Assembly: GCA_965209055.1 (NCBI GenBank)
Contig: OZ242374.1
Coordinates: 64,001-128,000, forward strand
Direction of reading: 5' to 3'
From: Acidobacteriota bacterium
GTDB lineage: Bacteria > Acidobacteriota > UBA6911 > RPQK01 > JAJDTT01
Length of the DNA: 64,000 nucleotides
This document shows, piece by piece, positions 1 to 64,000 of the stretch. How positions within the stretch are numbered: position 1 is the stretch's first letter; every line of letters starts with the position of its first letter. Made by a program: the position numbers and the translations under genes. The notes beneath the pieces were generated by a model that was not told the DNA's origin, did not search any database, and was given only the letters and a program-made list of their open reading frames with translations.

Positions 1-383
1 TCGTAGGATTCGGTCCCCCCGATGCGGGCGCTTTGCCGGACCGTGGCCATCAGTTCCGGACTCGAAAAGGGCACCCGGGGATCCCGGACTCCCAGGATGT
101 GAGCCAACCTTTTCCGGTTCGGCTCCAGGGATCGGGCGTAGTTCCCGGGAGATGAGAAGTTGCGGTTCCAGTGTCGCGCCCGGTTCCGGCGGGAGTTCTC
201 CAATTTGCGCAGGAGGAAGCGGTCGGCGCCGGCCACCAGGCGGGAAGCGATGTCTCCCGTCATCTCCAATGGCTGCGTCCGGCGCGAGAGCTCTGAAGCG
301 GGCTGCCCGAAGGCTATCCGGCCATCCGCCCAAGACGCCAACAGGACACCCGCCAGAACCAAGAGGGGAGAAATCTTCACCAT
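1..383 (-). CDS. Secreted hydrolase, probably dienelactone-hydrolase-like (5' part only; runs off the window edge)
   Basis: Not in the ORF track; translated by hand from ATG at 383: MVKISPLLVLAGVLLASWA...TQPLEMTGDIASRLVAGADRFLLRKLENSRRNRARHWNRNFSSPGNYARSLEPNRKRLAHILGVRDPR. Signal peptide present and frame open to the edge. Family call is from recall of similar N-termini. Confidence 0.6.
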   Translation of the reverse strand, partial: MVKISPLLVLAGVLLASWADGRIAFGQPASELSRRTQPLEMTGDIASRLVAGADRFLLRKLENSRRNRARHWNRNFSSPGNYARSLEPNRKRLAHILGVRDPRVPFSSPELMATVRQSARIGGTESY

Positions 384-439
384 TGGGACCCTACGGATGC
401 GGCGGCCGGTTTGCAATTCCAGTCGGCGGACCGTCCCGC

Positions 440-790
440 TCACAGCGGATAGCCTTGGATACGGGCCGAGATCCATGCCGCGACGGCGCCCGCCGCCAGG
501 TAACCGGCCAATCCGGCCAGGAGTCCGGCCCAGAGGCGGGACCGAAGCCTGAGACCCCACCAGGCGCCGGCGATCGCTCCGGCGGTCATCCCTGCAAAGG
601 GAGCATAGAATCCGAGCTTCCCCTGGCTGCACCAGGGGCACCAGGGTCCCTGGAGGTTATGCACGTTGCAGGAGGCCATCCCCTCCATGAGCGTGCACCC
701 GCATCCGAAAAGAAGACCGCAGTAGGCGGTGACGGTGGCCGCCTCCACGACGAGCAGGAGCGCAACGCAGATCAACAGCCGTGCCAGCAT
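440..790 (-). CDS. Small Cys-rich membrane protein
   Basis: 116 aa with about 3 hydrophobic helices and the motif YCGLLFGCGC...SCNVHNLQGPWCPWC; same strand as the downstream hydrolase gene. Confidence 0.65.
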   Translation of the reverse strand: MLARLLICVALLLVVEAATVTAYCGLLFGCGCTLMEGMASCNVHNLQGPWCPWCSQGKLGFYAPFAGMTAGAIAGAWWGLRLRSRLWAGLLAGLAGYLAAGAVAAWISARIQGYPL

Positions 791-980
791 ATTCCAAACC
801 CAGTCTACACTGCCGCCCTTGTCCCGGCTGGGGAGCGACTGCTCGCCAGGGTGATGGGCGATAATAATCCTGCTGGCCCGGTTTGCCGTCGCCGGCGGGG
901 ATTTCGGTCATTTGAACTGCCTTCGGCCCAGCGCATAGTATGAAGGCGTTTTTTACTTGTGGAATGAGAGGAAGGAGGCC

Positions 981-2180
981 ATGAGCACCACCGGGAAGAC
1001 GTTGGTTCGCGGTGATCGGGTTGCAGGGTACAACTTGGAGGAGATTGAGGCGCGCCTGGAGTCCTGCGAGGGGATCTCCGGCGTGTGCAAGACCGATCTT
1101 CCCACTCCCTCCCTGCTGCTGGATCTGGATCTCTTCGAGGCCAACGTCGAGACCATGGCCCGCCACGCCGCGAGCCACTCCATCGGAATGCGGCCTCACT
1201 CCAAGACCCACAAGTGCCCGGAGGTTGCGCGGCGCCAACTGGATGCCGGCGCTCTGGGAATCTCCACGGCCACCGTCTCCGAAGCCGAGACCATGGCCCG
1301 AGCCGGCATTGCCGGCCTCCTGATCACTTCCGAGATGGCGGACCCCAACAAATTCCAGCGGCTGGTCCGCTTGACCCGGCGCCATCCCGACACCATGGCG
1401 GTGGTCGACCACCCGTGGCAGGCGGAGCAGATGAACGAGGCGGCCGCGGCGGGCGGAGTGCAGCTCAATATCATGCTGGACATCGATCCGGCCAACCTCC
1501 GAACCGGGGTCGAAGCCGGAGAGCCGGCGCTCCGTCTGGCCCGGGACGTGGACCGCCTCTCGAATCTGAATCTGAGAGGGGTCCACTGCTACTGCGGAAA
1601 GTCATCCCACGTCCACGGTTTCGAAGAGCGGCGGCGGCACTCGCAGGAATCCATGGCCGCTCCACTGGAGACCTTCTCCAGGATGCGGAAGGATGGGCTC
1701 CCGGTGGAAATCTTCTCCGGTTGCAGCACCGGGACCTACAATATCGATTCCGAAATCGAGGGCATCACCGAGATGCAGGCAGGTTCCTACGTCTTCATGG
1801 ACCTGGATTACATGCGCATCGGTGGCCGAGGGGGCGATGTCTACGATGACTTCGATCCGGCCCTGACGGTCCTCTCCACGGTCACCAGCAGGAACCTCTC
1901 CAGACAGGCCACGCTGGATGCCGGGCTCAAGGCCTTTTCCACCGATCGGGCCTTCGGGCCACGGCCGGTGGGGATCGAAGGCGCGGGCTTTCGATGGGGC
2001 GGGGACGAACACGGCATCCTGACCCTGGAAGCGGCCGGCGCCGATGTCCGTCTGGGCGACAAGCTGGAATTCTATCCCCCCCACTGCGACCCCACGGTCA
2101 ACCTCTACGATCGCATCTACTGCACCCGGGGCGATCAGGTGGTGGAAGTCTGGCCGATCCTCGCCCGCGGCCATCGCTAA
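981..2180 (+). CDS. PLP-dependent enzyme, D-threonine aldolase / D-serine dehydratase (DSD1) family
   Basis: TPSLLLDLD, RPHSKTHK (PLP lysine), RTGV, EMQAGSYVFMD, DAGLKAF, DEHG and HCDPTVNLYD motifs; AGGAGG RBS before ATG 981. Confidence 0.9.
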   Translation: MSTTGKTLVRGDRVAGYNLEEIEARLESCEGISGVCKTDLPTPSLLLDLDLFEANVETMARHAASHSIGMRPHSKTHKCPEVARRQLDAGALGISTATVSEAETMARAGIAGLLITSEMADPNKFQRLVRLTRRHPDTMAVVDHPWQAEQMNEAAAAGGVQLNIMLDIDPANLRTGVEAGEPALRLARDVDRLSNLNLRGVHCYCGKSSHVHGFEERRRHSQESMAAPLETFSRMRKDGLPVEIFSGCSTGTYNIDSEIEGITEMQAGSYVFMDLDYMRIGGRGGDVYDDFDPALTVLSTVTSRNLSRQATLDAGLKAFSTDRAFGPRPVGIEGAGFRWGGDEHGILTLEAAGADVRLGDKLEFYPPHCDPTVNLYDRIYCTRGDQVVEVWPILARGHR

Positions 2181-2239
2181 AAAGGTCCCGCGCCGGCGGT
2201 AGATCCGGATGCACCCCGGGGACACGGAGGGAGGCAAGA

Positions 2240-3859
2240 ATGCAGCTGTCCGAACTGATCGTCCGGGAAGCCAGGGAACGGGGCCTGAACCACTACTTCG
2301 GCATACCGGGAAGCGGGCTGCCCCTGGACATCATGGATTGGGGGCGGCGTCTGGATCTCGACTTCGTCACGGTGGCCCATGAATCCTCGGCGGCCATCAT
2401 GGCTGCCTACTATGGACTCGTGAGAGAGACGGCGGGTCTGGCCCTGGCGGTCAAGGGCGTCGGAGCCGGGAACTTGGCGGGTGGGGCCGTCAACGCCTAC
2501 TTCGAGCGCGTCCCCGTCGTCTGTTGCTGTGAGCGGAGTCCATTGTCCACCGGCCACCTGGAGCTGGTCTGCCAGTGCTCCCACGGGAAGCTCTTCGACT
2601 CGGTGGTCAAGTCGCAGTGTACGGTCTCTCTCGACTCGGCTCGGGAGAGTCTTCGCGACGCCTTCTTCCAGGCGTCCGATGGCCGTCCGGGTCCGGTGCT
2701 GCTGGACGTTCCTACCGACCTGTCGACGGCTTCCGTGCCGGGTGGGACGCTCGCTCCGCTTGAGGCTCGTCCGTCCGCACAGCCCGACGAATCGAAGCTC
2801 GCAGTTCTCCGGAAGGCGTTGTCAGAGTCCCAAAGACCGGTGGTCCTGGCGGGACAGGACGTGGTCCGGGCCGGCGCCTGCGCATTCCTGCACTCGTTGG
2901 TCGAATCCCTGGGAGCCGCGGTTCTGGTGGAGATGGACGCCCACGGAGTCTTTCCCGAGTCCCATCCCCTGTGGGCCGGGACCTTCGTGGGACACCAGAT
3001 TCCCCACACGGTGGAGGGAGAGCTGGTCCCGCAAGCCGACTTGGCGCTTCTGGTCGGCTGCGACAGCCTGGTTTCGGACAAGAAGTGGGAGTCGGCGGCC
3101 CCCGTCTTCGAATTGGCCCAGCGGAAAGAGTACGAATCGTTGGCGGCCAGTCCCCGCCTCCGGATCGACGGCGATCTGAAGACCTCTTTGAGCCGGCTGC
3201 TTCCGCCGTCCCCCCAGGCCGGATTTCCGGCGTCGCAAATCGCGAAGACCCGGGAGCAGGTTTTGCGGCAGTTCCGGCGTCCGGGCGACGCCCGGCTGGC
3301 GGCTCAGGACATTATCGAGATCACGCGGACCCATCTGCCGGATGACGGCCTTCTGATTTCCGAAACGGGGATCTTCATCCTGATGTTGCATCATCTCTGG
3401 CCCGTGGATCGCCCCGGCAGCCATCTCTGCACTTCCGGCGGACGCACCATGGGCCTGATGCTTCCGGCGATCCTGGGAGCCAAACTGGCCCGGCCCGAAC
3501 AACCCATGGTGGGCATTGGAGCCGATGGCAGCACCTTGATGCGGCTGGGGGAGTTGGAGGTCTTCGCCCGCACCGGAGTCCGGGTCCCTCTGGTGATCCT
3601 GAATGACCACGCGCTGGGCACCATGAAGTCGAGGCAGCAAAGCCGGGGAATGGAGGACTACGGGCTGGATCTGCACCCCATCGATCTGGCGGCCGTGGCC
3701 CGGGCCTCGGGTCTGGCCGGTGTCGTGGTCCGGACGCCCGGGGAATACGAAACGGAACTCAAGAAGGCTCTGGTTGCCGACACCACCACTCTGATCGACG
3801 CGCGGGTGGACCCGAAGGCCTACCAGGACAGCTTCGCCGCCACCATCGGGATCGTCTAG
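2240..3859 (+). CDS. Thiamine-pyrophosphate-dependent enzyme (acetolactate synthase-like)
   Basis: FGIPG, HESSAAIMA, GRPGPVLLDVP and the TPP motif ADGS...VILND; GGAGG upstream of ATG 2240. Confidence 0.88.
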   Translation: MQLSELIVREARERGLNHYFGIPGSGLPLDIMDWGRRLDLDFVTVAHESSAAIMAAYYGLVRETAGLALAVKGVGAGNLAGGAVNAYFERVPVVCCCERSPLSTGHLELVCQCSHGKLFDSVVKSQCTVSLDSARESLRDAFFQASDGRPGPVLLDVPTDLSTASVPGGTLAPLEARPSAQPDESKLAVLRKALSESQRPVVLAGQDVVRAGACAFLHSLVESLGAAVLVEMDAHGVFPESHPLWAGTFVGHQIPHTVEGELVPQADLALLVGCDSLVSDKKWESAAPVFELAQRKEYESLAASPRLRIDGDLKTSLSRLLPPSPQAGFPASQIAKTREQVLRQFRRPGDARLAAQDIIEITRTHLPDDGLLISETGIFILMLHHLWPVDRPGSHLCTSGGRTMGLMLPAILGAKLARPEQPMVGIGADGSTLMRLGELEVFARTGVRVPLVILNDHALGTMKSRQQSRGMEDYGLDLHPIDLAAVARASGLAGVVVRTPGEYETELKKALVADTTTLIDARVDPKAYQDSFAATIGIV

Positions 3860-3973
3860 CAGTCCGTGGTGAAAGTCCCGCGAGCACCGAGACCGTTCCT
3901 GCGCCCGCCGGACAAGGCGCGATTCGGGTGCATACCGGGAGTATGTGCCCGAATCGCAACGCAGTCCGCCGGG
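3860..3973 (+). repeat. Left part of a split palindromic (MITE/ERIC-like or structured RNA) element, ending in the attL core
   Basis: 3860-3913 is the imperfect reverse complement of 19993-20046. Internal hairpin GCGATTCGGGTGCATAC-CGGGA-GTATGTGCCCGAATCGC at 3919-3957. Confidence 0.8.
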
Positions 3974-4022
3974 CTGTAGTTTGTGGGATGGACATAACGT
4001 CCAGATATGTCCAGTATTGTAC

Positions 4023-4136
4023 ATAAGTGTCTGTTTATCATTGACTTATCAGGTGTTCGGACGTTCTCCGGTGTCCCATAACGATCCGCTTCGTCCCCTT
4101 GCATCCACGATATTGTGGGGGTATAGTGGTGGGTAT
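4023..4136 (+). promoter_or_regulatory. Candidate att-associated accessory/arm sites upstream of the integrase
   Basis: TAAGT-N15-ACTTA dyad (4024-4048), mirrored near the right end by TAAGT-N15-GTTTA (19951-19975). Tandem GGGGGTAT / GTGGGTAT immediately before the integrase start, as commonly seen upstream of P4-like integrases. Confidence 0.45.
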
Positions 4137-5358
4137 GGCACTCGTGAAACGTCCCCCGAAACGCAAACCGCGCGGGCGGCATCCCCTCAACGCCCTGACA
4201 CCGGTCTTTGTCCGCAACGTGAATCAGGCCGGACGCTACTGCGACGGCCAGGGCCTCTATCTCGACGTCCGGCCCACGGGCAGCCGGGGTTGGATTCAAC
4301 GTCTCACCATCCGTGGCCGCCGAGCCGAGCTCGGACTCGGTGGATTCCCCCTCGTCTCGCTCAAGGAAGCGCGCGAGAAGGCGTTCGCCAACCGGAAGCT
4401 GGCCCGCGAGGGGGGCGACCCCCGGGCCGGGAAGCGGGAGTCCAAGTCGATGCCCACCTTCGCTGACGCCACCCGGACGGTCTGGAAGCAGTTGCGGCCG
4501 GGCTGGCGCTCCCCCCGGCATGCTCGGCTCTGGCTGGCGAGCCTGGAGCACCACGCCTTCCCTCGCATTGGTGAGATGCCGATTGCGGAGGTGACGAGCG
4601 CCGACGTGATCGGAATTCTCGCTCCGATCTGGCACGAGAAGGCCTCCACCGCCCGGAAGCTGCGCCAGCGCATCCGCGCGGTCCTGGAGTGGGCCGTGGC
4701 GATGGATCTTCGGCCCGACAACCCCTGTGACCGGATCGGCCCGGTGCTCGGTGCGCAGGGAAAGGTGGTGCGCCACATGCGGGCGTTGCCCCACCGCGAG
4801 GTGGCGGCCGCACTTGAGTCGGTGCAGGGGTCCAACGCGCGGCCGGTGTTGAAGCTGGCCTTCGAGTTCCTGGTGCTGACGGCGACACGCTCCGGCGAGG
4901 TCCGCAGGGCGGCTTGGACGGAGATCGACCGGGAGGAGGGGGTGTGGACCATCCCGGCCGCACGGACGAAAGGGAATCGGGAGCACCGGGTCCCGCTCAG
5001 TCGTCGTGCGTTGGAGATCCTCAAGGACGTGCGGTCGGTCGGTGGCGTTGGCCCATTCGTGTTTCCGAGCGTGCGCGGCAAGCCAGTCGGAAACACGGCG
5101 ATGGCGGAGCTGCTCCGGAGGTTGGGGATCGCGGCGGTACCGCACGGGTTCCGGTCGAGTTTCCGGGACTGGGCGGCGGAGGAGACGGATCATCCGCGCG
5201 AAGTGGCGGAGGCGGCGCTGGCGCACAAGGTGCGCAACCCGATCGAGGCCGCCTACCGGCGCACGGACCTGTTCGAACGCCGGCGCCGACTTATGGACAA
5301 CTGGGCGAACTATCTGGCTGGCGAGAGCCGGCAACCGGCATCCGGTCGGCTCCGTTGA
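4135..5358 (+). CDS. Tyrosine recombinase/integrase, P4-like with N-terminal arm-binding domain
   Basis: N-terminal DGQGLYL...LGLGGFPLVSLKEAR; catalytic residues intact: TATRSGE (R), RTK (K), HGFR (HxxR), LAH (H), AYRR (Y). Confidence 0.95.
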   Translation: MALVKRPPKRKPRGRHPLNALTPVFVRNVNQAGRYCDGQGLYLDVRPTGSRGWIQRLTIRGRRAELGLGGFPLVSLKEAREKAFANRKLAREGGDPRAGKRESKSMPTFADATRTVWKQLRPGWRSPRHARLWLASLEHHAFPRIGEMPIAEVTSADVIGILAPIWHEKASTARKLRQRIRAVLEWAVAMDLRPDNPCDRIGPVLGAQGKVVRHMRALPHREVAAALESVQGSNARPVLKLAFEFLVLTATRSGEVRRAAWTEIDREEGVWTIPAARTKGNREHRVPLSRRALEILKDVRSVGGVGPFVFPSVRGKPVGNTAMAELLRRLGIAAVPHGFRSSFRDWAAEETDHPREVAEAALAHKVRNPIEAAYRRTDLFERRRRLMDNWANYLAGESRQPASGRLR

Positions 5359-5599
5359 TCCGCCGTGCGTAGAGCGCCAGCTTGAAAGTCTGCGCGAAGC
5401 CATAGTCCGCCGATATGCCGCCGGAAACCCACTCAGGCGCAATCTTCGAGAACTCCCGAAAAAACAAGCCCGCCATTTGGCCTGGTTGGCTTGGTGAAAC
5501 CGGGCCAAGGGTTCGGGATAGGCCGTTGGACGTTGTCCTCTCCCATGCGGGGCATTCTCTCACGACAGACTGGAATTCTCCCTTCCCCATCTTCGCAGA

Positions 5600-5912
5600 G
5601 GCCTTCCCGCAGGGATCAATGAAGAAGTGAGCGACCCCCCCGCGCATGCCGCGCCGGTGTCCAACGGAGTGGAACACTGGCAGCGCTTGCGTGACGTGCG
5701 AGGCACGAAAACAGGGGGGTCGCTCACTTCTCCTCCCCGGACTCCCCGTCCGGGCGCTCCTCCTCCAGGAGGACGGGGACAAACCGAAGGGGCTCAACAA
5801 GATGCCGGAAAGGGAGCTTGTAACACTCGCCGCTCCGGGAGTGGAACACACCCCCCCATGTGTGTTTCACATCCTGGGACTTTGCCGGACAGGCCCACCG
5901 GAGGTGGAACAC
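5600..5912 (+). other. Structured non-coding element, copy 1 (candidate ori/oriT or ncRNA)
   Basis: Perfect 18-bp inverted repeat at 5623-5640 / 5714-5731; GTGGAACAC repeated at 5669, 5841 and 5904; homologous to 6733-6473 on the other strand. Confidence 0.6.
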
Positions 5913-6028
5913 GGACCGGGAGCGGTCCGCCACATTGCCGTCAATGGGACTTTCCGTGCTCTTCGCAGCCCGTGGATCCACGACGTCCACGGGGTCCACC
6001 CGGGACCGCGCGCGGCCCCTCAGGCGCT

Positions 6029-6420
6029 CTACAACCCTCCTCCGGTTTCCGCTGGAATCCGGACCGAGAGCCAGCCGCGGCCCCGGTCGATGCGGATGCG
6101 GTTTTGGGGGATAGGGGCGGTGGCCCGCTCCCGCCGGAGGTCGTCGCGGGCCACCGCGACCACTTGCACCGGGTGGTCTTGTGCGCACAGCGCGGCCCAG
6201 AGCCGGGGGTGCTCCACCCTCCACGAGAGCAACTCCGAGTCGGTGTCCCGGCCGGGATCGACATAGACGAAGGTCGCCCGGTCCTCCTCCAGGGCCAGGG
6301 GGAGCTTGCGGGGGAAGTACCGGCTCCGTCCCCGGGCGTGGCCGGCATAGTGGCGGCACTGGAACAGCCGCCGGGAAAGGCCCAGCGCCTCCAGCGCCTG
6401 CGACAGCTGCGTCACCTGCG
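6029..6420 (-). pseudogene. Internal fragment of a conserved mobile-element hypothetical protein
   Basis: ALEALGLSRRL...Y.G..GRSRYFPRKLPLALEEDRATFVYVDPG...HPRLWAAL resembles the middle of a larger protein recalled from acidobacterial integrative elements; N- and C-termini are absent. Confidence 0.5.
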
Positions 6421-6472
6421 GGCCGACAGGGTTCATGGAGGGGTGAAAGGGCTTCCCGGTGTCGATCCGGGA

Positions 6473-6733
6473 GTGTAAGTGAGACAACGGGGGCGACTTA
6501 CAACAGGGGAGCGAGTTCACTTACACACGCGATTTCCCCGAACTCTTTGTCGCTCATGCAGTTACGGCCACATTCCCGGCTTCGCCGCGCCCGCACGGGG
6601 AAATCGGAGGTGGACGGGAGCGACCCCCCCTTTTTCCTGCCCGGTGCGGGCGCGGGGGTGTTGTGCAACTTACATTTGCACAACACCCCCTGGGGGGGTC
6701 GCTCCCGTCTCATTGATCCCTAGCGGGAAGGCC
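6473..6733 (-). other. Structured non-coding element, copy 2 (candidate ori/oriT or ncRNA)
   Basis: Perfect inverted repeats at 6613-6630/6692-6709 (18 bp), 6654-6668/6676-6690 (15 bp), 6530-6540/6596-6606 (11 bp), 6585-6596/6644-6655 (12 bp) and 6473-6482/6517-6526 (10 bp); ACTTACA/TGTAAGT motif occurs 4 times. Confidence 0.65.
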
Positions 6734-6767
6734 ACAAAAGACACCCGTGCCGGGCAAGATGGGACGT

Positions 6768-7112
6768 ATGAGTGCCCCCGACATCCCCGAGAAACGCTTG
6801 GAGACCCTCAGGAAGTAGGCGGTGGAGAGGCTCCGCGACCGCCGCGCTTACCGCTGTCCGGACTGCGGCAATCGAAGCTTCCCGCGAGGCCGCGCTTCGG
6901 CCACCGTCATGAGGTTCGAGCGAGCCGGTGCCAAATGCCGGGAGTTCCAGGTCCGGCCGGGTGAGGGGTGCTACCCCTTCCTCGTCTCCGATCCGCCCTA
7001 CCGGACAAGCCCGCATTGTCTAACTTATCGTGCTCTGACCCACGCCCCTGCCCCCCCGGTTTCCAGCGGGGTCCACGGTCCAGAGACGTCAAAATCTTGC
7101 CCAGCCCCGTGA
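6768..7112 (+). pseudogene. Possible decayed small zinc-ribbon gene
   Basis: ATG 6768 MSAPDIPEKRLETLRK* continues in frame after the TAG as AVERLRDRRAYRCPDCGNRSF. Confidence 0.3.
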
Positions 7113-7249
7113 GTCTATTTGTATGGAAAACGAGGCAAGGATTCTATCCGTCAGGTCAGTAGCTCCTTCTACACTTCGGCCAGAAGAGGATCCATTGCAT
7201 CATTGAATACTGTCGAAGGCCAACCTTCTGCCGGGAGGAACCGTTCCGG

Positions 7250-10200
7250 ATGTCAGTACCCACCCTGAAGATCGCACATCGTTGCCGATTGCGATCCGCG
7301 ACCTCACTACTAACCGTAACTTTGGGCTTGGTTCTGCTGGCCGTACCGCAGAAAGCCATGGCTCAAATCGTCCCCGTCTGCGACCGAACTCCGGAAGTGC
7401 GTGACGCCATCGTGGAGAAGATTCCAGATGTTTCCGACTGCAGCGAGGTGACTGAGGCGCATCTGGCCGTGATCACAGGTTTCCTCGATCTGGCAGGTCC
7501 GCACGAGTTTTGGGGTGTTCCCAGCGGCCGCCCGAATCCCATTCCAGAGTTGAAAGCCGGGGATTTCTCCGGGCTGTCTTCGTTGGAAGGACTCCTGTTG
7601 CAGTACAATGACCTGACGACGCTGCCCCCAGGTTTCTTCCACGGGCTGTCCTCCCTGAAAACGCTCAACCTGGAGAACAACCGCCTGACCACGCTGTCGA
7701 CCGGGGTCTTTGCCGGGTTGTCCTCCCTGAGAACGCTCGCACTGAGTGGCAATCCACTGACGACCGTGCCGGCCGGGATCTTCTACGGACTCACCGCGCT
7801 GGACAAACTCAGGCTGTCCCTGCATTACGACGAATTGACGCCTTTCCACGGCGGGATCTTCTCCGGACTCACCGTGTTGAATACGCTCTACCTGACCCTA
7901 TCGGGGTTCAATGATCCGGTTCCCCTTTCCGGGGATCTTTTCTACGGACTCACCGCGCTGAAATCGCTCAATCTCTACAGTCTCAATCGGAGCACTCTGC
8001 CCGATGACTTTTTCTCCGAGTTGTCCACGCTGAAAGGGCTCAAACTGCTGGGCAACCGACTGACCACGCTGCCAGCCGGAATCTTTGCGGGACTGTCCTC
8101 GCTGGAATCGCTCGACCTGAATTTCAATCCACTGACCAGCCTGCCGCCCGGGGTCTTTTCTGGATTGTCCTTGCTGAAAACGCTCAAACTGGTTGGCAAC
8201 GAGTTGAGCACACTGCCGGTGGGGGTCTTCGCCGGGTTGCCCTCGCTGGAGACGCTCGAGATGGATGAAAACCGTCTGGCCACTCTGCCGCCCGGGGTCT
8301 TTTCTGGATTGTCCTCGCTGAAAACACTCAATCTGGGTGTCAACGACCTGACCACGCTGCCGGTCGGGGTCTTCGCCGGGCTACCCTCGCTACAATGGCT
8401 GTACCTGTATCGCAACGAACTGACCGCACTGCCGGTGGGAATTTTCTCCGGACTGTCTTCCCTTAAGTTGCTCAATCTGCGTGGCAACGACCTGATCCAG
8501 GTGTCGATTGGCCTCTTCTCCGGATTGTCTTCGCTGCAAACGCTCGATCTGGCGTACAATCGCCTGACCGCGCTACCGGACGGCATCTTTTTTGGGCTGT
8601 CCTCGCTACAATTGCTGTACCTGGATCGCAACGAATTGACCACGTTGCCGGGCGCGGTCTTCTCGGGACTGTCTTCTTTGGAGACGCTCAGTCTGCGTGG
8701 CAACGAACTGACCACGCTACCGGACCGGGTTTTCTCCGGGTTGACCTCGCTACAAACGCTCGTTCTGACAACCAATCGCTTGACCGCGCTGCCGGACGGG
8801 ATCTTTACCGGGCTGCCCTCGCTGAAGAGGCTCACGGTGTCTCAAAACGAGCGTCTACTGACCACGATGATTTCGCTGGAATTCGCTGGAGAAGGCCGGT
8901 TCAGAGCCATGGCGCAAACCGGAGCCCTCTTCGATATCGAGCTTCCGATCACCGTTGTCAACGGTGTCATCGACGGCGGTTCAAGCCAGCAGATCACCAT
9001 CCCCAGGGGCAGCGTGTATAGCGCCACGTTCACCGTTTCCCGCAATCCCGGCCCGGCCTCGACCGTCTTCGTGGATATCGGCGAGTTGCCCGAGATGCCG
9101 AGTTCCATTGATACGGACCTCACTCTGGTCAAGTCTCCCCACTTGCCGCTGATCGTTCTGGAGGAACCAAATCTGCACTTTGCTCATTTCGCCAATGGGG
9201 AATCCATCACGTCCGAGTTGGTGTTGGTGAACGTGGGCGACGAGCCGATCCGTCCGGTTATCTCCTTTCTGGATCGCGGCGGGAATCTCCTGTCCGGCGG
9301 ATGGCTGGTGGAGATGAGGGAAGGCCTGGAGGTCCAAGAGGACGGCTCGGTGAGGGTTCAGACGAGCGTGGAACCCCTGGGAGAGCTCACAATCTCGACC
9401 CATCCTCGAAGGGTGATGGTGTCCGGATCGGTGCGCGTGGTCTCGGACGGTCCCATCGGCGGGGTCCTCCGCTATGTCAATCCGGGCATCGGCGTGGCCG
9501 GGGTGGGAGCGAGTCCACGCGTCCGGGACGCCATCTTCCCGGCTCGAAACCAGGCGGGAGGGATCCGCACGGCGGTCGCGATCCGTAACCGAGGAGCGGG
9601 GTGGATGAGGGTGCGGTGCCAATTGATGCAAGCGGGCGCCGTGCTGGATGAGACGGAGATCTCTCTGAAAGGCGGCGGGCAGGCGGCCCGGTTTCTCGAC
9701 GAATTGTTCACCCAGACCGATACGTCCGACTTCGTTGGGTCGGTGCGTTGTACGGCGCCGCGCAGCCGGCTTTTCACGGGAGTGGCCGTTGAAATGGATA
9801 CCGAGAATCGGATCTTCACGACCCTGCCGATGGTGCCGGTGGAGCCCTTGGCGGACGGGAGCGGGGAAGGGACTTTGGTCTTCGCGCATTTCGGGAACGG
9901 ATCGTCCATTCGATCCGAGTTGGTGTTGGTGAACGTGGGGACCGATCCGATCCGGCCCTCCGTCTTCTTCTATGATCGGCAGGGCGCCCAAATCGACGCG
10001 GAATCGGTGGTGGAAGTGATGGGAGACCTGGAGGTCCGGGAGGACGGAGCACTCGGCGTTGGGACGGAAATGGGGGCGCTGAGCGAGCTCACGATCTCGA
10101 CCCATAGGCAAGGGGAACTGGTGACGGGATCGGTGCGGGTGGAGTCTGACGGTCCCATGGGCGGGGTTCTGCGCTTTGACGTCCCAAGCGTGGGGGTGGC

Positions 10201-10552
10201 CGGGATCGGCGCCTCCCCGCCCGTCACGGCCGCGATCTTCCCGGCCCGGCGCCACGAAAACGGGATCAACACCGGAGCCGCGATCCACAATCTGGAAGCG
10301 GAAGCCATGACGTTGACCTGCGCACTGATGCAGAACGGTCGCATGCTGGCTGAGACAGAGATCGACCTGGACGCCGGCGGTCAGGTCGCCCGTTTCATCA
10401 ACGAACTCTTCAAGGACGCTGATACCTTCAACTTCGCCGGCTCGGTCCACTGCACCGCGCCCCCGGGCGGAGCCTTCACGGGAGTGGCCCTGGAGATGGA
10501 TGCGGACAACCGGATCTTCACCACATTGCCGATGGTCCCGGTGCACCGATGA
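7250..10552 (+). CDS. Secreted leucine-rich-repeat protein A (about 18 LRRs, Cys N-cap, two C-terminal beta-rich modules)
   Basis: Signal peptide ending KAMA; cap VCDRTPEVRDAIV...DC; 24-aa repeats LTTLPxGxFxGLSSLxxLxLxxNx; duplicated module FAHF(A/G)NG..SELVLVNVG...FTTLPMVPV. Confidence 0.95.
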   Translation: MSVPTLKIAHRCRLRSATSLLTVTLGLVLLAVPQKAMAQIVPVCDRTPEVRDAIVEKIPDVSDCSEVTEAHLAVITGFLDLAGPHEFWGVPSGRPNPIPELKAGDFSGLSSLEGLLLQYNDLTTLPPGFFHGLSSLKTLNLENNRLTTLSTGVFAGLSSLRTLALSGNPLTTVPAGIFYGLTALDKLRLSLHYDELTPFHGGIFSGLTVLNTLYLTLSGFNDPVPLSGDLFYGLTALKSLNLYSLNRSTLPDDFFSELSTLKGLKLLGNRLTTLPAGIFAGLSSLESLDLNFNPLTSLPPGVFSGLSLLKTLKLVGNELSTLPVGVFAGLPSLETLEMDENRLATLPPGVFSGLSSLKTLNLGVNDLTTLPVGVFAGLPSLQWLYLYRNELTALPVGIFSGLSSLKLLNLRGNDLIQVSIGLFSGLSSLQTLDLAYNRLTALPDGIFFGLSSLQLLYLDRNELTTLPGAVFSGLSSLETLSLRGNELTTLPDRVFSGLTSLQTLVLTTNRLTALPDGIFTGLPSLKRLTVSQNERLLTTMISLEFAGEGRFRAMAQTGALFDIELPITVVNGVIDGGSSQQITIPRGSVYSATFTVSRNPGPASTVFVDIGELPEMPSSIDTDLTLVKSPHLPLIVLEEPNLHFAHFANGESITSELVLVNVGDEPIRPVISFLDRGGNLLSGGWLVEMREGLEVQEDGSVRVQTSVEPLGELTISTHPRRVMVSGSVRVVSDGPIGGVLRYVNPGIGVAGVGASPRVRDAIFPARNQAGGIRTAVAIRNRGAGWMRVRCQLMQAGAVLDETEISLKGGGQAARFLDELFTQTDTSDFVGSVRCTAPRSRLFTGVAVEMDTENRIFTTLPMVPVEPLADGSGEGTLVFAHFGNGSSIRSELVLVNVGTDPIRPSVFFYDRQGAQIDAESVVEVMGDLEVREDGALGVGTEMGALSELTISTHRQGELVTGSVRVESDGPMGGVLRFDVPSVGVAGIGASPPVTAAIFPARRHENGINTGAAIHNLEAEAMTLTCALMQNGRMLAETEIDLDAGGQVARFINELFKDADTFNFAGSVHCTAPPGGAFTGVALEMDADNRIFTTLPMVPVHR

Positions 10553-10568
10553 CCTGAGGAGATTAGAC

Positions 10569-11357
10569 ATGAGGCGAATACCCGCTATTTCATTGCTGAT
10601 TCTGATTTCCATGGTTCCAGTCTTCTCAGAGGGAGACGGAGACCGGGAGTACATCGTTCCCATTTATTTCCAGGAACGGCCTTTGTATACGACTTTCGAC
10701 ATCATCGAGGTATCGGGTCGGCAGGTCGATGTCCATATTGAAGAGTATAGATCCGACGGAATCGAAACCGTTGGGAAATCCCATGTTGACGGGGTCAGGG
10801 AGAATGACTGGTGGGATGTCATCCCCTCGTTTTTCATATCCGGACTCCAGTTAGACAATGGCTGGGCGCGCATCACCTGTCCGGCAAATCGGGAACTTCA
10901 CATTGTTTCGACCATTCACACGGAGGACGATCCACAGCGTTCGATTCATTTCGGAGGAGTGGTTCCATCGAAATCATTTCGTCTGATGGCATGGTACTTC
11001 GAGGATAACCCCCGTGAGGACTGGGAGGGGAAGAAATTGGCCCCTGGTCAGACTGCTTTGGTTATCGTAAACCCTACGGAGGAAACCCAAACCGTGACCG
11101 TGACCTTATATTTGCGCGATCTGGAGGACCCGCTGAGAGAGATGGTCCAGATCGAACCTCTGCACTCACTGAGCCGGTTTCTATCCGAGCTGGTGCCCGT
11201 GGATGAGCACTTGGATCACAGGGACAAGGAATTGGGACGTGTGGGATACATCAGAGGATTGGTGGAAGTGTCAGGGGAAACGGTAATCGCGGTAGGTGCC
11301 CTGGACTTTTTCCGCGAAAGCGGTCGATTCAGGAGTGTTCCGGTAAGCTATGAATAA
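10569..11357 (+). CDS. Small secreted protein, single-module family member 1
   Basis: Signal peptide MRRIPAISLLILISMVPVFS; GWA, TALVIVNP, LSRFLSELV and IAVGAL...VPV motifs shared with 11886 and 18679; AGGAG RBS. Confidence 0.85.
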   Translation: MRRIPAISLLILISMVPVFSEGDGDREYIVPIYFQERPLYTTFDIIEVSGRQVDVHIEEYRSDGIETVGKSHVDGVRENDWWDVIPSFFISGLQLDNGWARITCPANRELHIVSTIHTEDDPQRSIHFGGVVPSKSFRLMAWYFEDNPREDWEGKKLAPGQTALVIVNPTEETQTVTVTLYLRDLEDPLREMVQIEPLHSLSRFLSELVPVDEHLDHRDKELGRVGYIRGLVEVSGETVIAVGALDFFRESGRFRSVPVSYE

Positions 11358-11493
11358 GGCAATCGGCTGTAATTCTCTGCCAGATCTCTAGCTGACATAA
11401 TTTATGCGGTCGCAGATCCCCCATCACCTCTGGAGAGAGGCAATCTGGAAATCCCCAAGAATATAGTCCCCAAATCCAAATTGGGACACTACC

Positions 11494-11658
11494 CGGTTCC
11501 TGTCGGAACTCGTCGATCTGGAAGGTCTGGAGAGAAATTCTCGGGGCGGGACCCAGGGCTTGGTTCGAATCGAGGGGCAGGAGGAGACCGCCGTGGCCGC
11601 AGTCGGGTACTCACGGGCGACGAATTGGTTTCATACGGTGCCGGTGGCGGCTGAGTAG
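11494..11658 (+). pseudogene. 3' fragment of a further single-module family paralog
   Basis: Hand translation: RFLSELVDLEGLERNSRGGTQGLVRIEGQEETAVAAVGYSRATNWFHTVPVAAE*, which aligns with the C-termini of its neighbours; no 5' part. Confidence 0.75.
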
Positions 11659-11885
11659 TGGAACTCGACGGAGTGCTGGTCTGGGTTATATCCTCGATGC
11701 CCCTCTGGGAGGGATCAGATGGCTACGCACACCCCAGGCCCCCGGGTTCTCTGAGACTGCCAATCCCTGGAGGAGCGGCTCGTTGATCTGTTGAGTCTGC
11801 GTCCCGTCCTCGGGTTCGGCCAAAAGGCACTCTCCCGCATCATTAATTGCTGACTAAAGTTCTATTCTCTGCTGCACCCAAAGCC

Positions 11886-12689
11886 ATGGATTCATACAAG
11901 CTACACCTCGTCATTCTTGTTGTCCTGCTCTCGGTTGTCGGCCCCATCCGGGGGGCCGAACGGGAACTCCTATTCCCGATCGTGACGCACGTCGGGAACT
12001 ACAACTCCAGGATGGTCGTGATGAATCCATCCAAGTACAGGGTGAGCTACCACATCAAAGGTCTCAGCCCAGGTGCAGGGGGAAGTGGATCAAGCGGCAC
12101 TCTAGAGCCCGATAGCATGAGTGTCTTCGAACCTGGCCCTTTTCTCAGGCGCGCGGATTTTAAAGGTGGTTGGGGATTCGTAAGATACAGTTTCTTGGGA
12201 GTCCCCGACGCCGACAAGGAGCGAGCGAAACGCCTTCGCCTCTTGGCGTGGACGGAACTTCGGCTTTTAGATAAAGAGCATCCTCTAGTTCCGGTAATTG
12301 CAATAGCGAGCATCCCCGCCGTTGAGGCCGCGTTGGAATTCAGAGTGCCTGGTGTATTCCGAAGAGATGAAGAAGCGGCCATAGCGATCCTCAATCCGTC
12401 CGAGGAGCCGGTCCAAATCGAAGTCACTCTGCACCGTTACCGAAGGCCCGTCCGTAACCCGCCGTACGTCCAGGTCAAGAACAGGCTTACTGTGCCTCCG
12501 ATGGAGCGCCTGAGCCGATTTCTGGGGGAGTTGATGACGGAAGGCAAGGACGACCCACTGGAGGTGCCCCCGCCTCCCAACGGCAGCACCCTGCACATTC
12601 GCGGCAGTGCACCTATTGCTGTCGCAGCGCTGCTCTACAACCACGGGACCGGGGCGTATGGGAATCTTCCGGTCGTGAGGGTGGACTAG
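11886..12689 (+). CDS. Small secreted protein, single-module family member 2
   Basis: Signal peptide MDSYKLHLVILVVLLSVVGPIRG; GWG, AAIAILNP, RLSRFLGEL and IAVAAL...LPV motifs. Confidence 0.85.
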   Translation: MDSYKLHLVILVVLLSVVGPIRGAERELLFPIVTHVGNYNSRMVVMNPSKYRVSYHIKGLSPGAGGSGSSGTLEPDSMSVFEPGPFLRRADFKGGWGFVRYSFLGVPDADKERAKRLRLLAWTELRLLDKEHPLVPVIAIASIPAVEAALEFRVPGVFRRDEEAAIAILNPSEEPVQIEVTLHRYRRPVRNPPYVQVKNRLTVPPMERLSRFLGELMTEGKDDPLEVPPPPNGSTLHIRGSAPIAVAALLYNHGTGAYGNLPVVRVD

Positions 12690-12803
12690 GTGATCGCCCG
12701 CATAGCCCGGGTCGTTGCATAGATCTTCCGCAGTGCAGACTCCGAGTCCCGAAGCGGTGCGAGAACCGCAGGAGAGCCGCAGACCCTGACCATCGAGACG
12801 ATA

Positions 12804-13607
12804 GTGCATGAGATCCTGTCCCGTTTGAGAGCTGGTCAGTACGTTCTGGATTTAGGGTGCGGAACGGGTAGTTTCAACCGTCGAAACTACCCGTGCACCA
12901 CAATCCGCGTGGATCTGTCTCGTGAAGGAGATGTATCGGTCCAGGCCAACGCCGCTCAGTTGCCCTTCAGGGATAGTGTGTTCGACGCTGTGATTTGCAA
13001 CCATAGTCTGGAGCATTTTGAGAACCTTGATGGAGCACTTCTAGAACTGAAGCGAACAGCAAATCAGAACGCAGCCGTTTTCGTAGCCGTTCCGGATGCC
13101 AACACTCTCACGGATCGAGTATATCGGTGGCTGGCACGGGGCGGAGGACACGTCAACGGCTGGCGCTCGGAAAGGCATTTGGCCCGGCAGATCGAATCAC
13201 AGATCCAACTGAATCATCAGGGTACCCGGCTGCTTCTCACATCTCTGTCGTTCCTGAATCGGAAGAACAGGATCGCTCCGCCTCCCAAGAGGCTGTTCCT
13301 GTTGGCCGGAGGGAGTGAGAGTGCCTTGATCCTTTTGAACTACGTTTTACGTGTGATCGATCGGCTCCTGGGGACTCGACTAGCCGTTTATGGTTGGGCA
13401 ATGTATTTCGGTCACGTTCCGGGACCGATCGACACGAGACCTTGGACGAATGTCTGTGTTCGCTGTGGGTCTGGCCATAGGGCAGACTCGCTCATCAAGG
13501 CCGGCCGGATCCAGCACCGAAGCCTGGTCTGGTGGATCTGGACGTGTCCAATCTGTGAGACGAAAAATCTATTCACTGACGACGCCTACGGTGTTCAGTA
13601 CAACTAA
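12804..13607 (+). CDS. Class I SAM-dependent methyltransferase with a C-terminal Cys4 motif
   Basis: VLDLGCGTG and LPFRDSVFDAVICNHSLEH; C-terminal CVRC...CPIC. Confidence 0.85.
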   Translation: MHEILSRLRAGQYVLDLGCGTGSFNRRNYPCTTIRVDLSREGDVSVQANAAQLPFRDSVFDAVICNHSLEHFENLDGALLELKRTANQNAAVFVAVPDANTLTDRVYRWLARGGGHVNGWRSERHLARQIESQIQLNHQGTRLLLTSLSFLNRKNRIAPPPKRLFLLAGGSESALILLNYVLRVIDRLLGTRLAVYGWAMYFGHVPGPIDTRPWTNVCVRCGSGHRADSLIKAGRIQHRSLVWWIWTCPICETKNLFTDDAYGVQYN

Positions 13608-13701
13608 CCGATGCGTCCGTGGGAGGATCGCCTGAAACCCTCGCCAAAGATCCCAGATGGGAAATAGACAGCCTTCCTTCTGCCTGGAGGAACCATTCCG
13701 G

Positions 13702-16700
13702 ATGTCAGTACACATTCTGAAGATTGAACCGCTTCCCCGATTGCGATCCACGACCTCGGTGCTAGCGGTAACTTTGGGCTTGGTTCTGCTGGCCGTACCG
13801 GAGAAAGCCACGGCGCAGATCGTCCCCGTCTGTGACCGGACTCCGGAAGTGCGCGACGCAATCGTGGAGAAGGTTCCGGACGTTAGCGATTGCGGTGATG
13901 TGACGGAGGCACATCTGGCTGAGATTGAGGGTGACCTCAATCTGGCAGGTCCGTACGATGTATGGGGTATTCCCTCCGGCGATCTCCCGAATCCCATTCT
14001 AGAGTTAAAGGCGGGGGATTTTAGCGGACTGTCCTCGTTGGAAGGACTTGGGTTACATGCCAACAAACTGACTACCCTTCCGGCGGGCCTCTTCCACGGG
14101 CTTTCTTCCCTGGAAACGCTCGCGCTGGGCCGCAATCCACTGACCTCCCTGCCGGCCGGGATCTTCTCGGGACTCATCTCGCTCCAATCGCTCGGGCTGT
14201 CCCTGCACTACAACGATATGGTTCCCCTGTCCGGCGACCTTTTCTCGGGACTCACCTCGCTCCAATGGCTCACTCTGTACATCGGGGGTCCTCTGCCAGA
14301 TGACCTCTTATTCGGATTGCCCACGCTGAAATGGCTCAAATTGAGAGTCAGCGACGGGACGACGCTGCCGGCTGGGATTTTCGCGGGACTGTCGTTGCTG
14401 GAGTCGCTCAACCTGGCCTTCAACCGATTGACCGAGCTACCGGCCGGGAACTTCTCCGGGTTGTCGTCGTTGAAATGGCTCGATCTGCGCGGCAATCGAT
14501 TAACGACACTGCCGGCCGGGATTTTCGCGGAACTGTCCACGCTGGAAGGGCTCGATTTGACAGACAATCGACTGACGACGCTGCCGGCCGGGATCTTCGG
14601 TGAGCTGTCCTCTCTGAAAGAGCTCAACCTGGGCGATAACGACCTGACCACACTCCCGGTCGGCGTCTTCGCCGGGTTGTCCTCGCTGGAAGATCTCTCT
14701 CTGGTTAGAAACAGCTTGACGACGTTGCCGACCGGCGTCTTTTCCGAGCTGTCCTCGCTGGAAGATCTCTCTCTGGGTGGCAACGGCCTGACGACACTGC
14801 CGGTCGGTGTCTTCTCCGGGTTGTCCTCGCTGGAACGGCTCTATCTTGGTGGCAACGGCCTGACGACACTGCCGGTCGGCGTCTTCGCCGGGTTGTCTTC
14901 GCTGGAAGGGCTCTCTCTGGGTGGCAACCGTCTGACGCCGTTGCCGATCGGGGTCTTCGCCGGGCTGTCCTCGCTGGAATGGCTCTCTCTGGATGGCAAC
15001 GGCCTGACGACGCTGCCGGCCGGGGCCTTCTCTGGACTGTCGTCCTTGAAACAGCTCTATCTGGAGAACAACCATCTGACGACGTTACCAGCTGGGGTCT
15101 TCTATGAGTTGTCCTCGCTGGAACGGCTCTTGCTGAGAAACAACGACCTGAGGACGCTGCCGGTCGGGGTCTTCGCCGGTTTGTCCTCACTGCGGGTGCT
15201 CCACCTGCGTTGGAACGAGCTGAGGTCGCTTCCAGTCGGGACCTTCGCTGGGCTGTCCTCGCTGGAAGAGCTCTACCTGAGAAATAACGACCTGAGGACG
15301 CTGCCGGCCGGAGTCTTCTCCGGGCTGTCCTCGCTGAAAGTGCTCAGCCTGAGCGACAACCGACTGACGACGCTGCCGATCGGAGTCTTCTCCGGGTTGT
15401 CCTCGCTGGAAGAGCTCTTTCTGGTCAGAAACAGATTAACGACGCTTCCGGCCGGGGTCTTCGCGGGGCTGTCCTCTTTGAAAACGCTTGGGTTGTATGA
15501 CAATCACCTGACCGCACTGCCGGAGGGGATCTTTTCCGGGCTGTCCGCGTTGGAATCGCTTTGGTTGTCTACCAATCGCTTGACCGCACTGCCGGAGGGG
15601 ATCTTTTCCGGGTTGCCGTCGCTACAAAAGCTTTCTCTGTCTGACAACTGGAACCAACTGACCACAATGATTTCGCTGGAATTCGCTGGGGAAGGCCGGT
15701 TCAGAGCCCGGGCCGACACCGGGGCCCTCTTTGAGATCGTGTTGCCGATCAATGTTGTCAACGGCGTCATCGACGGCGGATCGAGCCACATCAATATCCC
15801 CAGGGGCAGCGTGTATAGCGCCATGTTCACAGTTTCCCGCGACCCCGACCCGACGTCTGCCGTCTTCGTGGATATCGGCGAGTTGCCGGAGATGCCGGAT
15901 TCCGTTGATACGGACCTCACTCTGGTCAAATCGCCCCACTTGCCGCTGAACGTTCTGGAGGCGCCGAATCTGCACTTTGCCCATTTCGCCAATGGGGAGT
16001 CCATCACGTCCGAATTGGTGTTGGTGAACGTGGGCGACGAGCCGATCCGTCCGGTCATCTCCTTCCTGGACCGCGGAGGGAATCTCCTGTCCGGCGGATG
16101 GCTGGTCGAGATGAGGGAGGATCTGGAGGTTCGGGAGGACGGCTCGCTGAGGGTTCGGACGAGCATCGAACCGCTGGGGGAGCGCACGATCTCGACCCAT
16201 CCTCGAAGGACGATTGTGTCCGGATCGGTGCGGGTGGAGTCCGATGGTCCTCTCGGCGGGGTCCTCCGCTATGTCAATCCGGATATCGGCGTGGCCGGGG
16301 TGGGAGCGAGTCCACGCGTCCGGGACGCCATCTTCCCGGCTCGAAACCAGGCGGGAGGGATCCGCACAGCGCTCGCGATCCGCAGCCGGGCAGACGAATG
16401 GATGAGGGTGCGGTGCCAGTTGCTGCAAGCGGGCACTGTGCTGGAAGAGACGCAGATCTCCCTGACGCGCGACGGGCAAGCGGCCCGGTTTATCGATGAA
16501 TTGTTCACCCAGACCGACACGTCCGACTTCGTTGGTTCGGTGCGCTGTACGGCGCCGCGCGGCCAGCTTTTCACGGGAGTGGCCGTGGAATTGGATACAG
16601 AGAATCGGATCTTTACCACCCTGCCGATGGTGCCGGTGGAGCCCTTGGCGGACGGAAGCGAGGAAGGGACTCTGGTCTTCGCGCATTTCGGGAACGGATC

Positions 16701-17349
16701 GTCCATTCGATCCGAGTTGGTGTTGGTGAACGTGGGTGCCGATCCCCTACGGCCCGCCGTCTACTTTTACGATCAGGAGGGCGCCCAAATTGACGCGGAA
16801 TCGGTCGTGGAAGTGACGGGAGATCTGGAGGTTCGAGAGGACGGAGCACTGAGCGTCGGGACGGAAATGGTGGCGCTGAGCCAGCTCACGATCTCCACCC
16901 ACGGGCAAGGGGATTTGGTGACGGGATCGGTGCGAGTGGAGTCTGACGGACCCGTTGGCGGGGTCCTGCGCTTTGACATCCCAAGCGTGGGGGTGGCCGG
17001 GATTGGTGCCTCCCTGCCCGTTACGGCCGCGATGTTCCCGGCCCGGCGGCAGGACAACGGGATCAACACCGGAGCTGCGATCCGAAACCTCGAGTCGGAA
17101 GCCGTGACGTTGACCTGCGCACTCATGCAGAACGGTCGCATTCTGGCTGAGACGGAGATCGACCTGGACGCCGGCGGTCAGGTCGCCCGTTTCATCGACG
17201 AACTCTTCAAGGACGCCGATACTTCCGACTTCACCGGCTCAGTCCTCTGCACTGCGCTCCCGGGCGGATCCTTCACTGGAGTGGCCCTGGAGATGGATGC
17301 GGACAACCGGATCTTCACCACATTGCCCATGGTCCCGGTGCTCCGATGA
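13702..17349 (+). CDS. Secreted leucine-rich-repeat protein B (about 23 LRRs), paralog of protein A
   Basis: Same leader, cap and two C-terminal modules as 7250-10552; start chosen by alignment to A (ORF-track start is 13657). Confidence 0.95.
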   Translation: MSVHILKIEPLPRLRSTTSVLAVTLGLVLLAVPEKATAQIVPVCDRTPEVRDAIVEKVPDVSDCGDVTEAHLAEIEGDLNLAGPYDVWGIPSGDLPNPILELKAGDFSGLSSLEGLGLHANKLTTLPAGLFHGLSSLETLALGRNPLTSLPAGIFSGLISLQSLGLSLHYNDMVPLSGDLFSGLTSLQWLTLYIGGPLPDDLLFGLPTLKWLKLRVSDGTTLPAGIFAGLSLLESLNLAFNRLTELPAGNFSGLSSLKWLDLRGNRLTTLPAGIFAELSTLEGLDLTDNRLTTLPAGIFGELSSLKELNLGDNDLTTLPVGVFAGLSSLEDLSLVRNSLTTLPTGVFSELSSLEDLSLGGNGLTTLPVGVFSGLSSLERLYLGGNGLTTLPVGVFAGLSSLEGLSLGGNRLTPLPIGVFAGLSSLEWLSLDGNGLTTLPAGAFSGLSSLKQLYLENNHLTTLPAGVFYELSSLERLLLRNNDLRTLPVGVFAGLSSLRVLHLRWNELRSLPVGTFAGLSSLEELYLRNNDLRTLPAGVFSGLSSLKVLSLSDNRLTTLPIGVFSGLSSLEELFLVRNRLTTLPAGVFAGLSSLKTLGLYDNHLTALPEGIFSGLSALESLWLSTNRLTALPEGIFSGLPSLQKLSLSDNWNQLTTMISLEFAGEGRFRARADTGALFEIVLPINVVNGVIDGGSSHINIPRGSVYSAMFTVSRDPDPTSAVFVDIGELPEMPDSVDTDLTLVKSPHLPLNVLEAPNLHFAHFANGESITSELVLVNVGDEPIRPVISFLDRGGNLLSGGWLVEMREDLEVREDGSLRVRTSIEPLGERTISTHPRRTIVSGSVRVESDGPLGGVLRYVNPDIGVAGVGASPRVRDAIFPARNQAGGIRTALAIRSRADEWMRVRCQLLQAGTVLEETQISLTRDGQAARFIDELFTQTDTSDFVGSVRCTAPRGQLFTGVAVELDTENRIFTTLPMVPVEPLADGSEEGTLVFAHFGNGSSIRSELVLVNVGADPLRPAVYFYDQEGAQIDAESVVEVTGDLEVREDGALSVGTEMVALSQLTISTHGQGDLVTGSVRVESDGPVGGVLRFDIPSVGVAGIGASLPVTAAMFPARRQDNGINTGAAIRNLESEAVTLTCALMQNGRILAETEIDLDAGGQVARFIDELFKDADTSDFTGSVLCTALPGGSFTGVALEMDADNRIFTTLPMVPVLR

Positions 17350-17483
17350 CCTGACGAGAATAGCTAGTGACGGCGGATCTCTGGACACGGGGCATCTGGA
17401 ATATCAATGCGAGGAAAAGTCTGCGCGCTCGTCGTGGAGTTTAAGGAATGATCAACCCAGGATTAGACCATGAGCAAGACTAA

Positions 17484-18673
17484 GGAAGGTCTGATTAAGT
17501 CGAGTCAGCGTTCTGCACGATAATCCCTTCATCATCACTGCGTGGGGGGAAAGACGATGTCGCAACGGACGTTCGCAGATCTGGAATACGACGCCAAGAA
17601 GCGGGTGACCCGTCGGGAGAAGTTTCTGGTCCGCATGGACGGGTTGATTCCGTGGGAGCAGTTGGAAGCCCGGATTGAGCCGTTTTACCCGAAAGCGGGA
17701 CGGGGCCGGCGTCCCTACCCGCTCTCGGCGATGCTGCGGATCCACTGCGTGCAGTTGTTTTACAACCTGAGCGATCCGGGGATGGAGGATCTGCTTTACG
17801 AGGTGGAGTCGGTGCGGCGGTTCGTGGGTCTGAAGCTCACAGGGCCGCTGCCGGACGAGACGACGATTCTGAAGTTCCGTCATCGGCTGGAGGAGCATGG
17901 TCTGGGGGAGGCGCTGTTCGAGGAGATCGGTTCTCACCTGCAGCGTCAAGGCCTGCGGCTGAGCCGGGGGACGATCGTGGACGCGAGTATCCTGGCGGCG
18001 CCTTCCTCGACGAAAAACAAGGATCGGGCGCGGGATCCGGAGATGCACCAGACGAAAAAGGGAAAACAGTGGTATTTCGGAATGAAGGCCCACCTGGGGG
18101 TGGACGCCCAGACGGGGGTGGCGCACACGGTGGTGACGGCTCCGGCCAACGAGCATGACGTGACGCGGGCCTCCGAATTGCTGCACGGCTCGGAGTCGCA
18201 AGTTTGGGGGGATTCCGGATACCAGGGAGTGCAGAAGCGGTCGGAGAATCGAGATCGGCCGGTGGATTGGCAGGTGATGATGAAGCCCGGGAAGCGTTGG
18301 CAGCTGTCGCCGGAGAGTGAGGCGGCGTTGGCCGAGCGGCGTAAGGCATCGGTACGGGCGAAGGCAGAACATGTGTTCGGGTACCTGAAACGGCATTTCG
18401 GCTACGCCAAGGTGCGCTACCGCGGGCTGGCGAAAAACACCCAACGGATCTATCTGCTGGTGGGATTCGCCAATCTGATGATCGCCGAGCGCTCCGGTGT
18501 GACCGCCTGATCGGAATGCGGCACGGCTGTGTTTGAGGCTGGGGAAACCGTCTCGCAATCGCTTGGTCAAGACCAATTCAGGGTTGCAAATCCCAGGTTA
18601 GAGCGTCTGGATCCGAAAAAGGGAGGGATACAAGGTCTGTTTCGCCCCATATGAGGACTTAATCAGACCTTCC
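17484..18673 (+). mobile_element. IS5-family insertion sequence, 1190 bp
   Basis: Perfect 18-bp terminal inverted repeats GGAAGGTCTGATTAAGTC (17484-17501, 18656-18673); CTAA target duplication at 17480-17483 and 18674-18677. Confidence 0.95.
17557..18510 (+). CDS. IS5-family DDE transposase
   Basis: TRREKFL..MD.LIPW, PDETTILKFR, GTIVDA, RDPEMHQTKKGKQWYFGMKAH, GDSGY and VRAKAEHVF motifs. Confidence 0.95.
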   Translation: MSQRTFADLEYDAKKRVTRREKFLVRMDGLIPWEQLEARIEPFYPKAGRGRRPYPLSAMLRIHCVQLFYNLSDPGMEDLLYEVESVRRFVGLKLTGPLPDETTILKFRHRLEEHGLGEALFEEIGSHLQRQGLRLSRGTIVDASILAAPSSTKNKDRARDPEMHQTKKGKQWYFGMKAHLGVDAQTGVAHTVVTAPANEHDVTRASELLHGSESQVWGDSGYQGVQKRSENRDRPVDWQVMMKPGKRWQLSPESEAALAERRKASVRAKAEHVFGYLKRHFGYAKVRYRGLAKNTQRIYLLVGFANLMIAERSGVTA

Positions 18674-18678
18674 CTAAG

Positions 18679-19449
18679 TTGTCCCTCGCCGTTCTGCTGC
18701 TTCTGCCCCTGCTGCTTCTGGCCGGGCATTCACAGATCCCGGTCATTACTACGGACACTCCGCTCAAGACTCTGATCGTCCCTATCTACGCTCAGCACTT
18801 TTGGTACGAGACGACGATCTCAGTCATAGAGGCTTCTGGTCTGCCCACGACTTTCTGGGTCCGTGAATATACTGAGGCCGGAGACTTTGTCCACGGGGAA
18901 GGAGAGGAGCGTTTCTTGGCCGAGGACGCTTCTGAGGGCATAAGTTTCCATCCGCTTTTCTTGCACACGACGATTAAGAACGGATGGGCGTTGCTGTTGC
19001 ACCCGTCGAATCGCAAGCTCCATGCCGTCAGTACAGTGTGGAAGTACAATGATGACACGATTGAGTCCAGAGTATCCTCCGCGGCGGTAGAGCCTGCGGC
19101 CGCATTCCGATTCGGTGGATTTCGAGTAGAGGATCGGGAGACGGCGGTCTCGATCATCAACCCAACTGGTCACGACCAAAGGGTGACGATCCAGATGTAC
19201 GCCATGCGCGGGAAGCCTTTGCGGAGGCCGATCGAAGCGAGCTGGAAGATTGGTCCGATGGACCGGCTTAGTCGGTTTATCTCGGAATTGCTTCCCTTGG
19301 AGGAGTCCGTCGGCAACCCGCGCGATGTTGGTGGGATAATCCGAGTTGCCGGGGAATCGAGGATTGCGGTGGGTGCTCTGGGGTTCTCACACGGGACGGG
19401 GAAGATTTGGCATGTCCCTGTCGTTGCGGAACCCCAGAGCCATAACTAA
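18679..19449 (+). CDS. Small secreted protein, single-module family member 3; original 5' end (ATG 17470) separated by IS5
   Basis: Removing the IS gives ATG AGC AAG ACT AAG TTG TCC CTC (MSKTKLSLAVLLLL) in frame; GWA, ETAVSIINP, RLSRFISEL and IAVGAL...VPV motifs. Confidence 0.85.
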   Translation: MSLAVLLLLPLLLLAGHSQIPVITTDTPLKTLIVPIYAQHFWYETTISVIEASGLPTTFWVREYTEAGDFVHGEGEERFLAEDASEGISFHPLFLHTTIKNGWALLLHPSNRKLHAVSTVWKYNDDTIESRVSSAAVEPAAAFRFGGFRVEDRETAVSIINPTGHDQRVTIQMYAMRGKPLRRPIEASWKIGPMDRLSRFISELLPLEESVGNPRDVGGIIRVAGESRIAVGALGFSHGTGKIWHVPVVAEPQSHN

Positions 19450-19991
19450 GCCTCCTTCCTTAGTAAATCCAGTAATTCGTCGCTATCAACGTCGCGTCAA
19501 CCCGGCCTTCGTGGGCAGGGCCGTAACCGATCTCCAGGCTGGACCCGCAACTGTCTCTGGAAGGGGCCAAGACCCTTCCGTTGAATCACTCGGTAGCCAA
19601 GATCCGACTATTCTGACGCCTGTGTCCCTCCTCGGAAATCGATGAGATGGGTAAGGGCTTCGCCTGATTAGGAATGAGACTTGACTTGGCCAGGGTGTTG
19701 TCGAGTCGAGCCGACTTGGCGAGGGTGCCCGGCCATAAGCCCAGTCCCGGACGAACCGGCGCGGCAGGAAAGCCGATTGTTGGCGGCCGTGAAAAAGTGC
19801 AGTAAAGTGGCCTTCGAAAATGTCAGGCTCCGGTGGCGTGAGCGGGTGGTAATCCGGGACGGGCATGTCCGTTCACGGCCACGAAGAGCCGAGGACATCC
19901 ATTTCTTTCCGGTGGAAAGAATGGGGGGAACAACGTCTCCAAAACATACGTAAGTCGTTTAAGGTAAATGGTTTACAGAAATTATGGAAAT

Positions 19992-20046
19992 AGTCCGCCG
20001 GGATGCAGGGACGGTCGAATGCCGTGACGACTTTTACCACGGGCTG
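19992..20046 (+). repeat. attR core plus the right part of the split palindromic element
   Basis: AGTCCGCCGGG followed by sequence ending GACTTTTACCACGGGCTG, complementary to CAGTCCGTGGTGAAAGTC at 3860-3877. Confidence 0.8.
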
Positions 20047-21306
20047 CTAACCACCCTCCCGCAACGGCAGCCAGCGGGGGTGATCGGCTCCCCGGCCCTG
20101 CAGGCCGCGGGTGAGGCGCCTGGCGTTGGTTCCGTTGGACTCCACGCACCAGATTTCCGGCATCCGCCCCGTCTTGGCCCGGCAGAAAACGATGGTGCGG
20201 CCGTCGGGAGATTCGCTTGCCCTCAGGTCCCAAACGGGGGGGCGGCTCCCGGTCAAGTACCGGATTTCGCCGCCGCCGGGGTCGATCCGGCAGATTTCCG
20301 TGCCGCCCCGGGCCGATTCCGGCTTGTAGTCGCGGTTGAAGTGGTCCGTGTCCGGACATTGCGGCTGGTATTCCCAGGGAACCTTGCTGCCCGGGAGCTT
20401 TCGCGAAAAGAGAATGGCGCCGTCTCGAGTCCAAGAGAGCAAATTTGACCCGCCGCCGCGGTTTCCCGGACTGCCGTAGCTGGCGCCGAACCAGTGGGAC
20501 TGTCCCCGGGTCAGGACCCGCTGCTCCGATCCGTCGGGGCGGCTGACGCAGACATCGGACCAGTCGTGGCCCGGATCTTGCCGGAAACGGCAGTCCAGGT
20601 AGGCGAGCCATGCTCCATCGAGCGACCAGGCGGGCCCGAAGTAGAGATGGTCCGGGTGGGCCGCCACGAGTGTTCGGCGGCGGCCTTGGAAATCGCTGGT
20701 CCAGACCTGGTAACCCGCCGGGCCAGCCAGGTGAAAGGCGACCCGTTTCCTCTCCCGATTGAGGCTGAAGCCGTAGGGGAGGCCTTCACCCGCGGCCGTG
20801 AACTCGCGGGAATCGCTGCCATCCAGGTTCATGCTGAAGACCTGTCCGACCTGGTTTCGGAAGACCTGGACCAACATGCGTTGGTCGTCCAGCAGCAGTT
20901 GGGGAGTGTAGAAGACCGCCATCCGGTCCCGGGTGGCGATTTCGGTGAGACGTTTGTCCTGGAGGTCATAGGTCCAGATATGGGTGGGGGTCCGGGTGTA
21001 GTACCGGGCGAAGGGGCGGCCCGGACCGTCCCGGCGCGCTTCCATGCTCAGGAGCAGGATTCTCCGGCCGTCGCGGAAGAACCCGGCCGGCTGCCACGTC
21101 ACCTGGTCCGGCTCCTGGAAATCCAGAACTTGCAGATCGCCGCCGGCAGCGTCCATGATGGCCGTCCTGCCCGCCGTCGTGAAGATGAAACGCATAGCCG
21201 AGCCGGGCGAGGCCGCCACCGCGGAGGCGCGACGGGCAGTCGAGGCCAGGGCGGACGCGGAGAGGAGGGAAACCAGGAGATCGCGGCGGGAAAGGCAGTC
21301 TTCCAT
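20047..21306 (-). CDS. Tat-exported TolB-like (PD40) beta-propeller protein
   Basis: SRRDLL twin-arginine signal; PAWSLDG, SPDGRTIVF and ADHPRW repeats. Confidence 0.85.
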   Translation of the reverse strand: MEDCLSRRDLLVSLLSASALASTARRASAVAASPGSAMRFIFTTAGRTAIMDAAGGDLQVLDFQEPDQVTWQPAGFFRDGRRILLLSMEARRDGPGRPFARYYTRTPTHIWTYDLQDKRLTEIATRDRMAVFYTPQLLLDDQRMLVQVFRNQVGQVFSMNLDGSDSREFTAAGEGLPYGFSLNRERKRVAFHLAGPAGYQVWTSDFQGRRRTLVAAHPDHLYFGPAWSLDGAWLAYLDCRFRQDPGHDWSDVCVSRPDGSEQRVLTRGQSHWFGASYGSPGNRGGGSNLLSWTRDGAILFSRKLPGSKVPWEYQPQCPDTDHFNRDYKPESARGGTEICRIDPGGGEIRYLTGSRPPVWDLRASESPDGRTIVFCRAKTGRMPEIWCVESNGTNARRLTRGLQGRGADHPRWLPLREGG

Positions 21307-21384
21307 GGCCCGTTTCTGCTCCGGCCACCAGTGATGGAGAGTCCGCATGGTGACGTCAACCCCCGGGTCTGTAAAGTCGTTGCG

Positions 21385-22416
21385 GTGAAGGAAGGATCGA
21401 GCCGTTCAGCCTCCTTGGCCACCCTTGCGGCGGCATCCCTTCTGCTCGCGGGCTGCGCGGCGGGTCCACGCGATGGGGAGGCTGGTCATGAACCGCCGGC
21501 GGATCTGGACTTCCACCGTCTCCAGGTCGAGCCCCTGGTCCACTCCACCTATCCCACCTATCGGCGCTACCACGACGCCCTGGCCCCCCAGGTGGTGGTC
21601 ATCACGGCACGGGGCCTGGAGCGGATCGGCTGGGAGGATCGGCCTGAGAGGGCCTCCTGGCTCCTCAGGCTGCCGGAGCAGATTTACGTCAATGGACGGA
21701 AGCTCCACTACCAGGTGGGGATGCGATGGGTGAATGCGGGAGAGCGGTGGACCTATTCCGGCGCTCCGGTCAGGGATCTCAACGGGCTCTGGAAGCTGGA
21801 TCCAAAGCACGATTTCTATTACTACCTGCTCGACGAAGCCGCGGCGACGAAAGCTGTCTTGGGCCGCCAGTCGGCCGGCATCCATGCGGACTCCACGGGC
21901 GCACACTATTCCGTGTCAGTCACCAACAACTCCGGTGAACCCTGGAGAGATGTCCATGCATGGATCTGCCTGGACCATTACCACGCGCCGGCCACCGGAT
22001 ACCGGCCCTATCTCAAGGTGGGATCGTCCTGGACCGAATACCAGAGCCTGCCCGGTGTCGGAGCTGCCACGTTTCTTCCGGTGGAGGAAAGAAACGGTGA
22101 ATTTTTCCGGGTCCGGCCCGGGTCGAAGGCGTCCTCCTCCGTGAGCTTCCCGGGGGTCGTCTGCTGGAACATCACGGACAAGGGGCACCTCCTGACCGCG
22201 CATTTTTCGCAAGATGCTCTGGCCGTGCTGGCGAATCAGAATGCCCCCTGCACCGATCTGCTACTCTGGTTCGGCGACCTGCGGCCCGGCCAGCGGGTCA
22301 CCCGCGGCGGAAGCGTCCTCATCGTTCGCGCCAGCCTGGAGGAATTCCGGCGGCGGGAGGGCAGCGTGATGCGACTCTTGGTTCGAAGCGGGAAAGAGAA
22401 CCCGCCGGGTCCGTAG
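21385..22416 (+). CDS. Hypothetical lipoprotein
   Basis: Lipobox LLLAGC after GTG 21385; the upstream part of the ORF-track ORF is only the antisense shadow of the TolB-like gene. Confidence 0.7.
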   Translation: MKEGSSRSASLATLAAASLLLAGCAAGPRDGEAGHEPPADLDFHRLQVEPLVHSTYPTYRRYHDALAPQVVVITARGLERIGWEDRPERASWLLRLPEQIYVNGRKLHYQVGMRWVNAGERWTYSGAPVRDLNGLWKLDPKHDFYYYLLDEAAATKAVLGRQSAGIHADSTGAHYSVSVTNNSGEPWRDVHAWICLDHYHAPATGYRPYLKVGSSWTEYQSLPGVGAATFLPVEERNGEFFRVRPGSKASSSVSFPGVVCWNITDKGHLLTAHFSQDALAVLANQNAPCTDLLLWFGDLRPGQRVTRGGSVLIVRASLEEFRRREGSVMRLLVRSGKENPPGP

Positions 22417-22455
22417 TATCCTCATGCAGCCGGCTCCCGAACTGGAGACAGAAAA

Positions 22456-23451
22456 ATGATTGTTGCAGGCGACACCCGCGGGACGAGCCGCTTCCGAGAG
22501 GCCAGGGACAAGGGCTGTGCGTTTCTATTGGACCAATTGCGAAGCGACGGCGGCTTCGGAGATTCCGAAAAGGGCCTGCTCGAGTACCACAAGGTCCCTG
22601 CGGCCCTGGCGGCGTGCGGCGAAACCTTCGCGGCCAACCGCCTCTGCAGTTGGATTCGGGAGAACGGAACGCTCCCCGACGGAGACTTCGGGCCCCGGCC
22701 CGAGGCAATCCGCGGTTACGGCTACACCTACTTCAACGCGTGGGTGATCAAGGCCGCTCACCGCTTGGGGCATTTCGACCTCTCGCAGCGGGGCATGGAT
22801 TTCCTGATGAGCTTCCGGGACAGCCGGACCGGCGGGTTCCTGTCCAGTCCGGTGGAACACGATCCCCTGGAGCAACAGGACCTCTGGGTGGTCGCGGGAT
22901 GCGGCTGGTCCGCCCTCTACACCGGCAGGATCGAAGTTGCCCGGGGAGTGGGCCGGTGGATGAAGACCCTCATGGAGGTCCAGCCCAACTATCCGGCCCA
23001 GTTTTACGCGGTCTACAGCAGGGAACAGGGGTTGCACGTCGAGCATGACGCCGCCGACGCGTTCCGGTATGTCCTGAACCGGGACGCCGAGCGGGATGAA
23101 CCCTTCTACAACCCGGGAATCGCGGGCGGGTTTCTCGCCCTCCTCTATCAGGCCACCGGCGAGGAAGAGTGGCTGGAACTCGCCAGGGAGTACATGCTTC
23201 TGGCGGAGGGCGCCAGCGAATATCTCTACAGCTTGGTCCGCGCCGGAAAACCGGGATGGGCGGCATCCGTGATGTACACCCTGACTGCCGAGGAGAAGTA
23301 CCGCGAGATGGCGGTTCGCGTGGGCGACGGCCTGATCGCGTCTCAGTCGCCTGAGGGTTGGTGGGGCAACGTCGGCGAGACGGCGGCCAACAGCGACATC
23401 ACCGCCGAAATGGTCTTCTGGCTGGACCATATCTACCAGGCCGTTTCCTGA
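22456..23451 (+). CDS. (alpha/alpha)6-barrel protein (prenyltransferase-repeat / AGE-like), function unknown
   Basis: FLLDQLRSDGGF, FRDSRTGGF, LYQATGEEEWLELA and LIASQSPEGWW repeats; GGAG RBS. Confidence 0.75.
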   Translation: MIVAGDTRGTSRFREARDKGCAFLLDQLRSDGGFGDSEKGLLEYHKVPAALAACGETFAANRLCSWIRENGTLPDGDFGPRPEAIRGYGYTYFNAWVIKAAHRLGHFDLSQRGMDFLMSFRDSRTGGFLSSPVEHDPLEQQDLWVVAGCGWSALYTGRIEVARGVGRWMKTLMEVQPNYPAQFYAVYSREQGLHVEHDAADAFRYVLNRDAERDEPFYNPGIAGGFLALLYQATGEEEWLELAREYMLLAEGASEYLYSLVRAGKPGWAASVMYTLTAEEKYREMAVRVGDGLIASQSPEGWWGNVGETAANSDITAEMVFWLDHIYQAVS

Positions 23452-23577
23452 CGGCATTTGCGAGAGCATTCCCAACGTCCCGTCTACCGTTGCCCCTTGA
23501 CCTGCATCCCTACCTGCAGGCCTGAGGAGGCCCGCCGAGCCGCGTGGGGTCCTCGACGCCGGGTCCTGAACGCCCGT

Positions 23578-24816
23578 TCACGGCAATATCCGGGCATCCG
23601 TCAAGACGCGGCGGAAGTCGCCGTAAGTCATGTTCCTGGCAATGACGTAGCAGGCGTCCTCGGCGGTATTCACCACGCCGTACCAGTCGAAGTCGCGCCG
23701 GATCCCGTTGTAGACCGGCAGCTTCAACTCGCCTCCCTCCGAATCCAGGGCCAACTCGGGGGCGTCAGGTTCCGGCCAGCAGAGCTTTCCGTGGACCTCC
23801 CGAACCTGGAGATCGAGACCCTGGACGGGAATCCGGGCGTAGAGCAGAGGATCCTTGAGCCGGCACCAGGCCCGGGTGTACAGACCCACCAGGCGCCCCC
23901 CGGTTGCTTCCCAGAGATAAAGGCGCAGGTTGGAATCCAGGTCGACCCGCTCCCGGAATCGGGATCCCATCAGGAACGAGGCGCCGCTGACGGAAAGGTC
24001 GTACCGGTTGTCCACGGGGGTCTGAAGCCCCAGATAGGGGGCCAGCATCTCCTTGTAGGTCATGGCGCACTGCTCGAACCCCTCGCCGAAGGCGACTCCC
24101 TGCGTCGTGGCGGGATCGTATCTCAGGTTGCGTTTCCGGAATTCGTTCCGGATGTCCGACGCGGCCAGCCGGCTGAAGTAGAGCACCTCCAATACCGCTG
24201 GATTCCAGGTGGCGGCCACGGCGCCGGCTTCGTCGATGGCCTCCCGGATCTCCGCCGCCAACTCCTCCCGGATCTCCGCCGGCACTCCATCCAGGAACTC
24301 GTCTCGCCCCGGCAAGTCCGGCACCGACAGGAATCGCTCCAGAGGATGGTCCAGCTTCCGCCACTCCGCCGGCGGTTGCTTCAGCTCCCGGTCCACGAGA
24401 ACGGCTCGCCGTCCCAGAGTGCGGCTGGCGTAGTCTTGCAGCTCGAGCATGGGTGTCTTGTCGCCGATGGGGAAAAGGAGCAAGACCTCGTCCGCCTTCA
24501 TCCTGGACATGAGGTCCTTCTGGAGACGGTTGACCTCCAGCTCCTTCCGGTAGGTCGCGTCCCAGACGGGCCGGCTGTAGGGGCTGTGTTCGTCCCAGTC
24601 CCCCGGCGGAGGATCCAGTCCCGCCGTCTGCCAGCAGACCGGGTGGAACATGAAGTAGATCTTCCGCACGTCCAGCGGGCCGGGTCCGGCATCGGCTCCT
24701 GAGGAACTTTCTCCGCAGCCGATCAGGGGAAGAATCAGAAGAAGAATGGAGGCCAGGACGCTCAACGGGACGAGAGTTCGCAGCCGTGGGGAGCGAGCGC
24801 CGAATCGAAAGGTCAT
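23578..24816 (-). CDS. Hypothetical lipoprotein
   Basis: Hydrophobic leader with LIGC lipobox; 412-aa ORF with plausible composition. Confidence 0.7.
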   Translation of the reverse strand: MTFRFGARSPRLRTLVPLSVLASILLLILPLIGCGESSSGADAGPGPLDVRKIYFMFHPVCWQTAGLDPPPGDWDEHSPYSRPVWDATYRKELEVNRLQKDLMSRMKADEVLLLFPIGDKTPMLELQDYASRTLGRRAVLVDRELKQPPAEWRKLDHPLERFLSVPDLPGRDEFLDGVPAEIREELAAEIREAIDEAGAVAATWNPAVLEVLYFSRLAASDIRNEFRKRNLRYDPATTQGVAFGEGFEQCAMTYKEMLAPYLGLQTPVDNRYDLSVSGASFLMGSRFRERVDLDSNLRLYLWEATGGRLVGLYTRAWCRLKDPLLYARIPVQGLDLQVREVHGKLCWPEPDAPELALDSEGGELKLPVYNGIRRDFDWYGVVNTAEDACYVIARNMTYGDFRRVLTDARILP

Positions 24817-24939
24817 TTCTTGTCTTCAGAACCGGTTCTTGGGAGCGAGTCTAGCACGGCCCGGGAAAGGGAATTTCGTATCGGCCTGCCGCGCCGGGGC
24901 CGTTGGCGAATACAGTTCGTTGACGGGAGATCTCTGCGG

Positions 24940-26262
24940 TCACGGCCTGACGACGATCCGGCGCGCCTCGTAGAGCGTCTTCATGTCCCGCAGGAAATGC
25001 TCGCTGTCGTTTTCCCACATCCGGAGTGTTTCGCCCAGCGATTTCCCGGGCAAAACGAAACGATAGGAGAGCACGACGCAGGAGTCGGGTCCGGTGGCGG
25101 CGATCTGAGTGTACCCTTGCGTCAACGGTTCGGCGATCTTGCGGGGTTGAGTCCAGGTATACCCCTTGTCGGGACTGAACATGACGTAGTCTCCCGCCGC
25201 CGCCGAAGGATCTTCAATGCCGACCTGGCTCTTGTAGCGCTTGTGATAGTCGGCGAGGCCCGCGGGGTAGTACCCGCCGTTGGGATCCTCCCAGTAGATG
25301 TACCGCATGGGGCGCCAGCCGAAGCTGCAGGCCAGGATCCCATTCTCCAACAGGGTCATTCTCGGCCGCAGGCCCAGCGTCTCCAGGGAGACCGGCTCGC
25401 TCCAGGTCCGTCCTCCGTCCATGGAACGGCACTGATAAAGGGGCGCGTAGCGGCCGGTTCGCATGATCGCCAGCAGTTCCCCGCCGCCGAAATCCACGAG
25501 GGCCGGCTCGCAGAAACTCTCCTGCCCGGTCTTGCCGTCGTAGGCAATGGTCGAAAGATATTCCCAATTCTTCCCGTCATCGGTGGAGGACAACATGTAG
25601 GTGCGGTACATGGGCGCGACGCCCAGTTTGGTGTCGAATCCGCTGATGGGCACGTCGTCGCCGACGAAGTTGCCGTAGGAGAGCCCCAGCAGCGTTCCGT
25701 CCGGCAGCTCATGGGCGAGCTCGACATGGGGAGCTCGAGACACGGTCTTGTAATCATCGGCGATGACAGGCTTGAACCGGGGCACGGAGATGGCGGCTTC
25801 CTGCCAGGATTCATCGCCAACGTCCTTGAAGTCGCCGAGCCCGTTCAATTTCATGTATCCGGCGAGGAAAACCCCCGGCCGTTCTGACGGCCGGACGCCC
25901 CGCTTGAGCAGATAGAACGAACCGTCCCGGCGCTGTAGCGCCTGGTATCTGGAGATCGCGACCGGCTGTTTCCGCCAAGTGCGGCCGCCGTCGGTGGAAC
26001 GCAGGATCTTGTCCGCGCTCCCAATGAGGATGATGGAACCGTCGAGCAGCTTGAGCAGCGGCGTGTAGCGAGAGTAATAGGGGGGCGCCGCCCCATCTTC
26101 GTGCACGATGGAGGGCTCGGAGACGGTCACCGACGTGACCGCGGCCCTTGAATGGAGCAGCATCGGTTTCTCTTGTGGCGGGGCCGCCGGCACGTGCGCG
26201 CCGGCAAAGGCAATTCCCAGCAGACGACTCAGCAACAGAGTCCCGGTCACTGCAACAGGCAT
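24940..26262 (-). CDS. BNR/Asp-box sialidase-like beta-propeller protein
   Basis: Asp boxes STDGGRTW, STDDGKNW, SMDGGRTW and SPDKGYTW; signal peptide. Confidence 0.85.
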   Translation of the reverse strand: MPVAVTGTLLLSRLLGIAFAGAHVPAAPPQEKPMLLHSRAAVTSVTVSEPSIVHEDGAAPPYYSRYTPLLKLLDGSIILIGSADKILRSTDGGRTWRKQPVAISRYQALQRRDGSFYLLKRGVRPSERPGVFLAGYMKLNGLGDFKDVGDESWQEAAISVPRFKPVIADDYKTVSRAPHVELAHELPDGTLLGLSYGNFVGDDVPISGFDTKLGVAPMYRTYMLSSTDDGKNWEYLSTIAYDGKTGQESFCEPALVDFGGGELLAIMRTGRYAPLYQCRSMDGGRTWSEPVSLETLGLRPRMTLLENGILACSFGWRPMRYIYWEDPNGGYYPAGLADYHKRYKSQVGIEDPSAAAGDYVMFSPDKGYTWTQPRKIAEPLTQGYTQIAATGPDSCVVLSYRFVLPGKSLGETLRMWENDSEHFLRDMKTLYEARRIVVRP

Positions 26263-26307
26263 GGTCTCTTTCCTCGCTGTCCGATTCAGATCAAACGCAC
26301 CGTGAGT

Positions 26308-29046
26308 CTATCTGAAGGTGAAACCGTAGAGGCGGGCTCGGCCGTCGAGCGTAAAGCGGAGCCGTAGCGTTCCCGTGCCCGGGTGCTCGACCCTTCGGGT
26401 CCGGGTCCACCGGACCGGGACCGCAACTCCATCCTGGTTCAGGACTCGACCGGTGGCCAGCACTTGCCGGGCATCGATCAACTCGACGGCGATTCGGCCC
26501 GCGTTACGGGAGAGTCCTTCGACATTCACCTCAAGATCCGGAGGGATAGACTTTCCGGCCAGAGGAATCGTGGTGAACCACCCCGAGTCCTTCCCTTCCG
26601 TGACCTCCAGGCTCACGAATCCGTCTTTGCGGATGGTGGCCAGACCGCTCTCCATGGGCAGGTCGATCCAGTCGTGGTACGGCCCGATGCTCACCGGACT
26701 GCCCGAGTAGTAGAGCCACAGGTCGTCTCCTACGGCCACCGGCAGATCCGCGGGGGAGGTCCAGCCGCCGTCCCAGGCGCCGGGCGGCCCCAACTCGACG
26801 GCGGGGACGCCGTCGAAGACGTGAACGAAGTTGCGCCCGTCCCGGCTCACGGCCAGTTGTTGGGGGCTCAATTGCAGGGCGTCCCAAGCGTCGAACAGAC
26901 CCAGATACACCTGGCCGGCGATCCAGACGGACATGGCATGTTGCTCCACTTCGGTTCCGGCGCGTGGATAGAAGACCGGATTCCGGGGGTCGGAAGTCCA
27001 ACGGATCAGGTCGGGGCTCCAGTACCGGCAGGTTCGGCGGGTGTATCGCGGAACCAGCAGGCCGGTCCCGAAACAGTGGCGGCCGAACACTTTCCAGCGG
27101 CGCTCCGGATCGGTCTCCAGCGAATCGTGGAACAGATTCCTCCGGTCTCCGAAGCGGCCCGGATTCGTGCCGCCGCCGGGAAGCCGGTTCGGATTGACCA
27201 GGATCCCGCCGGACCAGCGGATGCCGTCCGCCGAGTAGTGGAGCCGGTTGCCGTCCGTGTGGTCCACCATCGCCTTGTAGCGCTTCTCCGGGTCGGGATC
27301 CCGTTCGTCCTTGACCACCATGGCCCAATGGCCGTGCGGCCGGTAGCTCAGGTCGACGATGTTGTTCCGCTTTGATCCCCGGTGTTCCACCTGGTCGAGA
27401 ACCGGCTTGACCCAGTGGATGCCGTCTTCGCTCTCGGCGTAACCAACCCGGTAACCGCCCGAGTACCGGTTTCTCACGGTGTCCCGGTCGGTGCCCGAAT
27501 ACCAGATTCGAAATTTGCCGTCGTCGAGCAGAACCTCTCCGTAGGCGATGGCTCGTGCGTCGTCCCAGGTCCCGGGGGAACCTCTGCGCAGGACCGGGTT
27601 GGCCGGGTGCTTGCGCATGGGGTGAAAGGAGCGCCGCAGGTTGTCCAGAGCGCTCACTTCCAGCATGTCGAGGAAGAGGATCTTGCGGCCCGGCTCCGGA
27701 TTCAGGTCCGGGACCTTCAAGGTGTCGAAGAAGACGCCTCCGCCGCTGCCCCGGGTGGCGAGGGCCATCCCCAGGGCTTCCGCGTTCCCTCCCGTCCCTT
27801 TGCCCACGGTGTGGAAGTGACTGAGGGCGGGCGCCCGGGTCATCGCCTCGTGGGAAACCGGATCGCCGCCGGCCGTTCGTCCTCTGCAGGCCGCGCCGAA
27901 CCGGGAGCCCAGCCACCGGGAATAGAAGGTGTGGCTCCGCGTCGTATTGGTCCAGAAGACCCAACCGGCGTCGTGCGGATCCCGAACCAGAATGGGGTGA
28001 TGGAAATGCTCCGGACTCGAGTGCAGTCCCTGGACGCTCCAGGATTCTCCGTCGAAAAAGGCGTACAGGATCTGATGCTCCACCTTTTCCCAGGCCACCA
28101 GGGCGTGCCGGCCCCAGCCGATGACGCTGTGGCTGACGAATCCGGTTCCGGTCCAGGGGACATGGGGGGCGGAGGTGGTGAAGTCGCGCTGACGGTCGAA
28201 GCCGTCGGTGAAATTGGGGAATTGGAGATAGAAGAGGAAGTTGAACCCTTTTCTCGAGGAGGTCAGGTGCAATGTGCCGGAGCGGTCCAGATCGGCGACC
28301 GGGGCGCCAAAATCGCCCGGACGCGTCAGGGGCCGCCGGATCCAGCCTCCCTCTCTTGGCGAAGCCGCCCAGAGTTGCCGGGCCGGCCGGCGGGCGCGCC
28401 TCGAGTACGAATGGCCCTTGTCCCGGAACTCATAGATGTTCTCGGCGGCGGCCGGAACGGCCTGGCTGTAGAGGATCCAGGGCCGGCCCCGCGCATCGGT
28501 CACCAGGTCCCCGAATTCGGTCCCCTCGCCGTGATCGATTCTTTCGGGACCCGGGGTCTTGCCGTCGGCCCGGGTCCAATTCTTTCTCCTTCCCAGGCTC
28601 CCTGACGGGTCCGTGCCTCCGGCTGGGCACCGCGCATACCAGATCCCTTGCGGCTCGGAACTCTGGAAGACCAGGTGCAGAATGTCGTCCCGGCCGATGA
28701 CCAGGCTCGCCGCCCGCGCACCCGTGAACGGACCGGTCAGGACCGGCCGGCTCGACCCCCCTGCCAGGGCTATGGCTGCTTTGAAATCGCCGGCAAATTC
28801 AGGACGGGGGTCTTTGGAGGTCGATAGGAAAACCGTCGGGTTCCCATCGGCGGCGCCGTCGTGGGCCAGGAACCAGATTCCCTTGGAGTTGCCGGCGATC
28901 TGTCGTCCATTGGTTCTGGGGAAAGGAGGAACTCCGTTGTGGCTGCCTGTCCGCAGCGTCAGAACCGCAGCCGCGTCGGGCGTGGTCCAGAGCAGGCAAA
29001 CCGAGAGGATGAGCCCGTTGGTAAAGGCACGGGTGCGAGCCATCAA
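26308..29046 (-). CDS. Secreted multi-propeller protein with a C-terminal five-bladed glycoside-hydrolase-like domain
   Basis: Signal peptide; HPANPVL...WD, YAESEDGIHWVKP, DPEKRYKA, SADGIRW and RKDGFVS motifs. Confidence 0.75.
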   Translation of the reverse strand: MMARTRAFTNGLILSVCLLWTTPDAAAVLTLRTGSHNGVPPFPRTNGRQIAGNSKGIWFLAHDGAADGNPTVFLSTSKDPRPEFAGDFKAAIALAGGSSRPVLTGPFTGARAASLVIGRDDILHLVFQSSEPQGIWYARCPAGGTDPSGSLGRRKNWTRADGKTPGPERIDHGEGTEFGDLVTDARGRPWILYSQAVPAAAENIYEFRDKGHSYSRRARRPARQLWAASPREGGWIRRPLTRPGDFGAPVADLDRSGTLHLTSSRKGFNFLFYLQFPNFTDGFDRQRDFTTSAPHVPWTGTGFVSHSVIGWGRHALVAWEKVEHQILYAFFDGESWSVQGLHSSPEHFHHPILVRDPHDAGWVFWTNTTRSHTFYSRWLGSRFGAACRGRTAGGDPVSHEAMTRAPALSHFHTVGKGTGGNAEALGMALATRGSGGGVFFDTLKVPDLNPEPGRKILFLDMLEVSALDNLRRSFHPMRKHPANPVLRRGSPGTWDDARAIAYGEVLLDDGKFRIWYSGTDRDTVRNRYSGGYRVGYAESEDGIHWVKPVLDQVEHRGSKRNNIVDLSYRPHGHWAMVVKDERDPDPEKRYKAMVDHTDGNRLHYSADGIRWSGGILVNPNRLPGGGTNPGRFGDRRNLFHDSLETDPERRWKVFGRHCFGTGLLVPRYTRRTCRYWSPDLIRWTSDPRNPVFYPRAGTEVEQHAMSVWIAGQVYLGLFDAWDALQLSPQQLAVSRDGRNFVHVFDGVPAVELGPPGAWDGGWTSPADLPVAVGDDLWLYYSGSPVSIGPYHDWIDLPMESGLATIRKDGFVSLEVTEGKDSGWFTTIPLAGKSIPPDLEVNVEGLSRNAGRIAVELIDARQVLATGRVLNQDGVAVPVRWTRTRRVEHPGTGTLRLRFTLDGRARLYGFTFR

Positions 29047-32003
29047 CGATAGGTGATCCAGATGGGGGACGACCAGGCCACGTGACCGTCGGCCTGCTGG
29101 AGGCGGACGTAGTAGAAGTGTGTTCCGGGTACCGGATCCGTTTCCAGGAAGGAGAAGTCCACGCGGCTCCCGCCCGGCTTTCGGGTGTAGACGACCCGGT
29201 TGTCCCGGATCAGGACCACGTCGGAAACCGGTCCGGTTCCCTCGGCGTGCACCCGCAATGTGGCCCCGGAGTCGGCGTCGAAGGCGTCTCCCATGATGTG
29301 GGTGCGGCCGCCCTGTTCCGCCCTGAAATCGAGGACGATGTTGTCGGTAGCGGCGTAGGAGTGGCGGCGGCGCATGGCGTCCATCAACCCCTGGGCGTCG
29401 AAGCGTTCCACCAGCAGGCAGGCGTAGGAGTAGTGGGTGGACCAGTGGTCGGAGCTGGCCTGGACGCCCAGCCGGTACCCCTTCTCCCAGGCCTTCCAGA
29501 CGAAGCCCTCCTCGAGATAGCCGCCCCGGTGAGTGGCGTTGTTGTCCCGAACCGCCGCCAGGGGCGCTCCCGGACGTTCGTAGGAGGTCCGGTCCCCCTG
29601 GAAAATCTCCACCAGCGGCTCCACGTCCTCGGCATGGTCCCGCCAGTCGGTCCCCATGGTGGGGGTGCCCGAGGTGTGGGGCATGGCGAGTCCATCGTAT
29701 TTTCTGAGGTATTCGTAGAGGACTGCTCCGCTGTTGACTTCGCCCGAACGCTCCCTGGGTCCGGCGTCAAGCACGGGCGCGCCTCTGCCGGCAAAGACCA
29801 CGTTCCGGTGCCCGTTGGGGTAGCCCAGGTTTCGTTCGTATCCCAACAACGGGACGAACCTGCCGGGGAGGTGGAACCGTTGGAGCGATTTCTGGGTCTC
29901 CCACCAGACGTATTCGCCCGGGTAGTGGTCGGTGATGGCCAGAAAGTCCAGAGAGGCGGCGTCCAGGGCGTAGCGGTAGGTCTCGTGCAGCGAACTGTCC
30001 AGCCCGCCGTCCTGGGAGTAGTCGGTGTGGCGGTGCATGTCTCCCCGGACGATCCGGTAGGTTTTTCCGTCCAACTTCACGCGGTAGGACCGGATCCGGT
30101 CCAGGTCGCCCGGCTCGTCCGGGTGGTATGGCTCGATGGGTTCTTCTCGAGGGTGATGCCCCTTCAGACGGGACACTTCGCCGTTGCGGGCAAGCTCCAA
30201 CCGTCCCACCACCACGTCTTCTTGCAGGAGCCTGGAGTCAGGCGTGGCGCGGTGAATCGACCGGTGGTCCGTGAGCCACGCCATCCACAACGTGCCGTCC
30301 GTGGAGGCGTCCAGCGCCAGGGGCATGTCCAGCCTCCCTGTGCTGCGAGGAACCAACATGGGTGTGGACCAGGAGGAGTCTTGGTAGAAGACGCCGTAAA
30401 CCTCCCAGCCCGGTCGATGCGAAGCGCCGTCGCCTGCCGTGGACACTTGGTGGCGGAAGAAGAGCCACATTCGTCCCTGCCGGTCCCAGAACAGCCGTGG
30501 GAGCTCATTGTCGTTGCGAAACCGGACCTGAGCTGCGGGTGGGCGGTAGCGCCGCAGTCCGCCCCGGGAAAGCCTCGAGAAATGGTCCTCCAGAGCTTGG
30601 GACACCTCCTCCAGCGGTCGGCTCCATCGATCCCCGTCCCAGACCGCCACGCGGATGGTCCGCTCGTCCAGGAAGGTCTGCCGCGAACGGTCGATCCAGA
30701 AGCCCGAGTCCTTCCCCCAGTTGGGGCCCGATTCGTTCCAGGCGATCCAGACCCGGTCCTGGGCGTCACACGCCACATCGGCGTAGCCTTCGAATTTCCT
30801 GGAGCGGGCCACCGGGATGATCTTGCCCATTTCCTGGGGACCCACCCGGCGCAGTTGAAGATCGTAGTCGCCTCGTTCGTACGAATCCCAGACCACGTGA
30901 ACGCCGCCCTGGGAATCCGCCGCGACGGCCGGCTTCCAGTCGTTCGCCGCCGTACGGCTCACCTTCCGTTCCGGCCCCCAGGAACCGCCTCGGAGGGTCT
31001 TGATAAGCACGTCCGATTGGGAACCGCGAAAGCCTTGCCACACCAGGTGGACCTCGCCGCCGGGACCGGCCGTGGCCCGCGGGTACAGGTCGGGACGCGG
31101 ATCCTCGGTGAGGCGCGTCACCGGCCCCAGCACGCCGTCCTCCCCAGAGCGGGCGTACAGGTCCCAGTTGTCCTCAAGTTGCTGCGACCAGATCCACCAG
31201 AACCTGCCGGCCCCGGTCCGCACCATCTGAAGGTCGGAGAGATCCTGACCCTCCCGGATCTCCACTGGGGGAGACCAGGTCCCTCCGGACAAGCGGCGGC
31301 TCAGAATCCGTTGGACGCCGTCCCTGAATTCGATCCAACCGACCCGGCAACCTGCTTCGTCCGCCGCCAGGGCGGGGAAGTCGTCATAGGTCTCTTCCCG
31401 GGTCAGAACCTGAAACAGAGGCACCTGGCTGGCCGCCACTTGTCCCGCCAGTTCGAACCTTCTCAGCCCCGGTTTCAAGTTGCGGGTGTCGATCTGCAGC
31501 AGTCCCCTTGGAGTTGAGAGAGCCCACTCCCCGGGCTGCGCCGTCACCGCCAAGAGGCCCGGCCAGACCAACCTGGAGTAGGCGGTGGTGCTGCGGAGGG
31601 GGTCGCCGCCGACAAACATCTGATTCTGGGTGGGTTCTTCCCAGTAGTTGGGTCGGCGCGCGTCGAATCTCCGGGTCCGGGCGCTCCAGGAGGATCCTGG
31701 CCCCACCGAAGTGTCCCCGTTGATTCGCCACGGCAGCAACTGTACGGAACCGGGCTCCGCTTCCAGGCGTCCACTCCAATCGGAGGGCCGGGGATCGTCG
31801 AGGCCCAACTCGATCAGGAAGCATCGTTTCCCGGATGTCAGGTCCGATGGCAGCGCCGTGTCCGGATCCGGCCCGGTCCCGCAGCCGGATGACAGGAGGT
31901 AGGCCGCAACCAGGAAGCCGAGTTTTCGCGCCGCTTGCCTCAATGGATGAGTCCGGTTCCGAAGATCCCTATCAAAATAGCATCGGCAAAATCCCGGCAC
32001 CAA
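29043..32003 (-). CDS. Exported propeller plus PHP-type metallohydrolase (DUF3604/CehA-like)
   Basis: GDMHRHTDYS, ITDH, GHRNVVF, PHT, ASSDH and RRHSYAAT motifs; C-terminal YYVRLQQADGHVAWSSPIW. Exact start uncertain. Confidence 0.8.
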   Translation of the reverse strand: MVPGFCRCYFDRDLRNRTHPLRQAARKLGFLVAAYLLSSGCGTGPDPDTALPSDLTSGKRCFLIELGLDDPRPSDWSGRLEAEPGSVQLLPWRINGDTSVGPGSSWSARTRRFDARRPNYWEEPTQNQMFVGGDPLRSTTAYSRLVWPGLLAVTAQPGEWALSTPRGLLQIDTRNLKPGLRRFELAGQVAASQVPLFQVLTREETYDDFPALAADEAGCRVGWIEFRDGVQRILSRRLSGGTWSPPVEIREGQDLSDLQMVRTGAGRFWWIWSQQLEDNWDLYARSGEDGVLGPVTRLTEDPRPDLYPRATAGPGGEVHLVWQGFRGSQSDVLIKTLRGGSWGPERKVSRTAANDWKPAVAADSQGGVHVVWDSYERGDYDLQLRRVGPQEMGKIIPVARSRKFEGYADVACDAQDRVWIAWNESGPNWGKDSGFWIDRSRQTFLDERTIRVAVWDGDRWSRPLEEVSQALEDHFSRLSRGGLRRYRPPAAQVRFRNDNELPRLFWDRQGRMWLFFRHQVSTAGDGASHRPGWEVYGVFYQDSSWSTPMLVPRSTGRLDMPLALDASTDGTLWMAWLTDHRSIHRATPDSRLLQEDVVVGRLELARNGEVSRLKGHHPREEPIEPYHPDEPGDLDRIRSYRVKLDGKTYRIVRGDMHRHTDYSQDGGLDSSLHETYRYALDAASLDFLAITDHYPGEYVWWETQKSLQRFHLPGRFVPLLGYERNLGYPNGHRNVVFAGRGAPVLDAGPRERSGEVNSGAVLYEYLRKYDGLAMPHTSGTPTMGTDWRDHAEDVEPLVEIFQGDRTSYERPGAPLAAVRDNNATHRGGYLEEGFVWKAWEKGYRLGVQASSDHWSTHYSYACLLVERFDAQGLMDAMRRRHSYAATDNIVLDFRAEQGGRTHIMGDAFDADSGATLRVHAEGTGPVSDVVLIRDNRVVYTRKPGGSRVDFSFLETDPVPGTHFYYVRLQQADGHVAWSSPIWITYR

Positions 32004-32103
32004 TCACAGGAGGATTGCTCGGTCACAGGCTGACGCCGGAAGAATTCCTGGCTGATCTTGAATCAGGAAAGGACTACACTGGTCTGATTCCGGGAGAGCG
32101 GAC

Positions 32104-33237
32104 TTGTTGAAGCGCCTTTTCGTCGTCCTGATTCTGGGTGCCCTGTTGGCGTGGGTGGGACTGCGCCTCTATCGCGAGTTGGCGGTGGAGTCCATGGACG
32201 CGCCGCAACGGGGACCGGCGCTTCTGGTCGAGACCGCTACCGTACGGCCTCACGCGTTTGAGACCAATCTGGACCTCCTGGGCGAGTTGAGGCCCCAAGC
32301 GGTGGTCGAGGTCATGTCCCGGATCAGCGGACGCCTCCAGCAGGTTCTGGCCGACCGGGGGGATCCGGTCAGCAAGGGACAACTGCTGGCGGTGGTCGAC
32401 GACGTGGATCTCCTGCAGCAGATTCACCGGGCCGAGGCCGCCGTGGCCGTGGCCACCGCCGCGGTGAGCCGGGAGGAGGCCACCAACGAGAACCTGAAGG
32501 TCCAGGTCGCGCGGTACCGTGAGCTCCACGAAGAAAATCTCATCTCGAATCAGGACCTGGAGGATCTGGTCAGCCGGATGCGGGTGTCGCAGGCGCAGTT
32601 GGATCTGGTTCGGGCGCAGGTCAGGCAGGCGGAGGCCTCGCTCAGCGAGTACAAGATTCAGCACGGCCAGACCCGGATCTACTCACCGCTGGACGGCTTC
32701 GTCGGAGTCCGTCACCTGGAGCCGGGCGCGCTGGTGAACCCCAGCGTGACTATCGTCTCGGTGCTGGAACTGGAGCGGGTCAAGACCGTGGTCCCGGTCT
32801 CGGAAAGCGGAATCAGCAGCATCCGGGTGGGTCTTCCGGCCCGGGTCGTGGTGGACGTCTATCCCGACCGGGTGTACCAGGGAACCGTCACCCGGATCAG
32901 TCCCTTCCTCAATCCGGAGACGCGGAGCGCCGACGTCGAGATCGAGATCGTGAACCGCGACGGGATGCTGAAACCGGGGATGTTCGCCCACGTGAGGATC
33001 GACGCCAGAATCTCCGAGACGGCGCTCAGCATCCCCCGTTCGGCGTTGCTGACCCGCGGCGAGCGGCACGGTGTCTATTTTCTGACCAAGGAACGGACCA
33101 CGGTGTTCCGTGATATCGAGATCGGTCGCATCGAGGGCGACGTGGTCGAAGTTCTGGCCGGCTTGGAGGATGGATCCGAGGTGGTCGCCTCCGGAGCCCA
33201 GAACTTGAACGAAGGGGATGCGGTGAGGTCCGAATGA
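32104..33237 (+). CDS. RND efflux membrane-fusion (periplasmic adaptor) protein
   Basis: N-terminal TM helix; ISGRL..V..DRGD.V.KGQLL, coiled coil, IYSPLDG and LKPGMF. Confidence 0.92.
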   Translation: MLKRLFVVLILGALLAWVGLRLYRELAVESMDAPQRGPALLVETATVRPHAFETNLDLLGELRPQAVVEVMSRISGRLQQVLADRGDPVSKGQLLAVVDDVDLLQQIHRAEAAVAVATAAVSREEATNENLKVQVARYRELHEENLISNQDLEDLVSRMRVSQAQLDLVRAQVRQAEASLSEYKIQHGQTRIYSPLDGFVGVRHLEPGALVNPSVTIVSVLELERVKTVVPVSESGISSIRVGLPARVVVDVYPDRVYQGTVTRISPFLNPETRSADVEIEIVNRDGMLKPGMFAHVRIDARISETALSIPRSALLTRGERHGVYFLTKERTTVFRDIEIGRIEGDVVEVLAGLEDGSEVVASGAQNLNEGDAVRSE

Positions 33238-36200
33238 GTCTTCCCGATCTGGCGATCCGGCGCCCCGTCTTCATCGTCGTCGTCTTCCTCATCGTTGCCC
33301 TCATGGGCGGGATCTCCTTTCTCAACCTCCCGGTCGACTTGATGCCGGACGTCTCTTTTCCCACCATCAGCGTGACCACCACCTATCAGGGCGTGGGGCC
33401 CCGGGAGATCGAGGAACTGATCACCATTCCTCTGGAACGGGCCCTGGCCTCCACTCCCGGCATCAAGGAAATGACTTCGCGGTCCTCCGAGGGGACCAGC
33501 CGCGTGCGGGTCTCTTTCGAGTGGGGAGTGAACCTGGATGCGGGCGCTGAAGAACTCCGCGCCCGGATCGACCGGATTCGCGGACAGTTGCCCGAAGATG
33601 CGGATCCGCCGACCTTGTACAAGTACGATCTGAGCATCTTCCCCATTATGTTTCTGGGAATCTCCAGCGAGATGCCCCCCAGGGAGTTGCGCGAATTCGC
33701 GGAAAAGCAGATCCAATACCGGTTCGAGAGGATTCCGGGCGTGGCCCAGGCCGATATCTGGGGAGGCTTGGAGCGTGAGATCCACGTGGTGATGGACCGG
33801 GCCAAGATGCATACCCTCCGCATCAGCCCGGCCCAGGTCATGGCGGCACTGCGCCGCGAGAACCTGAACGAGCCTGCCGGACACGTCATCGAGGACACGT
33901 TCGAAGTGCTGATGCGAACCGAGGGCGAGTACGCCTCGATGGACGAAATCCGTCGAACCATGGTGACCATCCGGCAAGGCACCCCGATTTATATCGAGGA
34001 CATCGCCGCCGTCGAGGACAGCCATCAGGAAATCCGGCACCTGGTTCGGGTCAACGGCGTCCCCGGCATCAGGATGGGCGTCCGCAAGCAGTCGGGAGCC
34101 AACACGGTGCTGGTGGCGCGGTCGGTGGACCGGGCCATCGAGAGGATCAACCGGGACTTTCCGCAGGTCCGTGTCTACTCCCTCTACGACACCTCCAAGT
34201 TCATCACGCGGGCGGTGGGCAATGTTCGGAACGCCGCTTTCTTTGGTTCGCTCCTCGCCGTCTTCATTCTGGTGGTGTTCCTGCGCAACTTTCGCAGCGT
34301 GCTCGTGGTGGCCATCTCCATTCCCATTTCGGTGTTGGCCGCATTCGGCCTCATGTATTTCAGCGGGTTCACGTTGAACGTGATCACCTTCGGCGGACTG
34401 GCGCTGGGGGTCGGAGTGCTGGTGGACAACGCCATCGTCGTGCTGGAGAACATCTTCCGGCACCGGCAGGACGGTGAGGAGAAGAAGGCGGCGGCCCGCA
34501 ACGCCACCAAGGAGGTGGCTCTCGCCATCACTGCGTCGACCCTCACCACCATTGCCGTATTCCTGCCGGTCGTTTTCATGAGCGGCATGTCCGGTCTCAT
34601 GTTCCAGCAACTGGCCTGGGTGGTCTCCTTCTCGCTGTTCAGTTCGCTGTTGGTGTCGCTCACTCTGGTCCCCTTCCTCTCCAGCCGCTTCATCCGCGTC
34701 AGAGAGCCTGATCGAGCCGGCTGGCTCCAGGCTCTATCCCGAAAGGGCGCACAGTGGATGGAAGGATTGGACCGGAGCTATTCGGGTGTCCTCCGCTGGT
34801 CCCTGCGGCATCCGGCGCTGATCGTTTCCACCAGCGCCTTGGTGGTGGTGGGCGGGTTTTTGCTGGTGCCCTTCATCGGCCTGGAACTGCAGCCGGAGGC
34901 GGACGAGGGTCAGGTGCGGGTCCGGCTGGAGCTGGCCGAAGGGACCCGGCTGGAGGTGACGGACCAGTTGGCGAACCGGGCGGAGAGATTGGTGCGGGAG
35001 CGGGTTCCGGAACTCGACAACCTGCTGGTGGAGGTCGGTTCCCGGGGCGGTTGGCGAACGGCCAACACCAATACGGTGACTCTTCGAGTCTATCTGGTCC
35101 CGCTGGCCCAGCGGGAGCGGAGCAGCCAGCAGATCGCCGACGCCCTGCGTCCGTTGTTCGCCGACTTCCCGGGAGTGGTCCCCCGGGTCCGCACCAGCGG
35201 CGGCAACTATGCCATGCGCTGGGCCACCGAGAGTGAAGGCGATCGCCTCTCCATCGACATTCGCGGGCACGACATGAACGAATGTTTCAACTTGGCCGTG
35301 CAGATCAAGCGGATCATGGAGTCGCTGGAGGGAGTTTCCGACGCCGCCATCAGCAGGAGCCCGGGCCGGCCCGAAAGTCACATCCGGATCGATCGGGCCA
35401 AGGCGGCCACCATGGGCCTCACCGTCTCCAACGTCGCCACCACCGTACGCGCCAGCATCGGGGGCACCGTGGCCAGCTACTTCCGGGAGGGCGGGGACGA
35501 GTACGAGATTCTGGTGCGTTACCGGGAAGAGGATCGGCTGAGCAGCGAGGACGTCATGGCCATTCCGATCCAGACTCCGGCGGGTTCGGTGGTGCCGCTG
35601 CGCTCCCTGGTGGATTTGAACCGGAGTGAAGGCCCGAATTCCATCTCCCGGAAGGATCAGCAGAGAATCGTCTCGGTCTCGGGCAACCTCTCGGGAACCC
35701 GCGACATGGGATCGGTGGTCCGCGAGTTGGAAGTAGCGGTGAGGCCATTGGCGACGTCTCCGGACATCGCTCTGGTCTTCTCGGGCGAATGGGAGGAGCA
35801 GGAGGAGGCCCGGTTCCTGTTGCAGATCAGCTTCCTGCTGGCGGTGATTCTCGTCTATCTGGTGATGGCGGCGCAGTTCGAGTCGTTCAAGTACCCGTTT
35901 CTGATCATGTTCTCCATCCCGCTCGCCTTCATCGGAGTGATCCTGGCGTTGTTTCTGACCCAGACCAACTTCAATCTCCAGGGCTTCATCGGCTTGATCA
36001 TGCTGGTGGGAATCGTGGTGAACAACGCCATCGTCCTGGTCGACTACGTCCTGCAGCTTCATCGCCAACACGGTCTGCCGCTGATGGACGCCCTGTTGAC
36101 GGGAGGCCGCCGGCGTCTGCGGCCCATACTGATGACCACTCTGACCACGGTCCTGGGACTCACTCCCATGGCCATCGGAATCGGAGAGGGCGCCGAGCTT

Positions 36201-36365
36201 CAGGTCCCCATGGCCCGGGTCCTCATCGGCGGCCTGATCTCCTCCACCTTCATGACCCTCTTTCTGATCCCTACCCTCTTTCTCGTCCTCGAGCGGGTGT
36301 GGAGCCGCCGGCGCCAGGAAAGGCCGGACCTTGCCCTGGGCCAGCCGTCACGCGCGACGGGTTGA
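33234..36365 (+). CDS. RND efflux permease (AcrB/AcrD/AcrF family)
   Basis: AIRRPV, LPVDLMPD, GVLVDNAIVVLENI, GIVVNNAIVLVD and RLRPILMT; overlaps the adaptor stop codon (ATGA). Confidence 0.95.
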   Translation: MSLPDLAIRRPVFIVVVFLIVALMGGISFLNLPVDLMPDVSFPTISVTTTYQGVGPREIEELITIPLERALASTPGIKEMTSRSSEGTSRVRVSFEWGVNLDAGAEELRARIDRIRGQLPEDADPPTLYKYDLSIFPIMFLGISSEMPPRELREFAEKQIQYRFERIPGVAQADIWGGLEREIHVVMDRAKMHTLRISPAQVMAALRRENLNEPAGHVIEDTFEVLMRTEGEYASMDEIRRTMVTIRQGTPIYIEDIAAVEDSHQEIRHLVRVNGVPGIRMGVRKQSGANTVLVARSVDRAIERINRDFPQVRVYSLYDTSKFITRAVGNVRNAAFFGSLLAVFILVVFLRNFRSVLVVAISIPISVLAAFGLMYFSGFTLNVITFGGLALGVGVLVDNAIVVLENIFRHRQDGEEKKAAARNATKEVALAITASTLTTIAVFLPVVFMSGMSGLMFQQLAWVVSFSLFSSLLVSLTLVPFLSSRFIRVREPDRAGWLQALSRKGAQWMEGLDRSYSGVLRWSLRHPALIVSTSALVVVGGFLLVPFIGLELQPEADEGQVRVRLELAEGTRLEVTDQLANRAERLVRERVPELDNLLVEVGSRGGWRTANTNTVTLRVYLVPLAQRERSSQQIADALRPLFADFPGVVPRVRTSGGNYAMRWATESEGDRLSIDIRGHDMNECFNLAVQIKRIMESLEGVSDAAISRSPGRPESHIRIDRAKAATMGLTVSNVATTVRASIGGTVASYFREGGDEYEILVRYREEDRLSSEDVMAIPIQTPAGSVVPLRSLVDLNRSEGPNSISRKDQQRIVSVSGNLSGTRDMGSVVRELEVAVRPLATSPDIALVFSGEWEEQEEARFLLQISFLLAVILVYLVMAAQFESFKYPFLIMFSIPLAFIGVILALFLTQTNFNLQGFIGLIMLVGIVVNNAIVLVDYVLQLHRQHGLPLMDALLTGGRRRLRPILMTTLTTVLGLTPMAIGIGEGAELQVPMARVLIGGLISSTFMTLFLIPTLFLVLERVWSRRRQERPDLALGQPSRATG

Positions 36366-36380
36366 TTCCTCTCGAATGAC

Positions 36381-37433
36381 TCATCCGCTCCGAATTCTCA
36401 TGGCCAGCCTGCGCATGGCGGCGGCGGCCTCGTCCACGTCCGCCTCGCTGATGCCGATATAGGTGACGGCTCTCAGAAAGGGCCCGGGCGTGCTGACCCG
36501 AACGCCCTCTTCCTCTTCCAGGCGCCGGGCGAACTCGGGACACGAGATGCCGAGACGGGCAGCGTCGAACCGCACGATGTTGGTCTCGACCGCGTCCAGG
36601 TCGATGTCCAGACCCGGGATCCCGGCGATGTGGCGGGCCAATCGGCCGGCATTCTCATGGTCCTCGGCCAGGCGGGAGATGTGGTGCCGCAGCGCGTGGG
36701 TCCCCGCCGCCGCGATGATCCCGGCCTGGCGCATCGCCCCGCCGATGCGTTGTTTCCACTGCCAGGCCTCTTCGATGAACTCCCGGCTTCCGGCCAGGAC
36801 GGCTCCCACCGGAGCGCCGAGACCCTTGCTCAGGTCGATCCAGACGGAGTCCAGGGTAGCGGCGTAGTCGGCGACGCTGATCCCGCTGGCCACCGAGGCG
36901 TTGAAGAGCCGGGCGCCGTCCATGTGGGTCCCCAATCCCCATTCGTGAGCGACTCCACAGACTTCCCGCAACTGTTCCAAGGGCCAGATGCGCCCGCCAG
37001 GAGCATTGACCGTCTGCTCGATGGAGACGACGCGCATGGTGGGGCGGTACCGGCTGGGCGGATACATGAGGTTTCTGACTTGCTCCGGCGTGAACATTCC
37101 GTCGGGACCGTCGATGGGGTAAGCCGTGGACGCCGCCAGGATCGCCGTCCCTCCCGATTCGGCGATGAGGGGATGGGCGGTCCGGTCCAGCAGGATCACG
37201 TCTCCCGGCCGGCAATGGACCGCCAGGCCGATCTGGTTGCACATGGTCCCGGAAGGCAGGAAGACCGCGTCCTCCTTACCCAGCATCTCCGCCACCATCT
37301 CCTGCAGCTCGTTGACCGAGGGGTCCTCTCCCTTCTGCTCGTCCCCCACCGGGGCAAAACAGGCGAAACGCCGCATCTCCGGAGTGGGCATGCTCAAGGT
37401 GTCGCTGTACAGATCGATCCTGATATCGGGCAT
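36381..37433 (-). CDS. ltaE: Low-specificity L-threonine aldolase
   Basis: DLYSDT, VGDE..GEDP, FLPSGTMCNQ, HMDGARLFNA, SKGLGAPVG and GGAMRQAG. Confidence 0.88.
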   Translation of the reverse strand: MPDIRIDLYSDTLSMPTPEMRRFACFAPVGDEQKGEDPSVNELQEMVAEMLGKEDAVFLPSGTMCNQIGLAVHCRPGDVILLDRTAHPLIAESGGTAILAASTAYPIDGPDGMFTPEQVRNLMYPPSRYRPTMRVVSIEQTVNAPGGRIWPLEQLREVCGVAHEWGLGTHMDGARLFNASVASGISVADYAATLDSVWIDLSKGLGAPVGAVLAGSREFIEEAWQWKQRIGGAMRQAGIIAAAGTHALRHHISRLAEDHENAGRLARHIAGIPGLDIDLDAVETNIVRFDAARLGISCPEFARRLEEEEGVRVSTPGPFLRAVTYIGISEADVDEAAAAMRRLAMRIRSG

Positions 37434-37437
37434 CGTT

Positions 37438-38178
37438 TTACTCCTGGTCTTTGAGAATTCGGGTGGGCACCAGCATCGGGACCCTCTTCCGGTACCGGCG
37501 GTAGTCGTCGCCGTGCCGCGTCATGAGGTCGCGCTCCTCCAGGGGCAGGGCAAGGAGGATGTAGCCGGTGGCGGCCGCGGCGAACATCAGGTGTCCGGCG
37601 CTCATCACGGGAGTGGCCCAGAAGGCGACGATGAGTCCCAGCATGAGCGGATGGCGCACGAGCCGGTAGAAACCCGGCGTTCGAAAGCGGTCGGGCGGGA
37701 TTTCCCGCCGCTTGAACCGGAAATAGGCTTGGCGCAGGCCGAACAGGTCGAGATGGCCGATCATGGCCGCCGACAGGGCTACGATCCCCCAACCCAGCCA
37801 TGAGAGTGCGGACAAAAACAGGACTCCGGCGCCATGTTCCACCTGCCAGACCGGTTCGGGCACGGGCCGCCATTGCCAGAACATGACTGCCAGGACGCCG
37901 CTGGTCAGGAGGACGTAAGTGCTCCGCTCCAACGGCTTGGGCACGATCCGGGTCCAGACGGCCTTGAACCCGGGCCGGGCCATGACGCTGTGCTGGAGGG
38001 CGAAAAGTCCCAGCAGGCCGGCATTCACCGGAATCGCATCCGACAGGGGATACGGGGTCCCGGAGTCGATGCTCTTGGGGACCATCAGGTTGCCCACGAA
38101 CCCGGCGGTATAGAGAACGGTGGCGAGGGCGACGCCGTAGGACGTGGCCCCGTAAAGAAGCACTGCGAAGCCACTCAT
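37438..38178 (-). CDS. mddA: Methanethiol S-methyltransferase MddA-like membrane methyltransferase
   Basis: VPKSIDSG, FALQHSVMARP.FK..WTRIVP..LERSTYVL, DLFGLRQ, TP..YRLVRHPLMLG...FWATP.M..GHL and EERDL. Confidence 0.75.
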   Translation of the reverse strand: MSGFAVLLYGATSYGVALATVLYTAGFVGNLMVPKSIDSGTPYPLSDAIPVNAGLLGLFALQHSVMARPGFKAVWTRIVPKPLERSTYVLLTSGVLAVMFWQWRPVPEPVWQVEHGAGVLFLSALSWLGWGIVALSAAMIGHLDLFGLRQAYFRFKRREIPPDRFRTPGFYRLVRHPLMLGLIVAFWATPVMSAGHLMFAAAATGYILLALPLEERDLMTRHGDDYRRYRKRVPMLVPTRILKDQE

Positions 38179-38277
38179 GGGTGCGGCCATTCTACCTGAT
38201 GAAGAAACTTGACTCGGATTTCCAAATGCCGCAAGGTCGGCGTCGATTCGACCCCGACCCATTGGGAGGCCTCATCC

Positions 38278-39753
38278 ATGCGCACACCTTCTCGAATCCG
38301 GATCGTTTTGCTGTTGTGGATCGTCCAGGCGGTCCTGCCGTTCTCTGCCGGACTTCATGCCGAACCTCCGGGAGAGGGGGGCCGCGTCGTCCACGTCGGG
38401 CCGGAGTACAACCTGGAAGAGCTGTTCCTTCACGACGACACGATCGTGGACCGGAGTCAGGGCCTGGTGCTGGCCCCGGCAACGGTGAGGAGACATCCCG
38501 GGAATCCGGTCCTGGTCAAGGACCGCCCCTGGGAAGTGGGAATCCTCAACTACACCTGTGTGCTCCAGGACCGGGAAGAGGGTCTCTTCAAGATGTGGTA
38601 CCAGATCATCCGGCCCAAGGCGGGGGGCGGAGGGAACGAGAGCTGGTGCCTCTACGCCACGTCTCCCGACGGGCTGGTCTGGGAAAAACCGGAACTGGGG
38701 ATCGTGGAGCACGACGGCTCCACCCGGAACAACATCCTCTTCTACGAGCACGAAGGGATTCGGGGGACGCCGTCCTACTGGGTGGAGAAGGACTATGCCG
38801 CCTCCGATCCGTCGCGCCGCTACAAGATGATGCTGCAGCGATGGGACTTCCGGGGACGCGGCGCCGCCATGGCCCATTCCCCCGACGGAATCCATTGGAC
38901 GATTCCCGAATTCGGCAACCGGCTGGGTCCCTTCGATACCCGGAACATCTTCTTCTGGGACGATATCGCCGGAGCCTACGTGGGCTATTTCCGCAGTCAC
39001 GTGGGCAGCCGGCGCTCGATATCCCGGGCCACCAGTCCCGACGGGTACCACTGGTCAAGGCCGGTGACCATCCACACTCCGGACGAGCAGGATCCCCCCA
39101 CCTGGCATCTCTACACTCCGGGGATCTTCAAGTACGCGGGGGCTCGCAACGCCTACTTCATGCTCACCGCCGGGTTCGACGAGGTCACCCACGCCATGTA
39201 CGGAGAGTTGGGGACGAGCCGGGACGGCATCGAATGGCATCGTTTCCGCCGGCCCTTCCTGGGGACTTCGCAAGAGGGGGAGTGGGACGGCGGGCACGTC
39301 ATGCCCATTCCCGCCGATGCGTCCATCGGAGGCGAGACCGCCCTCTTCTACCAGGGGAGCACCAGGCCCGCCCACGACGGCACGGGAGAGCGGGGCATCG
39401 GCGTGGCCTTCCTGGGCCGCGGCGCCTTCGTGGGACGGAAAGCGGCGTCCCAAGGGAGTCTTCTCACCCACCCGCTTCGGATTCGGGACAGCCGCAGCCG
39501 GTTTTTCCTCAATGCCGACGCGGGGGAGGGATCCATCCGGGCCGAGCTGCTGGACGGCTCGGGGCGGGTCCTGGAGGGCTTCTCCCGAGACGACTGCCGG
39601 CCGATTCGGGGCAAGGGAAGCCGGTTGCCGGTTCATTGGACCGGGCAGGAGGAGCTGAAGCAGCACCTGCGCAAGGGGACGGTCCGGCTCAAGCTCTACC
39701 TGGACCAGGCGACCGTCTACGGCTTCTACTGCCGCCGTCCGCCGCGCCGGTGA
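38278..39753 (+). CDS. Secreted five-bladed beta-propeller, glycoside-hydrolase-like
   Basis: HPGNPVL..DRPWE, YATSPDGLVWEKPELG, SPDGIHW and SRDGIEW; same family as the C-terminal domain of 26308-29046. Confidence 0.8.
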   Translation: MRTPSRIRIVLLLWIVQAVLPFSAGLHAEPPGEGGRVVHVGPEYNLEELFLHDDTIVDRSQGLVLAPATVRRHPGNPVLVKDRPWEVGILNYTCVLQDREEGLFKMWYQIIRPKAGGGGNESWCLYATSPDGLVWEKPELGIVEHDGSTRNNILFYEHEGIRGTPSYWVEKDYAASDPSRRYKMMLQRWDFRGRGAAMAHSPDGIHWTIPEFGNRLGPFDTRNIFFWDDIAGAYVGYFRSHVGSRRSISRATSPDGYHWSRPVTIHTPDEQDPPTWHLYTPGIFKYAGARNAYFMLTAGFDEVTHAMYGELGTSRDGIEWHRFRRPFLGTSQEGEWDGGHVMPIPADASIGGETALFYQGSTRPAHDGTGERGIGVAFLGRGAFVGRKAASQGSLLTHPLRIRDSRSRFFLNADAGEGSIRAELLDGSGRVLEGFSRDDCRPIRGKGSRLPVHWTGQEELKQHLRKGTVRLKLYLDQATVYGFYCRRPPRR

Positions 39754-39790
39754 CGGACCGGGGCTGGCACAGCCTGCAGAGGATGCAAAG

Positions 39791-41542
39791 ATGAATCGTT
39801 GGCGCAAGTGTCTCTTGATCCTGCCGTCCGTGCTTTTGACCGTGGCCGCCTGCCAGGTGCCGCGGGAAACTGAGACGGCCCCGGAGCCGACTCCCAACTG
39901 GCCTCCCCGCATCATCTACAACACCGACGGCAACTGGGCCTTCAACTACCTGGCCAACCGCGACCCCCGGGACCTGACCGTGATTCTGGATGCGCTCCAG
40001 GGAACCGCGGTGGACATCGTCACCGTCCTGGTGGGAATCGACGACGATCTCTCCTGGCGCGGGAGCCCGCACGGCGAGCTCTGGGGCGACAACATCGAGG
40101 ACTGGGACCCGGACGACGACACCGCCGTGGCTTCTGTGGGCGGCATGAGCATGTCCGACGTGGAGCGCCTGCACCGGAACCTGGCCGCGGTGGCCGACGA
40201 CGGCCACGATCTCCTGAAGATCTATATCGACCGGGCACGAGAGCTGAATCTGGGAATGTTCGCCTCCTTCCGCATGAACGACGCCCACGTCAATCTCGAG
40301 GACCGGGGGTGGTACGGCCGGTCCGTCCAAAAGCTGGAGAGGACCGACCTGCTGCTGGGCCATCCGGTCTGGTGGGGACCCGGCCAAGCCGACCGGTGGA
40401 ACTTTTCCTGGCAGTGGGACTACTCCAAGCAAGAGGTGCGAGACCGCTTTCTGGGCCTTTTCGAGGAGGTATTGACCCGCTACGACTTCGATGGGCTGGA
40501 GCTGGATTTCGGCCGTGGCGGTCTACTGTTTCGAACCGGGGAGCGGTTCCGGAACATCCCGACGCTGACCGGGTTCATGCGGAACGCCCGGGAGATCGTC
40601 CGCCGGAAGCAGTCGGGAAAAGGAAGGGAGCTCAAGCTCATCGCCCGGGTTCCCGTCAGCATCGACGCCGCTCTGGAGCTGGGTTTCGATCTCGAGACCT
40701 GGATCGGGGAAGGACTGGTGGATGCCGTGATCCTGGGTTCTCCTTCCTACTGCGTGCAGCGCATCGACATCGAGCGGGCCGTCGCGGCGGCATCGGGGAG
40801 CGGGGTCCTCGTCTACACCGGATTCGACTCCTCGACTCACGCGGCATCGCCCCAGGGGGGGTACGAACGGAATCCGGTCACGGTATTGAGGGCGTCGGCC
40901 TTGAACGGCTACAAGCAGGGGGCCGCCGGGGTCCATCTTTTCAACTACGGCTACCGAAGTCATCGCCAGAGTCCCGTTCCGGAAGCCGCCGAAGTGGTGG
41001 CCAAGCCGGTGGGGACCGACAGGCCGGGCCATTTCACCGCGTCCGATCTACAGGACCTGAAGGACCTGGGAGACGCCAAGGCCTTGGAGCGTCTGGACCG
41101 CTGCTACTATGCCGAATCCCGCGCCATGAACTTTCCCGGGGACTATCCGCCCCAGGTGCCCCAGCAACTGTCTCTCGCGGGCCGGGGCGCCGGGCCGGCT
41201 CATGCCATTCGGATCCGCGTGGATGACGACATCGGGGCGGGCCGGACCGACGGCAGAATCCGGAAGACCGAGTTGCGTCTGCGTCTGACCCACGTGGAGA
41301 AATCGCTGGGGCGCGTCCGCTGTGAAGTCAACGGGGAAGGGGTCGATCTCGCGTCCGCCGGCAGGATCCGGAACCGGAAGGGGGAGGAGTGGCTGGTGGT
41401 GGATAACCCGCCGGTGAAGGGTGGAGTCAATACCGTCCTCGTGGTGCTGGAGGGAAAAAAGACGCCGGAGGAGCACACCCATCGTCGCGCGCCCTGGCCC
41501 ACCCTGGAGAGCTGCGAGATCATCGTCAGAACGGGGTCCTGA
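39791..41542 (+). CDS. Lipoprotein with a GHL10-like TIM-barrel glycoside-hydrolase-like domain
   Basis: VAAC lipobox; RIIYNTDG, ASFRMNDAH and DYSKQEVRD...RYDFDGLELDF. Confidence 0.75.
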   Translation: MNRWRKCLLILPSVLLTVAACQVPRETETAPEPTPNWPPRIIYNTDGNWAFNYLANRDPRDLTVILDALQGTAVDIVTVLVGIDDDLSWRGSPHGELWGDNIEDWDPDDDTAVASVGGMSMSDVERLHRNLAAVADDGHDLLKIYIDRARELNLGMFASFRMNDAHVNLEDRGWYGRSVQKLERTDLLLGHPVWWGPGQADRWNFSWQWDYSKQEVRDRFLGLFEEVLTRYDFDGLELDFGRGGLLFRTGERFRNIPTLTGFMRNAREIVRRKQSGKGRELKLIARVPVSIDAALELGFDLETWIGEGLVDAVILGSPSYCVQRIDIERAVAAASGSGVLVYTGFDSSTHAASPQGGYERNPVTVLRASALNGYKQGAAGVHLFNYGYRSHRQSPVPEAAEVVAKPVGTDRPGHFTASDLQDLKDLGDAKALERLDRCYYAESRAMNFPGDYPPQVPQQLSLAGRGAGPAHAIRIRVDDDIGAGRTDGRIRKTELRLRLTHVEKSLGRVRCEVNGEGVDLASAGRIRNRKGEEWLVVDNPPVKGGVNTVLVVLEGKKTPEEHTHRRAPWPTLESCEIIVRTGS

Positions 41543-41557
41543 CATTCAGCCCCGCCA

Positions 41558-43093
41558 TCACAACGGAGGTTCGGAGACGCCGTACGCTTCGCGCAGGCGT
41601 TCGAGCTCAGCCTTCAGTTCCGCGGTGATCCGTTCCGTGCCCTCCCTCCCGTACAGGCTCCGCAGCTCCTGCGGGTCCCGCTCCAAGTCGAACAACTCCC
41701 ACTCGCCGCTCTCGTAGAACCGGATCAGTTTGTAACGTGCGGTCCGCACCCCTTCGTGCGCCGGGACGCCGTGAGCCAATTGGCTCTCATAGTAGTGGTA
41801 GTAGAAGGACCGCCGCCAATTCCGGGGCGGCGCGCCTTTGAGGATGGGCACCAGGCTGCGGCCCTGCATTCGGGGCGGGACCCGGACCCCGGCCATCTCG
41901 AGAAACGTGGCGGCGTAATCCAGGTTCGAGACCAGTTCGCGGCTGGTCGAGCCGGGCTCGACCGCACCGGGCCACCGGATCACCAGCGGGGTCCGCAGCG
42001 ACTCCCGGTACATCCAGCGCTTGTCGAACCAGCCGTGCTCTCCCAGGTAGAAGCCCTGGTCGGAGCTGTAGACCACGACCGTGTTCCGGGACAGGCCGGT
42101 GGCGTCCAGGTAGCGGAGGAGGCGCCCGACGTTGTCGTCGACGGAAGCGATGCAGCGCAGGTAGTCCTTGATGTAGCGCTGGTACTTCCAGCGGACGAGT
42201 TCCTTCCCCGTCAGGTTCGCCGCCTGGAAGGCCTCGTTCTTGGGCTGGTAGATGGCGTCCCAGACCGCTTTCTGATCCGGGTTCATCCTTCCGTAGGTCC
42301 GGTTCCAGCGGATCATGAAGGGGTCGTCCCGGGGTGTTCCCGGGGAAGGCCGGAACTTCAGGTCGTGGGCGGTCATGTGCCGTCCGATCTCCATCCGGTT
42401 GGCGGCCGCCGGCGATGCCCGTCCCGAGTAGTCGTCGAACAGGGTCGGCGGTTCCCACATCTGCTCGCCGTCATAGAGGGTCAGGTGCTCCGGTCCGGGC
42501 ATCCAGTGGCGGTGCGGCGCCTTGTGTTGGCTCATGAGCAGGAAGGGCTGGCCCGGGTTCCGGTTCTTGAGCCATTCCAGCGAGAGGTCCGTGACGATGT
42601 CCGTGGTGTATCCGGTATGCCGGCGGCGCCTGTCGTCCGGACCGACCCGCATGTCCGGGTTGTAGTACGCCCCCTGTCCCGGCAGCACTTCCCAATCGTC
42701 GAAGCCGGTGGGCGCCGACTTCAGATGCCATTTGCCGAAGACGGCCGTCTGGTACCCGGCCTCCTGCAGCAGCTTGGGAAAGGTCTGCTGCGAGCCGTCG
42801 AACGGCAGGAGGTTGTTCAGGACGCCGTTGAGGTGGCTGTACTTGCCGGTGAGGATCACGGCCCGGCTCGGGGCGCAGATGGAATTGGTGACCAGCGCCC
42901 GGTCGAACCGCATTCCCTCCCGGGCGATCCGGTCGATGTTGGGGGTCCGGTTCAGCTTGGAGCCATAGGCCCCGACGGCCTGGTAGGCGTGGTCGTCGGT
43001 GAAGATGAAGAGGATGTTGGGTGGCTTGGCGGCAGCCGGGCCGAATCCGGCCAGCAGCAGCAACAGCGGCAACGAAGCCGCAATCAGGCGCAT
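41558..43093 (-). CDS. Formylglycine-dependent sulfatase (Cys-type)
   Basis: [17 protein letters not shown] (CxPxR), GKWHL and [16 protein letters not shown]; signal peptide. Confidence 0.95.
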
Positions 43094-43152
43094 CACGGGG
43101 GGAATTCTACTATCGGCGCCAGGTGCCGCGCACCGAAAGTCGTTCCAAGGGG

Positions 43153-43193
43153 TTGACATACATAGAAGTGCAATGCATTATTCTTCTATGTAT
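43153..43193 (+). promoter_or_regulatory. Sigma70-type promoter overlapped by a likely PadR operator
   Basis: TTGACA (43153-43158)-N17-CATTAT; perfect inverted repeat ATACATAGAAG (43158-43168) / CTTCTATGTAT (43183-43193). Confidence 0.7.
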
Positions 43194-43237
43194 CAAGCCA
43201 TGGACTCTGTCGCCGTCCGCGCGGGAGGCGAGGCCAA

Positions 43238-43606
43238 ATGAATTTCAGCAAGGACCTGGTGGCGGCTTCGGCGACGCCGCTGGTACTGGCGATTTTGGCC
43301 GAGGGGGACAGCTACGGTTACGCCATACTCAGGCGTGTCCGGGAGCTCTCCGGAGGGCAGTTGCAATGGACGGACGGCATGCTCTATCCGGTGCTGCACC
43401 GAATGGATCGGCTCGGCTACGTCGAGACGCGGTGGGAGACCTCCAGGAGCGGACGGAGGCGCAAGTACTATCGGATCAGCCGGCGGGGACGGACGCAACT
43501 GGAGCTCCAGCGGCGGCAGTGGCAAGTGGTGGACGCCACGCTTCGGGCCGTCTGGCACGAGAGGTCCTGGACGGCGACCTGGCAGCCGCAGGCGCAGGAG
43601 AGCTGA
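43238..43606 (+). CDS. PadR-family transcriptional regulator
   Basis: LAIL.EGDSYGYAI, GMLYPVLHR and RRKYYRIS..GR; GGAGG RBS. Confidence 0.92.
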   Translation: MNFSKDLVAASATPLVLAILAEGDSYGYAILRRVRELSGGQLQWTDGMLYPVLHRMDRLGYVETRWETSRSGRRRKYYRISRRGRTQLELQRRQWQVVDATLRAVWHERSWTATWQPQAQES

Positions 43607-43611
43607 AGCAA

Positions 43612-44988
43612 ATGTCCGCATCCGGTCGACAACGGGAGGCTCTGGAGGGACAGATCGCGGAGTGGCGCGCCTATCTGCGCCGCCGCCGGGCCATCTTCGA
43701 CCCGGACGTGGAAGAGCTGGAGAGCCATCTGCGGGAACAGGTGAAGGAGTTGATCGACGCCGGGTTGGCGCCGGACGAAGCCTTTCTGTTGGGAGTCAAG
43801 CGGATGGGCAGCCTGGACGCTCTTTCGCGCGAGTTCGCGCGGGAGCATTCGGAGCGTCTCTGGAAACAACTGGTGCTGGTGAACGGGGAAGGCGGCGAGC
43901 CGGGCCGGGCCGGGTTTGTGGAGACGGCGGTGGCCGTCTGCGTGGCCGTGGCCGCCGCGCTGGCCGTCAAGGCGCCCGAACTCTTCGGCCACTCCCAAAT
44001 CGGCTACGGCGACGGATTCTACCCCCGGAACATCAGCCTCCTGGTCTTGCCTCTCCTCACGGGCTACTTCGTCTGGAAACGGCGCACTCTCGATCTCCGT
44101 TGCCTCTGGTTGGCGCTCCCCTTCGTCGCGGCGGCCCTCTTCATGAACCTTCTCCCCTTCAAGGCCGGCGGGCACACGGAGGTGCTCGCGGCGCTTCACC
44201 TGCCGATCGCGCTCTGGCTGGTCGTGGGAATCGCCTACGCGGGCGGACGTTGGCGCCGCGGGGGCGGGCGCATGGACTTCATCCGTTTCTCCGGCGAGTT
44301 GTTCATCTACTACGTGCTGATCGCCTTGGGCGGAGTCGTGCTGACGGGCTTCACCGGGGTCATGTTCAAATCCATCGGCCTCGATGTGGAGGGGCTGGCC
44401 GAGAAGTGGCTGCTGCCCTGCGGCGCCGCGGGGGCCGTCATCATCGGGGCCTGGCTGGTGGAGGCCAAGCAGAGCGTCATCGAAAACATGGCGCCCGTCC
44501 TGACGCGTCTGTTCACCCCCCTGTTCACCCTGGTCCTGCTGGCCTTTCTGGCGACCATGGCCTGGACCGGCAGCGGCATCGACGTGGAGCGGGAAGTGCT
44601 GATCGGTTTCGATTTGCTGCTGGCGCTGGTGCTGGGCCTGTTGCTCTATGCCGTGTCGGCACGTGACCCGAAGACGCCGCCGGATGCCTTCGACGTGCTG
44701 CAATTCGTGCTGGTGGTCAGCGCTCTGATCGTCGACCTTCTGGCTCTGGCGGCCATCGCGACTCGCATCTCCGAGTTCGGATTCAGCCCCAACCGGGTGG
44801 CGGCGCTGGGCGAGAACCTGATTTTGCTGGTCAATCTGGCGTGGTCGGCCTGGATCTACGGGCGCTTCCTGGTCGGACGCGGTTCGTTCCTCGCTCTGGA
44901 GCGCTGGCAGACGGCGTATCTTCCGGTCTATGCGGTCTGGGCCGGTTTCGTGGCGGTCGGCTTCCCGCCGCTGTTCGATTACGCCTGA
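43612..44988 (+). CDS. Permease-prefix-domain membrane protein (PadR-associated)
   Basis: N-terminal DVEELESHLR..V..L...GL..DEAF...KRMG followed by about 11 TM segments. Confidence 0.85.
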   Translation: MSASGRQREALEGQIAEWRAYLRRRRAIFDPDVEELESHLREQVKELIDAGLAPDEAFLLGVKRMGSLDALSREFAREHSERLWKQLVLVNGEGGEPGRAGFVETAVAVCVAVAAALAVKAPELFGHSQIGYGDGFYPRNISLLVLPLLTGYFVWKRRTLDLRCLWLALPFVAAALFMNLLPFKAGGHTEVLAALHLPIALWLVVGIAYAGGRWRRGGGRMDFIRFSGELFIYYVLIALGGVVLTGFTGVMFKSIGLDVEGLAEKWLLPCGAAGAVIIGAWLVEAKQSVIENMAPVLTRLFTPLFTLVLLAFLATMAWTGSGIDVEREVLIGFDLLLALVLGLLLYAVSARDPKTPPDAFDVLQFVLVVSALIVDLLALAAIATRISEFGFSPNRVAALGENLILLVNLAWSAWIYGRFLVGRGSFLALERWQTAYLPVYAVWAGFVAVGFPPLFDYA

Positions 44989-45001
44989 GTCCGACCCTCC
45001 C

Positions 45002-46417
45002 TCAATCCCCGGCTCCCGCGCCTTGGTTTTGCCACCAGCGGAACTCGTTGCTTCCGATCTCGGCCACGGCCGCCACGTCCAGATCCTGGTCCCCATCCAA
45101 ATCGGCCATGATGACCATATTGGCGCGGGGCCAGGAAGTCTTCAGGGAGTGGGCGGGCCACTTCGACCGGGGGTTCCCGGGATTCTCGAGCCAGACGACC
45201 TGCCCTGCGGGGCCCCACGCCGTGGCCGCCACGTCCGGGTCGCCGTCGCCGTCCAGATCGCCCGCCACCGCCTCGAAGGCGCCGGGAAGAGGTTCCAGGA
45301 TGGTGTGCCGGGGCCACGGGCCGTCGCCGGGGGTGCCGTCGTTTTCGTACCAGACGACTCCGGACCGGTCCTCCGCGCCCGGCCGCACGCCCATGCCCAG
45401 GGCCAGAACCAGATCCGGATCGCCGTCACCATCCATGTCGACCGGATTCCCGTGCGCGGGTCGGACAGGGTCGTCTATGAGGTGACGCTTCCAGGGCCGG
45501 GATACCGGATCGCCGCTGTTTTCGTACCAGAGGACCAGCCCGTCGGCGGCCGCCGTTCCCATGAGGTCTTCGTCGCCGTCGCCGTCCACGTCGGCCACCC
45601 GGATGCAACGGGTCTCGGCAACGTTGGCGTCAATCAAGTGCTTGGGCCACTCCTGCCCCTCTTCATAACAGAGTTGAGTCGGCGGACCATTGCACAGCGT
45701 CCCCGGGTTCTCGAACCAGGCAAACTGGTTCCCCATCCTCCAGGAGGAGGCGGCGACGTCCGGATCGCCGTCGCCGTCCAGGTCCGAGACCGCGACGTTG
45801 TAGGCGCCGGCCAGCCGCGTGGTGATGACGTGCCGCTTCCACAGTTCCGGGGTGTCGTGTGTTCCGGGATTCTGGAACCAGAGGAGGTGACCGTACAGAT
45901 TCTTGACGATCACGACATCGGGGTGGGTGTCCTGGTTGACGTCGCTCACCATGTGCCGCTCCAGCCGCTCCGGATCGTCCTTCTGGATGAAGCGGCGCGT
46001 GAAGGTGCCGGAACCGTCATTTCGGAACCAGTAGAGGTTGTTGGCGGGAGTGTAATCCGCACTGGTCAGGTCCAGGTCTCCGTCCTTGTCCAGATCGGCG
46101 GCCCAGATGCCGTAGGGATAGGCGTAGCCGTCCATGATCAGGTGCTCGGTGAAGCGAACCGGACCCGGGTCAGGGGTGGAAACCCTCCCCGGCGGGGCGT
46201 CCGCGGGAACCTGGTCGGTCTGGCACCCCGCCAGGACGCCGGACAAGAGCAACAGGCACCCGATCCGGGGCCGGCTCGCAGCAACGCTCCTGAATGCGCG
46301 AATTTGAGTTGGAACGGATCTCACGACGTGGCCTCCCAGGTTGGTCCGCGGGGAAGTTCGCCACGGACAGTCTGGCCAGGATAATGCCCAGCCGCGGCAA
46401 TACCAAATTCGGGTCAA
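45002..46417 (-). CDS. FG-GAP/VCBS-repeat lipoprotein
   Basis: Seven DxDxDGDxD-type repeats, each followed by W(F/Y)xN; LAGC lipobox; true start is probably downstream of 46417. Confidence 0.85.
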   Translation of the reverse strand: MTRIWYCRGWALSWPDCPWRTSPRTNLGGHVVRSVPTQIRAFRSVAASRPRIGCLLLLSGVLAGCQTDQVPADAPPGRVSTPDPGPVRFTEHLIMDGYAYPYGIWAADLDKDGDLDLTSADYTPANNLYWFRNDGSGTFTRRFIQKDDPERLERHMVSDVNQDTHPDVVIVKNLYGHLLWFQNPGTHDTPELWKRHVITTRLAGAYNVAVSDLDGDGDPDVAASSWRMGNQFAWFENPGTLCNGPPTQLCYEEGQEWPKHLIDANVAETRCIRVADVDGDGDEDLMGTAAADGLVLWYENSGDPVSRPWKRHLIDDPVRPAHGNPVDMDGDGDPDLVLALGMGVRPGAEDRSGVVWYENDGTPGDGPWPRHTILEPLPGAFEAVAGDLDGDGDPDVAATAWGPAGQVVWLENPGNPRSKWPAHSLKTSWPRANMVIMADLDGDQDLDVAAVAEIGSNEFRWWQNQGAGAGD

Positions 46418-46510
46418 CGAGGCTCCCGGGAGACGTCATGTGTCAATGTCCCTTGAGAAACCCACGCAACCGGCGGTACGAAATTCGCCGGCCAAGCTGT
46501 TTGGAGCGAA

Positions 46511-46539
46511 TTGTGAACCGGGAATGGCTTTGCTATGAT
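46511..46539 (+). promoter_or_regulatory. Putative promoter of the first STAS operon
   Basis: TTGTGA-N17-TATGAT with extended -10 (TGCTATGAT); the same TGCTATGATT occurs at 52241 upstream of the oxygenase. Confidence 0.5.
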
Positions 46540-46606
46540 TCCGTGCGGTTACGTTGTCCCCGGGCAGAAGCGAATATCCGGCCCATATCTTCAGGGAGTC
46601 TATTTG

Positions 46607-46945
46607 ATGGAGGTTCACGCGGAGCGGGAAGGTGGCGCCTTGATCGCCCGGGCCGAGGGCCGTATCGATGGCGCCAACGCGCGTGAATTCGAGAATGCCC
46701 TGCATGCGGCGCTCGGCAAGGATGACAGTATGTTGATCCTGGATCTGCAGTCTCTCTCCTACATCAGCAGCGCGGGTCTTCGGGTCATTTTGATGGCTGC
46801 AAAAATTCTCCAGGGGCGGGGCGGAAAGTTCGTGGTCTGTTCGCTCTCGGAATCAATCGACGAGGTGTTTGAGATCAGTGGTTTCAACCGGATCATCCCG
46901 ACCCATGAGACCCGTTCCGATGCACTCGCCGCCCTTGGCGAGTAG
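46607..46945 (+). CDS. STAS anti-anti-sigma factor, copy 1
   Basis: GRID, DL..LSYISSAGLR (phosphorylatable Ser) and VFEISGF. Confidence 0.93.
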   Translation: MEVHAEREGGALIARAEGRIDGANAREFENALHAALGKDDSMLILDLQSLSYISSAGLRVILMAAKILQGRGGKFVVCSLSESIDEVFEISGFNRIIPTHETRSDALAALGE

Positions 46946-47138
46946 GCAGTCCCCAAGTACCCTTGATTGGGGGGCGCATCCGTCAGACAGGTGGCGACAA
47001 CGTCGCATCATGAGAATTTCTGGCCCCCAATGGCGGCCAATGCCGGGAAACGGACGTAATTGCTGCGACCGGCTCCCGGCGTAGTGTATGGATTTTCGGA
47101 AAGAGTAGGCTTGCGCCGGAGTCTACGGGAGACATGAA

Positions 47139-48329
47139 GTGGGAACGAATGATTTGGACCTGATGAACCGTCCGTGCAAGATCCTGGTGGTGGACGACGA
47201 ACCGGATCTTGAGCCGCTCATGCTTCAGCGTATGCGGCGGCCAATACGCTCCGGCCGGTACACTTTCGTGTTTGCCCGAAACGGTGTCGAAGCTCTCGAA
47301 CGGCTGAACGAGGAGCAGGACATCGACATGGTGCTGTCAGACATCAACATGCCCCAAATGGATGGGCTCACGTTGTTGCAGCAGATCCCCAAGGTCGATC
47401 CCAACATCCGTTCCGTCATCATTTCGGCGTACGGTGACATGAAGAATATCCGGACGGCGATGAACCGGGGAGCGTTTGACTTCGTCACCAAGCCGCTGGA
47501 TTTCAAAGACCTTCGAATCACCATCGACCGGACGGTCCAGCACATGATGGAGTGGCGCGAGGCCCTGGCTTCGCGGGACAAGCTGGTCGCGTTGCAGAAC
47601 GAACTCAATGTCGCCAACCAGATGCAGCAATCCATCCTTCCCAGTCAGTTCCCCAAGGGCACCGACTACGAAGTGTCCGCCAGCATGGAGGCGGCTCGCA
47701 ATGTGGGCGGAGATTTTTACGATGTCATCCACCTCCACGAAGGCCGGATCGGTCTGGCCATTGCGGACGTTTCGGACAAGGGAGTGCCTGCCGCGCTCTT
47801 CATGATGTCCAGCCGGACTCTGCTCAAGGGCGCCGCCATCGGCACTCTGGATCCGGGCCGGGTCCTGAGGGAGGTCAATAACCTGCTTGACGAGGACAAC
47901 GACGCCGCCATGTTCGTCACCCTCCTGTACGCGGTGTACGATCCGGCCAGCGGAGAACTGACCTACGCCAACGGCGGACACAACTCCCCGCTGGTCGTCC
48001 ATGCCGACGGACGCTCCTCTCTGCTTCCTCTCACTCATGGGATCGCCCTGGGTGTGATTCCCGACCTCGATTTCCACGAAAACACCGTGGTCCTTTCACC
48101 CGGAGACACCGTGGTTTTCTACACCGACGGCGTCACCGAGGCCATGGACGACGACGGCGAAGAGTTCGGTACGGAACGTCTGTTCGAGATCTTTGCGGAT
48201 GGGCCCCCGAAAGATTCCGAGGAGGCCAACAACGCGGTCTTCGAGGCGGTCAGGGACTTCGTCGGGGATACTCCTCAATCGGACGACATCACCTGCATGG
48301 TGCTCTATCGAAGGGAGAGCGATCGTTGA
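47139..48329 (+). CDS. Receiver domain fused to a PP2C/SpoIIE phosphatase (RsbU/RsbP-like)
   Basis: ILVVDDE, SDINMP, DFVTKP; then VGGDFYD, ADVSDKG, YTDGVTE and SDDIT. Confidence 0.93.
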   Translation: MGTNDLDLMNRPCKILVVDDEPDLEPLMLQRMRRPIRSGRYTFVFARNGVEALERLNEEQDIDMVLSDINMPQMDGLTLLQQIPKVDPNIRSVIISAYGDMKNIRTAMNRGAFDFVTKPLDFKDLRITIDRTVQHMMEWREALASRDKLVALQNELNVANQMQQSILPSQFPKGTDYEVSASMEAARNVGGDFYDVIHLHEGRIGLAIADVSDKGVPAALFMMSSRTLLKGAAIGTLDPGRVLREVNNLLDEDNDAAMFVTLLYAVYDPASGELTYANGGHNSPLVVHADGRSSLLPLTHGIALGVIPDLDFHENTVVLSPGDTVVFYTDGVTEAMDDDGEEFGTERLFEIFADGPPKDSEEANNAVFEAVRDFVGDTPQSDDITCMVLYRRESDR

Positions 48330-48745
48330 GCCGGAAGCTGGCCCTGAAGATTGCACCCAGGGCCGAAGAATTGGATACGATCACAGCCGCCGTGGAAGAA
48401 TTCGGCGACGCCGAGAAATGGCCGCCGCAACTCGTCTTTCGAGTCAATCTGGTGCTCGAGGAGTTGGGACTCAACATCATCAACCACGGCAGGACCGACG
48501 ATCTCCATGAGATCGAGATCACTTTGACCTCGGAACCGGGATCGCTCACCATCGAGATCGTGGACAATGGCCTTCCCTTCGATCCGTTGGAGGATGCGCC
48601 CTCGCCCGATCTGGACTCCGGAGTCGCAGACCGTGCCGTGGGCGGTCTGGGTGTCTACCTGGTGCGCACCATGATGGACGAGATGCACTATCGCCGCGAC
48701 GGAGGTAGAAACTACCTGACCCTGGTCAAAGAGTTGGCCGAGTGA
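48326..48745 (+). CDS. RsbW-like anti-sigma factor Ser kinase, copy 1
   Basis: LEEL..NII.HG, DNG.PFDP and GGLGVYLV. Confidence 0.92.
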   Translation: MSRKLALKIAPRAEELDTITAAVEEFGDAEKWPPQLVFRVNLVLEELGLNIINHGRTDDLHEIEITLTSEPGSLTIEIVDNGLPFDPLEDAPSPDLDSGVADRAVGGLGVYLVRTMMDEMHYRRDGGRNYLTLVKELAE

Positions 48746-48924
48746 CGCCGGGATCCGCCATGGAGGCGCGCTCCAACTCCTCCCGGCTCCAAGCGCGCCA
48801 CGCCGGCGCGGCGGGTGGAACGGACGGCAACGTTCGCCATAGCCTGACGTTGGCAGTTCCAGGCTCCCAACCCCCGGTGCTGTCAAACACGCGAGCGATC
48901 TGATCGGTCGCCTATGGGTTCGCG

Positions 48925-49812
48925 ATGGACAGGGCCGCTGCCATGGAGACGCCGTCCGGCAAAGCTGCGGCGGATGAGAACTTCCCCGTCGGCTCCTGGT
49001 TGTTGCCGGCGGACCTGAGACCTCATATTGCAACCTTCTATGCCTATGCCCGGGCGATCGACGATATTGCCGACAACCCCGACCTGGATCCGGGAGACAA
49101 GATCGAGCGACTGGACGGCTTCGCCCGAGCGGTGAGGGGCGCCGAAACAGGTGATCCGGCTTTTGGCAAAGCTCACGCCGTCCGCCGCAGTCTGGAGATC
49201 ACGCAGGTCACCCATCGGCATTGTGTCGATCTGACGCGCGCCTTCATACAGGACGCGACCAAACTGCGGTATGCCGACTGGAACGATCTCATCGGTTACT
49301 GTGATCTTTCGGCAGCGCCCGTGGGGCGCTACCTGGTCGACCTTCATGGCGAATCGAAGGCCGCGTATCCCGCCTGCGACGCCCTTTGCAACGCGCTCCA
49401 GGTGCTCAACCACCTGCAGGACTGCGGACCTGACTACCGTTCGTTGAACCGGGTCTATCTTCCTCAGAACTGGATGGCGGCGGCCGGGGCCGGTGTCGAG
49501 GCGCTGGGACGCAGGCGTTCGACTCCGGCGCTCAGGCGAGTATTGAATCGGTGCCTCGATGCAACCGAGACGTTGTTGGAGTCGGCGGATCGCCTGCCGG
49601 ACCGGTTTCGCAACCTTCGTTTCGCCATGGAAACGGCCGTGATCGTAGCCATCGCCCGGAAGCTCAGCAGGGAGTTGCGCCGGCGGGACCCTTTGGCCGA
49701 ACGGGTCGTGCTGACCAAGGTTCAGTACGCGGCCTGCTTTTGGCGTGGAATCGGCCGGACCTTGCTCGTGAGGGTCCGGCGTCGGCGCACCGAAGCCGAA
49801 CAAGTAACATGA
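48925..49812 (+). CDS. hpnC: Squalene pathway HpnC (hydroxysqualene synthase)
   Basis: ENFPVGSWLLP, ARAIDDIAD, YC..SAAPVGR and ALQVLNHLQD...D...LNRVYLP. Confidence 0.92.
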   Translation: MDRAAAMETPSGKAAADENFPVGSWLLPADLRPHIATFYAYARAIDDIADNPDLDPGDKIERLDGFARAVRGAETGDPAFGKAHAVRRSLEITQVTHRHCVDLTRAFIQDATKLRYADWNDLIGYCDLSAAPVGRYLVDLHGESKAAYPACDALCNALQVLNHLQDCGPDYRSLNRVYLPQNWMAAAGAGVEALGRRRSTPALRRVLNRCLDATETLLESADRLPDRFRNLRFAMETAVIVAIARKLSRELRRRDPLAERVVLTKVQYAACFWRGIGRTLLVRVRRRRTEAEQVT

Positions 49813-49860
49813 TCGTCGTGTTTCCGATGAAGAAATGCGGGCTGGAGGGCCGACGTCGCA

Positions 49861-50793
49861 GTGGTTGTGCGACATGAAGGTTTCCGCCGCGGGAAGGCTG
49901 ACAACGTGAGGACGGTATCTCGATCGCAAGCCGGACCGGGAAGCCGGCCCGGCGGTCGGATCAATCCCGCGGATCACGTGAATCGTGTCGTAGCGCGTTC
50001 GGGCACGTCGTTCCTGTGGGGCATGAGAGCGCTTTCGGCGGAGCGGCGCCGTGCAATCTACGCCATCTATGCGTTCTGCCGGGAAGTCGACGACATTGCC
50101 GACGAACCGGGCGAAGACGCCGACAAGAGGCGAGCGCTGGCGGCATGGAGGCAAGAGATCGACCGGCTCTATGCGGGGGAGCCGAATTGGCCGACCACGA
50201 GGGCTCTGTTGAAACCGGTGCGCCGTTACAACTTGCCGCAAGAGGAATTCCTGGCGGTGATCGAGGGTATGGAAATCGATGCCGGGCCCACCGTGCGGAT
50301 GCAGAACCTGGATGATTTGTTGCACTATTGCCGCAAGGTCGCGGGAGCTGTCGGCAGGCTGTCCATCCATGCTTTCGGCGTGCCGCGCAACCCCGGATTT
50401 CAAATCGCCGAGACGCTGGGGAACGCTTTGCAACTGACGAATATCCTTCGTGACCTGAAGGCGGATGCGGCGCTGCATCGGCTCTACGTGCCACAGGAGT
50501 TGCTGAGCAAGCACGGCGTCGCCGCCACGTCGTTGAACGCAACCCTGAGTCATCCAGGCTTCAGCGCAGCCTGCGCCGAACTGGCCGGTCTCGCTCGAGG
50601 TTACTACGCCGAAACCGAAAGACTGATCGCCGAATTCGGATGGCGGAGGATTCGCCCTGCCGTTCTCATGATGGCGGTGTACCGGGAATTGCTCGATCGC
50701 CTGGAAGAGCGGGGATGGACGCGGCTCGACGTCGGCATCCGGCTGACGCGGTTCCGGAAGCTGCTGCTCGCTCTGCGTTACGGACTGTGCTGA
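49861..50793 (+). CDS. hpnD: Presqualene diphosphate synthase HpnD
   Basis: SGTSF, YAFCREVDDIAD, YC.KVAGAVG and ALQLTNILRD; start approximate. Confidence 0.92.
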   Translation: MVVRHEGFRRGKADNVRTVSRSQAGPGSRPGGRINPADHVNRVVARSGTSFLWGMRALSAERRRAIYAIYAFCREVDDIADEPGEDADKRRALAAWRQEIDRLYAGEPNWPTTRALLKPVRRYNLPQEEFLAVIEGMEIDAGPTVRMQNLDDLLHYCRKVAGAVGRLSIHAFGVPRNPGFQIAETLGNALQLTNILRDLKADAALHRLYVPQELLSKHGVAATSLNATLSHPGFSAACAELAGLARGYYAETERLIAEFGWRRIRPAVLMMAVYRELLDRLEERGWTRLDVGIRLTRFRKLLLALRYGLC

Positions 50794-50805
50794 CGGAGGT
50801 TCACC

Positions 50806-52083
50806 GTGCCCCGAACCCACGTCATCGGCGCCGGTTTGGCGGGTCTCGCCACCGCGGTGTCGCTGGTGCGGCGGGGCCGGGACGTGACGCTCTACGAAGC
50901 GGGCGGCCATGCGGGAGGCCGCTGCCGCTCCTACGCCGATGCCAAGCTTGAGCGCACGATAGACAACGGCAACCATCTGCTGCTGAGCGGCAACCGCGCC
51001 GCGATGCGCTACCTGGCTGACATCGAGGCCGCCGACTCCCTGATCGGCCCGGCTTCCGCCTGCTTTCCGTTCCTGGATTTGCGCACGGGTCAAAGGTGGC
51101 TGCTGCGGCCGAATGCCGGACGACTCCCGTGGTGGATCCTGAAGTCCGGGCGGCGGGTGCCGGACACAAGGGTCTGGAATTACTTTTCGGCGCTGCGGTT
51201 CGTCACGGCGGGTGCCGACGCGACCGTGACCGACTGCGTCGGAGGAACCGGCGTTCTCTTCGAGAGATTCTGGAAACCGCTGGCGGTCGGTGCATTGAAT
51301 ACGCCGGCTCGATCCGGGGCGGCGAGGCTCCTGTGGTCCGTTTTGCGTGAGACATTCGCCCGAGGGGAGGCGGCCTGCCGGCCGCGGATCGCCAAGACAG
51401 GACTCTCCGCCGCCTTCGTGGACCCGGCCCTGAAGTTCCTTCACCAAAGGGGCGCGACGGTTCGGTTCGGCCGCCGATTACGCAGGATCAGCTACCGGGG
51501 CCGCCGCGCGAACGGTCTGGACTTCGGCTCCGAAAGAATACGATTGCGGGAAGGCGGGTCCGTGGTACTGGCTGTTCCTCCTCTGGCTGCGGCGGAGCTG
51601 GTGCCGGGGTTGTCCGTCCCCGGCGAAACCCACGCCATCGTCAACGCTCATTTCCGGTTGTCCAAACCGGCCGGAATGCCGCCGGAGCTTCCTCTCCTCG
51701 GACTGATCGGGGGAACCGCGCAGTGGCTCTTCATTCGCGGCGACGTGGCTTCCGTCACCGTCAGCGCAGCGGACGCACTGGCAGGCGAGCCGGCAGAAGT
51801 CATTGCCCGCAGGAGTTGGAACGACGTTGCGGCGGCGTTGGGCCAGGAGCGCGAAAGGATACCCCGCTGCCGCGTCGTCAAGGAAAAGCGCGCCACGTTC
51901 GCGCAGACGCCCGGCCAGGTGAGGCGGCGTCCCTCGACCGGAAGCGAGTTCGCCAACCTGTTGCTGGCCGGGGATTGGATCGACACGGGTCTGCCCGCAA
52001 CCATCGAGAGCGCAGTTCGTTCCGGTCAGATGGCGGCTCGCGTCATAGCGGGATCCGGGACGCCTGGTGCGGAGCGCCCGTAG
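50806..52083 (+). CDS. hpnE: Hydroxysqualene dehydroxylase HpnE (FAD-dependent)
   Basis: GAGLAG, GGRCRSY, DNGNHLLL, EKRATF and LAGDW..TGLPATIESAVRSG; directly follows hpnCD. Confidence 0.92.
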   Translation: MPRTHVIGAGLAGLATAVSLVRRGRDVTLYEAGGHAGGRCRSYADAKLERTIDNGNHLLLSGNRAAMRYLADIEAADSLIGPASACFPFLDLRTGQRWLLRPNAGRLPWWILKSGRRVPDTRVWNYFSALRFVTAGADATVTDCVGGTGVLFERFWKPLAVGALNTPARSGAARLLWSVLRETFARGEAACRPRIAKTGLSAAFVDPALKFLHQRGATVRFGRRLRRISYRGRRANGLDFGSERIRLREGGSVVLAVPPLAAAELVPGLSVPGETHAIVNAHFRLSKPAGMPPELPLLGLIGGTAQWLFIRGDVASVTVSAADALAGEPAEVIARRSWNDVAAALGQERERIPRCRVVKEKRATFAQTPGQVRRRPSTGSEFANLLLAGDWIDTGLPATIESAVRSGQMAARVIAGSGTPGAERP

Positions 52084-52474
52084 CCGGTTGACGGGTTCGA
52101 TCAGACTCCCGGACCCTGGATCAATGACCGGAATGCGACAACGCGCATGGGGCCGGAAACCGCCGGTTGATCAATCCTGCGGCCGGGATATTTGATCCGG
52201 CAGCGGCCTTCCTGAAAATGGGAGGGGGGTCGTTACTGTGTGCTATGATTTGTTGCTGACTCGGTCCAGGGAATTGGATCGAGCATAAAACCCTTTACGG
52301 CGGGCACTTTCGGCGCATCCGCATGTGATTGGCTGGCACGCGCGGCGCATTGATCGGGCCTGGAGATTCACCGTCGAATCTGGAATGGCCTTCGACCGGG
52401 ACAGTTCTCCGGACGGAGCGTCCTGAAGATCCGCTGCTGTCCATCAGTCAGGCAGACTGTCAGGAGATCGACGA

Positions 52475-53647
52475 ATGCTGCAATCCCCCTCGGCATATGT
52501 CGAGGGCTACCGGGAGGCCCGGCGCTACGACCAGACGCTTGCCGACAGCTATATCCGGCACACAACCGTCGGCGACCCCGCGCTCGATCCGGTGATGGAC
52601 GAGGTCTCCTCGTTGCCGCCCCACGTATTGCATCGATTCATCCGAGCCGGGATCGACCAGGACGAAGAGGGTCTTCGCGCCGCGCCGCAGTCACTGCGCG
52701 GTTTTTTCGAGAATCTGGAAGATCCCCCCTGGTTCGACTACGAAGCTTTTCGTCCCGGCGTCCGGGCCTTTCACCTGAACACGACGAAAATCCTCGTCGC
52801 CTTTGTCACGGGCGTGCTGATCGAGGGATTTGCGACGCTGATCGCCAAGTCTTTCGCCACGACGGGACGCGTCTTGAGCCCCTTGACCGCGAGAAGGCGC
52901 CTGATGCAGAACAACCGCCATCTGCTGGAGGTGTTTTTCCCCGGAGGTCTGCGGAGGGATGGAGATGGTTGGAAGCTCTCCATGCGCCTTCGCTTCGTTC
53001 ACGCCCGAGTGAGGCACCTGTTGGCGAATTCCGACGCTTGGGATGCCGATGCTTGGGGTACGCCGATCAGCGCGGCGCACCTGGGTTTCGCCACCACCGT
53101 CTTTTCCATGCGCCTGCTCCAGCATTCGATTTCCGTGGGGGCCAGGTATTCCGGGGAGGAGCGAGAGAGTGTGCTGCAAGTCTGGCGATACGCCGGGTAC
53201 GTCATGGGGGTGCCCGAGTCCATCCTCTTTTCCAGTGAAAGCCACGCGCGCGAAATATTCGATGTAGCCCACATGTGCGAGCCGACCCCGGACAGTGATT
53301 CGGCCACCATGGCCAACGCGCTGGTAGAGGCGATTCCCCTGACGGCGGGAATCGAAGACCCGGAGGAACAGGTCGCCGTGAAGGACCTGGCCTACCGGCT
53401 GTCACGCTCCCTGATCGGAAACAGGCTTGCCGACCAGTTGCAGTTTCCAAAGTCGAATACCTTGGGTGTGCTGTTCGCTTACCGGTTGAAACAACGTTTT
53501 CAGCATCTGCTCAAGAGCCAGCAGTTGATCAGGTCGGAGAATTTTTGCCAGATGCTCGAAATCTCGGTCTACGACGAGGCCGTGTTGGGCGCGATGAGTT
53601 ACAAATTGCCTGACCACGTTCGGGCGTCGAAATCGAGTCCCTGGTGA
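52475..53647 (+). CDS. MpaB/Lcp (rubber-oxygenase-like, DUF2236) family heme oxygenase
   Basis: GDPALD, PPWFD, TGR, PGGL...GDGWK...RLRFVHARVR (candidate heme His), WGTPIS and WRYAGYVMGVP. Confidence 0.8.
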   Translation: MLQSPSAYVEGYREARRYDQTLADSYIRHTTVGDPALDPVMDEVSSLPPHVLHRFIRAGIDQDEEGLRAAPQSLRGFFENLEDPPWFDYEAFRPGVRAFHLNTTKILVAFVTGVLIEGFATLIAKSFATTGRVLSPLTARRRLMQNNRHLLEVFFPGGLRRDGDGWKLSMRLRFVHARVRHLLANSDAWDADAWGTPISAAHLGFATTVFSMRLLQHSISVGARYSGEERESVLQVWRYAGYVMGVPESILFSSESHAREIFDVAHMCEPTPDSDSATMANALVEAIPLTAGIEDPEEQVAVKDLAYRLSRSLIGNRLADQLQFPKSNTLGVLFAYRLKQRFQHLLKSQQLIRSENFCQMLEISVYDEAVLGAMSYKLPDHVRASKSSPW

Positions 53648-55947
53648 ACGAAGGTATGACGTCGCCCTTCTTGGACCGCTACATTGCTGTTGTCCTGAAC
53701 CACCGCTGGACGGTGTTGGTGGTTGCGACAGTGGTCATGCTGGTCATGACGGCAGGTGCCCGGTACATCACCACCACGAACGACTACCGAATTCTGTTCG
53801 ACGAAGACAATCCCCAACTCGCCGCATTCGATGCCCTGGAGAACACCTATGCCGCATCCAACAGGGCATTGATCGCCATTGCGCCCGGGGCGGGTTCCGT
53901 ATTCACGCTCGAGGCGCTTGGGGCGATCGAGGAACTGACCGAAGCTGCCTGGGGCGCCCCCTATTCCACACGGGTCGATTCCCTCACCAACTATTCCCAT
54001 AGCGAAGCGGTCGAGGACGACCTGGTGGTCGAGCCGCTGGTCGATGACGCACAGTCTCTGAACGATGCCGACCTGGCCCGAATCCGGACGATTGCGCTGA
54101 ATGCTTCCGAGATCGCCGGGCGCCTGGTCTCCACCGACGGCCGAGTCGGCGGCTTGACCATCAATTTCGTCCTGCCCGAAGATCCGGACGCCGCGGTGGC
54201 GGAGATCAACGACTATCTCAACGCCGCTCTGGAAGAGGCTCGCGGACGGCATCCTGAAATCGCCTATTTCCTGACCGGCGATGTCGTCATGCACCGCGCC
54301 TTCGCCGAAGCCACACAGGACGATCTTCAGATCCTGGTTCCCATCGTTTTTCTGGTGATCGCGGCCTCCGCCGCGATTCTTCTGCGCTCGTTTCTTGCCA
54401 CCCTGTCCATCTCGGTCCTGCTCGTATTCATCGTCAACACGACAATGGGGTTGGCGGGCTGGCTCGGAACCGTGATGAGTCCGACCAATGCCGGGGTACC
54501 CATTATCGTGATGGCGGTCGCCGTTGCGGATTCAATTCACATCGTCACCAGCACCTTGCTGGGCATGAGCCGCGGTTTGAGCAGGAACGCCGCGATCGCG
54601 GCATCCGTGCGGACCAATGCTTATCCCGTATTTCTGACGACTCTCACAACGGTGATCGGCTTTCTCAGCCTGAACGCTTCGGACTCGCCTCCGTTTCGCG
54701 TCCTGGGCAATCTGGTGGCGTTCGGTGTTTCTTGTGCTTTCGTTTATTCCATGTTGCTTCTGCCGGCGGTGCTTTCGATCCTGCCGCTGCGCGCGCGCCG
54801 GCTGCTCCCTGAAAAGACTCTCTTCTTCGAACGCTTCGGCGCCTTTGTCGTGGCCAAGCGCAGATTTCTGCTCTGGTTCGTTCCCCTCATCGCCATAGGC
54901 CTCGTCATGGGCATCCCCCGCAACCAGTTGAGCGACAATTGGCCCAAGTATTTCGACGAGCGCTACCAGTTCCGGCGCGATACGGATTTCGTCATCGAAA
55001 ACCTGACCGGCTTGGATACGCTGGAGTATTCGCTGAAAGCGGGACGGGAAGGCGGCATCACCGATCCCGAATATCTGGGCGCCGTCGAGAAATTCGCCGA
55101 ATGGTACCGCACGCAACCCGAAGTGACCCATGTCCAGGCGTTCCCGGACATCATGAAACGCCTGAACAAGAACATGCACGGCGACGACCCCGGTTACTAT
55201 CGGTTGCCGGACGACCCCGAACTCGCGGCCCAATACCTGTTGGTCTACGAGCTGTCGCTTCCCTTCGGCAATGACCTGAACAACCGGATCGACATCGCCA
55301 AGTCCGAGACCCGCATGACGGTGACGGTCCGTGACTCTTCGTCGCGGGGCCTGCGCGAGTTGGACGCTCGCGCTCAAGATTGGCTCCGCGCCAACCTGCC
55401 CCATCGAGTCGTGCCGGCCACGGGCCTCAGTGTGGTCTTTGCCCACCTTTCTCTTCGAAACATCGAAAGCATGCTGCGGGGGACGATCATTGCCATGGCC
55501 ATCGTCTCGTTCATCCTGGTCCTGATATTCCGGAGCGTGCGCCACGGACTCATCAGTCTGATTCCCAACTTCATTCCTGCGGCAATGAGCTTCGGATTCT
55601 GGGGCTATCTGGTGGGCAATCTGGGTCTGGCCGGTTCCGTGATGACCGCGATTGCGTTCGGTATCGTCGTAGACGACACGATTCATTTCCTGACCAAGTA
55701 TCTGAAGGGGCGCCGCCAGGGCCTGGATGCGGCCGCGGCCGTGCGTTCCACATTCAACACTGTCGGAAAGGCTCTGTGGACCACGACTGCGGTCTTGTCG
55801 GCCGGCTTCCTGGTGTTCGCTTCATCGGGATTCGAGGTCAGCCGGTCGCTCGGACTCATGGTCACGATCACCATAGTGTTCGCGCTTCTCGCCGATTTCT
55901 TTCTGCTGCCGCCTCTGTTGATGGCCCTCGATCGGAGAAAATCATGA
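53644..55947 (+). CDS. MMPL/RND-family lipid exporter
   Basis: Two halves with AVADSIH / GIVVDDTIHF, TTLTTVIGF and large periplasmic loops; overlaps the oxygenase stop codon (GTGA). Confidence 0.9.
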   Translation: MNEGMTSPFLDRYIAVVLNHRWTVLVVATVVMLVMTAGARYITTTNDYRILFDEDNPQLAAFDALENTYAASNRALIAIAPGAGSVFTLEALGAIEELTEAAWGAPYSTRVDSLTNYSHSEAVEDDLVVEPLVDDAQSLNDADLARIRTIALNASEIAGRLVSTDGRVGGLTINFVLPEDPDAAVAEINDYLNAALEEARGRHPEIAYFLTGDVVMHRAFAEATQDDLQILVPIVFLVIAASAAILLRSFLATLSISVLLVFIVNTTMGLAGWLGTVMSPTNAGVPIIVMAVAVADSIHIVTSTLLGMSRGLSRNAAIAASVRTNAYPVFLTTLTTVIGFLSLNASDSPPFRVLGNLVAFGVSCAFVYSMLLLPAVLSILPLRARRLLPEKTLFFERFGAFVVAKRRFLLWFVPLIAIGLVMGIPRNQLSDNWPKYFDERYQFRRDTDFVIENLTGLDTLEYSLKAGREGGITDPEYLGAVEKFAEWYRTQPEVTHVQAFPDIMKRLNKNMHGDDPGYYRLPDDPELAAQYLLVYELSLPFGNDLNNRIDIAKSETRMTVTVRDSSSRGLRELDARAQDWLRANLPHRVVPATGLSVVFAHLSLRNIESMLRGTIIAMAIVSFILVLIFRSVRHGLISLIPNFIPAAMSFGFWGYLVGNLGLAGSVMTAIAFGIVVDDTIHFLTKYLKGRRQGLDAAAAVRSTFNTVGKALWTTTAVLSAGFLVFASSGFEVSRSLGLMVTITIVFALLADFFLLPPLLMALDRRKS

Positions 55948-56768
55948 TTTACTCTTGTTCCGTCCGGTCTCCCCTCGCGCATGTGGTTCCTGCCGTCGTC
56001 GTCATGGCCTGTCTGGCTTCGCCGGCGTTCGCCCGTTCCGACGACGCTTCCCCCGAAGAAATCGGCCTGAAGATTGCGCTCGAAGCGCGGGAGCAGGGAG
56101 ACGGATTCGGCAATTTTACGGCTCAACAGACCATGGTGTTGCGGAACAAGCAGGGGAAGCAGAGTCGGCGCCAACTCCGGGTCAGGGTGCTCGAAGTGCC
56201 CGGAGACGGAGACAAGAGCATGTTCGTCTTCGATGAGCCGCGGGACGTCAAGGGAACGGCTTTCCTGATCCACGCCCATCGCGACAAGGCGGACGACCAG
56301 TGGCTCTATCTCCCGGCGCTGAAGCGGGTGAAACGGATCAGTTCGTCGAACCGCTCCGGCTCCTTCATGGGCAGCGAGTTCGCCTATGAGGACATGAGCG
56401 CGCAGGAAGTGGAGAGATTCAGCTACCGATACCTGCGGGACGAGCCTTGCGGCGAGTTGACGTGCACCGTCTCCGAGCGCGTCCCTGTGGACAAGAAATC
56501 GGGTTACCGCAGGCAGTTGGTCTGGCAGGACAAAGACGCGTTTCGCGTTTGGAAGGTGGAATACTACGATCGCAAGGATTCGCACCTGAAGACCCTCACC
56601 TTGAGGAACTACCGGCAGTACCTGGATCGCTACTGGCAGGCGGGCGAGATGACGATGGTGAATCATCTCACCGGGAAAAGCACCGTTCTGACATGGACGG
56701 AATATGAATTCCGGACCAAGCTCAACGATCGCGACTTCACCCGCACCGGGCTGCAACGGATTCGTTAA
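55944..56768 (+). CDS. Periplasmic LolA-like outer-membrane lipoprotein-sorting protein
   Basis: Signal peptide; P.DVKGTAFL, DDQWLYLPALKRVKRI, SFMGSEFAYED and EYYDR...LK; ATGA overlap with the MMPL stop. Confidence 0.9.
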   Translation: MIYSCSVRSPLAHVVPAVVVMACLASPAFARSDDASPEEIGLKIALEAREQGDGFGNFTAQQTMVLRNKQGKQSRRQLRVRVLEVPGDGDKSMFVFDEPRDVKGTAFLIHAHRDKADDQWLYLPALKRVKRISSSNRSGSFMGSEFAYEDMSAQEVERFSYRYLRDEPCGELTCTVSERVPVDKKSGYRRQLVWQDKDAFRVWKVEYYDRKDSHLKTLTLRNYRQYLDRYWQAGEMTMVNHLTGKSTVLTWTEYEFRTKLNDRDFTRTGLQRIR

Positions 56769-58018
56769 TGCCCCGCCGTCTCGTCATTCGGTGCGCGCGA
56801 TTCTGCACTGCGGGGCTTCTCATCCCAGTCTGTATTGGCGGACTCCGGGCCGAGATCGTCAGGCACGAGACTTCGGGGCGCGTGAGCCTTGAAAGCCGGT
56901 GGCATCCCCAAAGTGCGGCGTACCCCGGCCAGCGTTCACACGCAAGCGGTCTGGCCATCGAGCCCGAATTCTATCTCGAAGACCATGGAGGCCGGAGCTT
57001 CAATCTGGCGCCGTTTTTTCGTTACGACGCCGGGGACCCGAGCCGAACCCATGTCGATCTGCGTGAAGCCTACCTTCTGCTGTTCGGCGACGTCGCGAAT
57101 AGCGAATGGGAGCTCCGTCTAGGGGTGGACCGGGTGTTCTGGGGAGTCACCGAATCCCGCCACCTGGTCAACATCGTCAACCAGATCGACCTGGTGGAAC
57201 ATCCCTACAAGGAACCCAAGCTGGGCCAACCCATGGCCCACCTTACTTTTTCCGGCGATTGGGGAACGGCGGAAGTCTTCGGCCTGACGTATCACCGTGG
57301 CCGCACCTTTCCGGGCCGCTTCGGCCGTCTGCGACTTCCGTTTGTTGTGGACAACGACATGATTTCCTATGAGAGCGACGCCAAGCAGTGGCATCTGGAT
57401 TTAGCCGGCCGCTACAGTCGCAGTTTCGGGCCTCTCGACCTGGGCATGAGCGTTTTCGACGGCACCAGTCGAGATCCCTTTCTGACTCTGGATCCGGGCC
57501 TCTCCGGAGAACCGGCCTTGGTCCCATACTACGAGCAGATCCGGCAGTTCGGGCTGGACGCCCAGGTGACGGCCGGGTCCTGGCTGTTCAAGCTCGAGGC
57601 GATTCGGCGAACCGGCGCCCAAAACCTTCTCGGCGTGGAAGAAGACTACTCGGCTTCCACGTTTGGCGGCGAGTACACGTTCTATTCCGTATCCGGCTCG
57701 GCGTTGGATCTTACGCTGCTCAGCGAATGGAACTACGACGACCGGCGCCAATATGCCACCAACATCTTCCAGAATGATTTTTTCCTGGCCGCGAGGATAG
57801 CCTTCAACGACGTTCAGAGCACCGAGCTTCTCGCCAGCATTCTGCGAGACGCCGACAGTTCAGGACAGGTGCTGACTCTGGAATTGAACCGGCGCATCTC
57901 GGATCAGTGGTCTCTGCGTCTGGAGTCGATCGCCTTTCGGGGTATCCAGGAAGTGGATCTCACCTATTTGACTCGGCGCGACAGCTTCGTCGAATTGGCC
58001 TTGATTTACAATTTTTGA
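56768..58018 (+). CDS. Probable outer-membrane beta-barrel partner
   Basis: Signal peptide; DLREAY, G...VFWGVTES; amphipathic strands; C-terminal LIYNF; TAATG coupling to the upstream gene. Confidence 0.75.
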   Translation: MPRRLVIRCARFCTAGLLIPVCIGGLRAEIVRHETSGRVSLESRWHPQSAAYPGQRSHASGLAIEPEFYLEDHGGRSFNLAPFFRYDAGDPSRTHVDLREAYLLLFGDVANSEWELRLGVDRVFWGVTESRHLVNIVNQIDLVEHPYKEPKLGQPMAHLTFSGDWGTAEVFGLTYHRGRTFPGRFGRLRLPFVVDNDMISYESDAKQWHLDLAGRYSRSFGPLDLGMSVFDGTSRDPFLTLDPGLSGEPALVPYYEQIRQFGLDAQVTAGSWLFKLEAIRRTGAQNLLGVEEDYSASTFGGEYTFYSVSGSALDLTLLSEWNYDDRRQYATNIFQNDFFLAARIAFNDVQSTELLASILRDADSSGQVLTLELNRRISDQWSLRLESIAFRGIQEVDLTYLTRRDSFVELALIYNF

Positions 58019-58254
58019 GGGTCGCCGGGTTCCCTCGGCATCAGGCAGCCGCGCCGCTCAAATCGCCGGCTCGGGCGTCCTCAGGCGGGAAAAGGAGTCG
58101 GCCTCATCAGTGGCATTCAGCCTTCCGTACCATTTCCCGGCAACGAAAACCATCTGCCGACCGTGGCGTGGTGGTTTCGCTTGAAGGTCCACCGGTGGTA
58201 ATATCGCGGCAAATTGTCGGAAGGATTAGGTCACAATATCCGGGAGTCAGAGCA

Positions 58255-58593
58255 ATGGAGGTTCACGCCGAGCGGGAAGGAGGGATCTTGATCACCCGAG
58301 CGGAGGGCCGTGTCGACGGCACCAATGCCCGCGAATTCGAGGAGGCGCTCCACGCAGTAATCGGGGAGGACGATCGTCTCCTGATCATGGACTTACAAGA
58401 TCTTTCCTACATCAGCAGTGCCGGCCTTCGAGCTTTTCTGATGATTGCAAAGAAGCTGCAGGGACGAGGTGGAAAGCTCGTTGTGTGCTCGCTCACCGAT
58501 ACCATCAACGAGGTGTTTGAGATCAGTGGTTTCAGCAGAATCATCCCCACTCACGCCTCCCGGTCCGAAGCCGTCGCCAAACATGGCGGATAG
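58255..58593 (+). CDS. STAS anti-anti-sigma factor, copy 2
   Basis: 83 of 112 residues identical to copy 1 by hand alignment; YISSAGLR retained. Confidence 0.93.
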   Translation: MEVHAEREGGILITRAEGRVDGTNAREFEEALHAVIGEDDRLLIMDLQDLSYISSAGLRAFLMIAKKLQGRGGKLVVCSLTDTINEVFEISGFSRIIPTHASRSEAVAKHGG

Positions 58594-58761
58594 GATCTAA
58601 TCGTGGAGACCGGAGTGGATGCCGGTCGAGTCTGCTGCGTCGCACTGTCGGGGCGCGCCCGATGACCGGCCGTATTCGCAAGCGGACGGGAATTGCGCCG
58701 GTGACAAGGCACAGTCGCCCGTCGTCTCCTTTATGAGGTTCAGTCTGAGCGAGAGGCGTCG

Positions 58762-59181
58762 TTGAGCCGAAAGCTGTCCCTGGAAATCGACCCCAGAGTT
58801 GAGGAACTGAGTGTGATTACGGCCGCTGTGGAGCAGTTCGGCGACGCGGAAAAATGGCCGTCCGACATGATCTTTCAAATCAACCTGGTGATCGAAGAGC
58901 TGGGACTCAACATCATGACCCACGGGAAGACCAAGAACCTCGAGAAGATCGAGATCACGCTGACCGCGGAAGGTGAGTCCCTCACCGTCGAAATCGTGGA
59001 CAACGGCCATCCGTTCGATCCGACCAGCGAGGCTCCCGAGCCCGATCTGGATGTGGAATTAGGGGAACGCACCATCGGCGGCCTCGGGATCCATATCGTA
59101 CGCAGCCTGGTGGACAACTTGCGCTATCGGCGTCAGGGGGGGAGAAACCACGTGACTCTGGTCAAGGAGCGGGTCCGGTGA
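58762..59181 (+). CDS. RsbW-like anti-sigma factor Ser kinase, copy 2
   Basis: Same 139-aa length and TTG start (MSRKL) as copy 1; EELGLNI, DNG.PFDP and GGLG. Confidence 0.92.
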   Translation: MSRKLSLEIDPRVEELSVITAAVEQFGDAEKWPSDMIFQINLVIEELGLNIMTHGKTKNLEKIEITLTAEGESLTVEIVDNGHPFDPTSEAPEPDLDVELGERTIGGLGIHIVRSLVDNLRYRRQGGRNHVTLVKERVR

Positions 59182-60362
59182 AGCGATGGTCCGGCCGGCC
59201 GGCCGGCGTCCTCATTTTGGTGGCCGCATGGTTGCTGACAGCATTGCCGGTTCCGGCGCAGGAACCCGGCGTTTCCGACGACCGCATTCTCTTCGGACAG
59301 TCCGCCGCTTTCAGCGGTCCTGCCCAGGAGTTGGGTATCAGCATGCGTCTCGGCATCCAGGCCGCCTTCCACGAGGTCAACCGGGCGGGCGGCATCGATG
59401 GCCGTCGGCTGGAGTTGACGTCGCTGGACGATGCCTACGAACCGGAGGCCGCCGTTGCCAATACCGTCACTCTGATCAGGGAACAAGAGGTCTTCGCTCT
59501 CATCGGCGCAGTCGGCACACCCACCTCACGCGCGGCCGTACCGGTTGCCGCGGACGCCAGCGTGCCGTATATCGCCCCCTTCACGGGTGCCGAGTTCCTG
59601 CGCGCCGCCGAGTGGAGCAACGTCATCAACCTTCGGGCCTCCTACAACCAGGAGACCGAAGAAATGGTAGCCAGGTTGACTGAGGACATGGGAATCAAGC
59701 GGATCGCCGTATTGTTCCAGGACGATTCCTTCGGCCGGGCCGGATACCGTGGGGTTCGGGCCGCGCTCGATCGACGGAATATGACGCCGGTGGCCATCGG
59801 CCTTTACCCTCGCAATACCCTGGCGGTAAAGATGGCTCTCCTGGACATCAACGACGGGGACCCCAAAGCCGTGATTCTCATCGGCGCGTACAAACCTCTC
59901 GCCACATTCATTTCCTGGGCCCGGTTTTCGGGCCTCCAAGCCGTATTCATGAACATCTCCTTCGTCGGCAGCAACGCGTTGGCGAAGGAGCTCGGCTCCG
60001 CCGGCGCCGGTGTTTACGTCACTCAGGTCGTGCCCTTCCCGACCGACAAATCGCGTTCCATCGTCCGCGACTACAATCGCGCCCTTGCCGCCTACGCATC
60101 CGGCGTGGTTCCCGGGTTCATCTCCTTCGAAGGCTATCTGGCCGGGCGCCTGGCCATTGCCGGCCTGAAGCAGTCCGGGGGTGAGATTAGTCGAGCCGGT
60201 TTTCTGGACGGTTTTCGCCAAGCCGGAATGATGGACCTCGGTGGGTTCCGGCTTCGTTTCGGCGACCAGGACAACCAGGGATCGGATGCCGTTTATCTGA
60301 CCGTAATCGGTCGTGACGGTCAATATCGTCCCATCAGCTCAATGCTGGAAGCGGCGCCGTGA
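59178..60362 (+). CDS. Periplasmic ligand-binding protein (Leu/Ile/Val-binding-like), with no ABC permease adjacent
   Basis: Signal peptide; GQSAAFSGP, N.AGGI.GR, DDAYEP, GAVGTP and NLRASY..E. Confidence 0.9.
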   Translation: MKRWSGRPAGVLILVAAWLLTALPVPAQEPGVSDDRILFGQSAAFSGPAQELGISMRLGIQAAFHEVNRAGGIDGRRLELTSLDDAYEPEAAVANTVTLIREQEVFALIGAVGTPTSRAAVPVAADASVPYIAPFTGAEFLRAAEWSNVINLRASYNQETEEMVARLTEDMGIKRIAVLFQDDSFGRAGYRGVRAALDRRNMTPVAIGLYPRNTLAVKMALLDINDGDPKAVILIGAYKPLATFISWARFSGLQAVFMNISFVGSNALAKELGSAGAGVYVTQVVPFPTDKSRSIVRDYNRALAAYASGVVPGFISFEGYLAGRLAIAGLKQSGGEISRAGFLDGFRQAGMMDLGGFRLRFGDQDNQGSDAVYLTVIGRDGQYRPISSMLEAAP

Positions 60363-62536
60363 TCGAACGACTGAACCGCTTGCTCGGTAGTCTGCTGCAG
60401 AGTCGCTTTCGGATCTCGACGCAGCTCTACGTCACCATCGGAGGCGCCGTCGCCCTGACGATCGCCGCGAGTCTCGTGGGCTGGTTTTCCTTTGACCGCG
60501 TGGGCGATCTGCAGCGGCGGGTCAATGAACTTCGGTTCCCGGAATTGGAGGCCGCGTTCGGTGTGGCGCAGTACAGCGCCGCCCTGGTCGCGGCTGCGCC
60601 TCGGCTGACCACCGCCGAAACGACCGACGACTTCGCCCAGGTTGCGGCAAGCATCAACGAGTCGAAAACGGCGCTCGAGGAGCAGTTGGCCGTTTTGGAG
60701 CGCCAGGATGCGGCCGACGAACGTTTCCGGCGCATTCGCGCTCACGCCGATACCTTGAGATCGAACATCGAGGCCATCGAAACCGACATGTCGGCGATTT
60801 ACGAATTGGCCGAGCGGAGTTCGGCTCTGCGCACCGAACTCGCGGATCTGCAAGGACGCCTGCAGCGGGTCATCTTCCCGACCGTGGATGACCAATTCTT
60901 TTACACCATCACGGGACACCGAACCTTGGGGGAGCCTCCGGCTCCTCGTTGGAAACATTTCTCGGAAGATCAGTTCGATCGCTTTCGTCACTTGACCGAT
61001 CTGCTGGCGGACGCCAATACCGCCACGCAACTTCTGGACAGTGCTTTCACGGTTTCGGACGCCTTCCTGATCGAGCCTTTGCGAGACAAGTTCGAGGCGT
61101 CTCGCAATCGCATCGAAAGGAGCCTGTCGTCGCTGGGAGAGTCCGAATTGCTTGGGCAGATCTCCGCCGACTTCCAACTTCTTTTCGAGTTGGGCGCCGG
61201 AGAGGAGGGCTGCCTCAATCTGCTGGTCCGCCAATTGAGACTGACCGCGCGGCAGAGAGACCTCTTGGCGGAGAACCGCGGAATCGCCATTGACCTGGTG
61301 GCGGCCGTCGACGAGTTGGTGAAAGCGTCTCAGGCGAGAGCGGCAGCCGACACTCAAGAATCCACACAAGCCATTCTGGCGGGCCGAGTCCTCCTCGTCG
61401 CCATCAACGGGCTCAGCATCGTCGGCGCCGTGCTCATCGCCTGGCTGATCGTGGGACGGATACTGCTGCGCCGCCTGGCGCTGTTGTCGCAGCGCATGCG
61501 GCGAATGGCCGGGGGAGAACTGGAGGGCAAGGTCGAGATCGAAGGAAGGGACGAGGTGGCCGACATGGCCGCCGCCCTGGAGGTGTTTCGGCGCCACGCG
61601 CTGGAGGTCCAGCGTCTGAACCTGGTGGAGAAGCTGGCAGAGGAATTGCGGGGTAAGAACGAACAGTTGGAGAGCGTCCTCGCCGACTTGCGGAAAGCTC
61701 AGGACCAGATCGTCATGCGTGAAAAGCTGGCGGCGCTCGGTGAGCTCACCGCGGGCGTTGCCCATGAGATCAAGAATCCTTTGAACTTCGTCAAGAACTT
61801 CGCGGAGGCGTCGCAGGAACTCCTGGAGGAACTCCAGGAAGTCCTGGAAGAAGAAGGCGAGAAACTGAGTAAGGACGACCGCGAGCTGGTCGCGGAGCTG
61901 ATTCAGGACATCACCGACAATCTACGCCGCATCCACCAGCACGGCGAACGGGCCAACCGGATCGTTCACGACATGCTTATGATGGGCCGTGGCTCGGGCG
62001 AATGGCAGGTGACGGACGTCAACAACCTGCTCGACGAGCACACCCGTCTTGCCTACCACAGCGCGAGGGCGACCGATCCCGATTTCCAGCTCCATATGGA
62101 GATGAGTCTGGACCCGGAGGCCGGTCAATTCGAAGTCGTTCCGCAGGACATGGGCCGGGTTTTTCTGAACATGGTGGGCAACGCCTGCTACGCCACCGAT
62201 CAGAAACGGCGCGCGGCGATCGAGGCGGGGAAAGGCTTTTTCGACTACATGCCGACTCTGTGGGTCGCCACCCGGCGTCTCGAAGACCGGATCGAGGTCC
62301 GAATCAAGGACAATGGGAACGGAATTCCGCCTGAGATCGTAGAAAAGATCTTCAATCCGTTCTTTACCACGAAACCCACCGACCAGGGAACGGGCCTGGG
62401 CCTTGCTCTCTCCAACGACATCGTGCGGGAGCATGGAGGATCCATTCGAGTGGAAACCGAACCCGGCGAGTTCACCGAAATGATTGTCGAAGTCCCCGTG
62501 ATGCGCCCCGTTGCCATGGAAGGGGCTTCGGGGTAG
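60359..62536 (+). CDS. Membrane sensor histidine kinase with a TorS-like helical periplasmic domain and HAMP
   Basis: Two TM helices flanking a long helical sensor; GRDEVADMA (HAMP), GVAHEIKNP, N box, DNGNG and FFTTKP..GTGLGL. Confidence 0.9.
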   Translation: MIERLNRLLGSLLQSRFRISTQLYVTIGGAVALTIAASLVGWFSFDRVGDLQRRVNELRFPELEAAFGVAQYSAALVAAAPRLTTAETTDDFAQVAASINESKTALEEQLAVLERQDAADERFRRIRAHADTLRSNIEAIETDMSAIYELAERSSALRTELADLQGRLQRVIFPTVDDQFFYTITGHRTLGEPPAPRWKHFSEDQFDRFRHLTDLLADANTATQLLDSAFTVSDAFLIEPLRDKFEASRNRIERSLSSLGESELLGQISADFQLLFELGAGEEGCLNLLVRQLRLTARQRDLLAENRGIAIDLVAAVDELVKASQARAAADTQESTQAILAGRVLLVAINGLSIVGAVLIAWLIVGRILLRRLALLSQRMRRMAGGELEGKVEIEGRDEVADMAAALEVFRRHALEVQRLNLVEKLAEELRGKNEQLESVLADLRKAQDQIVMREKLAALGELTAGVAHEIKNPLNFVKNFAEASQELLEELQEVLEEEGEKLSKDDRELVAELIQDITDNLRRIHQHGERANRIVHDMLMMGRGSGEWQVTDVNNLLDEHTRLAYHSARATDPDFQLHMEMSLDPEAGQFEVVPQDMGRVFLNMVGNACYATDQKRRAAIEAGKGFFDYMPTLWVATRRLEDRIEVRIKDNGNGIPPEIVEKIFNPFFTTKPTDQGTGLGLALSNDIVREHGGSIRVETEPGEFTEMIVEVPVMRPVAMEGASG

Positions 62537-62647
62537 CAACTGTAGGATCCCGTCCCGAATTCTTACCGGCCGGTTCCCCGAGCGAGTGTGGTTTCGAGGA
62601 ACGAGATGTTCTAATATCGGGCGGAATTCCGCACTGCGAGTCAACGT

Positions 62648-64000
62648 ATGGATTTTCACTCCTACGATCTCGATGCCCGTTACTACGACGAGATGTTCCA
62701 GGGGGACGGCACTCCTCGCGAACATTTCCAGTCGCTGCATGAAACCCTGAGCCGTCTGTCGGTCGAGGACGTCGGCAGCATTCAGGAACGGGTCACGCGT
62801 TCGTTCTCCAACGAAGGGATCACCTTTACCGTCTACGGCGACGAGGAAGCCGAGGAGCGCATCATTCCCATCGACTGCGTTCCCCGAATCCTGTCCGCCG
62901 AGGAATGGCGCTGGCTCGTCACCGGCCTGAAGCAGCGCCTCCGGGCGCTGAACCTGTTTCTGGGCGACATCTACAACGAGGCAAGCATCATCGCGGATGG
63001 CGTGATCCCGGTGGACGTGGTGAAGGGCTGTCCCCAGTACCGCAATGAAATGCGGGGAGTTTCGGTGCCCCATGGCGTCTGGGTGGGCGTTTGCGGCACC
63101 GACCTGGTGCGTACCAACGACGGTTTCTACGTGTTGGAGGACAACCTGAGGGTCCCCTCGGGAGTTTCCTACATGATCGCCAACCGAAAGGCGGTGAAAG
63201 CCAATTTCCGCCTCCTTTATCGAAACTCCCGGGTCAGAGAAGTCGAGCACTATGGAAGGGTCCTGCTCCAGACCCTGCGGGAGCTGGCGCCCAGGGACCG
63301 GTCCGGACCCTGCATCGTGTTGCTGACACCCGGTGTCTACAATTCCGCCTTCTACGAGCACATATTTCTGGCCAACGAGATCGGCGCGGAGCTGGTGGAA
63401 GGCCGGGACCTGTTGGTCAATGACGGTTTCGTCTACATGCGCACGACGGTGGGCCTGAAGCGCGTCGACGTGATCTACCGGCGCGTGGACGACGATTTTC
63501 TCGATCCCCTGGTCTTTCGTCCCGACTCGCTGCTCGGCGTCCCCGGATTGATTCATGCCTTCAAGCAGGGCAACGTGGCCCTGGTGAACGCTCCCGGCAC
63601 CGGCGTCGCCGATGACAAGAGCGTCTACGCATTCGTCCCGGATATGATCCGGTACTACTTGGGAGAAGAGCCGCTGCTGAAGAACGTGAAGACTTGGCTA
63701 TGCCGTCGACCCGAGGAGCTGGAATATACCCTCGACAACCTGGAGGACCTCGTCGTGAAGCGGGTGGGAGAGTCCGGAGGATACGGCATGTTGGTGGGAC
63801 CGCACTCGACTGCGGAAGAACGCGACGCCTACGCCAAGCAGGTGCGGGCCAACCCGGCCGATTTCATATCTCAGCCTGTCCTTTCGCTCTCGCGTGCGCC
63901 TTGTGTGATCGACGGACGGACAGAGCCGCGCCACGTCGATCTTCGCCCGTTTGTTCTCAATGGCCGCCGGATCCGCATCGTCCCCGGAGCGTTCTGCCGC
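62648..64000 (+). CDS. Circularly permuted type 2 ATP-grasp protein (3' end off the window)
   Basis: Not in the ORF track; hand translation MDFHSYDLDARYYDEMF...GITFTVYG..., VLEDNLRVPSGVSY, RVDVIYRRVDDDFLDP, NAPGTGVADDK and RHVDLRPF. Confidence 0.92.
   Translation, partial: MDFHSYDLDARYYDEMFQGDGTPREHFQSLHETLSRLSVEDVGSIQERVTRSFSNEGITFTVYGDEEAEERIIPIDCVPRILSAEEWRWLVTGLKQRLRALNLFLGDIYNEASIIADGVIPVDVVKGCPQYRNEMRGVSVPHGVWVGVCGTDLVRTNDGFYVLEDNLRVPSGVSYMIANRKAVKANFRLLYRNSRVREVEHYGRVLLQTLRELAPRDRSGPCIVLLTPGVYNSAFYEHIFLANEIGAELVEGRDLLVNDGFVYMRTTVGLKRVDVIYRRVDDDFLDPLVFRPDSLLGVPGLIHAFKQGNVALVNAPGTGVADDKSVYAFVPDMIRYYLGEEPLLKNVKTWLCRRPEELEYTLDNLEDLVVKRVGESGGYGMLVGPHSTAEERDAYAKQVRANPADFISQPVLSLSRAPCVIDGRTEPRHVDLRPFVLNGRRIRIVPGAFCR

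Follow-up and report, generated by a model that had tools for sequence, protein, structure and literature searches.

An island with a P4-like integrase inside a multi-copy MITE, its probable attachment site, in an Acidobacteriota genome

The segment at positions 3974-19991 of our window (the whole 64-kb stretch of DNA that was analysed) is very probably an integrative island, here called I1, of a sponge-symbiont genome, and was placed by its own P4/CP4-like integrase into one of the copies of a 158-nt MITE through site-specific recombination. The island, the two halves of the MITE and the neighbouring host genes are arranged as follows.

1994-3859, + strand: left flank, gene of a thiamine-pyrophosphate (TPP) enzyme (Pfam TPP_enzyme_N/M/C)
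3860-3973, + strand: first 114 nt of the interrupted MITE, comprising outer inverted end CAGTCCGTGGTGAAAGTC, central hairpin and core
3963-3973, + strand: attL core AGTCCGCCGGG, exact direct repeat of 19992-20002
3974-4134, + strand: integrase-proximal arm (P' arm), with blocks invariant across 9 islands of three kinds
4135-5358, + strand: P4/CP4-like tyrosine integrase, 407 aa (Pfam Arm-DNA-bind_3, Phage_int_M, Phage_integrase)
5600-6733, no strand assigned: 1.1-kb module with 42-nt inverted repeats at its ends (5600-5641, 6692-6733)
7250-10552, + strand: leucine-rich-repeat (LRR) protein, 1100 aa (Pfam LRR_8, E 4e-100)
12804-13607, + strand: SAM-dependent methyltransferase (Pfam Methyltransf_23/11)
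13657-17349, + strand: second LRR protein, 1230 aa (Pfam LRR_8, E 3e-152)
17481-18676, + strand: nested IS5-family insertion sequence (IS) with 21-nt inverted ends (95% complementary) and a transposase at 17542-18510
19830-19991, + strand: distal arm (P arm), non-coding, strongly conserved between islands (alignment of 9)
19992-20046, + strand: attR core (19992-20002), then the remaining 44 nt of the MITE up to its outer inverted end ACCACGGGCTG
20047-21348, - strand: right flank, PD40 (TolB-like beta-propeller) gene (Pfam PD40)

Borders, arms and integrase of the island

The direct repeat AGTCCGCCGGG stands as exact copies at both island borders, where the sequence-only reading had placed it, and 4 of the 6 bases that follow agree as well (CTGTAG versus ATGCAG), giving the 17-bp match with 2 mismatches that this reading had described. 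These are the only 2 matches to the core in the 64-kb window, against 0.11 expected, and 2 or more were reached in 1 of 100 shuffles. When 3860-3973 is joined to 20003-20046, the resulting 158 nt fold into a single long hairpin (minimum free energy of -112.9 kcal/mol with RNA parameters), which bears out the further claim that a hairpin of about this length is rebuilt across 16 kb. Ungapped, its outer arms agree at just 30 of 54 positions, and the pairing works with small bulges. An uninterrupted copy from elsewhere in the genome (L044) has the same fold as DNA (-57.3 kcal/mol, z = -7.98), with a stability equalled by 0 of 200 shuffles. The att anatomy is classical, in that the 11-bp core occurs at both junctions and once in uninterrupted MITE copies and both non-coding arms are conserved. 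Across ~7,000-20,000 the G+C content is 0.52-0.62, versus 0.64-0.67 in the flanks.

Given that the genome is metagenome-derived, the core repeat and the split hairpin could have come about by chance or through misassembly across a repeat. Such an artefact would fit with a ~160-kb inverted near-duplicate in the contig, with a contamination score of 7.4% for the assembly, and with short-read contigs that break within the MITE at the left junction. However, the right junction is spanned without a single difference by contigs from runs X19 and X22 (18648-20021), five loci of this genome and two further assemblies show the same architecture, and the core count is well above chance; we give this explanation next to no probability.

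The integrase gene starts 162 bp past the left core, close to the ~160 bp noted before. The P' arm in between contains a tandem GTCCAG (3999-4004 and 4009-4014), a palindromic TAAGT-N15-ACTTA (4024-4048) and a conserved block with TATAGT at its end (4122-4127), while a simple promoter scan gave no sigma-70-like site in 3974-4134. The P arm includes TAAGT-N15-GTTTA at 19951-19975, and the TAAGT-N15-(A/G)(C/T)TTA motif is thus found inside both ends, as had been read from the letters. It occurs a further time at 6476-6500; altogether there are 5 strand-matches compared to 0.05 expected, a number reached in 0 of 100 shuffles. These arm motifs presumably have a role in the recombination.

The integrase is intact and matches PF13356 (residues 34-114), PF22022 (121-213) and PF00589 (230-386) above the Pfam cut-offs, with the catalytic model covered over positions 3-165 of 172. 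PDB sequence matches relate its N-terminal arm domain to the "CP4-like integrase" 3jtz and its central domain to 2khv. Judged by eye against the consensus (R, K, H-x-x-R, H/W and Y), TATRSGE, TKGNREHRVPL, HGFRSSFRDW, LAHKV and AAYRR are its putative catalytic motifs. No excisionase of the Xis/AlpA family was detected in a profile search, no phage genes were found in the island, and the integrase had no match among the viral contigs scanned.

According to the mechanism that we propose, the MITE would first have inserted where the stop codons of two convergent genes overlap, and the heterobivalent tyrosine integrase would then have inserted the island into the MITE by site-specific recombination. 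The attB would lie in the MITE's right arm, with the sequence GCAGTCCGCCGGGATGC. Strand exchange, with its exact cleavage positions, would fall within the nearly palindromic 7-bp overlap CCG(C/G)CGG, which we place provisionally at 3966-3972 (CCGCCGG). Such a near-palindromic overlap would account for both island orientations at the same point. Since the MITE is multi-copy and intergenic, the genome would offer several neutral landing sites, allowing islands with different cargo to coexist.

The MITE and its occupied and empty copies

The 158-nt element is short and non-coding, it folds end to end, and its outer 18-mers are inverted copies. The genome contains at least 16 full-length copies plus further halves, and a query with 3860-3973 gave 15 matches of at least 90% identity, its own copy counted. 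It is also abundant in 8 of 8 relatives from the genus, each with at least 14-15 matches among those listed, so that the suspicion of a multi-copy repeat with many landing sites proved right. Target duplications of 4 bp, of the CTAG, TTAA or TCAA kind, are indicated by the flanks, which are identical for 7 of 10 short inverted-end pairs. They are likewise identical for 7 of the 16 full copies, all of which belong to the 10 copies with 87% identity or more. The empty sites in relatives have a single copy of the 4-mer. With its inverted ends, its 4-bp target duplications and its many copies, the hairpin is a mobile MITE. An ncRNA identity is ruled out by these duplications together with the lack of an Rfam match for the hairpin in the 64-kb window. 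Thus, of the earlier proposal that a structured repeat or ncRNA serves as attB, the repeat part stands, given that other islands split copies at the same core, and the ncRNA part had to be dropped.

At least 5 MITE sites in the genome are occupied, and 5 uninterrupted copies, each with one core and no more than a single mismatch to the 21-nt site, are still empty. A core-less subvariant is present in 9 copies at no more than 2 mismatches. No autonomous element with the inverted ends of the MITE was found in the genome; three longer inverted-end pairs (1.4-1.8 kb) carry ordinary-looking ORFs without a transposase, as judged from translations only, and the IS5-family IS within the island has ends that differ from those of the MITE.

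One could reverse the relationship and regard the 158-nt MITEs as products of the islands, either solo att scars or derivatives that arose by internal deletion, given that recombination between both 11-bp cores would leave exactly a 158-nt element and that the core-less subvariant could be a decayed form. However, the element has its own target duplications and precise empty sites, and its outer arms have nothing in common with the island arms. Moreover, the MITE is equally present in relatives G002 and G005, which yet have no match to the integrase 5' region at E 1e-30. We consider this origin of the repeat very improbable.

At the I1 locus, the TAG stop of the TPP gene falls within the left target duplication CTAG (3856-3859) and the stop of the PD40 gene within the right target duplication CTAA (20047-20050). 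In 8 of 8 genus relatives, the TPP gene orthologues abut the PD40 gene directly. Relatives lacking the island had been expected to show the TPP gene, the hairpin and the TolB-like gene next to each other; the gene adjacency was confirmed in all 8, but the hairpin was absent from all 8. Formally this touches the refuting condition of the first reading, and it is explained by a recent insertion of the MITE.

Sister islands, their cargo and the order of insertion

Four more islands in the genome, with integrases that are 94-96% identical at the protein level, each split another MITE copy at the same core.

I2, 3838520-3848526: inverted inside its MITE
I3, 4956911-4968849: splits a MITE copy
I4, 2474461-2485454: splits a MITE copy
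I5, 571457-580347: splits a MITE copy

Two integrase-less remnants likewise split MITE copies at the same point, and split MITEs in relatives hold a 26-kb island in forward orientation (G004) and a 6-kb island in inverted orientation (G007). Close homologues of the integrase do sit beside the same half-element, as the first reading had wondered, in the four sister islands. The junctions of the inverted I2 have just CCGGCGG in common with the site; where an island is inverted, the target sets the central base of the overlap at its junctions, and this base is no proof of a differing attP. No excised circle or restored MITE at the I1 locus was seen among the assembled contigs compared with it, where joints of 3962 to 19992 extend only 19-23 nt on one side and originate from other intact MITE copies. 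The viral and metagenome contigs searched held no un-integrated form of the island.

The 1.1-kb module of I1 is common to many islands, including tRNA-linked ones, and its ORF (6029-6520, - strand) has a coding-like G+C pattern with a GC3 of 0.87. Homologues of this ORF are unnamed or hypothetical only, and all those with a named source come from Acidobacteria MAGs. No Pfam family was found for the ORFs at 10500-11357 and 11847-12689. The second LRR gene has a 92.7% identical copy at genome positions 4512211-4515970, and the IS5-family IS, whose transposase matches Pfam DDE_Tnp_1 and DUF772, has 14 other genome copies of 97-100% identity. Genes for restriction-modification and other genes of defence type are found in the sister islands, and the cargo seen includes a type I restriction-modification system, a type ISP-like methylase and a kinase-TPR protein. 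The LRR cargo predicted earlier is thus found in this island, which encodes two LRR proteins, but it is not the sole cargo of the family.

The occupied loci can also be explained by composite transposition, in which MITE half, island and MITE half moved as a unit, with the MITE's transposase acting in trans on the outer ends after one or two integrations, such that the integrase was not behind most locations. Consistent with this, relatives have clean empty sites at I1, I2 and I4, with a single 4-bp target and no MITE; MITE plus island there resembles one insertion with one target duplication, and no MITE-only state was present at the orthologous sites in the relatives compared. Similarly, a 26-kb contig of run X1 joins 3859 straight to 20051, and the occupied MITEs keep intact outer ends and duplications. 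However, intact MITEs are just as strain-specific: three of 4 loci were absent from all relatives examined (5/5, 5/5 and 4/4), and the fourth was found in 1 of 5. Both models would thus lead one to expect no MITE-only stage.

Several observations speak against movement as a unit. Both island orientations occur within the MITE, here and in relatives, and the integrase genes have diverged more than the MITE halves, although these are non-coding, with 92.4-95.8% versus 94.7-98.8% identity in the five-island comparison (for I1 versus I2, 69 differences in 1257 nt versus 2 in 169 nt), which points to unequal ages. Two different islands also occupy the same MITE site between near-identical flanks, given that the flanks of I1 and I5 are parts of the ~160-kb inverted near-duplicate (97-99.5% identical) and their MITE lies at the same 4-bp site, but the islands are unlike (16.2 versus 8.9 kb, with 94.2% identical integrase DNA). 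Furthermore, the lack of an autonomous element with the MITE's ends argues against this model, as does the fact that sister integrase groups follow the same logic with repeats that are not MITE-bounded. We judge composite transposition to be unlikely and prefer integration of the islands into MITE copies.

Between I1 and I5, the left half of the MITE shows 5 differences in 114 positions. Since a flank divergence of ~1% predicts fewer differences, this suggests some exchange besides simple excision and integration. Given that the metagenome-derived single contig holds such a large near-duplicate, the "five islands in one cell" may partly represent two strains. Relative G007 acquired an intact MITE independently at the I3 locus, ~45 bp away and with another duplication.

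Integrase relatives, known systems and implications

A preference for tRNA genes is established for the P4-like integrase family, and in this genome it holds only for paralogues of ~30% identity. The 64-kb window has 0 tRNA genes and 0 Rfam matches. Of the 16 integrases that represent the clade in this genome, none has a tRNA within 1.5 kb, versus 5 of 7 distant (~30%) paralogues, and none of 42 close homologues from other genomes has an adjacent tRNA; a consistent tRNA linkage of the homologues, which would have spoken against the first reading, was thus not observed. In two sister subgroups, other palindromic repeats, one family each, serve as attB. The 82-87% identity subgroup recombines at CCGC(A/T)AGG within a palindromic repeat (54 matches to its pattern), copies of which form the 42-nt ends of the 1.1-kb module, and the 61-65% subgroup recombines at GGGGACGGCA in a REP-associated hairpin (both junctions in 5/6). 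Integrases of 74-89% identity are found in sponge-associated MAGs of Acidobacteriota, Gemmatimonadota, Latescibacterota and others.

The island resembles P4/CP4-57-type islands in the arm-binding N-terminal, SAM-like core-binding and tyrosine-recombinase catalytic domains of its integrase, in the position of the integrase gene beside attL, in the short identical core at both ends and in its variable cargo. It differs in that the attB of those islands is a tRNA or tmRNA 3' end or a unique conserved gene, whereas here it lies inside a multi-copy MITE, with several sites occupied at once and in both orientations.

REP-targeting ISs are 1-2 kb in size and are moved by a DDE or DEDD transposase, their only gene. 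They use an abundant intergenic palindrome as a specific, harmless target, as described for REP/BIME-targeting IS1397 and ISKpn1 and for IS110-family elements such as ISPpu9 (PMC1525189, PMC12288879). The islands likewise aim at an abundant intergenic palindromic repeat but are 9-26-kb cargo islands with a heterobivalent tyrosine integrase, attP arms and a MITE as target. A REP-targeting IS was thus ruled out for I1, with its 16 kb, tyrosine integrase and cargo; the 61-65% subgroup comes closer, as it does use a REP-associated hairpin.

Filamentous Neisseria prophages (Nf/MDA) integrate at dRS3 repeats, which is ascribed to a Piv/IS110-like transposase of the phage. They share with the island the use of a multi-copy short repeat as attachment site by a larger mobile element, but the island has a P4-like tyrosine integrase and lacks detectable phage genes. 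Integron integrases act on attC sites (e.g., the Vibrio VCR), imperfect palindromic repeats in many copies, and are tyrosine recombinases without a P4-type arm-binding domain. The pairing of tyrosine recombinase and many-copy imperfect palindrome is similar here, but the arm-binding domain, the long conserved arms, an integrase in each island and dispersed rather than arrayed targets set our system apart, and the arm-binding domain and the dispersed, integrase-bearing islands rule out an integron/attC cassette system. The dusA-specific integrases are a whole clade with an unusual non-tRNA attB (PMC4482086). The clade described here is comparable in its unusual attB class, but dusA is a single-copy gene, in contrast to three subgroups that use three families of multi-copy repeats. 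We found no printed precedent for a P4-like integrase island that targets a MITE in the literature searched.

A broader hypothesis, to which we give about even chances, is that a sponge-dwelling, multi-phylum clade of P4-like integrases gave up tRNA genes for multi-copy intergenic palindromes (MITE, leader-associated palindrome and REP-like hairpin), with subgroups re-targeting through small changes around a shared GTCCGC-type core. The near-palindromic overlap would permit either direction, and each genome would offer tens of neutral pads where islands with defence and eukaryote-like (LRR) genes could build up and be replaced over time. The spread of the MITE would create new attB sites and thereby couple two kinds of mobile DNA. 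In a bolder version, the integrase would read the extruded hairpin instead of duplex DNA.

Integrase islands are usually mapped beside tRNA genes or in unique genes, with repeats masked, and a clade with its attB in MITE- or REP-like repeats would escape such pipelines. If our reading is true, one genome could take up many related islands at once, the host would pay nothing for an insertion, and the number of landing sites would rise as the MITE spreads. Relatives with the same repeat would have the same attB, which may help to explain the 74-89% identical integrases in sponge-associated MAGs of several phyla; the islands may be active at present and may move from cell to cell. With its compact integrase, short core, repeat target and both orientations, the system could become a multi-site integration tool for uncultured lineages. 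The classes of cargo genes found here (LRR, restriction-modification, methylase and kinase-TPR) are enriched in sponge symbionts, making the islands a candidate vehicle for that convergence.

Island I1 and the element that it splits

We focused on island I1 (window positions 3974-19991), which lies between two copies of the 11-mer AGTCCGCCGGG at 3963-3973 and 19992-20002, the only two in the window compared with 0.11 expected by chance. Joining 3860-3973 to 20003-20046 by script gave a 158-nt sequence that folds end to end into a single continuous hairpin (-112.9 kcal/mol), and an uninterrupted copy from the genome, folded as DNA, forms the same hairpin (z = -7.98), with none of 200 shuffles being equally stable. 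The motif TAAGT-N15-RYTTA lies inside both island ends and occurs a third time at 6476-6500. The G+C content falls to 0.52-0.62 across the cargo. Together with the intact integrase listed below, whose N-terminal portions have matches among the solved "CP4-like integrase" domains, this confirms every element of what the sequence-only reading had described: the core repeat, the ∼158-nt hairpin divided between the two island ends, the P4-like integrase and the TAAGT motifs.

Features of island I1 (window coordinates)
4135-5358: integrase ORF of 407 amino acids with P4-type arm-binding, central and catalytic domains
6029-6520, minus strand: conserved ORF of 163 amino acids with no assigned function; strong coding G+C pattern, GC3 0.87
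7250-10552 and 13657-17349: two large genes for LRR proteins
17481-18676: nested IS5-family insertion sequence of 1.2 kb with 21-nt inverted ends
Also in I1: one SAM-dependent methyltransferase and three ORFs without a family

A tRNA, tmRNA or noncoding RNA (ncRNA) as the target of I1 was rejected, the window having no tRNA or tmRNA gene in ARAGORN and no Rfam match. Among 10 ORFs, including small ones at both island ends, none matched an excisionase-type Pfam family at an E value of 0.05. The block around 4099-4127 upstream of the integrase is conserved between islands; a σ70 promoter proposed there (TTGCAT-17-TATAGT) was rejected, as a consensus scan gave no promoter in 3800-4250.

The left 114 nt of the element has 15 matches, counting itself, at ≥90% identity in its own 6.08-Mb genome (blastn), from which we recovered 16 uninterrupted full-length copies (70-99% identity). 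These terminate in the inverted 18-mers CAGTCCGTGGTGAAAGTC and GACTTTTACCACGGGCTG, outside which lie 4-bp direct repeats (CTAA, TTAA, TTAG, TCAA and CTAG, among others). The left and right 4-mers match exactly for 7 of 10 short inverted-end pairs and for 7 of the 10 copies with ≥87% identity. All eight congeneric genomes that we compared hold the family in abundance, and precise empty sites are seen in relatives. At the I1 locus, the TPP-enzyme gene on the left abuts the PD40 (TolB-like) gene on the right in 8/8 relatives, the closest of which reads ...GATCGTCTAGCCGCCC... as opposed to CTAG, MITE and island, CTAA in the source genome, and a 26-kb contig from an independent sponge-metagenome run joins 3859 straight to 20051. 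Given the inverted ends, the 4-bp duplications, the many copies and the empty sites, the 158-nt element is a MITE and, with no Rfam match, not an ncRNA. No autonomous partner with the same inverted ends was found in the genome. Thus, of the "structured repeat or ncRNA" proposed as attB, the structured repeat stands and the ncRNA does not, and the repeat is multicopy, as the idea of many landing sites had presupposed. The expected arrangement of TPP gene, hairpin and TolB-like gene in island-free relatives was borne out for the two genes, which are adjacent, and not for the hairpin, since the MITE is absent there as well. Two MITE subvariants occur: one bears the core (...GCAGTCCGCCGGGATGCAGG; five empty copies at ≤1 mismatch), and the other has ...GCCGTCCGCGCCTGTGCAGG in its place (nine copies at ≤2 mismatches). 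MITE loci bearing the core number roughly 12.

Sister islands and the origin of the split

Integrase paralogues of >60% identity in the genome fall into groups of four at 94-96%, five at 82-87% and six at 61-65%, followed by seven loci at ∼30% (tblastn). All four paralogues of the first group adjoin a half-MITE, with the matching half 9 to 12 kb away and every junction at the same core, which supports the earlier suggestion that this integrase uses a structured repeat as attB. Two integrase-less remnants split further copies.

Sister islands and remnants (genome coordinates)
I2, 3838520-3848526: splits a MITE at the core; cargo, DUF4357 and T5orf172 proteins
I3, 4956911-4968849: splits a MITE at the core; cargo, complete type I restriction-modification system and AAA_13 protein
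I4, 2474461-2485454: splits a MITE at the core; cargo, type ISP-like methylase and kinase-TPR protein
I5, 571457-580347: splits a MITE at the core; cargo, PD-(D/E)XK nuclease
4556130-4560882: integrase-less remnant splitting a further MITE copy
5258829-5273362: integrase-less remnant splitting a further MITE copy

Island I2 is inverted, with its integrase end against the right MITE half and its distal arm against the left half, and splits its MITE at the same point; its junctions have only CCGGCGG in common with the site. The probable overlap region is thus 7 bp long and nearly palindromic: CCG(C/G)CGG. The centre G seen in inverted islands is set by the strand of the target and was rejected as proof of a variant attP, which is putative; the junctions do not reveal the centre base of the un-integrated inverted islands. 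Islands split MITEs likewise in two other species of the genus: one of ∼26 kb lies forward in its MITE (genome G004; attL ...GCAGTCCGCCGGG|ATTCGTTG, attR ...CAGAAAC|AGTCCGCCGGGATGCAGGG), and one of ∼6 kb is inverted (genome G007). Two named genome-collection records (L072 and L073) carry the same two junctions and were not counted as independent, since they may be the same assemblies.

Empty sites taken alone would favor the alternative that MITE and island moved together as one composite transposing unit, given that relatives lack both at the I1, I2 and I4 loci. An intact MITE of G007 at the I3 locus was rejected as an orthologous MITE-only site: it is an independent insertion, ∼45 bp off and flanked by another duplication, ATAT. 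As a control, we turned to intact MITEs bearing the core, at four loci, in five relatives; these MITEs were absent in 5/5, 5/5, 4/5 and 4/4 of the relatives having the locus. MITE insertions are thus mostly lineage specific, and the argument from empty sites loses its force. Against joint transposition, moreover, both island orientations occur, the noncoding MITE halves (94.7-98.8% identical) are more alike than the integrase genes (92.4-95.8%), and the sister groups of integrases treat other repeats in like manner.

The pair I1 and I5 also speaks against a composite unit. Their flanks lie within an inverted near-duplicate (genome 1-172,945 versus 642,277-484,586; 97-99.5% identity), in both copies of which the same CTAG holds the MITE, while the islands differ in length (16.2 versus 8.9 kb) and cargo and have integrase genes that are 94.2% identical in DNA. 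One fixed MITE site therefore holds two different islands, under either reading of the near-duplicate, which may be a true inverted duplication in one genome or two co-assembled strain haplotypes. Between I1 and I5, the left half of the MITE has diverged at 5 of 114 positions, a higher number than the flanks predict and one that simple excision plus re-integration does not explain; homologous exchange with other MITE copies probably also occurs.

The near-duplicate spans C1, the only contig, from its start to ∼173 kb, including the window to about position 109,000 in genome terms. The contamination score of the genome is 7.4%. Among the short-read contigs listed, those unique to I1 have a depth of 6-11 versus 21-40 for a contig of the flank that departs from the window at 11 places, which hints at two strains in the assembly.

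Repeats used by the wider integrase clade

None of the 16 integrases of >60% identity in the genome has a tRNA within 1.5 kb, while five of the seven distant (∼30%) paralogues lie beside tRNA-Ala, tRNA-Phe, tmRNA, tRNA-Ile or tRNA-Leu genes. The 82-87% group recombines at CCGC(A/T)AGG (attL ...GGCCTTCCCGCAGGG|CTTCC..., attR ...TATAGAAAC|AGTCCGCAGGGATCAATGA...GGGAGCGACCCCCCC), and its reconstructed target is a palindromic repeat with 54 loose-pattern matches genome-wide. This second repeat family has the form GGCCTTCCCGC(N)AGGGAT..GGGAGCGACCCCCCC followed by a G/C hairpin and often sits just upstream of an opposite-strand start codon (reverse complement GGAAGG, ∼6 nt, ATG); two copies (5600-5641 and 6692-6733) bound a 1.1-kb module inside I1. 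One island region of this group (C1:3143500-3165140) shows two attR-type junctions in succession (3152666 and 3165140), suggesting tandem islands at one site.

The 61-65% group (integrases at C1 positions 185825, 470000, 818041, 1064739, 2675718 and 2970999) recombines at GGGGACGGCA within the hairpin GGGGGGACGGCAGTCCCCCC. Its islands, of 2.4 to 16 kb, split the hairpin as GGGGGGACGGCA|GTCCCCCC, with both junctions located for five of the six. This hairpin follows clusters of the REP-like 24-mer GAGCGGCGACTTTCCTGTCGCCGA, which has 121 copies at ≤4 mismatches, often in tandem.

In the 94-96% and 82-87% groups, both the distal and the proximal arm are conserved; the shared features include tandem GTCCAG repeats 10 bp apart and TAAGT palindromes, plausible candidates for arm-type or accessory-protein sites. 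In the distal arm of I1 (19830-19991) and in eight other islands, we observed a ∼150-nt noncoding block (GTCCGTTCACGGCCACGAAGGGCCAA...GGTGGAAAGAATGGGGGGAA) that is conserved even between subgroups; it exceeds the need of arm-type sites and may encode a small RNA or regulatory region.

The closest 42 integrase loci outside the genome have no adjacent tRNA either, in line with the claim that this integrase is not tRNA linked. Their junctions are of the type TTCCCG-N(1-2)-RGG in 24 cases, a half-MITE in 2 and other in 16 (4 of them truncated matches), so that the half-element expected beside close homologues was found at two loci, the others having the TTCCCG or other junctions.

Cargo, activity and relation to known elements

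Both LRR proteins of I1 have a 72-nt (24-residue) LRR periodicity and a C-terminal region of two ∼702-nt repeats, and a copy of the second gene, 92.7% identical, lies in another island-like region (genome 4512211-4515970). The IS5-family element has 14 other genome copies at 97-100% identity and more at ∼93%. The module with ORF 6029-6520 comes after the integrase in many islands, tRNA- and tmRNA-linked ones included; homologues of the ORF are solely unnamed or hypothetical proteins, those with a named source all being from Acidobacteria MAGs, and the ORF is possibly a recombination-directionality or regulatory gene. We recognized neither an excisionase nor any gene for phage structure or conjugation in the islands.

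We looked for excision in public runs as assembled Logan contigs, the runs containing the stretch being nearly all labelled sponge metagenomes, and found, among the contigs listed, no joint attributable to excision of I1. A joint skipping from 3962 to 19992 has a shorter side of only 19-23 nt and a depth far above that of the flanks, and thus derives from other MITE copies, while a back-joint from 19924 to 5607 is of the kind made by the second integrase subgroup, not an I1 circle. For un-integrated attP forms, a viral-contig scan gave no relatives and a metagenome scan gave 49 loci, the best 6 of which are integrated or unrelated in the upstream region. Present-day excision and activity of I1 are putative.

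The MITE-splitting islands themselves are real. They resemble P4/CP4-type islands in enzyme and anatomy and differ from them in target class, here a MITE. Filamentous phages of Neisseria integrate at dRS3 repeats, and both these phages and REP-targeting insertion sequences use transposases; each is alike in its repeat target and unlike the present islands, which have a P4-like integrase. Insertion sequences homing to palindromic repeats are described in PMC1525189 and PMC12288879. The passages covered of PMC3718332 are unrelated. In the part of the literature covered, we found no account of a clade of P4-like integrases whose attB is a MITE or REP-like repeat, nor anything on such islands in sponge symbionts or among sponge long-read mobile elements. 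Palindromic repeats as targets of mobile elements are already known; the use of a MITE or REP-like attB by a P4-like integrase clade is what would be new here.

Mechanistically, heterobivalent tyrosine recombination of the ordinary kind is most likely, in which attP (distal P arm, core and integrase-proximal P' arm) would recombine with the core in the right arm of the MITE. The MITE of I1 sits between two convergent stop codons, where island insertion disturbs no gene. Integrases of 74-89% identity (loci L072-L113) occur in MAGs of at least five phyla, mostly long-read assemblies, with titles naming Acidobacteriota, Longimicrobiales and other Gemmatimonadota, Candidatus Versatilivoraceae, Latescibacterota, Gammaproteobacteria and Aminicenantes. 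Such identity across phyla implies that the island family has recently spread horizontally between them.

What the first reader, a model, noticed from the sequence alone, without database searches (positions are those of the whole stretch)
5600..6733. Two facing copies of a structured non-coding element with compensatory changes and copy-specific iterons
Seen: GGCCTTCCCGC(T)AGGGATCAATGA...GAGCGACCCCCCC starts one copy on + (5600-5641) and another on - (6733-6692). Each forms a perfect 18-bp stem, with arms differing in a compensatory way (AAGTGAGCGA/TCGCTCACTT versus ACGGGAGCGA/TCGCTCCCGT). Both continue with GGCA.GAAAA before the 3' arm and TCCCCGT.CGGGCGC after it. The enclosed inner hairpins are unrelated. 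Each carries a short motif that is reiterated further downstream: GTGGAACAC 3 times in copy 1 and TGTAAGT 4 times in copy 2. Inference: a conserved scaffold with swappable specificity repeats suggests a replication or transfer origin family (or an ncRNA) of acidobacterial integrative elements. I do not recognise it as a described family.
Basis: partly seen in the sequence, partly recalled or inferred. Interest (0 to 1): 0.75.

Follow-up and report, generated by a model that had tools for sequence, protein, structure and literature searches.

The report
Paired oriT-like modules around a pseudogene
Two facing copies of a structured DNA module of about 300 bases bracket the decayed remnant of a conjugation gene beside an integrase, and are most likely transfer-origin-type sites that let a small genomic island ride on conjugative elements.

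Summary
Window 5600-5915 (+) and 6733-6437 (-) are two inverted copies of one module. Each has a 23/24-nt terminal repeat, a perfect 18-bp stem with two compensatory differences, a conserved scaffold, and copy-specific short motifs (GTGGAACAC or TGTAAGT).

A related genome (L001) holds four more copies and a third motif type (GTGCACA).

The enclosed 135-aa ORF is not an independent gene. It is a 5'-truncated, internally deleted and unconstrained remnant of a ~650-aa fusion protein: ArdC-like domains plus an uncharacterised domain, "X". X has a winged helix followed by a fold whose best, non-significant matches are restriction-endonuclease-like. X also occurs fused to VirB8 and to coupling-protein domains.

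A P4-type tyrosine integrase (4099-5358) lies next door. The remnant is multi-copy in one 6.08-Mb contig.

My best reading (about 0.45) is a pair of origin-of-transfer-type sites of different specificity on a decayed integrative mobilizable element. The architecture matches the MOBC plasmid pAM373: an 18-bp outer stem, a nested hairpin and adjacent short repeats. Membership in that family failed to reach significance.

The main rival (about 0.25) is that these are integrase recombination ends carrying arm-type sites.

No Rfam, plasmid or phage match was found. The wider covariance-model search could not be run.

The parts
4099..5358 (+). P4-type tyrosine integrase gene (context). The 550-aa minus-strand ORF 3856-5508 is its antisense shadow.
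   Evidence: Pfam hits Arm-DNA-bind_3, Phage_int_M and Phage_integrase. Codon statistics favour the + ORF. It is 88% identical to the L001 integrase, with differences by codon position of 37/26/86.
5359..5599 (.). Conserved non-coding spacer between the integrase stop and the terminal repeat of module W1.
   Evidence: 197/207 identical to L001, more than integrase third positions. Translations of other contigs (P0293-P0296) show the same integrase-spacer-module order, with a spacer that appears longer by roughly 100 translated residues (my estimate from reading the translations).
5600..5622 (+). Module W1, 23-nt terminal repeat. It contains a 4-bp mini-hairpin, TCCC-GCA-GGGA.
   Evidence: 23/23 identical in L001.
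5623..5731 (+). Module W1 long hairpin: an 18-bp perfect stem (5623-5640/5714-5731) and a 73-nt loop holding motif copy 1 (5669-5677) and the GGCACGAAAA block.
   Evidence: 106/109 identical in L001.
5732..5915 (+). Module W1 inner arm. It holds the TCCCCGTCCGGGCGC block, GTGGAACAC at 5841 and 5904, an inverted 1-mismatch copy at 5862, and a 2-mismatch copy at the scaffold position of site 2 (about 5818).
   Evidence: The site region is 75/79 identical in L001.
6029..6436 (-). 135-aa ORF: a remnant of an ArdC-X fusion gene, corresponding to residues 468-559 and 619-646 of the 654-aa P0024. It lacks the ArdC domains and the winged helix.
   Evidence: tblastn; alignment showing variable deletions and frameshifts among paralogues; full-length relatives; differences from L001 by codon position of 5/9/11.
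6437..6612 (-). Module W2 inner arm. TGTAAGT lies at 6519 and 6496 (direct) and at 6474 (inverted), with the TCCCCGTGCGGGCGC block.
   Evidence: The motifs are kept in L001 although the surrounding region is only 78/99 identical.
6613..6709 (-). Module W2 long hairpin: an 18-bp perfect stem (6613-6630/6692-6709) enclosing a perfect 15-bp inner hairpin (6654-6668/6676-6690), with TGTAAGT at its tip and the GGCAGGAAAA block.
   Evidence: 93/97 identical in L001.
6710..6733 (-). Module W2, 24-nt terminal repeat. Homology to the orthologous L001 copy ends at its outer edge.
6734..6772 (.). About 40 nt outside W2 that is shared with the outer flank of L001 module LC. It holds a small terminator-like hairpin plus a T-run.
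   Evidence: blastn 6591-6772 against L001 2175-1995; alignment; flank test score 28, reached by 0/300 shuffles; terminator-like site.

Best explanation
[quoted passage not shown] They belong to a family of acidobacterial integrative conjugative or mobilizable elements.

Proposed working of each module:
- A conserved nick or recognition region: the 23/24-nt terminal repeat next to the long hairpin, which would form in the transferred single strand or as a cruciform.
- About 100-250 nt away, a set of short motifs that act as a specificity-determining binding site for a cognate relaxosome protein.

The likely cognate protein is the winged-helix plus nuclease-like 'X' domain, whose full-length gene (fused to ArdC) originally ended next to module W1.

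In the window the relaxase-like gene has decayed to a 135-aa remnant, while both modules are kept. This leaves an integrase plus two oriT-like sites of different specificity (GTGGAACAC and TGTAAGT). The result would be a small hitcher island that helper elements elsewhere in the genome could mobilise in trans.

Shown:
- the anatomy of the modules;
- the family and its three motif types;
- decay of the gene;
- conservation of module W1 above that of the pseudogene;
- the integrase neighbour;
- the conjugative associations of X.

Inferred:
- nicking;
- binding of X to the motifs;
- mobilisation.
For: 1. Architecture. Every one of six copies has an 18-bp outer stem, inner hairpins, an adjacent conserved block, and 3-5 short type-specific motifs further in.

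2. A matching layout in a MOBC plasmid. pAM373 is typed MOBC in PLSDB. Between its coupling-protein gene and its replication-relaxation gene I found an 18-bp perfect outer stem (14392-14409/14516-14533) that encloses a 25-bp perfect hairpin. It is followed 19 nt later by a run of 12-nt direct repeats read as five overlapping 30-nt copies (14552-14629). A review (PMC12857230, passages read) states that the MOBC relaxase TraX binds 5 direct repeats 70-120 bp from nic.

3. Gene linkage.
- The enclosed ORF is a remnant of ArdC-N + zincin + X.
- Two independent deletion forms keep the native 3' flank, so W1 natively follows the X gene.
- X occurs fused as VirB8-X (P0063, P0071) and X-TraG/TrwB (P0100).
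- The AlphaFold model of X without its winged helix has pLDDT 91.2. Its best Foldseek hits, all non-significant (best E = 0.063), are by my labelling mostly restriction-endonuclease-like nucleases.
- The N-terminus is winged-helix/MarR-like.
- The nearest named Atlas clusters are Replic_Relax, at 0.83 and 0.78; these are leads only. PF13814 equals MobC in CONJscan (PMC5357655, passages read).

4. Selection on the modules rather than the gene, window against L001.
- W1 repeat plus hairpin: 129/132 identical, against 258/289 for the remnant (Fisher p = 0.002).
- W2 hairpin: 93/97 (p = 0.06).
- Remnant differences by codon position: 5/9/11.

5. A heterotypic pair (types 1 and 2) is kept in both genomes. 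This suits two helper specificities better than two ends bound by one recombinase.

6. Copy number. Six remnant paralogues and three full-length genes carry the same longest-contig length of 6,077,182. Integrase-plus-oriT-only islands are described as common (preprint 10.64898/2026.01.13.699239; abstract and section 7 read).
Against: - No relaxase, coupling protein or T4SS gene is in the window.
- X is not a demonstrated relaxase.
  - Pfam and NCBIfam give nothing for it.
  - hhalign of X profiles against the pAM373 Replic_Relax protein gives E = 0.29 and 0.43, probability 0.2% or less.
  - Foldseek gives 0 hits at E <= 0.001 in both searches.
  - No canonical catalytic motif was identified.
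- There is no sequence similarity to pAM373 or to any plasmid or phage record.
- The motifs are dispersed and partly inverted, not tandem as in pAM373.
- Type-3 copies in L001 lie directly after integrase 3' remnants, and homology breaks at the terminal-repeat edge in LB and LD. Both points fit recombination sites at least as well.
- Only 6 DNA copies from 2 genomes were seen, and they comprise only 3 independent types.
- The compensatory changes could equally reflect paired protein half-sites.
- The W2 terminal repeat (18/22) and W2 site region (78/99) are not better conserved than the pseudogene.
Confidence: 0.45

Rival explanations
1. The modules are recombination ends (att-type sites) of elements moved by the tyrosine integrase. 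The terminal repeat would be the core-type binding and cleavage site. The short motifs would be arm-type sites for the integrase's N-terminal arm-binding domain, as in lambda attP or the ends of Tn916-like elements. On this reading the 1,134-bp W1..W2 unit is an integrase-less deletion derivative moved in trans.
For: - The neighbouring integrase carries Arm-DNA-bind_3, so it needs arm-type repeats.
- In L001, modules LC and LD lie roughly 200 nt beyond integrase 3' remnants, with the terminal repeat outermost.
- Homology breaks at the outer edge of the terminal repeat in LB (against W2) and in LD (against LC).
- Modules come as outward-facing pairs at two scales: 0.93-1.13 kb and 12.2 kb.
- A solitary 14-nt core-like match lies upstream of the L001 integrase. 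At up to 2 mismatches L001 has 4 matches in all, against a shuffle mean of 0.45, and none of 100 shuffles reached 4.
- LC and LB are direct repeats bounding a type I restriction-modification island.
- All remnant paralogues share one 5' junction, as expected if a deletion derivative multiplied.
Against: - W1 and W2 carry different motif types, so one integrase would not bind both arms.
- The integrase lies outside the W1..W2 pair.
- att cores are direct repeats, whereas these are inverted.
- The centre of the mini-palindrome varies in sequence and length (GCA, GCTA, GGCA, GTA, GAA), which suits a crossover region poorly.
- W2 and LC share about 40 nt beyond the repeat, so the repeat edge is not always the end of homology.
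- A perfect 18-bp stem with compensatory changes has no role in classical att sites.
- No head-to-head joint of two terminal repeats was found in the window; the only match in L001, a 10-nt one at 16216, lies outside every module.
Confidence: 0.25
2. W1..W2 is a non-autonomous transposon (MITE-like) with 24-nt terminal inverted repeats and subterminal binding sites. An as yet unrecognised transposase would move it, possibly the ArdC-X protein itself.
For: - Terminal inverted repeats of 23/24 nt bound a 1,134-bp unit.
- The flanks differ between genomes on the W2 side.
- Inverted pairs are seen in 3 of 3 cases: W1/W2, LA/LB and LC/LD.
Against: - I saw no target-site duplication at any of the three pairs when reading the flanks.
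- No transposase family was found in or beside the unit.
- The left flank (spacer plus integrase) is conserved with the unit in 2 of 2 genomes and in translations from 3 further contigs. So the unit does not insert independently of the integrase.
- The two ends carry different motifs.
- Comparison with IS-end databases was not possible.
Confidence: 0.1
3. The structures act at the RNA level, or as single-strand initiation signals. They could be bidirectional terminators or insulators between convergent genes (the integrase and ArdC-X both read towards W1), an unrecognised ncRNA, or a single-strand origin or promoter used after transfer.
For: - W1 sits between convergently transcribed integrase and ArdC-X genes in the window, in L001 and in translations from other contigs.
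- The folds are very stable.
- One G-T wobble in the W1 inner stem becomes G-C in L001.
Against: - No Rfam match reaches its threshold: the best is 23 bits against a gathering score of 53.
- No promoter-like site was found, and no T-run follows the long stems. The two terminator-like hits equal the shuffle mean of 2.0.
- The fold is equally strong on both strands.
- Type-specific repeated motifs and a 24-nt conserved block are not explained by termination.
Confidence: 0.08
4. The 1.1-kb segment is an invertible switch flipped by the neighbouring tyrosine recombinase acting on the 24-nt inverted repeats.
For: Inverted repeats of 23/24 nt flank a short segment 240 nt from a tyrosine recombinase gene.
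Against: - The orientation relative to the integrase is the same in the window and in L001, and it is consistent in the translated copies P0292 and P0293. No flipped form was seen.
- There is no promoter-like site inside.
- The content is a pseudogene.
- Homology between the arms runs about 300 nt with differing motifs, and other copies pair over 12 kb.
Confidence: 0.03

Closest known systems
oriT of MOBC-type plasmids pAD1/pAM373 (relaxase TraX/Orf8, Replic_Relax family)
   Same: - A long perfect outer stem (18 bp in both) encloses a further perfect hairpin, with a set of short repeats beside it.
- TraX's binding site is 5 direct repeats that lie 70-120 bp from nic (PMC12857230, passages read).
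- A gene for a winged-helix protein with a possibly restriction-endonuclease-like domain, and a coupling-protein gene, are linked to it.
- My recollection of Francia & Clewell 2002 (not read) is that the large repeat is conserved between the two plasmids and the short repeats set specificity. That would mirror the 'conserved scaffold, swappable motifs' seen here.
   Different: - There is no sequence similarity.
- X is not significantly related to Replic_Relax: hhalign E = 0.29 and 0.43, and no Pfam hit.
- The motifs here are few and dispersed, one lies in the hairpin loop and one is inverted, whereas pAM373 has 12-nt tandem repeats.
- An extra conserved 24-nt block lies outside the stem.
- The modules occur in inverted pairs beside a tyrosine integrase in a chromosome.
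Integrase-plus-oriT-only genomic islands ('iOriT') and dual-oriT elements such as ICEclc
   Same: - The island keeps an integrase and cis sites but no relaxase or mating-pore genes.
- Several copies lie in one genome beside full-length helper-like genes.
- The concept is described in preprint 10.64898/2026.01.13.699239 (abstract and section 7 read).
- Two oriTs in ICEclc are mentioned in PMC5587640 and PMC6561031 (passages read).
   Different: - Those oriT families were defined in Proteobacteria and have no similarity to this module.
- Here the two sites differ in motif type and face each other 0.9-1.1 kb apart around a pseudogene.
- No function has been shown.
attP arms of lambda/P4-type integrases and the ends of Tn916-like elements
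   Same: - A tyrosine integrase with an arm-binding domain lies next to short repeated motifs and an inverted-repeat terminus.
- Breaks of homology fall at the terminus.
   Different: - The two arms carry different motifs.
- There is a long perfect hairpin.
- The orientation is inverted rather than direct.
- The integrase lies outside the pair.
Folded single-strand recombination sites (integron attC, CTX phage attP)
   Same: Structure is conserved while sequence varies, and a tyrosine recombinase is nearby. This is a resemblance by recall only.
   Different: - The integrase is P4-type, not IntI or Xer.
- The stems are perfect and conserved in sequence.
- The copies face each other rather than forming a same-orientation array.
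- The attC box motifs were not looked for.

Membership tests
MOBC-type oriT (pAD1/pAM373-like) | A large inverted repeat with an adjacent set of short repeats that bind the relaxase | tested here: met
   An 18-bp stem, inner hairpins and 3-5 type-specific motifs are present in 6/6 copies. pAM373 shows an 18-bp stem, a 25-bp nested stem and 12-nt repeats. The arrangement of the repeats differs: dispersed and partly inverted here, tandem in pAM373.
MOBC-type oriT (pAD1/pAM373-like) | A cognate relaxase of the Replic_Relax / PD-(D/E)XK family encoded nearby | tested here: inconclusive
   - The linked X domain has no PF13814 hit.
- hhalign against the pAM373 protein gives E = 0.29 and 0.43.
- Atlas scores of 0.83 and 0.78 to Replic_Relax clusters are leads only.
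- The model has pLDDT 91.2, but the best Foldseek hit is at E = 0.063. The top hits are mostly restriction-endonuclease-like by my own labelling.
- In the window the gene is only a remnant.
MOBC-type oriT (pAD1/pAM373-like) | Site-specific nicking, and mobilisation in cis | not testable with these tools
   This needs nicking and mating assays.
MOBC-type oriT (pAD1/pAM373-like) | Linkage to coupling-protein or T4SS genes | tested here: inconclusive
   None is in the window. In the X family, fusions VirB8-X and X-TraG/TrwB exist. DNA around the full-length genes could not be fetched.
att site of a tyrosine-integrase element | An adjacent tyrosine integrase with an arm-binding domain | tested here: met
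   Arm-DNA-bind_3, Phage_int_M and Phage_integrase at 4099-5358.
att site of a tyrosine-integrase element | Identical core as a direct repeat at both ends of the element, with the integrase inside | tested here: not met
   W1 and W2 are inverted and the integrase lies outside them. No other copy of the repeat is in the window.
att site of a tyrosine-integrase element | The same arm-type motif on both arms | tested here: not met
   GTGGAACAC in W1 against TGTAAGT in W2. None of the other type's motif occurs in either module.
att site of a tyrosine-integrase element | Homology between elements or sites breaks at the core | tested here: inconclusive
   The break is at the repeat edge for LB and LD. 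W2 and LC, however, share about 40 nt beyond it.
IS / MITE-type transposon | Terminal inverted repeats and multiple copies | tested here: met
   Repeats of 23/24 nt.
IS / MITE-type transposon | Target-site duplication | tested here: not met
   I read the flanks of W1/W2, LA/LB and LC/LD and saw no duplication.
IS / MITE-type transposon | A transposase, or ends matching a catalogued IS | tested here: inconclusive
   No transposase family was found in or next to the unit. No IS-end database was available. There is no match in plasmid or phage records.
Rfam RNA family | A covariance-model score at or above the gathering threshold | tested here: not met
   There were 4 sub-threshold matches, at 15-23 bits against thresholds of 41-85.

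The most novel reading that the evidence does not exclude
X is a large, undescribed family of winged-helix plus restriction-endonuclease-like conjugative relaxases. It is MOBC-like in design but lies outside Replic_Relax, is often fused to the anti-restriction protein ArdC, and has 1,922 50%-identity clusters at E <= 0.001.

The modules would be its origins of transfer, built as a constant hairpin-and-nick scaffold with exchangeable 7-9-nt address motifs.

The window's island would then carry two addresses, so that it can hitch on two different helper elements.
Probability: 0.25. Interest if true: 0.7.

Novelty: new variant of a known kind. Interest (0 to 1): 0.55.

Why it matters
If correct, this gives three things.
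- The first cis-acting transfer signal for integrative elements of Acidobacteriota, a phylum whose mobile elements are almost unstudied.
- A natural example of modular specificity, a constant scaffold with swappable address motifs, in transfer origins.
- A candidate function for a very large protein family without annotation.

It would also explain how small islands that carry eukaryote-like LRR proteins or restriction systems, with no transfer genes of their own, spread in these genomes.

If the integrase-end reading is right instead, the value is smaller: a new family of element ends with arm-type sites.

Tried and rejected
- **Rfam**, E-value mode on 4500-8000: only chance-level hits.
- **Pfam and NCBIfam on every ORF in the unit:** nothing. 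PHROGs recognised only the ArdC part of P0024.
- **Genome-collection scan.** Of 40 pattern matches, 1 was confirmed, giving one locus, L001. The source genome itself was not found there.
  - No DNA-pattern scan for further module copies could follow.
Names and contexts of the paralogues stayed unchecked.
- **nhmmer profile of the six modules:** no further copy in the window or in L001.
- **att-type direct repeats** of the region upstream of the integrase: none above chance.
- **Similarity of the LB and LD outer flanks**, which I had suspected by eye: not significant. I dropped it.
- **Plasmid and phage searches.** tblastn of X against PLSDB gave no match. blastn of the unit against plasmids and phages gave no match.
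- **CloDF13** as a source of a MOBC protein: no ORF had a Pfam hit. Dead end.
- **hhalign of X profiles against the pAM373 relaxase:** not significant.
- **First X model** (whole protein, pLDDT 68.7): only weak winged-helix matches.
- **Francia et al. 2013** (PMC3746933) is not held. Francia & Clewell 2002 was not read; what I say of it is recalled.
- **MOBP-type nick regions.** I recalled a resemblance between the terminal repeat and these nick regions but did not test it, and it plays no part in the verdict.
- **oriT and IS-end databases** were not available.
Full report
**1. Observation**

- The 23/24-nt repeat GGCCTTCCCGC(T)AGGGATCAATGA starts a copy on + at 5600 and on - at 6733.
- Each is followed by a perfect 18-bp stem: 5623-5640/5714-5731 and 6613-6630/6692-6709.
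- The arms differ at two positions, each changed on both sides.
- GGCA.GAAAA precedes the 3' arm and TCCCCGT.CGGGCGC follows it.
- GTGGAACAC occurs exactly 5 times in 64 kb, and 3 of these lie within 236 nt of copy 1. TGTAAGT occurs 5 times, and 4 of these lie within 200 nt of copy 2.
- The repeat pattern had no match in 100 shuffles.
- As single-stranded DNA the copies fold with z = -4.6 to -9.9 on either strand.

Aligned, the two copies are homologous over about 300 nt, not about 130. I call them W1 (5600-5915, +) and W2 (6733-6437, -).

**2. The enclosed ORF**

Composition by codon position shows real coding signal on the minus strand at 6029-6436. Pfam and NCBIfam find nothing.

A search for proteins of similar length gave 22 hits among 63 candidates. 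The few that carry a source name are labelled Acidobacteriota MAG, and six share the longest-contig length of 6,077,182. Their alignment shows different internal deletions and frameshifts.

The search for longer proteins gave 265 hits among 8,000 scored candidates, of which 120 were listed.
- The best are ~650-aa proteins with ArdC-N (PF08401) and a zincin-like metallopeptidase (PF18818).
- Their C-terminal ~340 aa correspond to a free-standing ~341-aa family, which I call X.

By tblastn the window ORF equals residues 468-559 and 619-646 of P0024. It is therefore a 5'-truncated, internally deleted remnant. All remnant copies share the same 5' junction.

Against the L001 copy, the differences fall 5/9/11 over codon positions 1/2/3. 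The integrase next door shows 37/26/86. The remnant is therefore unconstrained.

**3. Neighbours**
- The gene to the left is on the + strand, 4099-5358. It is a P4-type tyrosine integrase with Arm-DNA-bind_3, Phage_int_M and Phage_integrase.
- The long minus-strand ORF 3856-5508 is its antisense shadow.
- Upstream of the integrase lie housekeeping-type genes.
- Downstream of W2 lie two very large LRR proteins, a methyltransferase and an IS5-like transposase.
- No relaxase, coupling protein or T4SS gene is in the window.
- There is no tRNA gene.

**4. Related DNA**

It holds the same unit in a different chromosomal setting: integrase, spacer, module LA, remnant, module LB. Homology to the window runs over 3998-5921 and 6122-6733 and stops at the outer edge of the W2 repeat.

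L001 also holds two further modules, LC and LD.
- They form a third type whose motif is GTGCACA. This motif has 7 exact copies in L001, all in LC or LD, and none in the window.
- Each lies just beyond a 3' remnant of an integrase gene, with its terminal repeat outermost.
- LC and LB are direct repeats bounding a type I restriction-modification island.

The six modules align over a common scaffold, and the type-specific motif sits at equivalent positions: hairpin loop, two direct sites, one inverted site. A profile of the six finds no further copy in the window or in L001.

Structure counts over the six copies:
- The long stem has 17 pairs, 98% of cells paired, and 2 pairs with double changes.
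- For the whole consensus structure, 88.9% of cells pair, against 82.5% in shuffles (0/500 reach the observed value) and 43-57% when the partners are slid.

With only three independent types, this is modest covariation evidence.

**5. More copies seen through translations**

A spurious ORF spans the integrase 3' end (antisense), the spacer, the repeat and the W1 hairpin. Used as a query it found 5 proteins.
- P0293 reads hairpin, repeat, spacer, integrase 3' end.
- P0296 reads a longer spacer, repeat, hairpin.
- P0292 reads remnant, sites, hairpin, repeat, flank.

So the order "integrase -> spacer -> W1 <- ArdC-X" recurs on at least three other contigs.

Two independent deletion forms both keep the sequence after the gene's stop or the W1 sites. 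One is the window form. The other is shared by L001 and by P0010-P0013. W1 therefore natively follows the ArdC-X gene.

**6. Conservation, window against L001**

| Segment | Identical / compared |
|---|---|
| Integrase | 88% |
| Spacer | 197/207 |
| W1 repeat + hairpin | 129/132 |
| W1 sites | 75/79 |
| Remnant | 258/289 |
| W2 hairpin | 93/97 |
| W2 site region | 78/99 |
| W2 repeat | 18/22 |
| Right flank | unrelated |

- In the W2 site region, the motifs themselves are kept apart from one mismatch.
- W1 repeat plus hairpin is more conserved than the pseudogene (Fisher p = 0.002).
- For the W2 hairpin the difference is marginal (p = 0.06).

**7. What X is**

X is a large family. A profile search of 1.84 billion representatives gave 1,922 proteins at E <= 0.001 and 1,052 at E <= 1e-10.

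Family and database searches:
- No Pfam family was found on 33 diverse members, apart from weak HTH/MarR matches.
- NCBIfam and PHROGs gave nothing.
- There is no match in PLSDB plasmids.
- Fused forms exist: VirB8-X (P0063, P0071), X-TraG/TrwB (P0100) and ArdC-X.

Structure:
- The whole-protein model was mediocre (pLDDT 68.7) and matched only winged-helix regulators weakly.
- A model of the part after the winged helix was confident (pLDDT 91.2; topology alpha-alpha-beta4-alpha-beta-alpha).
- Foldseek gave no hit at E <= 0.001. The best-ranked hits include the small subunit of R.BspD6I (E = 0.063), Bax1, McrC, hantavirus cap-snatching endonucleases, AF1548, N.BspD6I, R2 endonuclease regions, PspGI, LmuA, XisH, Shedu and a Cas4-family protein. 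From my own knowledge I recognise these as PD-(D/E)XK-type nucleases.

Relation to MOBC relaxases:
- The nearest named clusters in the ESM Atlas are Replic_Relax, at 0.83 for the whole protein and 0.78 for residues 115-260. These are leads only.
- Replic_Relax (PF13814) is the MobC relaxase class in CONJscan (PMC5357655, passages read).
- MOBC relaxases are PD-(D/E)XK-related, and TraX binds five direct repeats 70-120 bp from nic (PMC12857230, passages read).
- A direct test failed. hhalign of alignments A5 and A8 against the pAM373 replication-relaxation protein gave E = 0.29 and 0.43. That protein itself matches PF13814 at 5.2e-06.

So X works like a plausible MOBC-type DNA-processing protein, but it is not shown to be a member of that family.

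**8. Comparison with a known MOBC plasmid**

In pAM373, typed MOBC in PLSDB, the region between the coupling-protein-like gene and the replication-relaxation gene holds three features:
- an 18-bp perfect outer stem (14392-14409/14516-14533);
- enclosed by it, a 25-bp perfect hairpin;
- 19 nt further on, a run of 12-nt direct repeats, read as five overlapping 30-nt copies (14552-14629).

This is the layout I recalled for the pAD1/pAM373 oriT, and it parallels W2: an 18-bp outer stem, a 15-bp perfect inner hairpin, and short motifs further in.

The differences:
- no sequence similarity;
- dispersed and partly inverted motifs;
- one motif inside the loop;
- an extra conserved 24-nt block;
- inverted pairing.

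**9. Mechanism**

Best reading (0.45): the modules are oriT-type relaxosome sites.
- The constant hairpin plus terminal block would be the processing site.
- The short motifs would be the address read by a cognate X-type protein.
- The island would have lost its own X gene but kept an integrase and two addresses, and would be mobilised in trans.

Shown: the anatomy, the family, gene decay, conservation of W1, the integrase neighbour, and the conjugative links of X. Inferred: binding, nicking and transfer.

Main rival (0.25): the modules are integrase recombination ends with arm-type sites.
- For it: the arm-binding integrase; the position of LC and LD behind integrase remnants; breaks of homology at the repeat edge in LB and LD; the direct LC...LB pair around an island; and a solitary core-like 14-mer upstream of the L001 integrase.
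- Against it: the two arms carry different motifs; the integrase lies outside the pair; the orientation is inverted; the centre of the mini-palindrome is variable; and W2 and LC share 40 nt beyond the repeat.

Minor rivals:
- A MITE-like transposon: no target duplication, no transposase, and always seen with the integrase.
- An RNA-level terminator or ncRNA: no Rfam hit, promoter or T-run.
- An invertible switch: the same orientation in every copy seen.

**10. Limits**
- Only six DNA copies from two genomes were available.
- The DNA around the full-length ArdC-X genes, the other five paralogues on the 6.08-Mb contig, and any solo modules stayed unseen.
- No oriT or IS-end database was on hand.
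- bioRxiv supplements were closed.

**11. Verdict**

This is a real, non-random and previously uncatalogued family of structured cis-acting modules. They belong to acidobacterial integrative elements, and here they bracket a pseudogene. The family is best filed as a new variant of oriT-type sites with modular specificity, with integrase ends as a serious alternative. Interest is moderate (0.55).

Noticed in passing
window 7250-10552 and 13657-17349: Two very large leucine-rich-repeat proteins (1,100 and 1,230 aa; LRR_8 E = 4e-100 and 3e-152) lie just beyond module W2. They are eukaryote-like proteins that may be island cargo.
   Followed up: no
window 17542-18510: An IS5-type transposase (DDE_Tnp_1 plus DUF772) lies downstream of the LRR genes. 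It may mark the far side of the island.
   Followed up: no
window 6759-7112: A small Cys-rich reading frame (CPDC...KC) starts 26 nt outside W2 and has an in-frame TAG at 6816-6818. It has no family match. It may be a broken gene or a 96-aa ORF starting at GTG 6822.
   Followed up: partly
window 3856-5508 (-): This 550-aa ORF is the longest in the region, but it is the antisense shadow of the integrase gene 4099-5358 (+). Codon statistics, Pfam and the L001 homologue all favour the + ORF.
   Followed up: yes
L001 11020-11800: The last ~115 nt of the L001 integrase gene are duplicated around a low-GC insert of about 740 nt. The insert carries a 172-aa ORF with a sub-threshold HEPN match (19.8 bits against a cut-off of 22). 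The integrase 3' end seems to be a recombination hot spot.
   Followed up: partly
L001 2651-9650: A type I restriction-modification system (HsdR 2651-5749; HsdM in 7671-9890) fills the space between modules LC and LB, which are direct repeats.
   Followed up: partly
L001 13143-13156 (-): A solitary exact match to the 14-nt core of the terminal repeat (with T at the variable position) lies upstream of the integrase, without a hairpin module.
   Followed up: partly
window 4018-4056 and L001 about 13095-13060: An inverted pair of ATAAGT-like words, related to the TGTAAGT motif of W2, lies in the AT-rich region upstream of the integrase start in both genomes. It may be an operator or arm-type sites. 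I saw it by eye and ran no statistics.
   Followed up: no
L001 14444-16279: A 611-aa DDE_Tnp_1 transposase ORF lies about 160 nt outside module LD, whose terminal repeat is degenerate.
   Followed up: no
proteins P0143-P0291 (not in the window): The X family has 1,922 representatives at E <= 0.001 and no Pfam, NCBIfam or PHROG family. It is a large unannotated family linked to conjugation genes.
   Followed up: partly

Follow-up and report, generated by a model that had tools for sequence, protein, structure and literature searches.

An MpaB/Lcp-family oxygenase and exporter cassette is linked to squalene synthesis genes and may serve a squalene-oxidising export pathway

Seven co-oriented genes occupy positions 48925-58018, on the + strand, of the window, by which we mean the whole 64,000-nucleotide stretch of DNA analysed. 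They comprise three squalene genes and a four-gene cassette:

48925..49812, +, HpnC (TIGR03464 equivalog, 270.5 bits, cut-off 250.45; PF00494, 183.6 bits)
49861..50793, +, HpnD, presqualene diphosphate synthase (TIGR03465 equivalog, 310.9 bits, cut-off 278.6)
50806..52083, +, HpnE, FAD-dependent hydroxysqualene dehydroxylase (TIGR03467 equivalog, 388.6 bits, cut-off 283.05)
52084..52474, no strand, intergenic gap of 391 bp between hpnE and the oxygenase gene
52475..53647, +, MpaB/Lcp-family putative haem-b oxygenase, 390 aa (PF09995 MPAB_Lcp_cat, 68.6 bits, cut-off 23)
53644..55947, +, HAE3/MMPL-type RND inner-membrane pump, 767 aa (PF03176, 97.7 bits)
55944..56768, +, LolA-like periplasmic lipid-carrier candidate, 274 aa, with a signal peptide (PF17131 LolA_like, 206.8 bits)
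56768..58018, +, DUF1302-like outer-membrane beta-barrel candidate, 416 aa (PF06980, 26.7 bits, cut-off 23.2)

These coordinates and gene assignments had been proposed in an earlier, sequence-only reading and were confirmed, with HpnC, HpnD and HpnE above the NCBIfam equivalog cut-offs and the cassette genes identified by Pfam. In the HpnCDE route, presqualene diphosphate is converted to hydroxysqualene by HpnC. Since the HpnD profile match begins only at residue 44, the true start of this gene may lie downstream. The proposed translational coupling of the four cassette genes is borne out by their junctions: oxygenase and pump overlap by 4 bp at GTGA (or lie 9 bp apart, should the pump gene begin at the ATG at 53656), pump and carrier by 4 bp at ATGA, and carrier and barrel by 1 bp at TAATG. 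A gap with its own promoter had also been described upstream of the oxygenase gene. The gap itself stands, but no promoter within it, and no terminator after hpnE, was called in a sigma-70 scan. It contains the extended -10-like element TGCTATGAT at 52241-52249, which is conserved in L001, a locus of 93% identity. The gap also has a direct repeat, with copies at 52299-52318 and 52331-52350, and a sigma-54-like TGGCAC-N7-GCA at 52334-52349, and AGGAG precedes the oxygenase ATG. An Rfam search of the gap gave no match and its RNA fold z-score is -0.28.

We compared the neighbourhoods (10 kb) of 80 related loci, all from MAGs and carrying 10 phylum names. The pump is found in 72 of them, the carrier in 71 and the barrel in 66; in 70/80 the pump lies directly 3' of the oxygenase gene, with a median gap of 86 bp. 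The order oxygenase-pump-carrier-barrel is conserved. The sequence-only reading would have been refuted had such operons seldom stood near hpnCDE, and the counts speak in its favour. In 21/80 loci any of HpnC, HpnD and HpnE is no more than 10 kb away from the oxygenase gene, and in 17 all three are (HpnC 19/80, HpnD 20/80, HpnE 18/80), though the loci are akin to one another and raw counts therefore overstate independent events. The maps show at least four arrangements: HpnCDE may stand upstream in the same direction, follow the barrel gene in convergent orientation, lie upstream in divergent orientation, or be split. A non-orthologous Sqs-like gene occurs in 14 further loci (11/80 by clustering and 3 weak matches), which brings the loci with an HpnC/D/E or Sqs-type gene to 35/80. 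Its best family is the TIGR01559 squalene synthase (116 bits, under the cut-off), and among proteins of solved structure it comes closest to eukaryotic squalene synthases (E 1e-18 to 1e-15). In L022, the order on one strand is MFS-Sqs-IspH-oxygenase-pump-flavoprotein-carrier-barrel. Three loci (L023, L026 and L036) have the oxygenase near squalene genes without the transporter, so that the oxygenase is more than an accessory of the pump.

No isoprenoid gene lies within 10 kb in 38/80 loci, and these include all 11 Nitrospirales loci and the 76-79%-identical L002-L009, which are the nearest relatives beyond the species group of the window. On the oxygenase tree the HpnCDE label requires at least 9 changes, and starred branches force 5 of these. 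The cassette of L066 groups with that of the window (support 99), but the HpnCDE of this locus branches with L020 and L060 (support 100). This discordance, together with the changes on the tree, points to independent assembly. It could be argued that their adjacency in this genome is a coincidence with no functional link, given the gap after hpnE and the lack of nearby hpnCDE in L002-L009. However, a single-copy three-gene set would be expected so close in ~0.4% of genomes (~20 kb/5 Mb), far from the proportion observed, and the linkage repeats in several arrangements and lineages, with a second synthase type and with a discordant history in L066. The synteny counts contradict chance, which we regard as very improbable. 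Thus, the link between the oxygenase cassette and squalene synthesis is real, and it is undescribed in the literature searched. Since the four-gene set, shared by uncultured bacteria of many phyla, stands beside squalene genes far above chance, the linkage points to an undescribed squalene-oxidising, surface-export pathway. We propose tentatively, with somewhat less than even confidence, that the window holds one copy of a conserved multi-phylum module that joins squalene synthesis to a haem enzyme dependent on O2 and to a lipid exporter across the envelope.

Genes for precursor supply also recur around the cassette. In 42/80 loci one or more isoprenoid genes are found within 10 kb, a count that takes in HpnC/D/E, IspH, DXS and the clustered Sqs-like gene. 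IspH is found within this distance in 30/80 loci, DXS in 17/80, IDI in 4 and an HMG-CoA reductase-mevalonate kinase (HMGR-MVK) fusion in 3; in L014 and L016 the fusion ends 3-6 bp before the oxygenase gene. Copies of IspH and DXS occur near hpn clusters as well. Beyond the cassette, the named ORF families present in at least 11 loci, a list that leaves out one 15-locus antisense cluster, are IspH (30), PBP (21), HpnC (17), DXS (17), HpnE (16), HK (15), STAS (14), HpnD (14), Sqs-like (11) and Na/H exchanger (11), and isoprenoid genes make up 5/10 of the named families recurring around the oxygenase. As in the HpnCDE route of hopanoid producers, the genes of the three window enzymes stand side by side in one orientation, and all three proteins score above the equivalog cut-offs. 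In the canonical hpn layout a cyclase gene follows hpnE, whereas in the window the oxygenase-exporter cassette takes this place. Unlike the hpn cluster, the window and the 80 neighbourhoods hold no squalene-hopene cyclase and no HpnH, HpnG or HpnN orthologue. The absence of cyclase, epoxidase and desaturase from the window had been noted before, and two scans agree with it: Pfam scans of all 106 window ORFs of at least 170 aa and a few shorter ones found no squalene-hopene cyclase, squalene epoxidase or phytoene synthase and, apart from HpnE, no carotenoid desaturase, and a motif scan of the window and the 80 loci turned up neither a squalene-hopene nor an oxidosqualene cyclase.

The substrate might instead be another isoprenoid of the same pool, for example a polyprenol, the side chain of a quinone or a polyene of the C30 carotenoid type, with the synthase-family neighbours making another head-to-head product or sharing regulation. 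Seven loci have IspH and DXS flanking the cassette with no squalene synthase within 10 kb, and the Sqs-like protein falls under its family cut-off. Extra flavin amine-oxidase or HpnE/CrtN-like flavoprotein genes lie inside the cassette in 5 loci, and its neighbours include a P450 (L014) and a polyprenyl synthase (L016). Yet HpnC, HpnD and HpnE of the window pass cut-offs specific to the squalene route, two non-orthologous squalene-synthase types converge on one neighbourhood, and the window has HpnE as its sole desaturase and no phytoene synthase. We consider a different isoprenoid substrate unlikely and favor squalene.

The oxygenase belongs to PF09995 (former DUF2236), the Pfam family of Lcp, scoring above the gathering threshold, and its family profile matches Lcp K30 (PDB 5O1L, 5O1M) with E 1e-8. 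Residues R164, T168 and H198 of Lcp align to R142, N146 and H176. R142 is kept in 39/42 and H176 in 41/42 aligned sequences, distant relatives included; with the equivalents of the haem-proximal His198 and of the essential Arg164 thus kept, the protein is predicted to bind haem. Some differences from Lcp count against the proposed pathway. The position of T168, reportedly termed almost essential in a review, is Asn in this clade; the proposed base E148 aligns to Ser126; and no Tat or Sec signal was found, so that the oxygenase is probably cytoplasmic, unlike the secreted Lcp. About 60 conserved extra C-terminal residues follow the Pfam domain. Among the characterised members, Lcp of Streptomyces sp. 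K30 is reported to cleave C=C bonds of polyisoprene (PMC6311187), fungal MpaB' the C19=C20 bond of a farnesyl chain (10.1101/524025) and Gordonia Nro1 the C=C bonds of nitrile rubber (PMC12724181), so that all three branches are described as olefinic C=C cleavers. Squalene would again offer a chain of isoprene-type C=C bonds. Unlike the known bacterial members, which are degradative, this oxygenase has a biosynthetic context, with squalene and precursor genes nearby and an exporter in its operon.

A non-cleaving role also has to be weighed: the oxygenase may form an epoxide, hydroxyl or ketone or tune squalene levels, and the cassette may export intact squalene or an uncleaved polyprenoid. One mechanism described for Lcp runs through an epoxide (PMC6311187), the replacement of T168 by Asn and the unconserved E148 would allow altered chemistry, and the extra flavin amine-oxidase genes inside the cassette also speak for it. 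Squalene could itself be the end lipid, since the cyclase is absent from all neighbourhoods. Export of a squalene-derived lipid has a parallel in HpnN, a hopanoid transporter to the outer membrane and the best solved relative of the pump. Against this, all three characterised PF09995 branches are reported to cleave C=C (PMC6311187, 10.1101/524025, PMC12724181), and in L023, L026 and L036 the oxygenase is linked to squalene genes with no transporter nearby. We think this alternative improbable and prefer cleavage of squalene.

The pump scores 165.7 bits against TIGR00921 HAE3 (cut-off 351.9) and 73.5 bits against the HpnN model (cut-off 751.85), and is far under the cut-offs of the HpnN equivalog models. 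Its top PDB match is HpnN 5KHN (E 8.8e-6), at only 27.5 bits over residues 610-760. The carrier matches PDB 3BK5 (E 1.3e-82) and is probably soluble, since the N-terminal Cys is missing in many of 23 aligned carriers in the printed alignment. The barrel has a signal peptide, 20/23 of its homologues match DUF1302 weakly, most aligned homologues end in Phe, and a PDB sequence search gave no match. HpnN of Burkholderia multivorans is an HAE3 RND protein that transports a lipid made from squalene in the direction of the outer membrane (cited in PMC6394551); unlike the cassette pump, it needs no dedicated periplasmic or outer-membrane partners (PMC6394551). AmeABCD of Castellaniella defragrans is implicated in monoterpene efflux (PMC6394551). 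It combines an HAE3 RND pump (AmeD), a DUF1302 outer-membrane protein (AmeA), a DUF1329 LolA-like protein (AmeB) and AmeC, and as in the cassette a pump of the HAE3 type is accompanied, in a terpenoid context, by a periplasmic member of the LolA superfamily and an outer-membrane protein of the DUF1302 type (PMC6394551). The cassette exporter has three parts rather than four, with no AmeC-like protein, a short PF17131-type carrier (274 versus 451 aa) and a weakly DUF1302-like barrel (416 versus 605 aa), and is tied to terpenoid synthesis, whereas AmeABCD is tied to monoterpene degradation. By description, TOL_3187/TOL_3188 of Thalassolituus oleivorans covers the same three functions, the pump and the LolA-like domain being fused; this MMPL-LolA fusion, TOL_3187, with a porin-like protein adjacent, is up 42-fold on n-C28, likewise a roughly C30-sized hydrocarbon (PMC6304351). 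It is known from work on alkane catabolism, and no PF09995-family oxygenase is reported alongside (PMC6304351).

These relatives raise a catabolic or protective role, in which exogenous isoprenoids or long hydrocarbons are imported or expelled and degraded by the oxygenase, and the biosynthetic neighbours reflect shared regulation of membrane isoprenoid homeostasis. AmeABCD is reported to confer monoterpene tolerance (PMC6394551), the response of TOL_3187 to n-C28 fits such a role (PMC6304351), and Lcp and Nro1 are degradative (PMC6311187, PMC12724181). That the TOL_3187 authors discuss alkane transport also counts against a settled transport direction (PMC6304351). The recurring neighbours do not favor degradation, however: they are DXS, IspH, IDI, HMGR-MVK, polyprenyl synthase and squalene synthases, with no beta-oxidation, aldehyde-dehydrogenase or CoA-ligase sets among them, and the oxygenase lacks a signal peptide and is predicted to be cytoplasmic. 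RND pumps are known as exporters, which speaks against uptake. We judge a catabolic or protective role distinctly unlikely, and by analogy suggest that transport is outward.

In the pathway that we favor, HpnD, HpnC and HpnE would convert farnesyl diphosphate to squalene on the cytoplasmic side of the inner membrane. The cytoplasmic oxygenase may then attack one of the trisubstituted C=C bonds in squalene. If it acted like the characterised members, the products would be a methyl ketone and an aldehyde: terminal cleavage would yield acetone and a C27 aldehyde, and cleavage at C10=C11 geranylacetone and a C17 aldehyde. The HAE3 RND pump could then pick up the lipophilic product from the inner membrane, the LolA-like protein ferry it through the periplasm, and the DUF1302-like barrel insert or release it at the outer membrane. 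Substrate, cleavage reaction and product are all suggested by analogy. The squalene-cleavage and export scheme first put forward is partly supported: its gene assignments hold and synteny speaks for it, but the separate promoter is unconfirmed.

Regulatory-type genes flank the seven genes on both sides:

47139..48329, +, response regulator fused to a PP2C (SpoIIE) phosphatase (PF00072, 87 bits; PF07228, 187.5 bits)
48326..48745, +, HATPase_c_2 anti-sigma-type serine kinase (PF13581, 92.4 bits)
58255..58593, +, STAS anti-sigma-antagonist-type protein (PF01740, 73.6 bits; TIGR00377, 77.9 bits)
58762..59181, +, second HATPase_c_2 kinase (PF13581, 85.6 bits)
59178..60362, +, periplasmic binding protein, Peripla_BP_6
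60359..62536, +, HAMP histidine kinase

The response regulator-phosphatase belongs to a partner-switching set found repeatedly around the cassette: its relatives lie within 10 kb of the oxygenase gene in 16/80 loci, and relatives of the first kinase (48326..48745) and of the STAS protein are found in 7/80 and 14/80. Close relatives of the binding protein and of the histidine kinase are near the cassette in 13/80 and 14/80 loci. The partner-switching set, together with the periplasmic-binding-protein/histidine-kinase sensor, probably governs expression.

Three genes of the squalene route, hpnC, hpnD and hpnE, are followed in the window by a cassette of four genes for an oxygenase, a pump, a carrier and a barrel. 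All seven lie on the + strand and together span window 48925-58018.

Genes of the seven-gene region (window coordinates, strand, assignment)
48925-49812, +, HpnC: NCBIfam equivalog, 270.5 bits (cut-off 250.45)
49861-50793, +, HpnD: NCBIfam equivalog, 310.9 bits (cut-off 278.6)
50806-52083, +, HpnE: NCBIfam equivalog, 388.6 bits (cut-off 283.05)
52475-53647, +, candidate MpaB/Lcp-type oxygenase, 390 aa: PF09995, 68.6 bits
53644-55947, +, MMPL/HAE3 RND pump, 767 aa: PF03176 MMPL above cut-off, HAE3 the top NCBIfam family
55944-56768, +, LolA-like carrier, 274 aa: PF17131
56768-58018, +, weakly DUF1302-like barrel, 416 aa: DUF1302, 26.7 bits (cut-off 23.2)

HpnC, HpnD and HpnE all score above their equivalog cut-offs, and from this family membership their product is predicted to be squalene. 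The three genes are closely spaced (48 bp between hpnC and hpnD, 12 bp between hpnD and hpnE). Bacteria are known to build hopanoids, sterols and some C30 carotenoids from squalene. The sequence-only reading had stated that a squalene-hopene cyclase, an epoxidase and a carotenoid desaturase are missing from the window, and a Pfam search of 106 ORFs of at least 170 aa agrees, HpnE being the one desaturase-like exception. The cyclase motifs (DxDDTA, DCTAE, QW) are likewise absent from the window's frames and from 1432 ORFs at related loci. A canonical hpn cluster has shc/hpnF, hpnH, hpnG and hpnN beside hpnCDE, an arrangement that was not found in the window. The same reading held that the cassette genes are translationally coupled; since these genes overlap at all three of their junctions (GTGA, ATGA and TAATG), this coupling is confirmed. 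The G+C content is about 0.60-0.62 over the cassette and its flanking regulators (window 46000-64000), 0.656 over hpnD-hpnE and 0.63-0.66 in the 25 kb before that interval.

The conservation of the cassette was followed with an alignment, A1, of the window oxygenase and 17 relatives hand-picked from 120 listed matches. With one genome per species, the A1 profile gave 502 confirmed relatives, of which the best 80 (L001-L080) were kept with flanks of up to 10 kb. All 80 loci are from metagenome-assembled genomes (MAGs). They carry 10 phylum names by the NCBI ranks of their titles, with four loci nameless at this rank, and titles such as 'Deltaproteobacteria bacterium' make some of these labels unreliable. 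The closest locus, L001 (Acidobacteriota MAG OZ241897.1), is 93% identical and syntenic throughout the region, including the regulators. By tblastn with the window proteins, the pump is present in 72 loci, the carrier in 71 and the barrel in 66. The pump lies directly 3' of the oxygenase in 70/80 loci (median gap 86 bp, range -1 to 194), the carrier follows the pump in 64 (within 200 bp in 57), and the barrel follows the carrier in 58 (within 200 bp in 54). Among the exceptions are five loci with the oxygenase only (L036, L069, L077, L078, L080), some short contigs, and L042, L043, L050, L054, L059 and L075, in which transporter genes are rearranged or duplicated. Thus, the oxygenase, pump, carrier and barrel as a conserved module are well supported. 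Several loci have peculiarities of their own. Pump genes flank the oxygenase on both sides in L050 and L054, with extra carrier and barrel copies; one genome (OZ242296.1; L036, L077) has two oxygenase paralogues and no transporter nearby; L039 and L040 are identical copies at two contig ends of one MAG; and the oxygenase frame has two in-frame stops in L074 and one in L079, which are pseudogenes or assembly errors.

We clustered the 1432 ORFs of the 80 loci and counted the loci in which each family occurs. Genes of squalene and isoprenoid precursor synthesis are among the most frequent neighbours.

Families near the oxygenase (number of loci; the four cassette genes are excluded)
IspH: 30 loci
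Periplasmic binding protein: 21 loci
HpnC cluster: 17 loci
DXS: 17 loci
HpnE cluster: 16 loci
Histidine kinase: 15 loci
Unnamed cluster of antisense ORFs (artefact): 15 loci
STAS: 14 loci
HpnD cluster: 14 loci
Second SQS_PSY family (Sqs2): 11 loci
Na/H exchanger: 11 loci

The identity of two of these families was given by NCBIfam models (IspH 478 bits on NF002188, DXS 810 bits on TIGR00204). At 50% identity or more, tblastn finds HpnC in 19/80, HpnD in 20/80 and HpnE in 18/80 loci. The synteny check that the sequence-only reading had called for therefore came out in its favour, with any of HpnC/D/E in 21/80 loci and all three in 17/80. Sqs2, a non-orthologous gene of the same synthase family, scores best on the squalene synthase model TIGR01559 (116 bits, under the cut-off of 286.75). 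Among solved structures, its closest matches are squalene synthases of eukaryotes (E 1e-18 to 1e-15), and phytoene and dehydrosqualene synthases rank lower. In L011-L013 there is just a tentative HpnD-like match at 24-27% identity, and with these three the Sqs-like class comes to 14 loci. A squalene synthase of either kind is found within 10 kb in 35/80 loci, three of which rest on those weak 24-27% matches. Further neighbours occur more rarely: isopentenyl-diphosphate isomerase in four loci, a polyprenyl synthase in L016, a P450 adjoining the Sqs-like gene in L014, and an HMG-CoA reductase-mevalonate kinase fusion in three loci, of which L014 and L016 have just 3-6 bp between the end of the fusion gene and the oxygenase. 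Counting HpnC/D/E, IspH, DXS and the clustered Sqs-like genes, at least one isoprenoid gene is nearby in 42/80 loci and none in 38/80, the latter including L002-L009 and all 11 Nitrospirales. Taken over the 80 loci, the link of the module to squalene and precursor synthesis is well supported. No prior description of it was found in the literature searched, which is thin on subscription journals. The link gives one large MpaB/Lcp clade a concrete, testable substrate.

Other enzyme genes also occur in or beside the cassette. A gene of the flavin amine-oxidase family lies between pump and carrier in L015, L017, L021, L022 and L033 (about 13500-14960); it is HpnE-, CrtN- or PPOX-like and reaches 74.7 bits on the HpnE model, below the cut-off. 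L033 has a second such paralogue at 15860-17236. The molybdopterin subunit of an aldehyde oxidase/xanthine dehydrogenase is encoded near the cassette in L043, L044, L049, L050, L054, L058, L064, L065 and L067, directly after the pump in L043, L050 and L054, and could process an aldehyde product.

The arrangement of the squalene genes around the cassette is variable. In the window and L001, hpnCDE is upstream and co-directional. It follows the barrel in convergent orientation, in many cases separated from it by IspH, in for example L020, L044, L058, L062 and L079, divergent upstream in L023 and L026, and split in L052 and L068. L022 has the order MFS-Sqs-IspH-oxygenase-pump-flavoprotein-carrier-barrel on a single strand. 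L023, L026 and L036 have squalene synthase genes next to the oxygenase but lack a transporter within 10 kb, and therefore the oxygenase itself, and not the pump alone, is tied to the squalene genes. On a quick maximum-likelihood tree of 81 oxygenases, differently named phyla interleave and the HpnCDE label requires at least nine changes, five of them forced by starred branches. Trees of oxygenase plus pump and of HpnCDE, built for the window and the 17 loci in which all five proteins are present, share 9/15 splits, where random relabelling gives at most 3, and the identity matrices of the oxygenase and of HpnC/D/E correlate (r 0.62-0.81; 0/2000 permutations as high). We do not take this congruence and correlation as proof of co-transfer, because shared descent could explain both. 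One locus, L066, breaks the congruence: its cassette groups with that of the window (support 99) and its HpnCDE with those of L020 and L060 (support 100). Therefore, cassette and hpnCDE have become joined, or one of them was swapped, on more than one occasion. L066, L020 and L060 are gammaproteobacterial and have sister HpnCDE, while their cassettes belong to the two clades that split deepest in the oxygenase tree, which suggests replacement of the cassette beside a resident hpnCDE. Near-identical oxygenases (end branches 0.01-0.04) also occur under different phylum names, e.g., in L005-L009, L047 and L067. Examples are a Latescibacterota name paired with a Gemmatimonadota one, and a Binatia name paired with a Syntrophobacteria one. 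The cause is either horizontal transfer in the recent past or MAG names that are inconsistent.

To our knowledge, three activities have been described in the MpaB/Lcp family. Lcp is reported to cleave polyisoprene to aldehyde and ketone ends (PMC6311187, PMC5522427), MpaB' the C19=C20 bond of a farnesyl chain (10.1101/524025; PMC6900556) and Nro1 nitrile rubber (PMC12724181). Olefinic bond cleavage is common to all characterised members of PF09995. The window oxygenase scores 68.6 bits on the catalytic domain of this family against a gathering score of 23, covering profile positions 3-216 of 231, and the A1 profile matches Lcp of Streptomyces sp. K30 (E 1e-8). The near-invariant DUF2236 residues are given as R164, T168 and H198 of Lcp, with H198 as proximal haem ligand and R164 and H198 essential (PMC6311187). 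They align to R142, N146 and H176 of the oxygenase. R142 and H176 are invariant in all 18 A1 sequences and are kept in 39/42 and 41/42 sequences, respectively, when 41 distant representatives are added. The third residue differs. Thr168 is stated to occur in 99.6% of Lcp homologues, and a T168A variant to keep 2% activity (PMC6311187); the oxygenase has Asn146 instead, invariant in A1, and across the 42 sequences this position is Asn in 21 (the near clade) and Thr in 18 (distant relatives). The characterised members have an acidic catalytic base (Lcp E148, MpaB' D124, Nro1 D57). The position of E148, the base proposed for Lcp, is Ser126 in the oxygenase, and an invariant Glu117 lies nine residues upstream. 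By analogy with these enzymes, haem b binding and O2-dependent C=C cleavage are candidate activities of the oxygenase, and its substrate may instead be a different isoprenoid. A search of the literature found no data on Lcp acting on squalene.

Lcp proper is secreted and acts extracellularly on polyisoprene, whereas the window oxygenase has no signal peptide and its conserved N terminus, MLQSPSAYVEGY..., has no hydrophobic signal region. Its single hydrophobic stretch covers residues 106-124, and a scan of the protein for amphipathic helices gave nothing above shuffles. The family is large: a word-indexed search found 1384 homologues at E <=1e-3, the best 120 of which all share 61% identity or more along nearly their whole length, and a library clustered at 50% has 2521 representatives at E <=1e-3 and 169 at E <=1e-30. 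For one homologue, P0035, the protein-atlas clusters are all MpaB-family, and scanning longer relatives (P0231 and others) for domains revealed no informative fusion.

The pump scores below the cut-offs of TIGR00921 (HAE3, 165.7 vs 351.9) and of the HpnN models TIGR03480 (73.5 vs 751.85) and NF052374 (24.7 vs 1100), and its best solved relative is HpnN (5KHN, E 8.8e-6). The carrier matches PDB 3BK5 (E 1.3e-82); its PF17131 match is strong, whereas PF07044 (DUF1329) gives just 32.8 bits over 61 residues. No solved relative of the barrel was found by sequence; a weak DUF1302 match occurs in 20/23 barrel homologues. Signal peptides are present on carrier and barrel, the latter with ...YNF at its C terminus. 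Among pump fusions of at least 1344 aa, a band too long for pump-LolA proteins, only NRPS-type and kinase fusions were found. Among described systems, AmeABCD of Castellaniella defragrans comes nearest; it is presented as a HAE3 pump with DUF1302, DUF1329 (LolA-like) and AmeC proteins, and the efflux of monoterpenes has been linked to it (PMC6394551). The pump is shared with it. However, DUF1302 is marginal in the cassette, the LolA-like protein is of PF17131 instead of strongly DUF1329, and an AmeC-like fourth gene is absent from the window cassette. A catabolic or tolerance role for the cassette is a rival reading. Growth of Thalassolituus on n-C28 is reported to induce an MMPL-LolA-like fusion together with the porin-like protein encoded next to it (PMC6304351), and on Tween 20 the DUF1302/DUF1329 genes of Pseudomonas are reported to be co-fit with an RND pump (10.1101/2020.07.04.188060). 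The HAE3/LolA-like/DUF1302-like trio is a widespread envelope lipid route, for which the squalene context proposes a cargo. The exported compound may also be intact or merely oxidised squalene.

We favor, tentatively, cleavage before export. A cytoplasmic Lcp/MpaB-type haem dioxygenase would cut squalene to a volatile methyl ketone and a long apo-triterpenoid aldehyde, and a three-part envelope conduit would carry the product to the outer membrane or out of the cell, where it may be a surface lipid or a signal. Squalene as substrate, C=C cleavage as reaction and outward transport are each proposed by analogy. That bacteria of 10 phylum names have a dedicated pathway in which squalene is made for cleavage, probably shared by horizontal transfer and with its product exported, we consider a possible but on balance doubtful reading of the whole. 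We know of no described pathway in which squalene is oxidatively cut and the product exported, and of no enzyme identified behind the old reports of bacterial squalene being split to geranylacetone. If the proposal is true, no squalene-cleaving enzyme would have been identified before this oxygenase, and the Lcp/MpaB family would gain its first biosynthetic role in bacteria. Because the module is so far confined to uncultured lineages and is near-identical across differently named phyla, it may point to an ecological function that they have in common.

The 391-bp gap between hpnE and the oxygenase contains an TGCTATGAT element, which is kept in the closest relative, and a Shine-Dalgarno AGGAG. 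The sequence-only reading gave the gap a promoter of its own, which was not confirmed: a consensus sigma-70 scan called none there, and no terminator was called 3' of hpnE by consensus scan. An Rfam scan of 46500-59500 gave a single sub-threshold sRNA match and nothing else, and the RNA fold of the gap is unremarkable (z -0.28). The sequence TGGCACGCGCGGCGCA at 52334-52349 (+), 126 nt 5' of the oxygenase start, matches the sigma-54 -24/-12 pattern and overlaps a 20-nt direct repeat (copies 52299-52318 and 52331-52350). It is the sole match in the 64-kb window. We reject it as a general feature, since 0.95 matches are expected by chance and the motif is not conserved 5' of the oxygenase in other loci.

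Signalling genes flank the region on both sides: a response regulator-PP2C phosphatase and a HATPase_c_2 kinase upstream (window 47139-48745), and a STAS protein, a second HATPase_c_2 kinase, a Peripla_BP_6 protein and a HAMP histidine kinase downstream (window 58255-62536). At least one relative of these regulators is near the cassette in 20/80 loci of several phyla, which suggests conserved partner-switching control. Elsewhere in the window, long coding-like ORFs (912, 986, 514 and 583 aa) with no Pfam match lie at 26308-32003 (-) and 38209-41542 (+). A phage-type integrase (4099-5358), two leucine-rich-repeat proteins of 1100 and 1230 aa (7250-10552 and 13657-17349) and a DDE transposase (17542-18510) occupy a region of reduced G+C (0.57-0.62 vs about 0.65).
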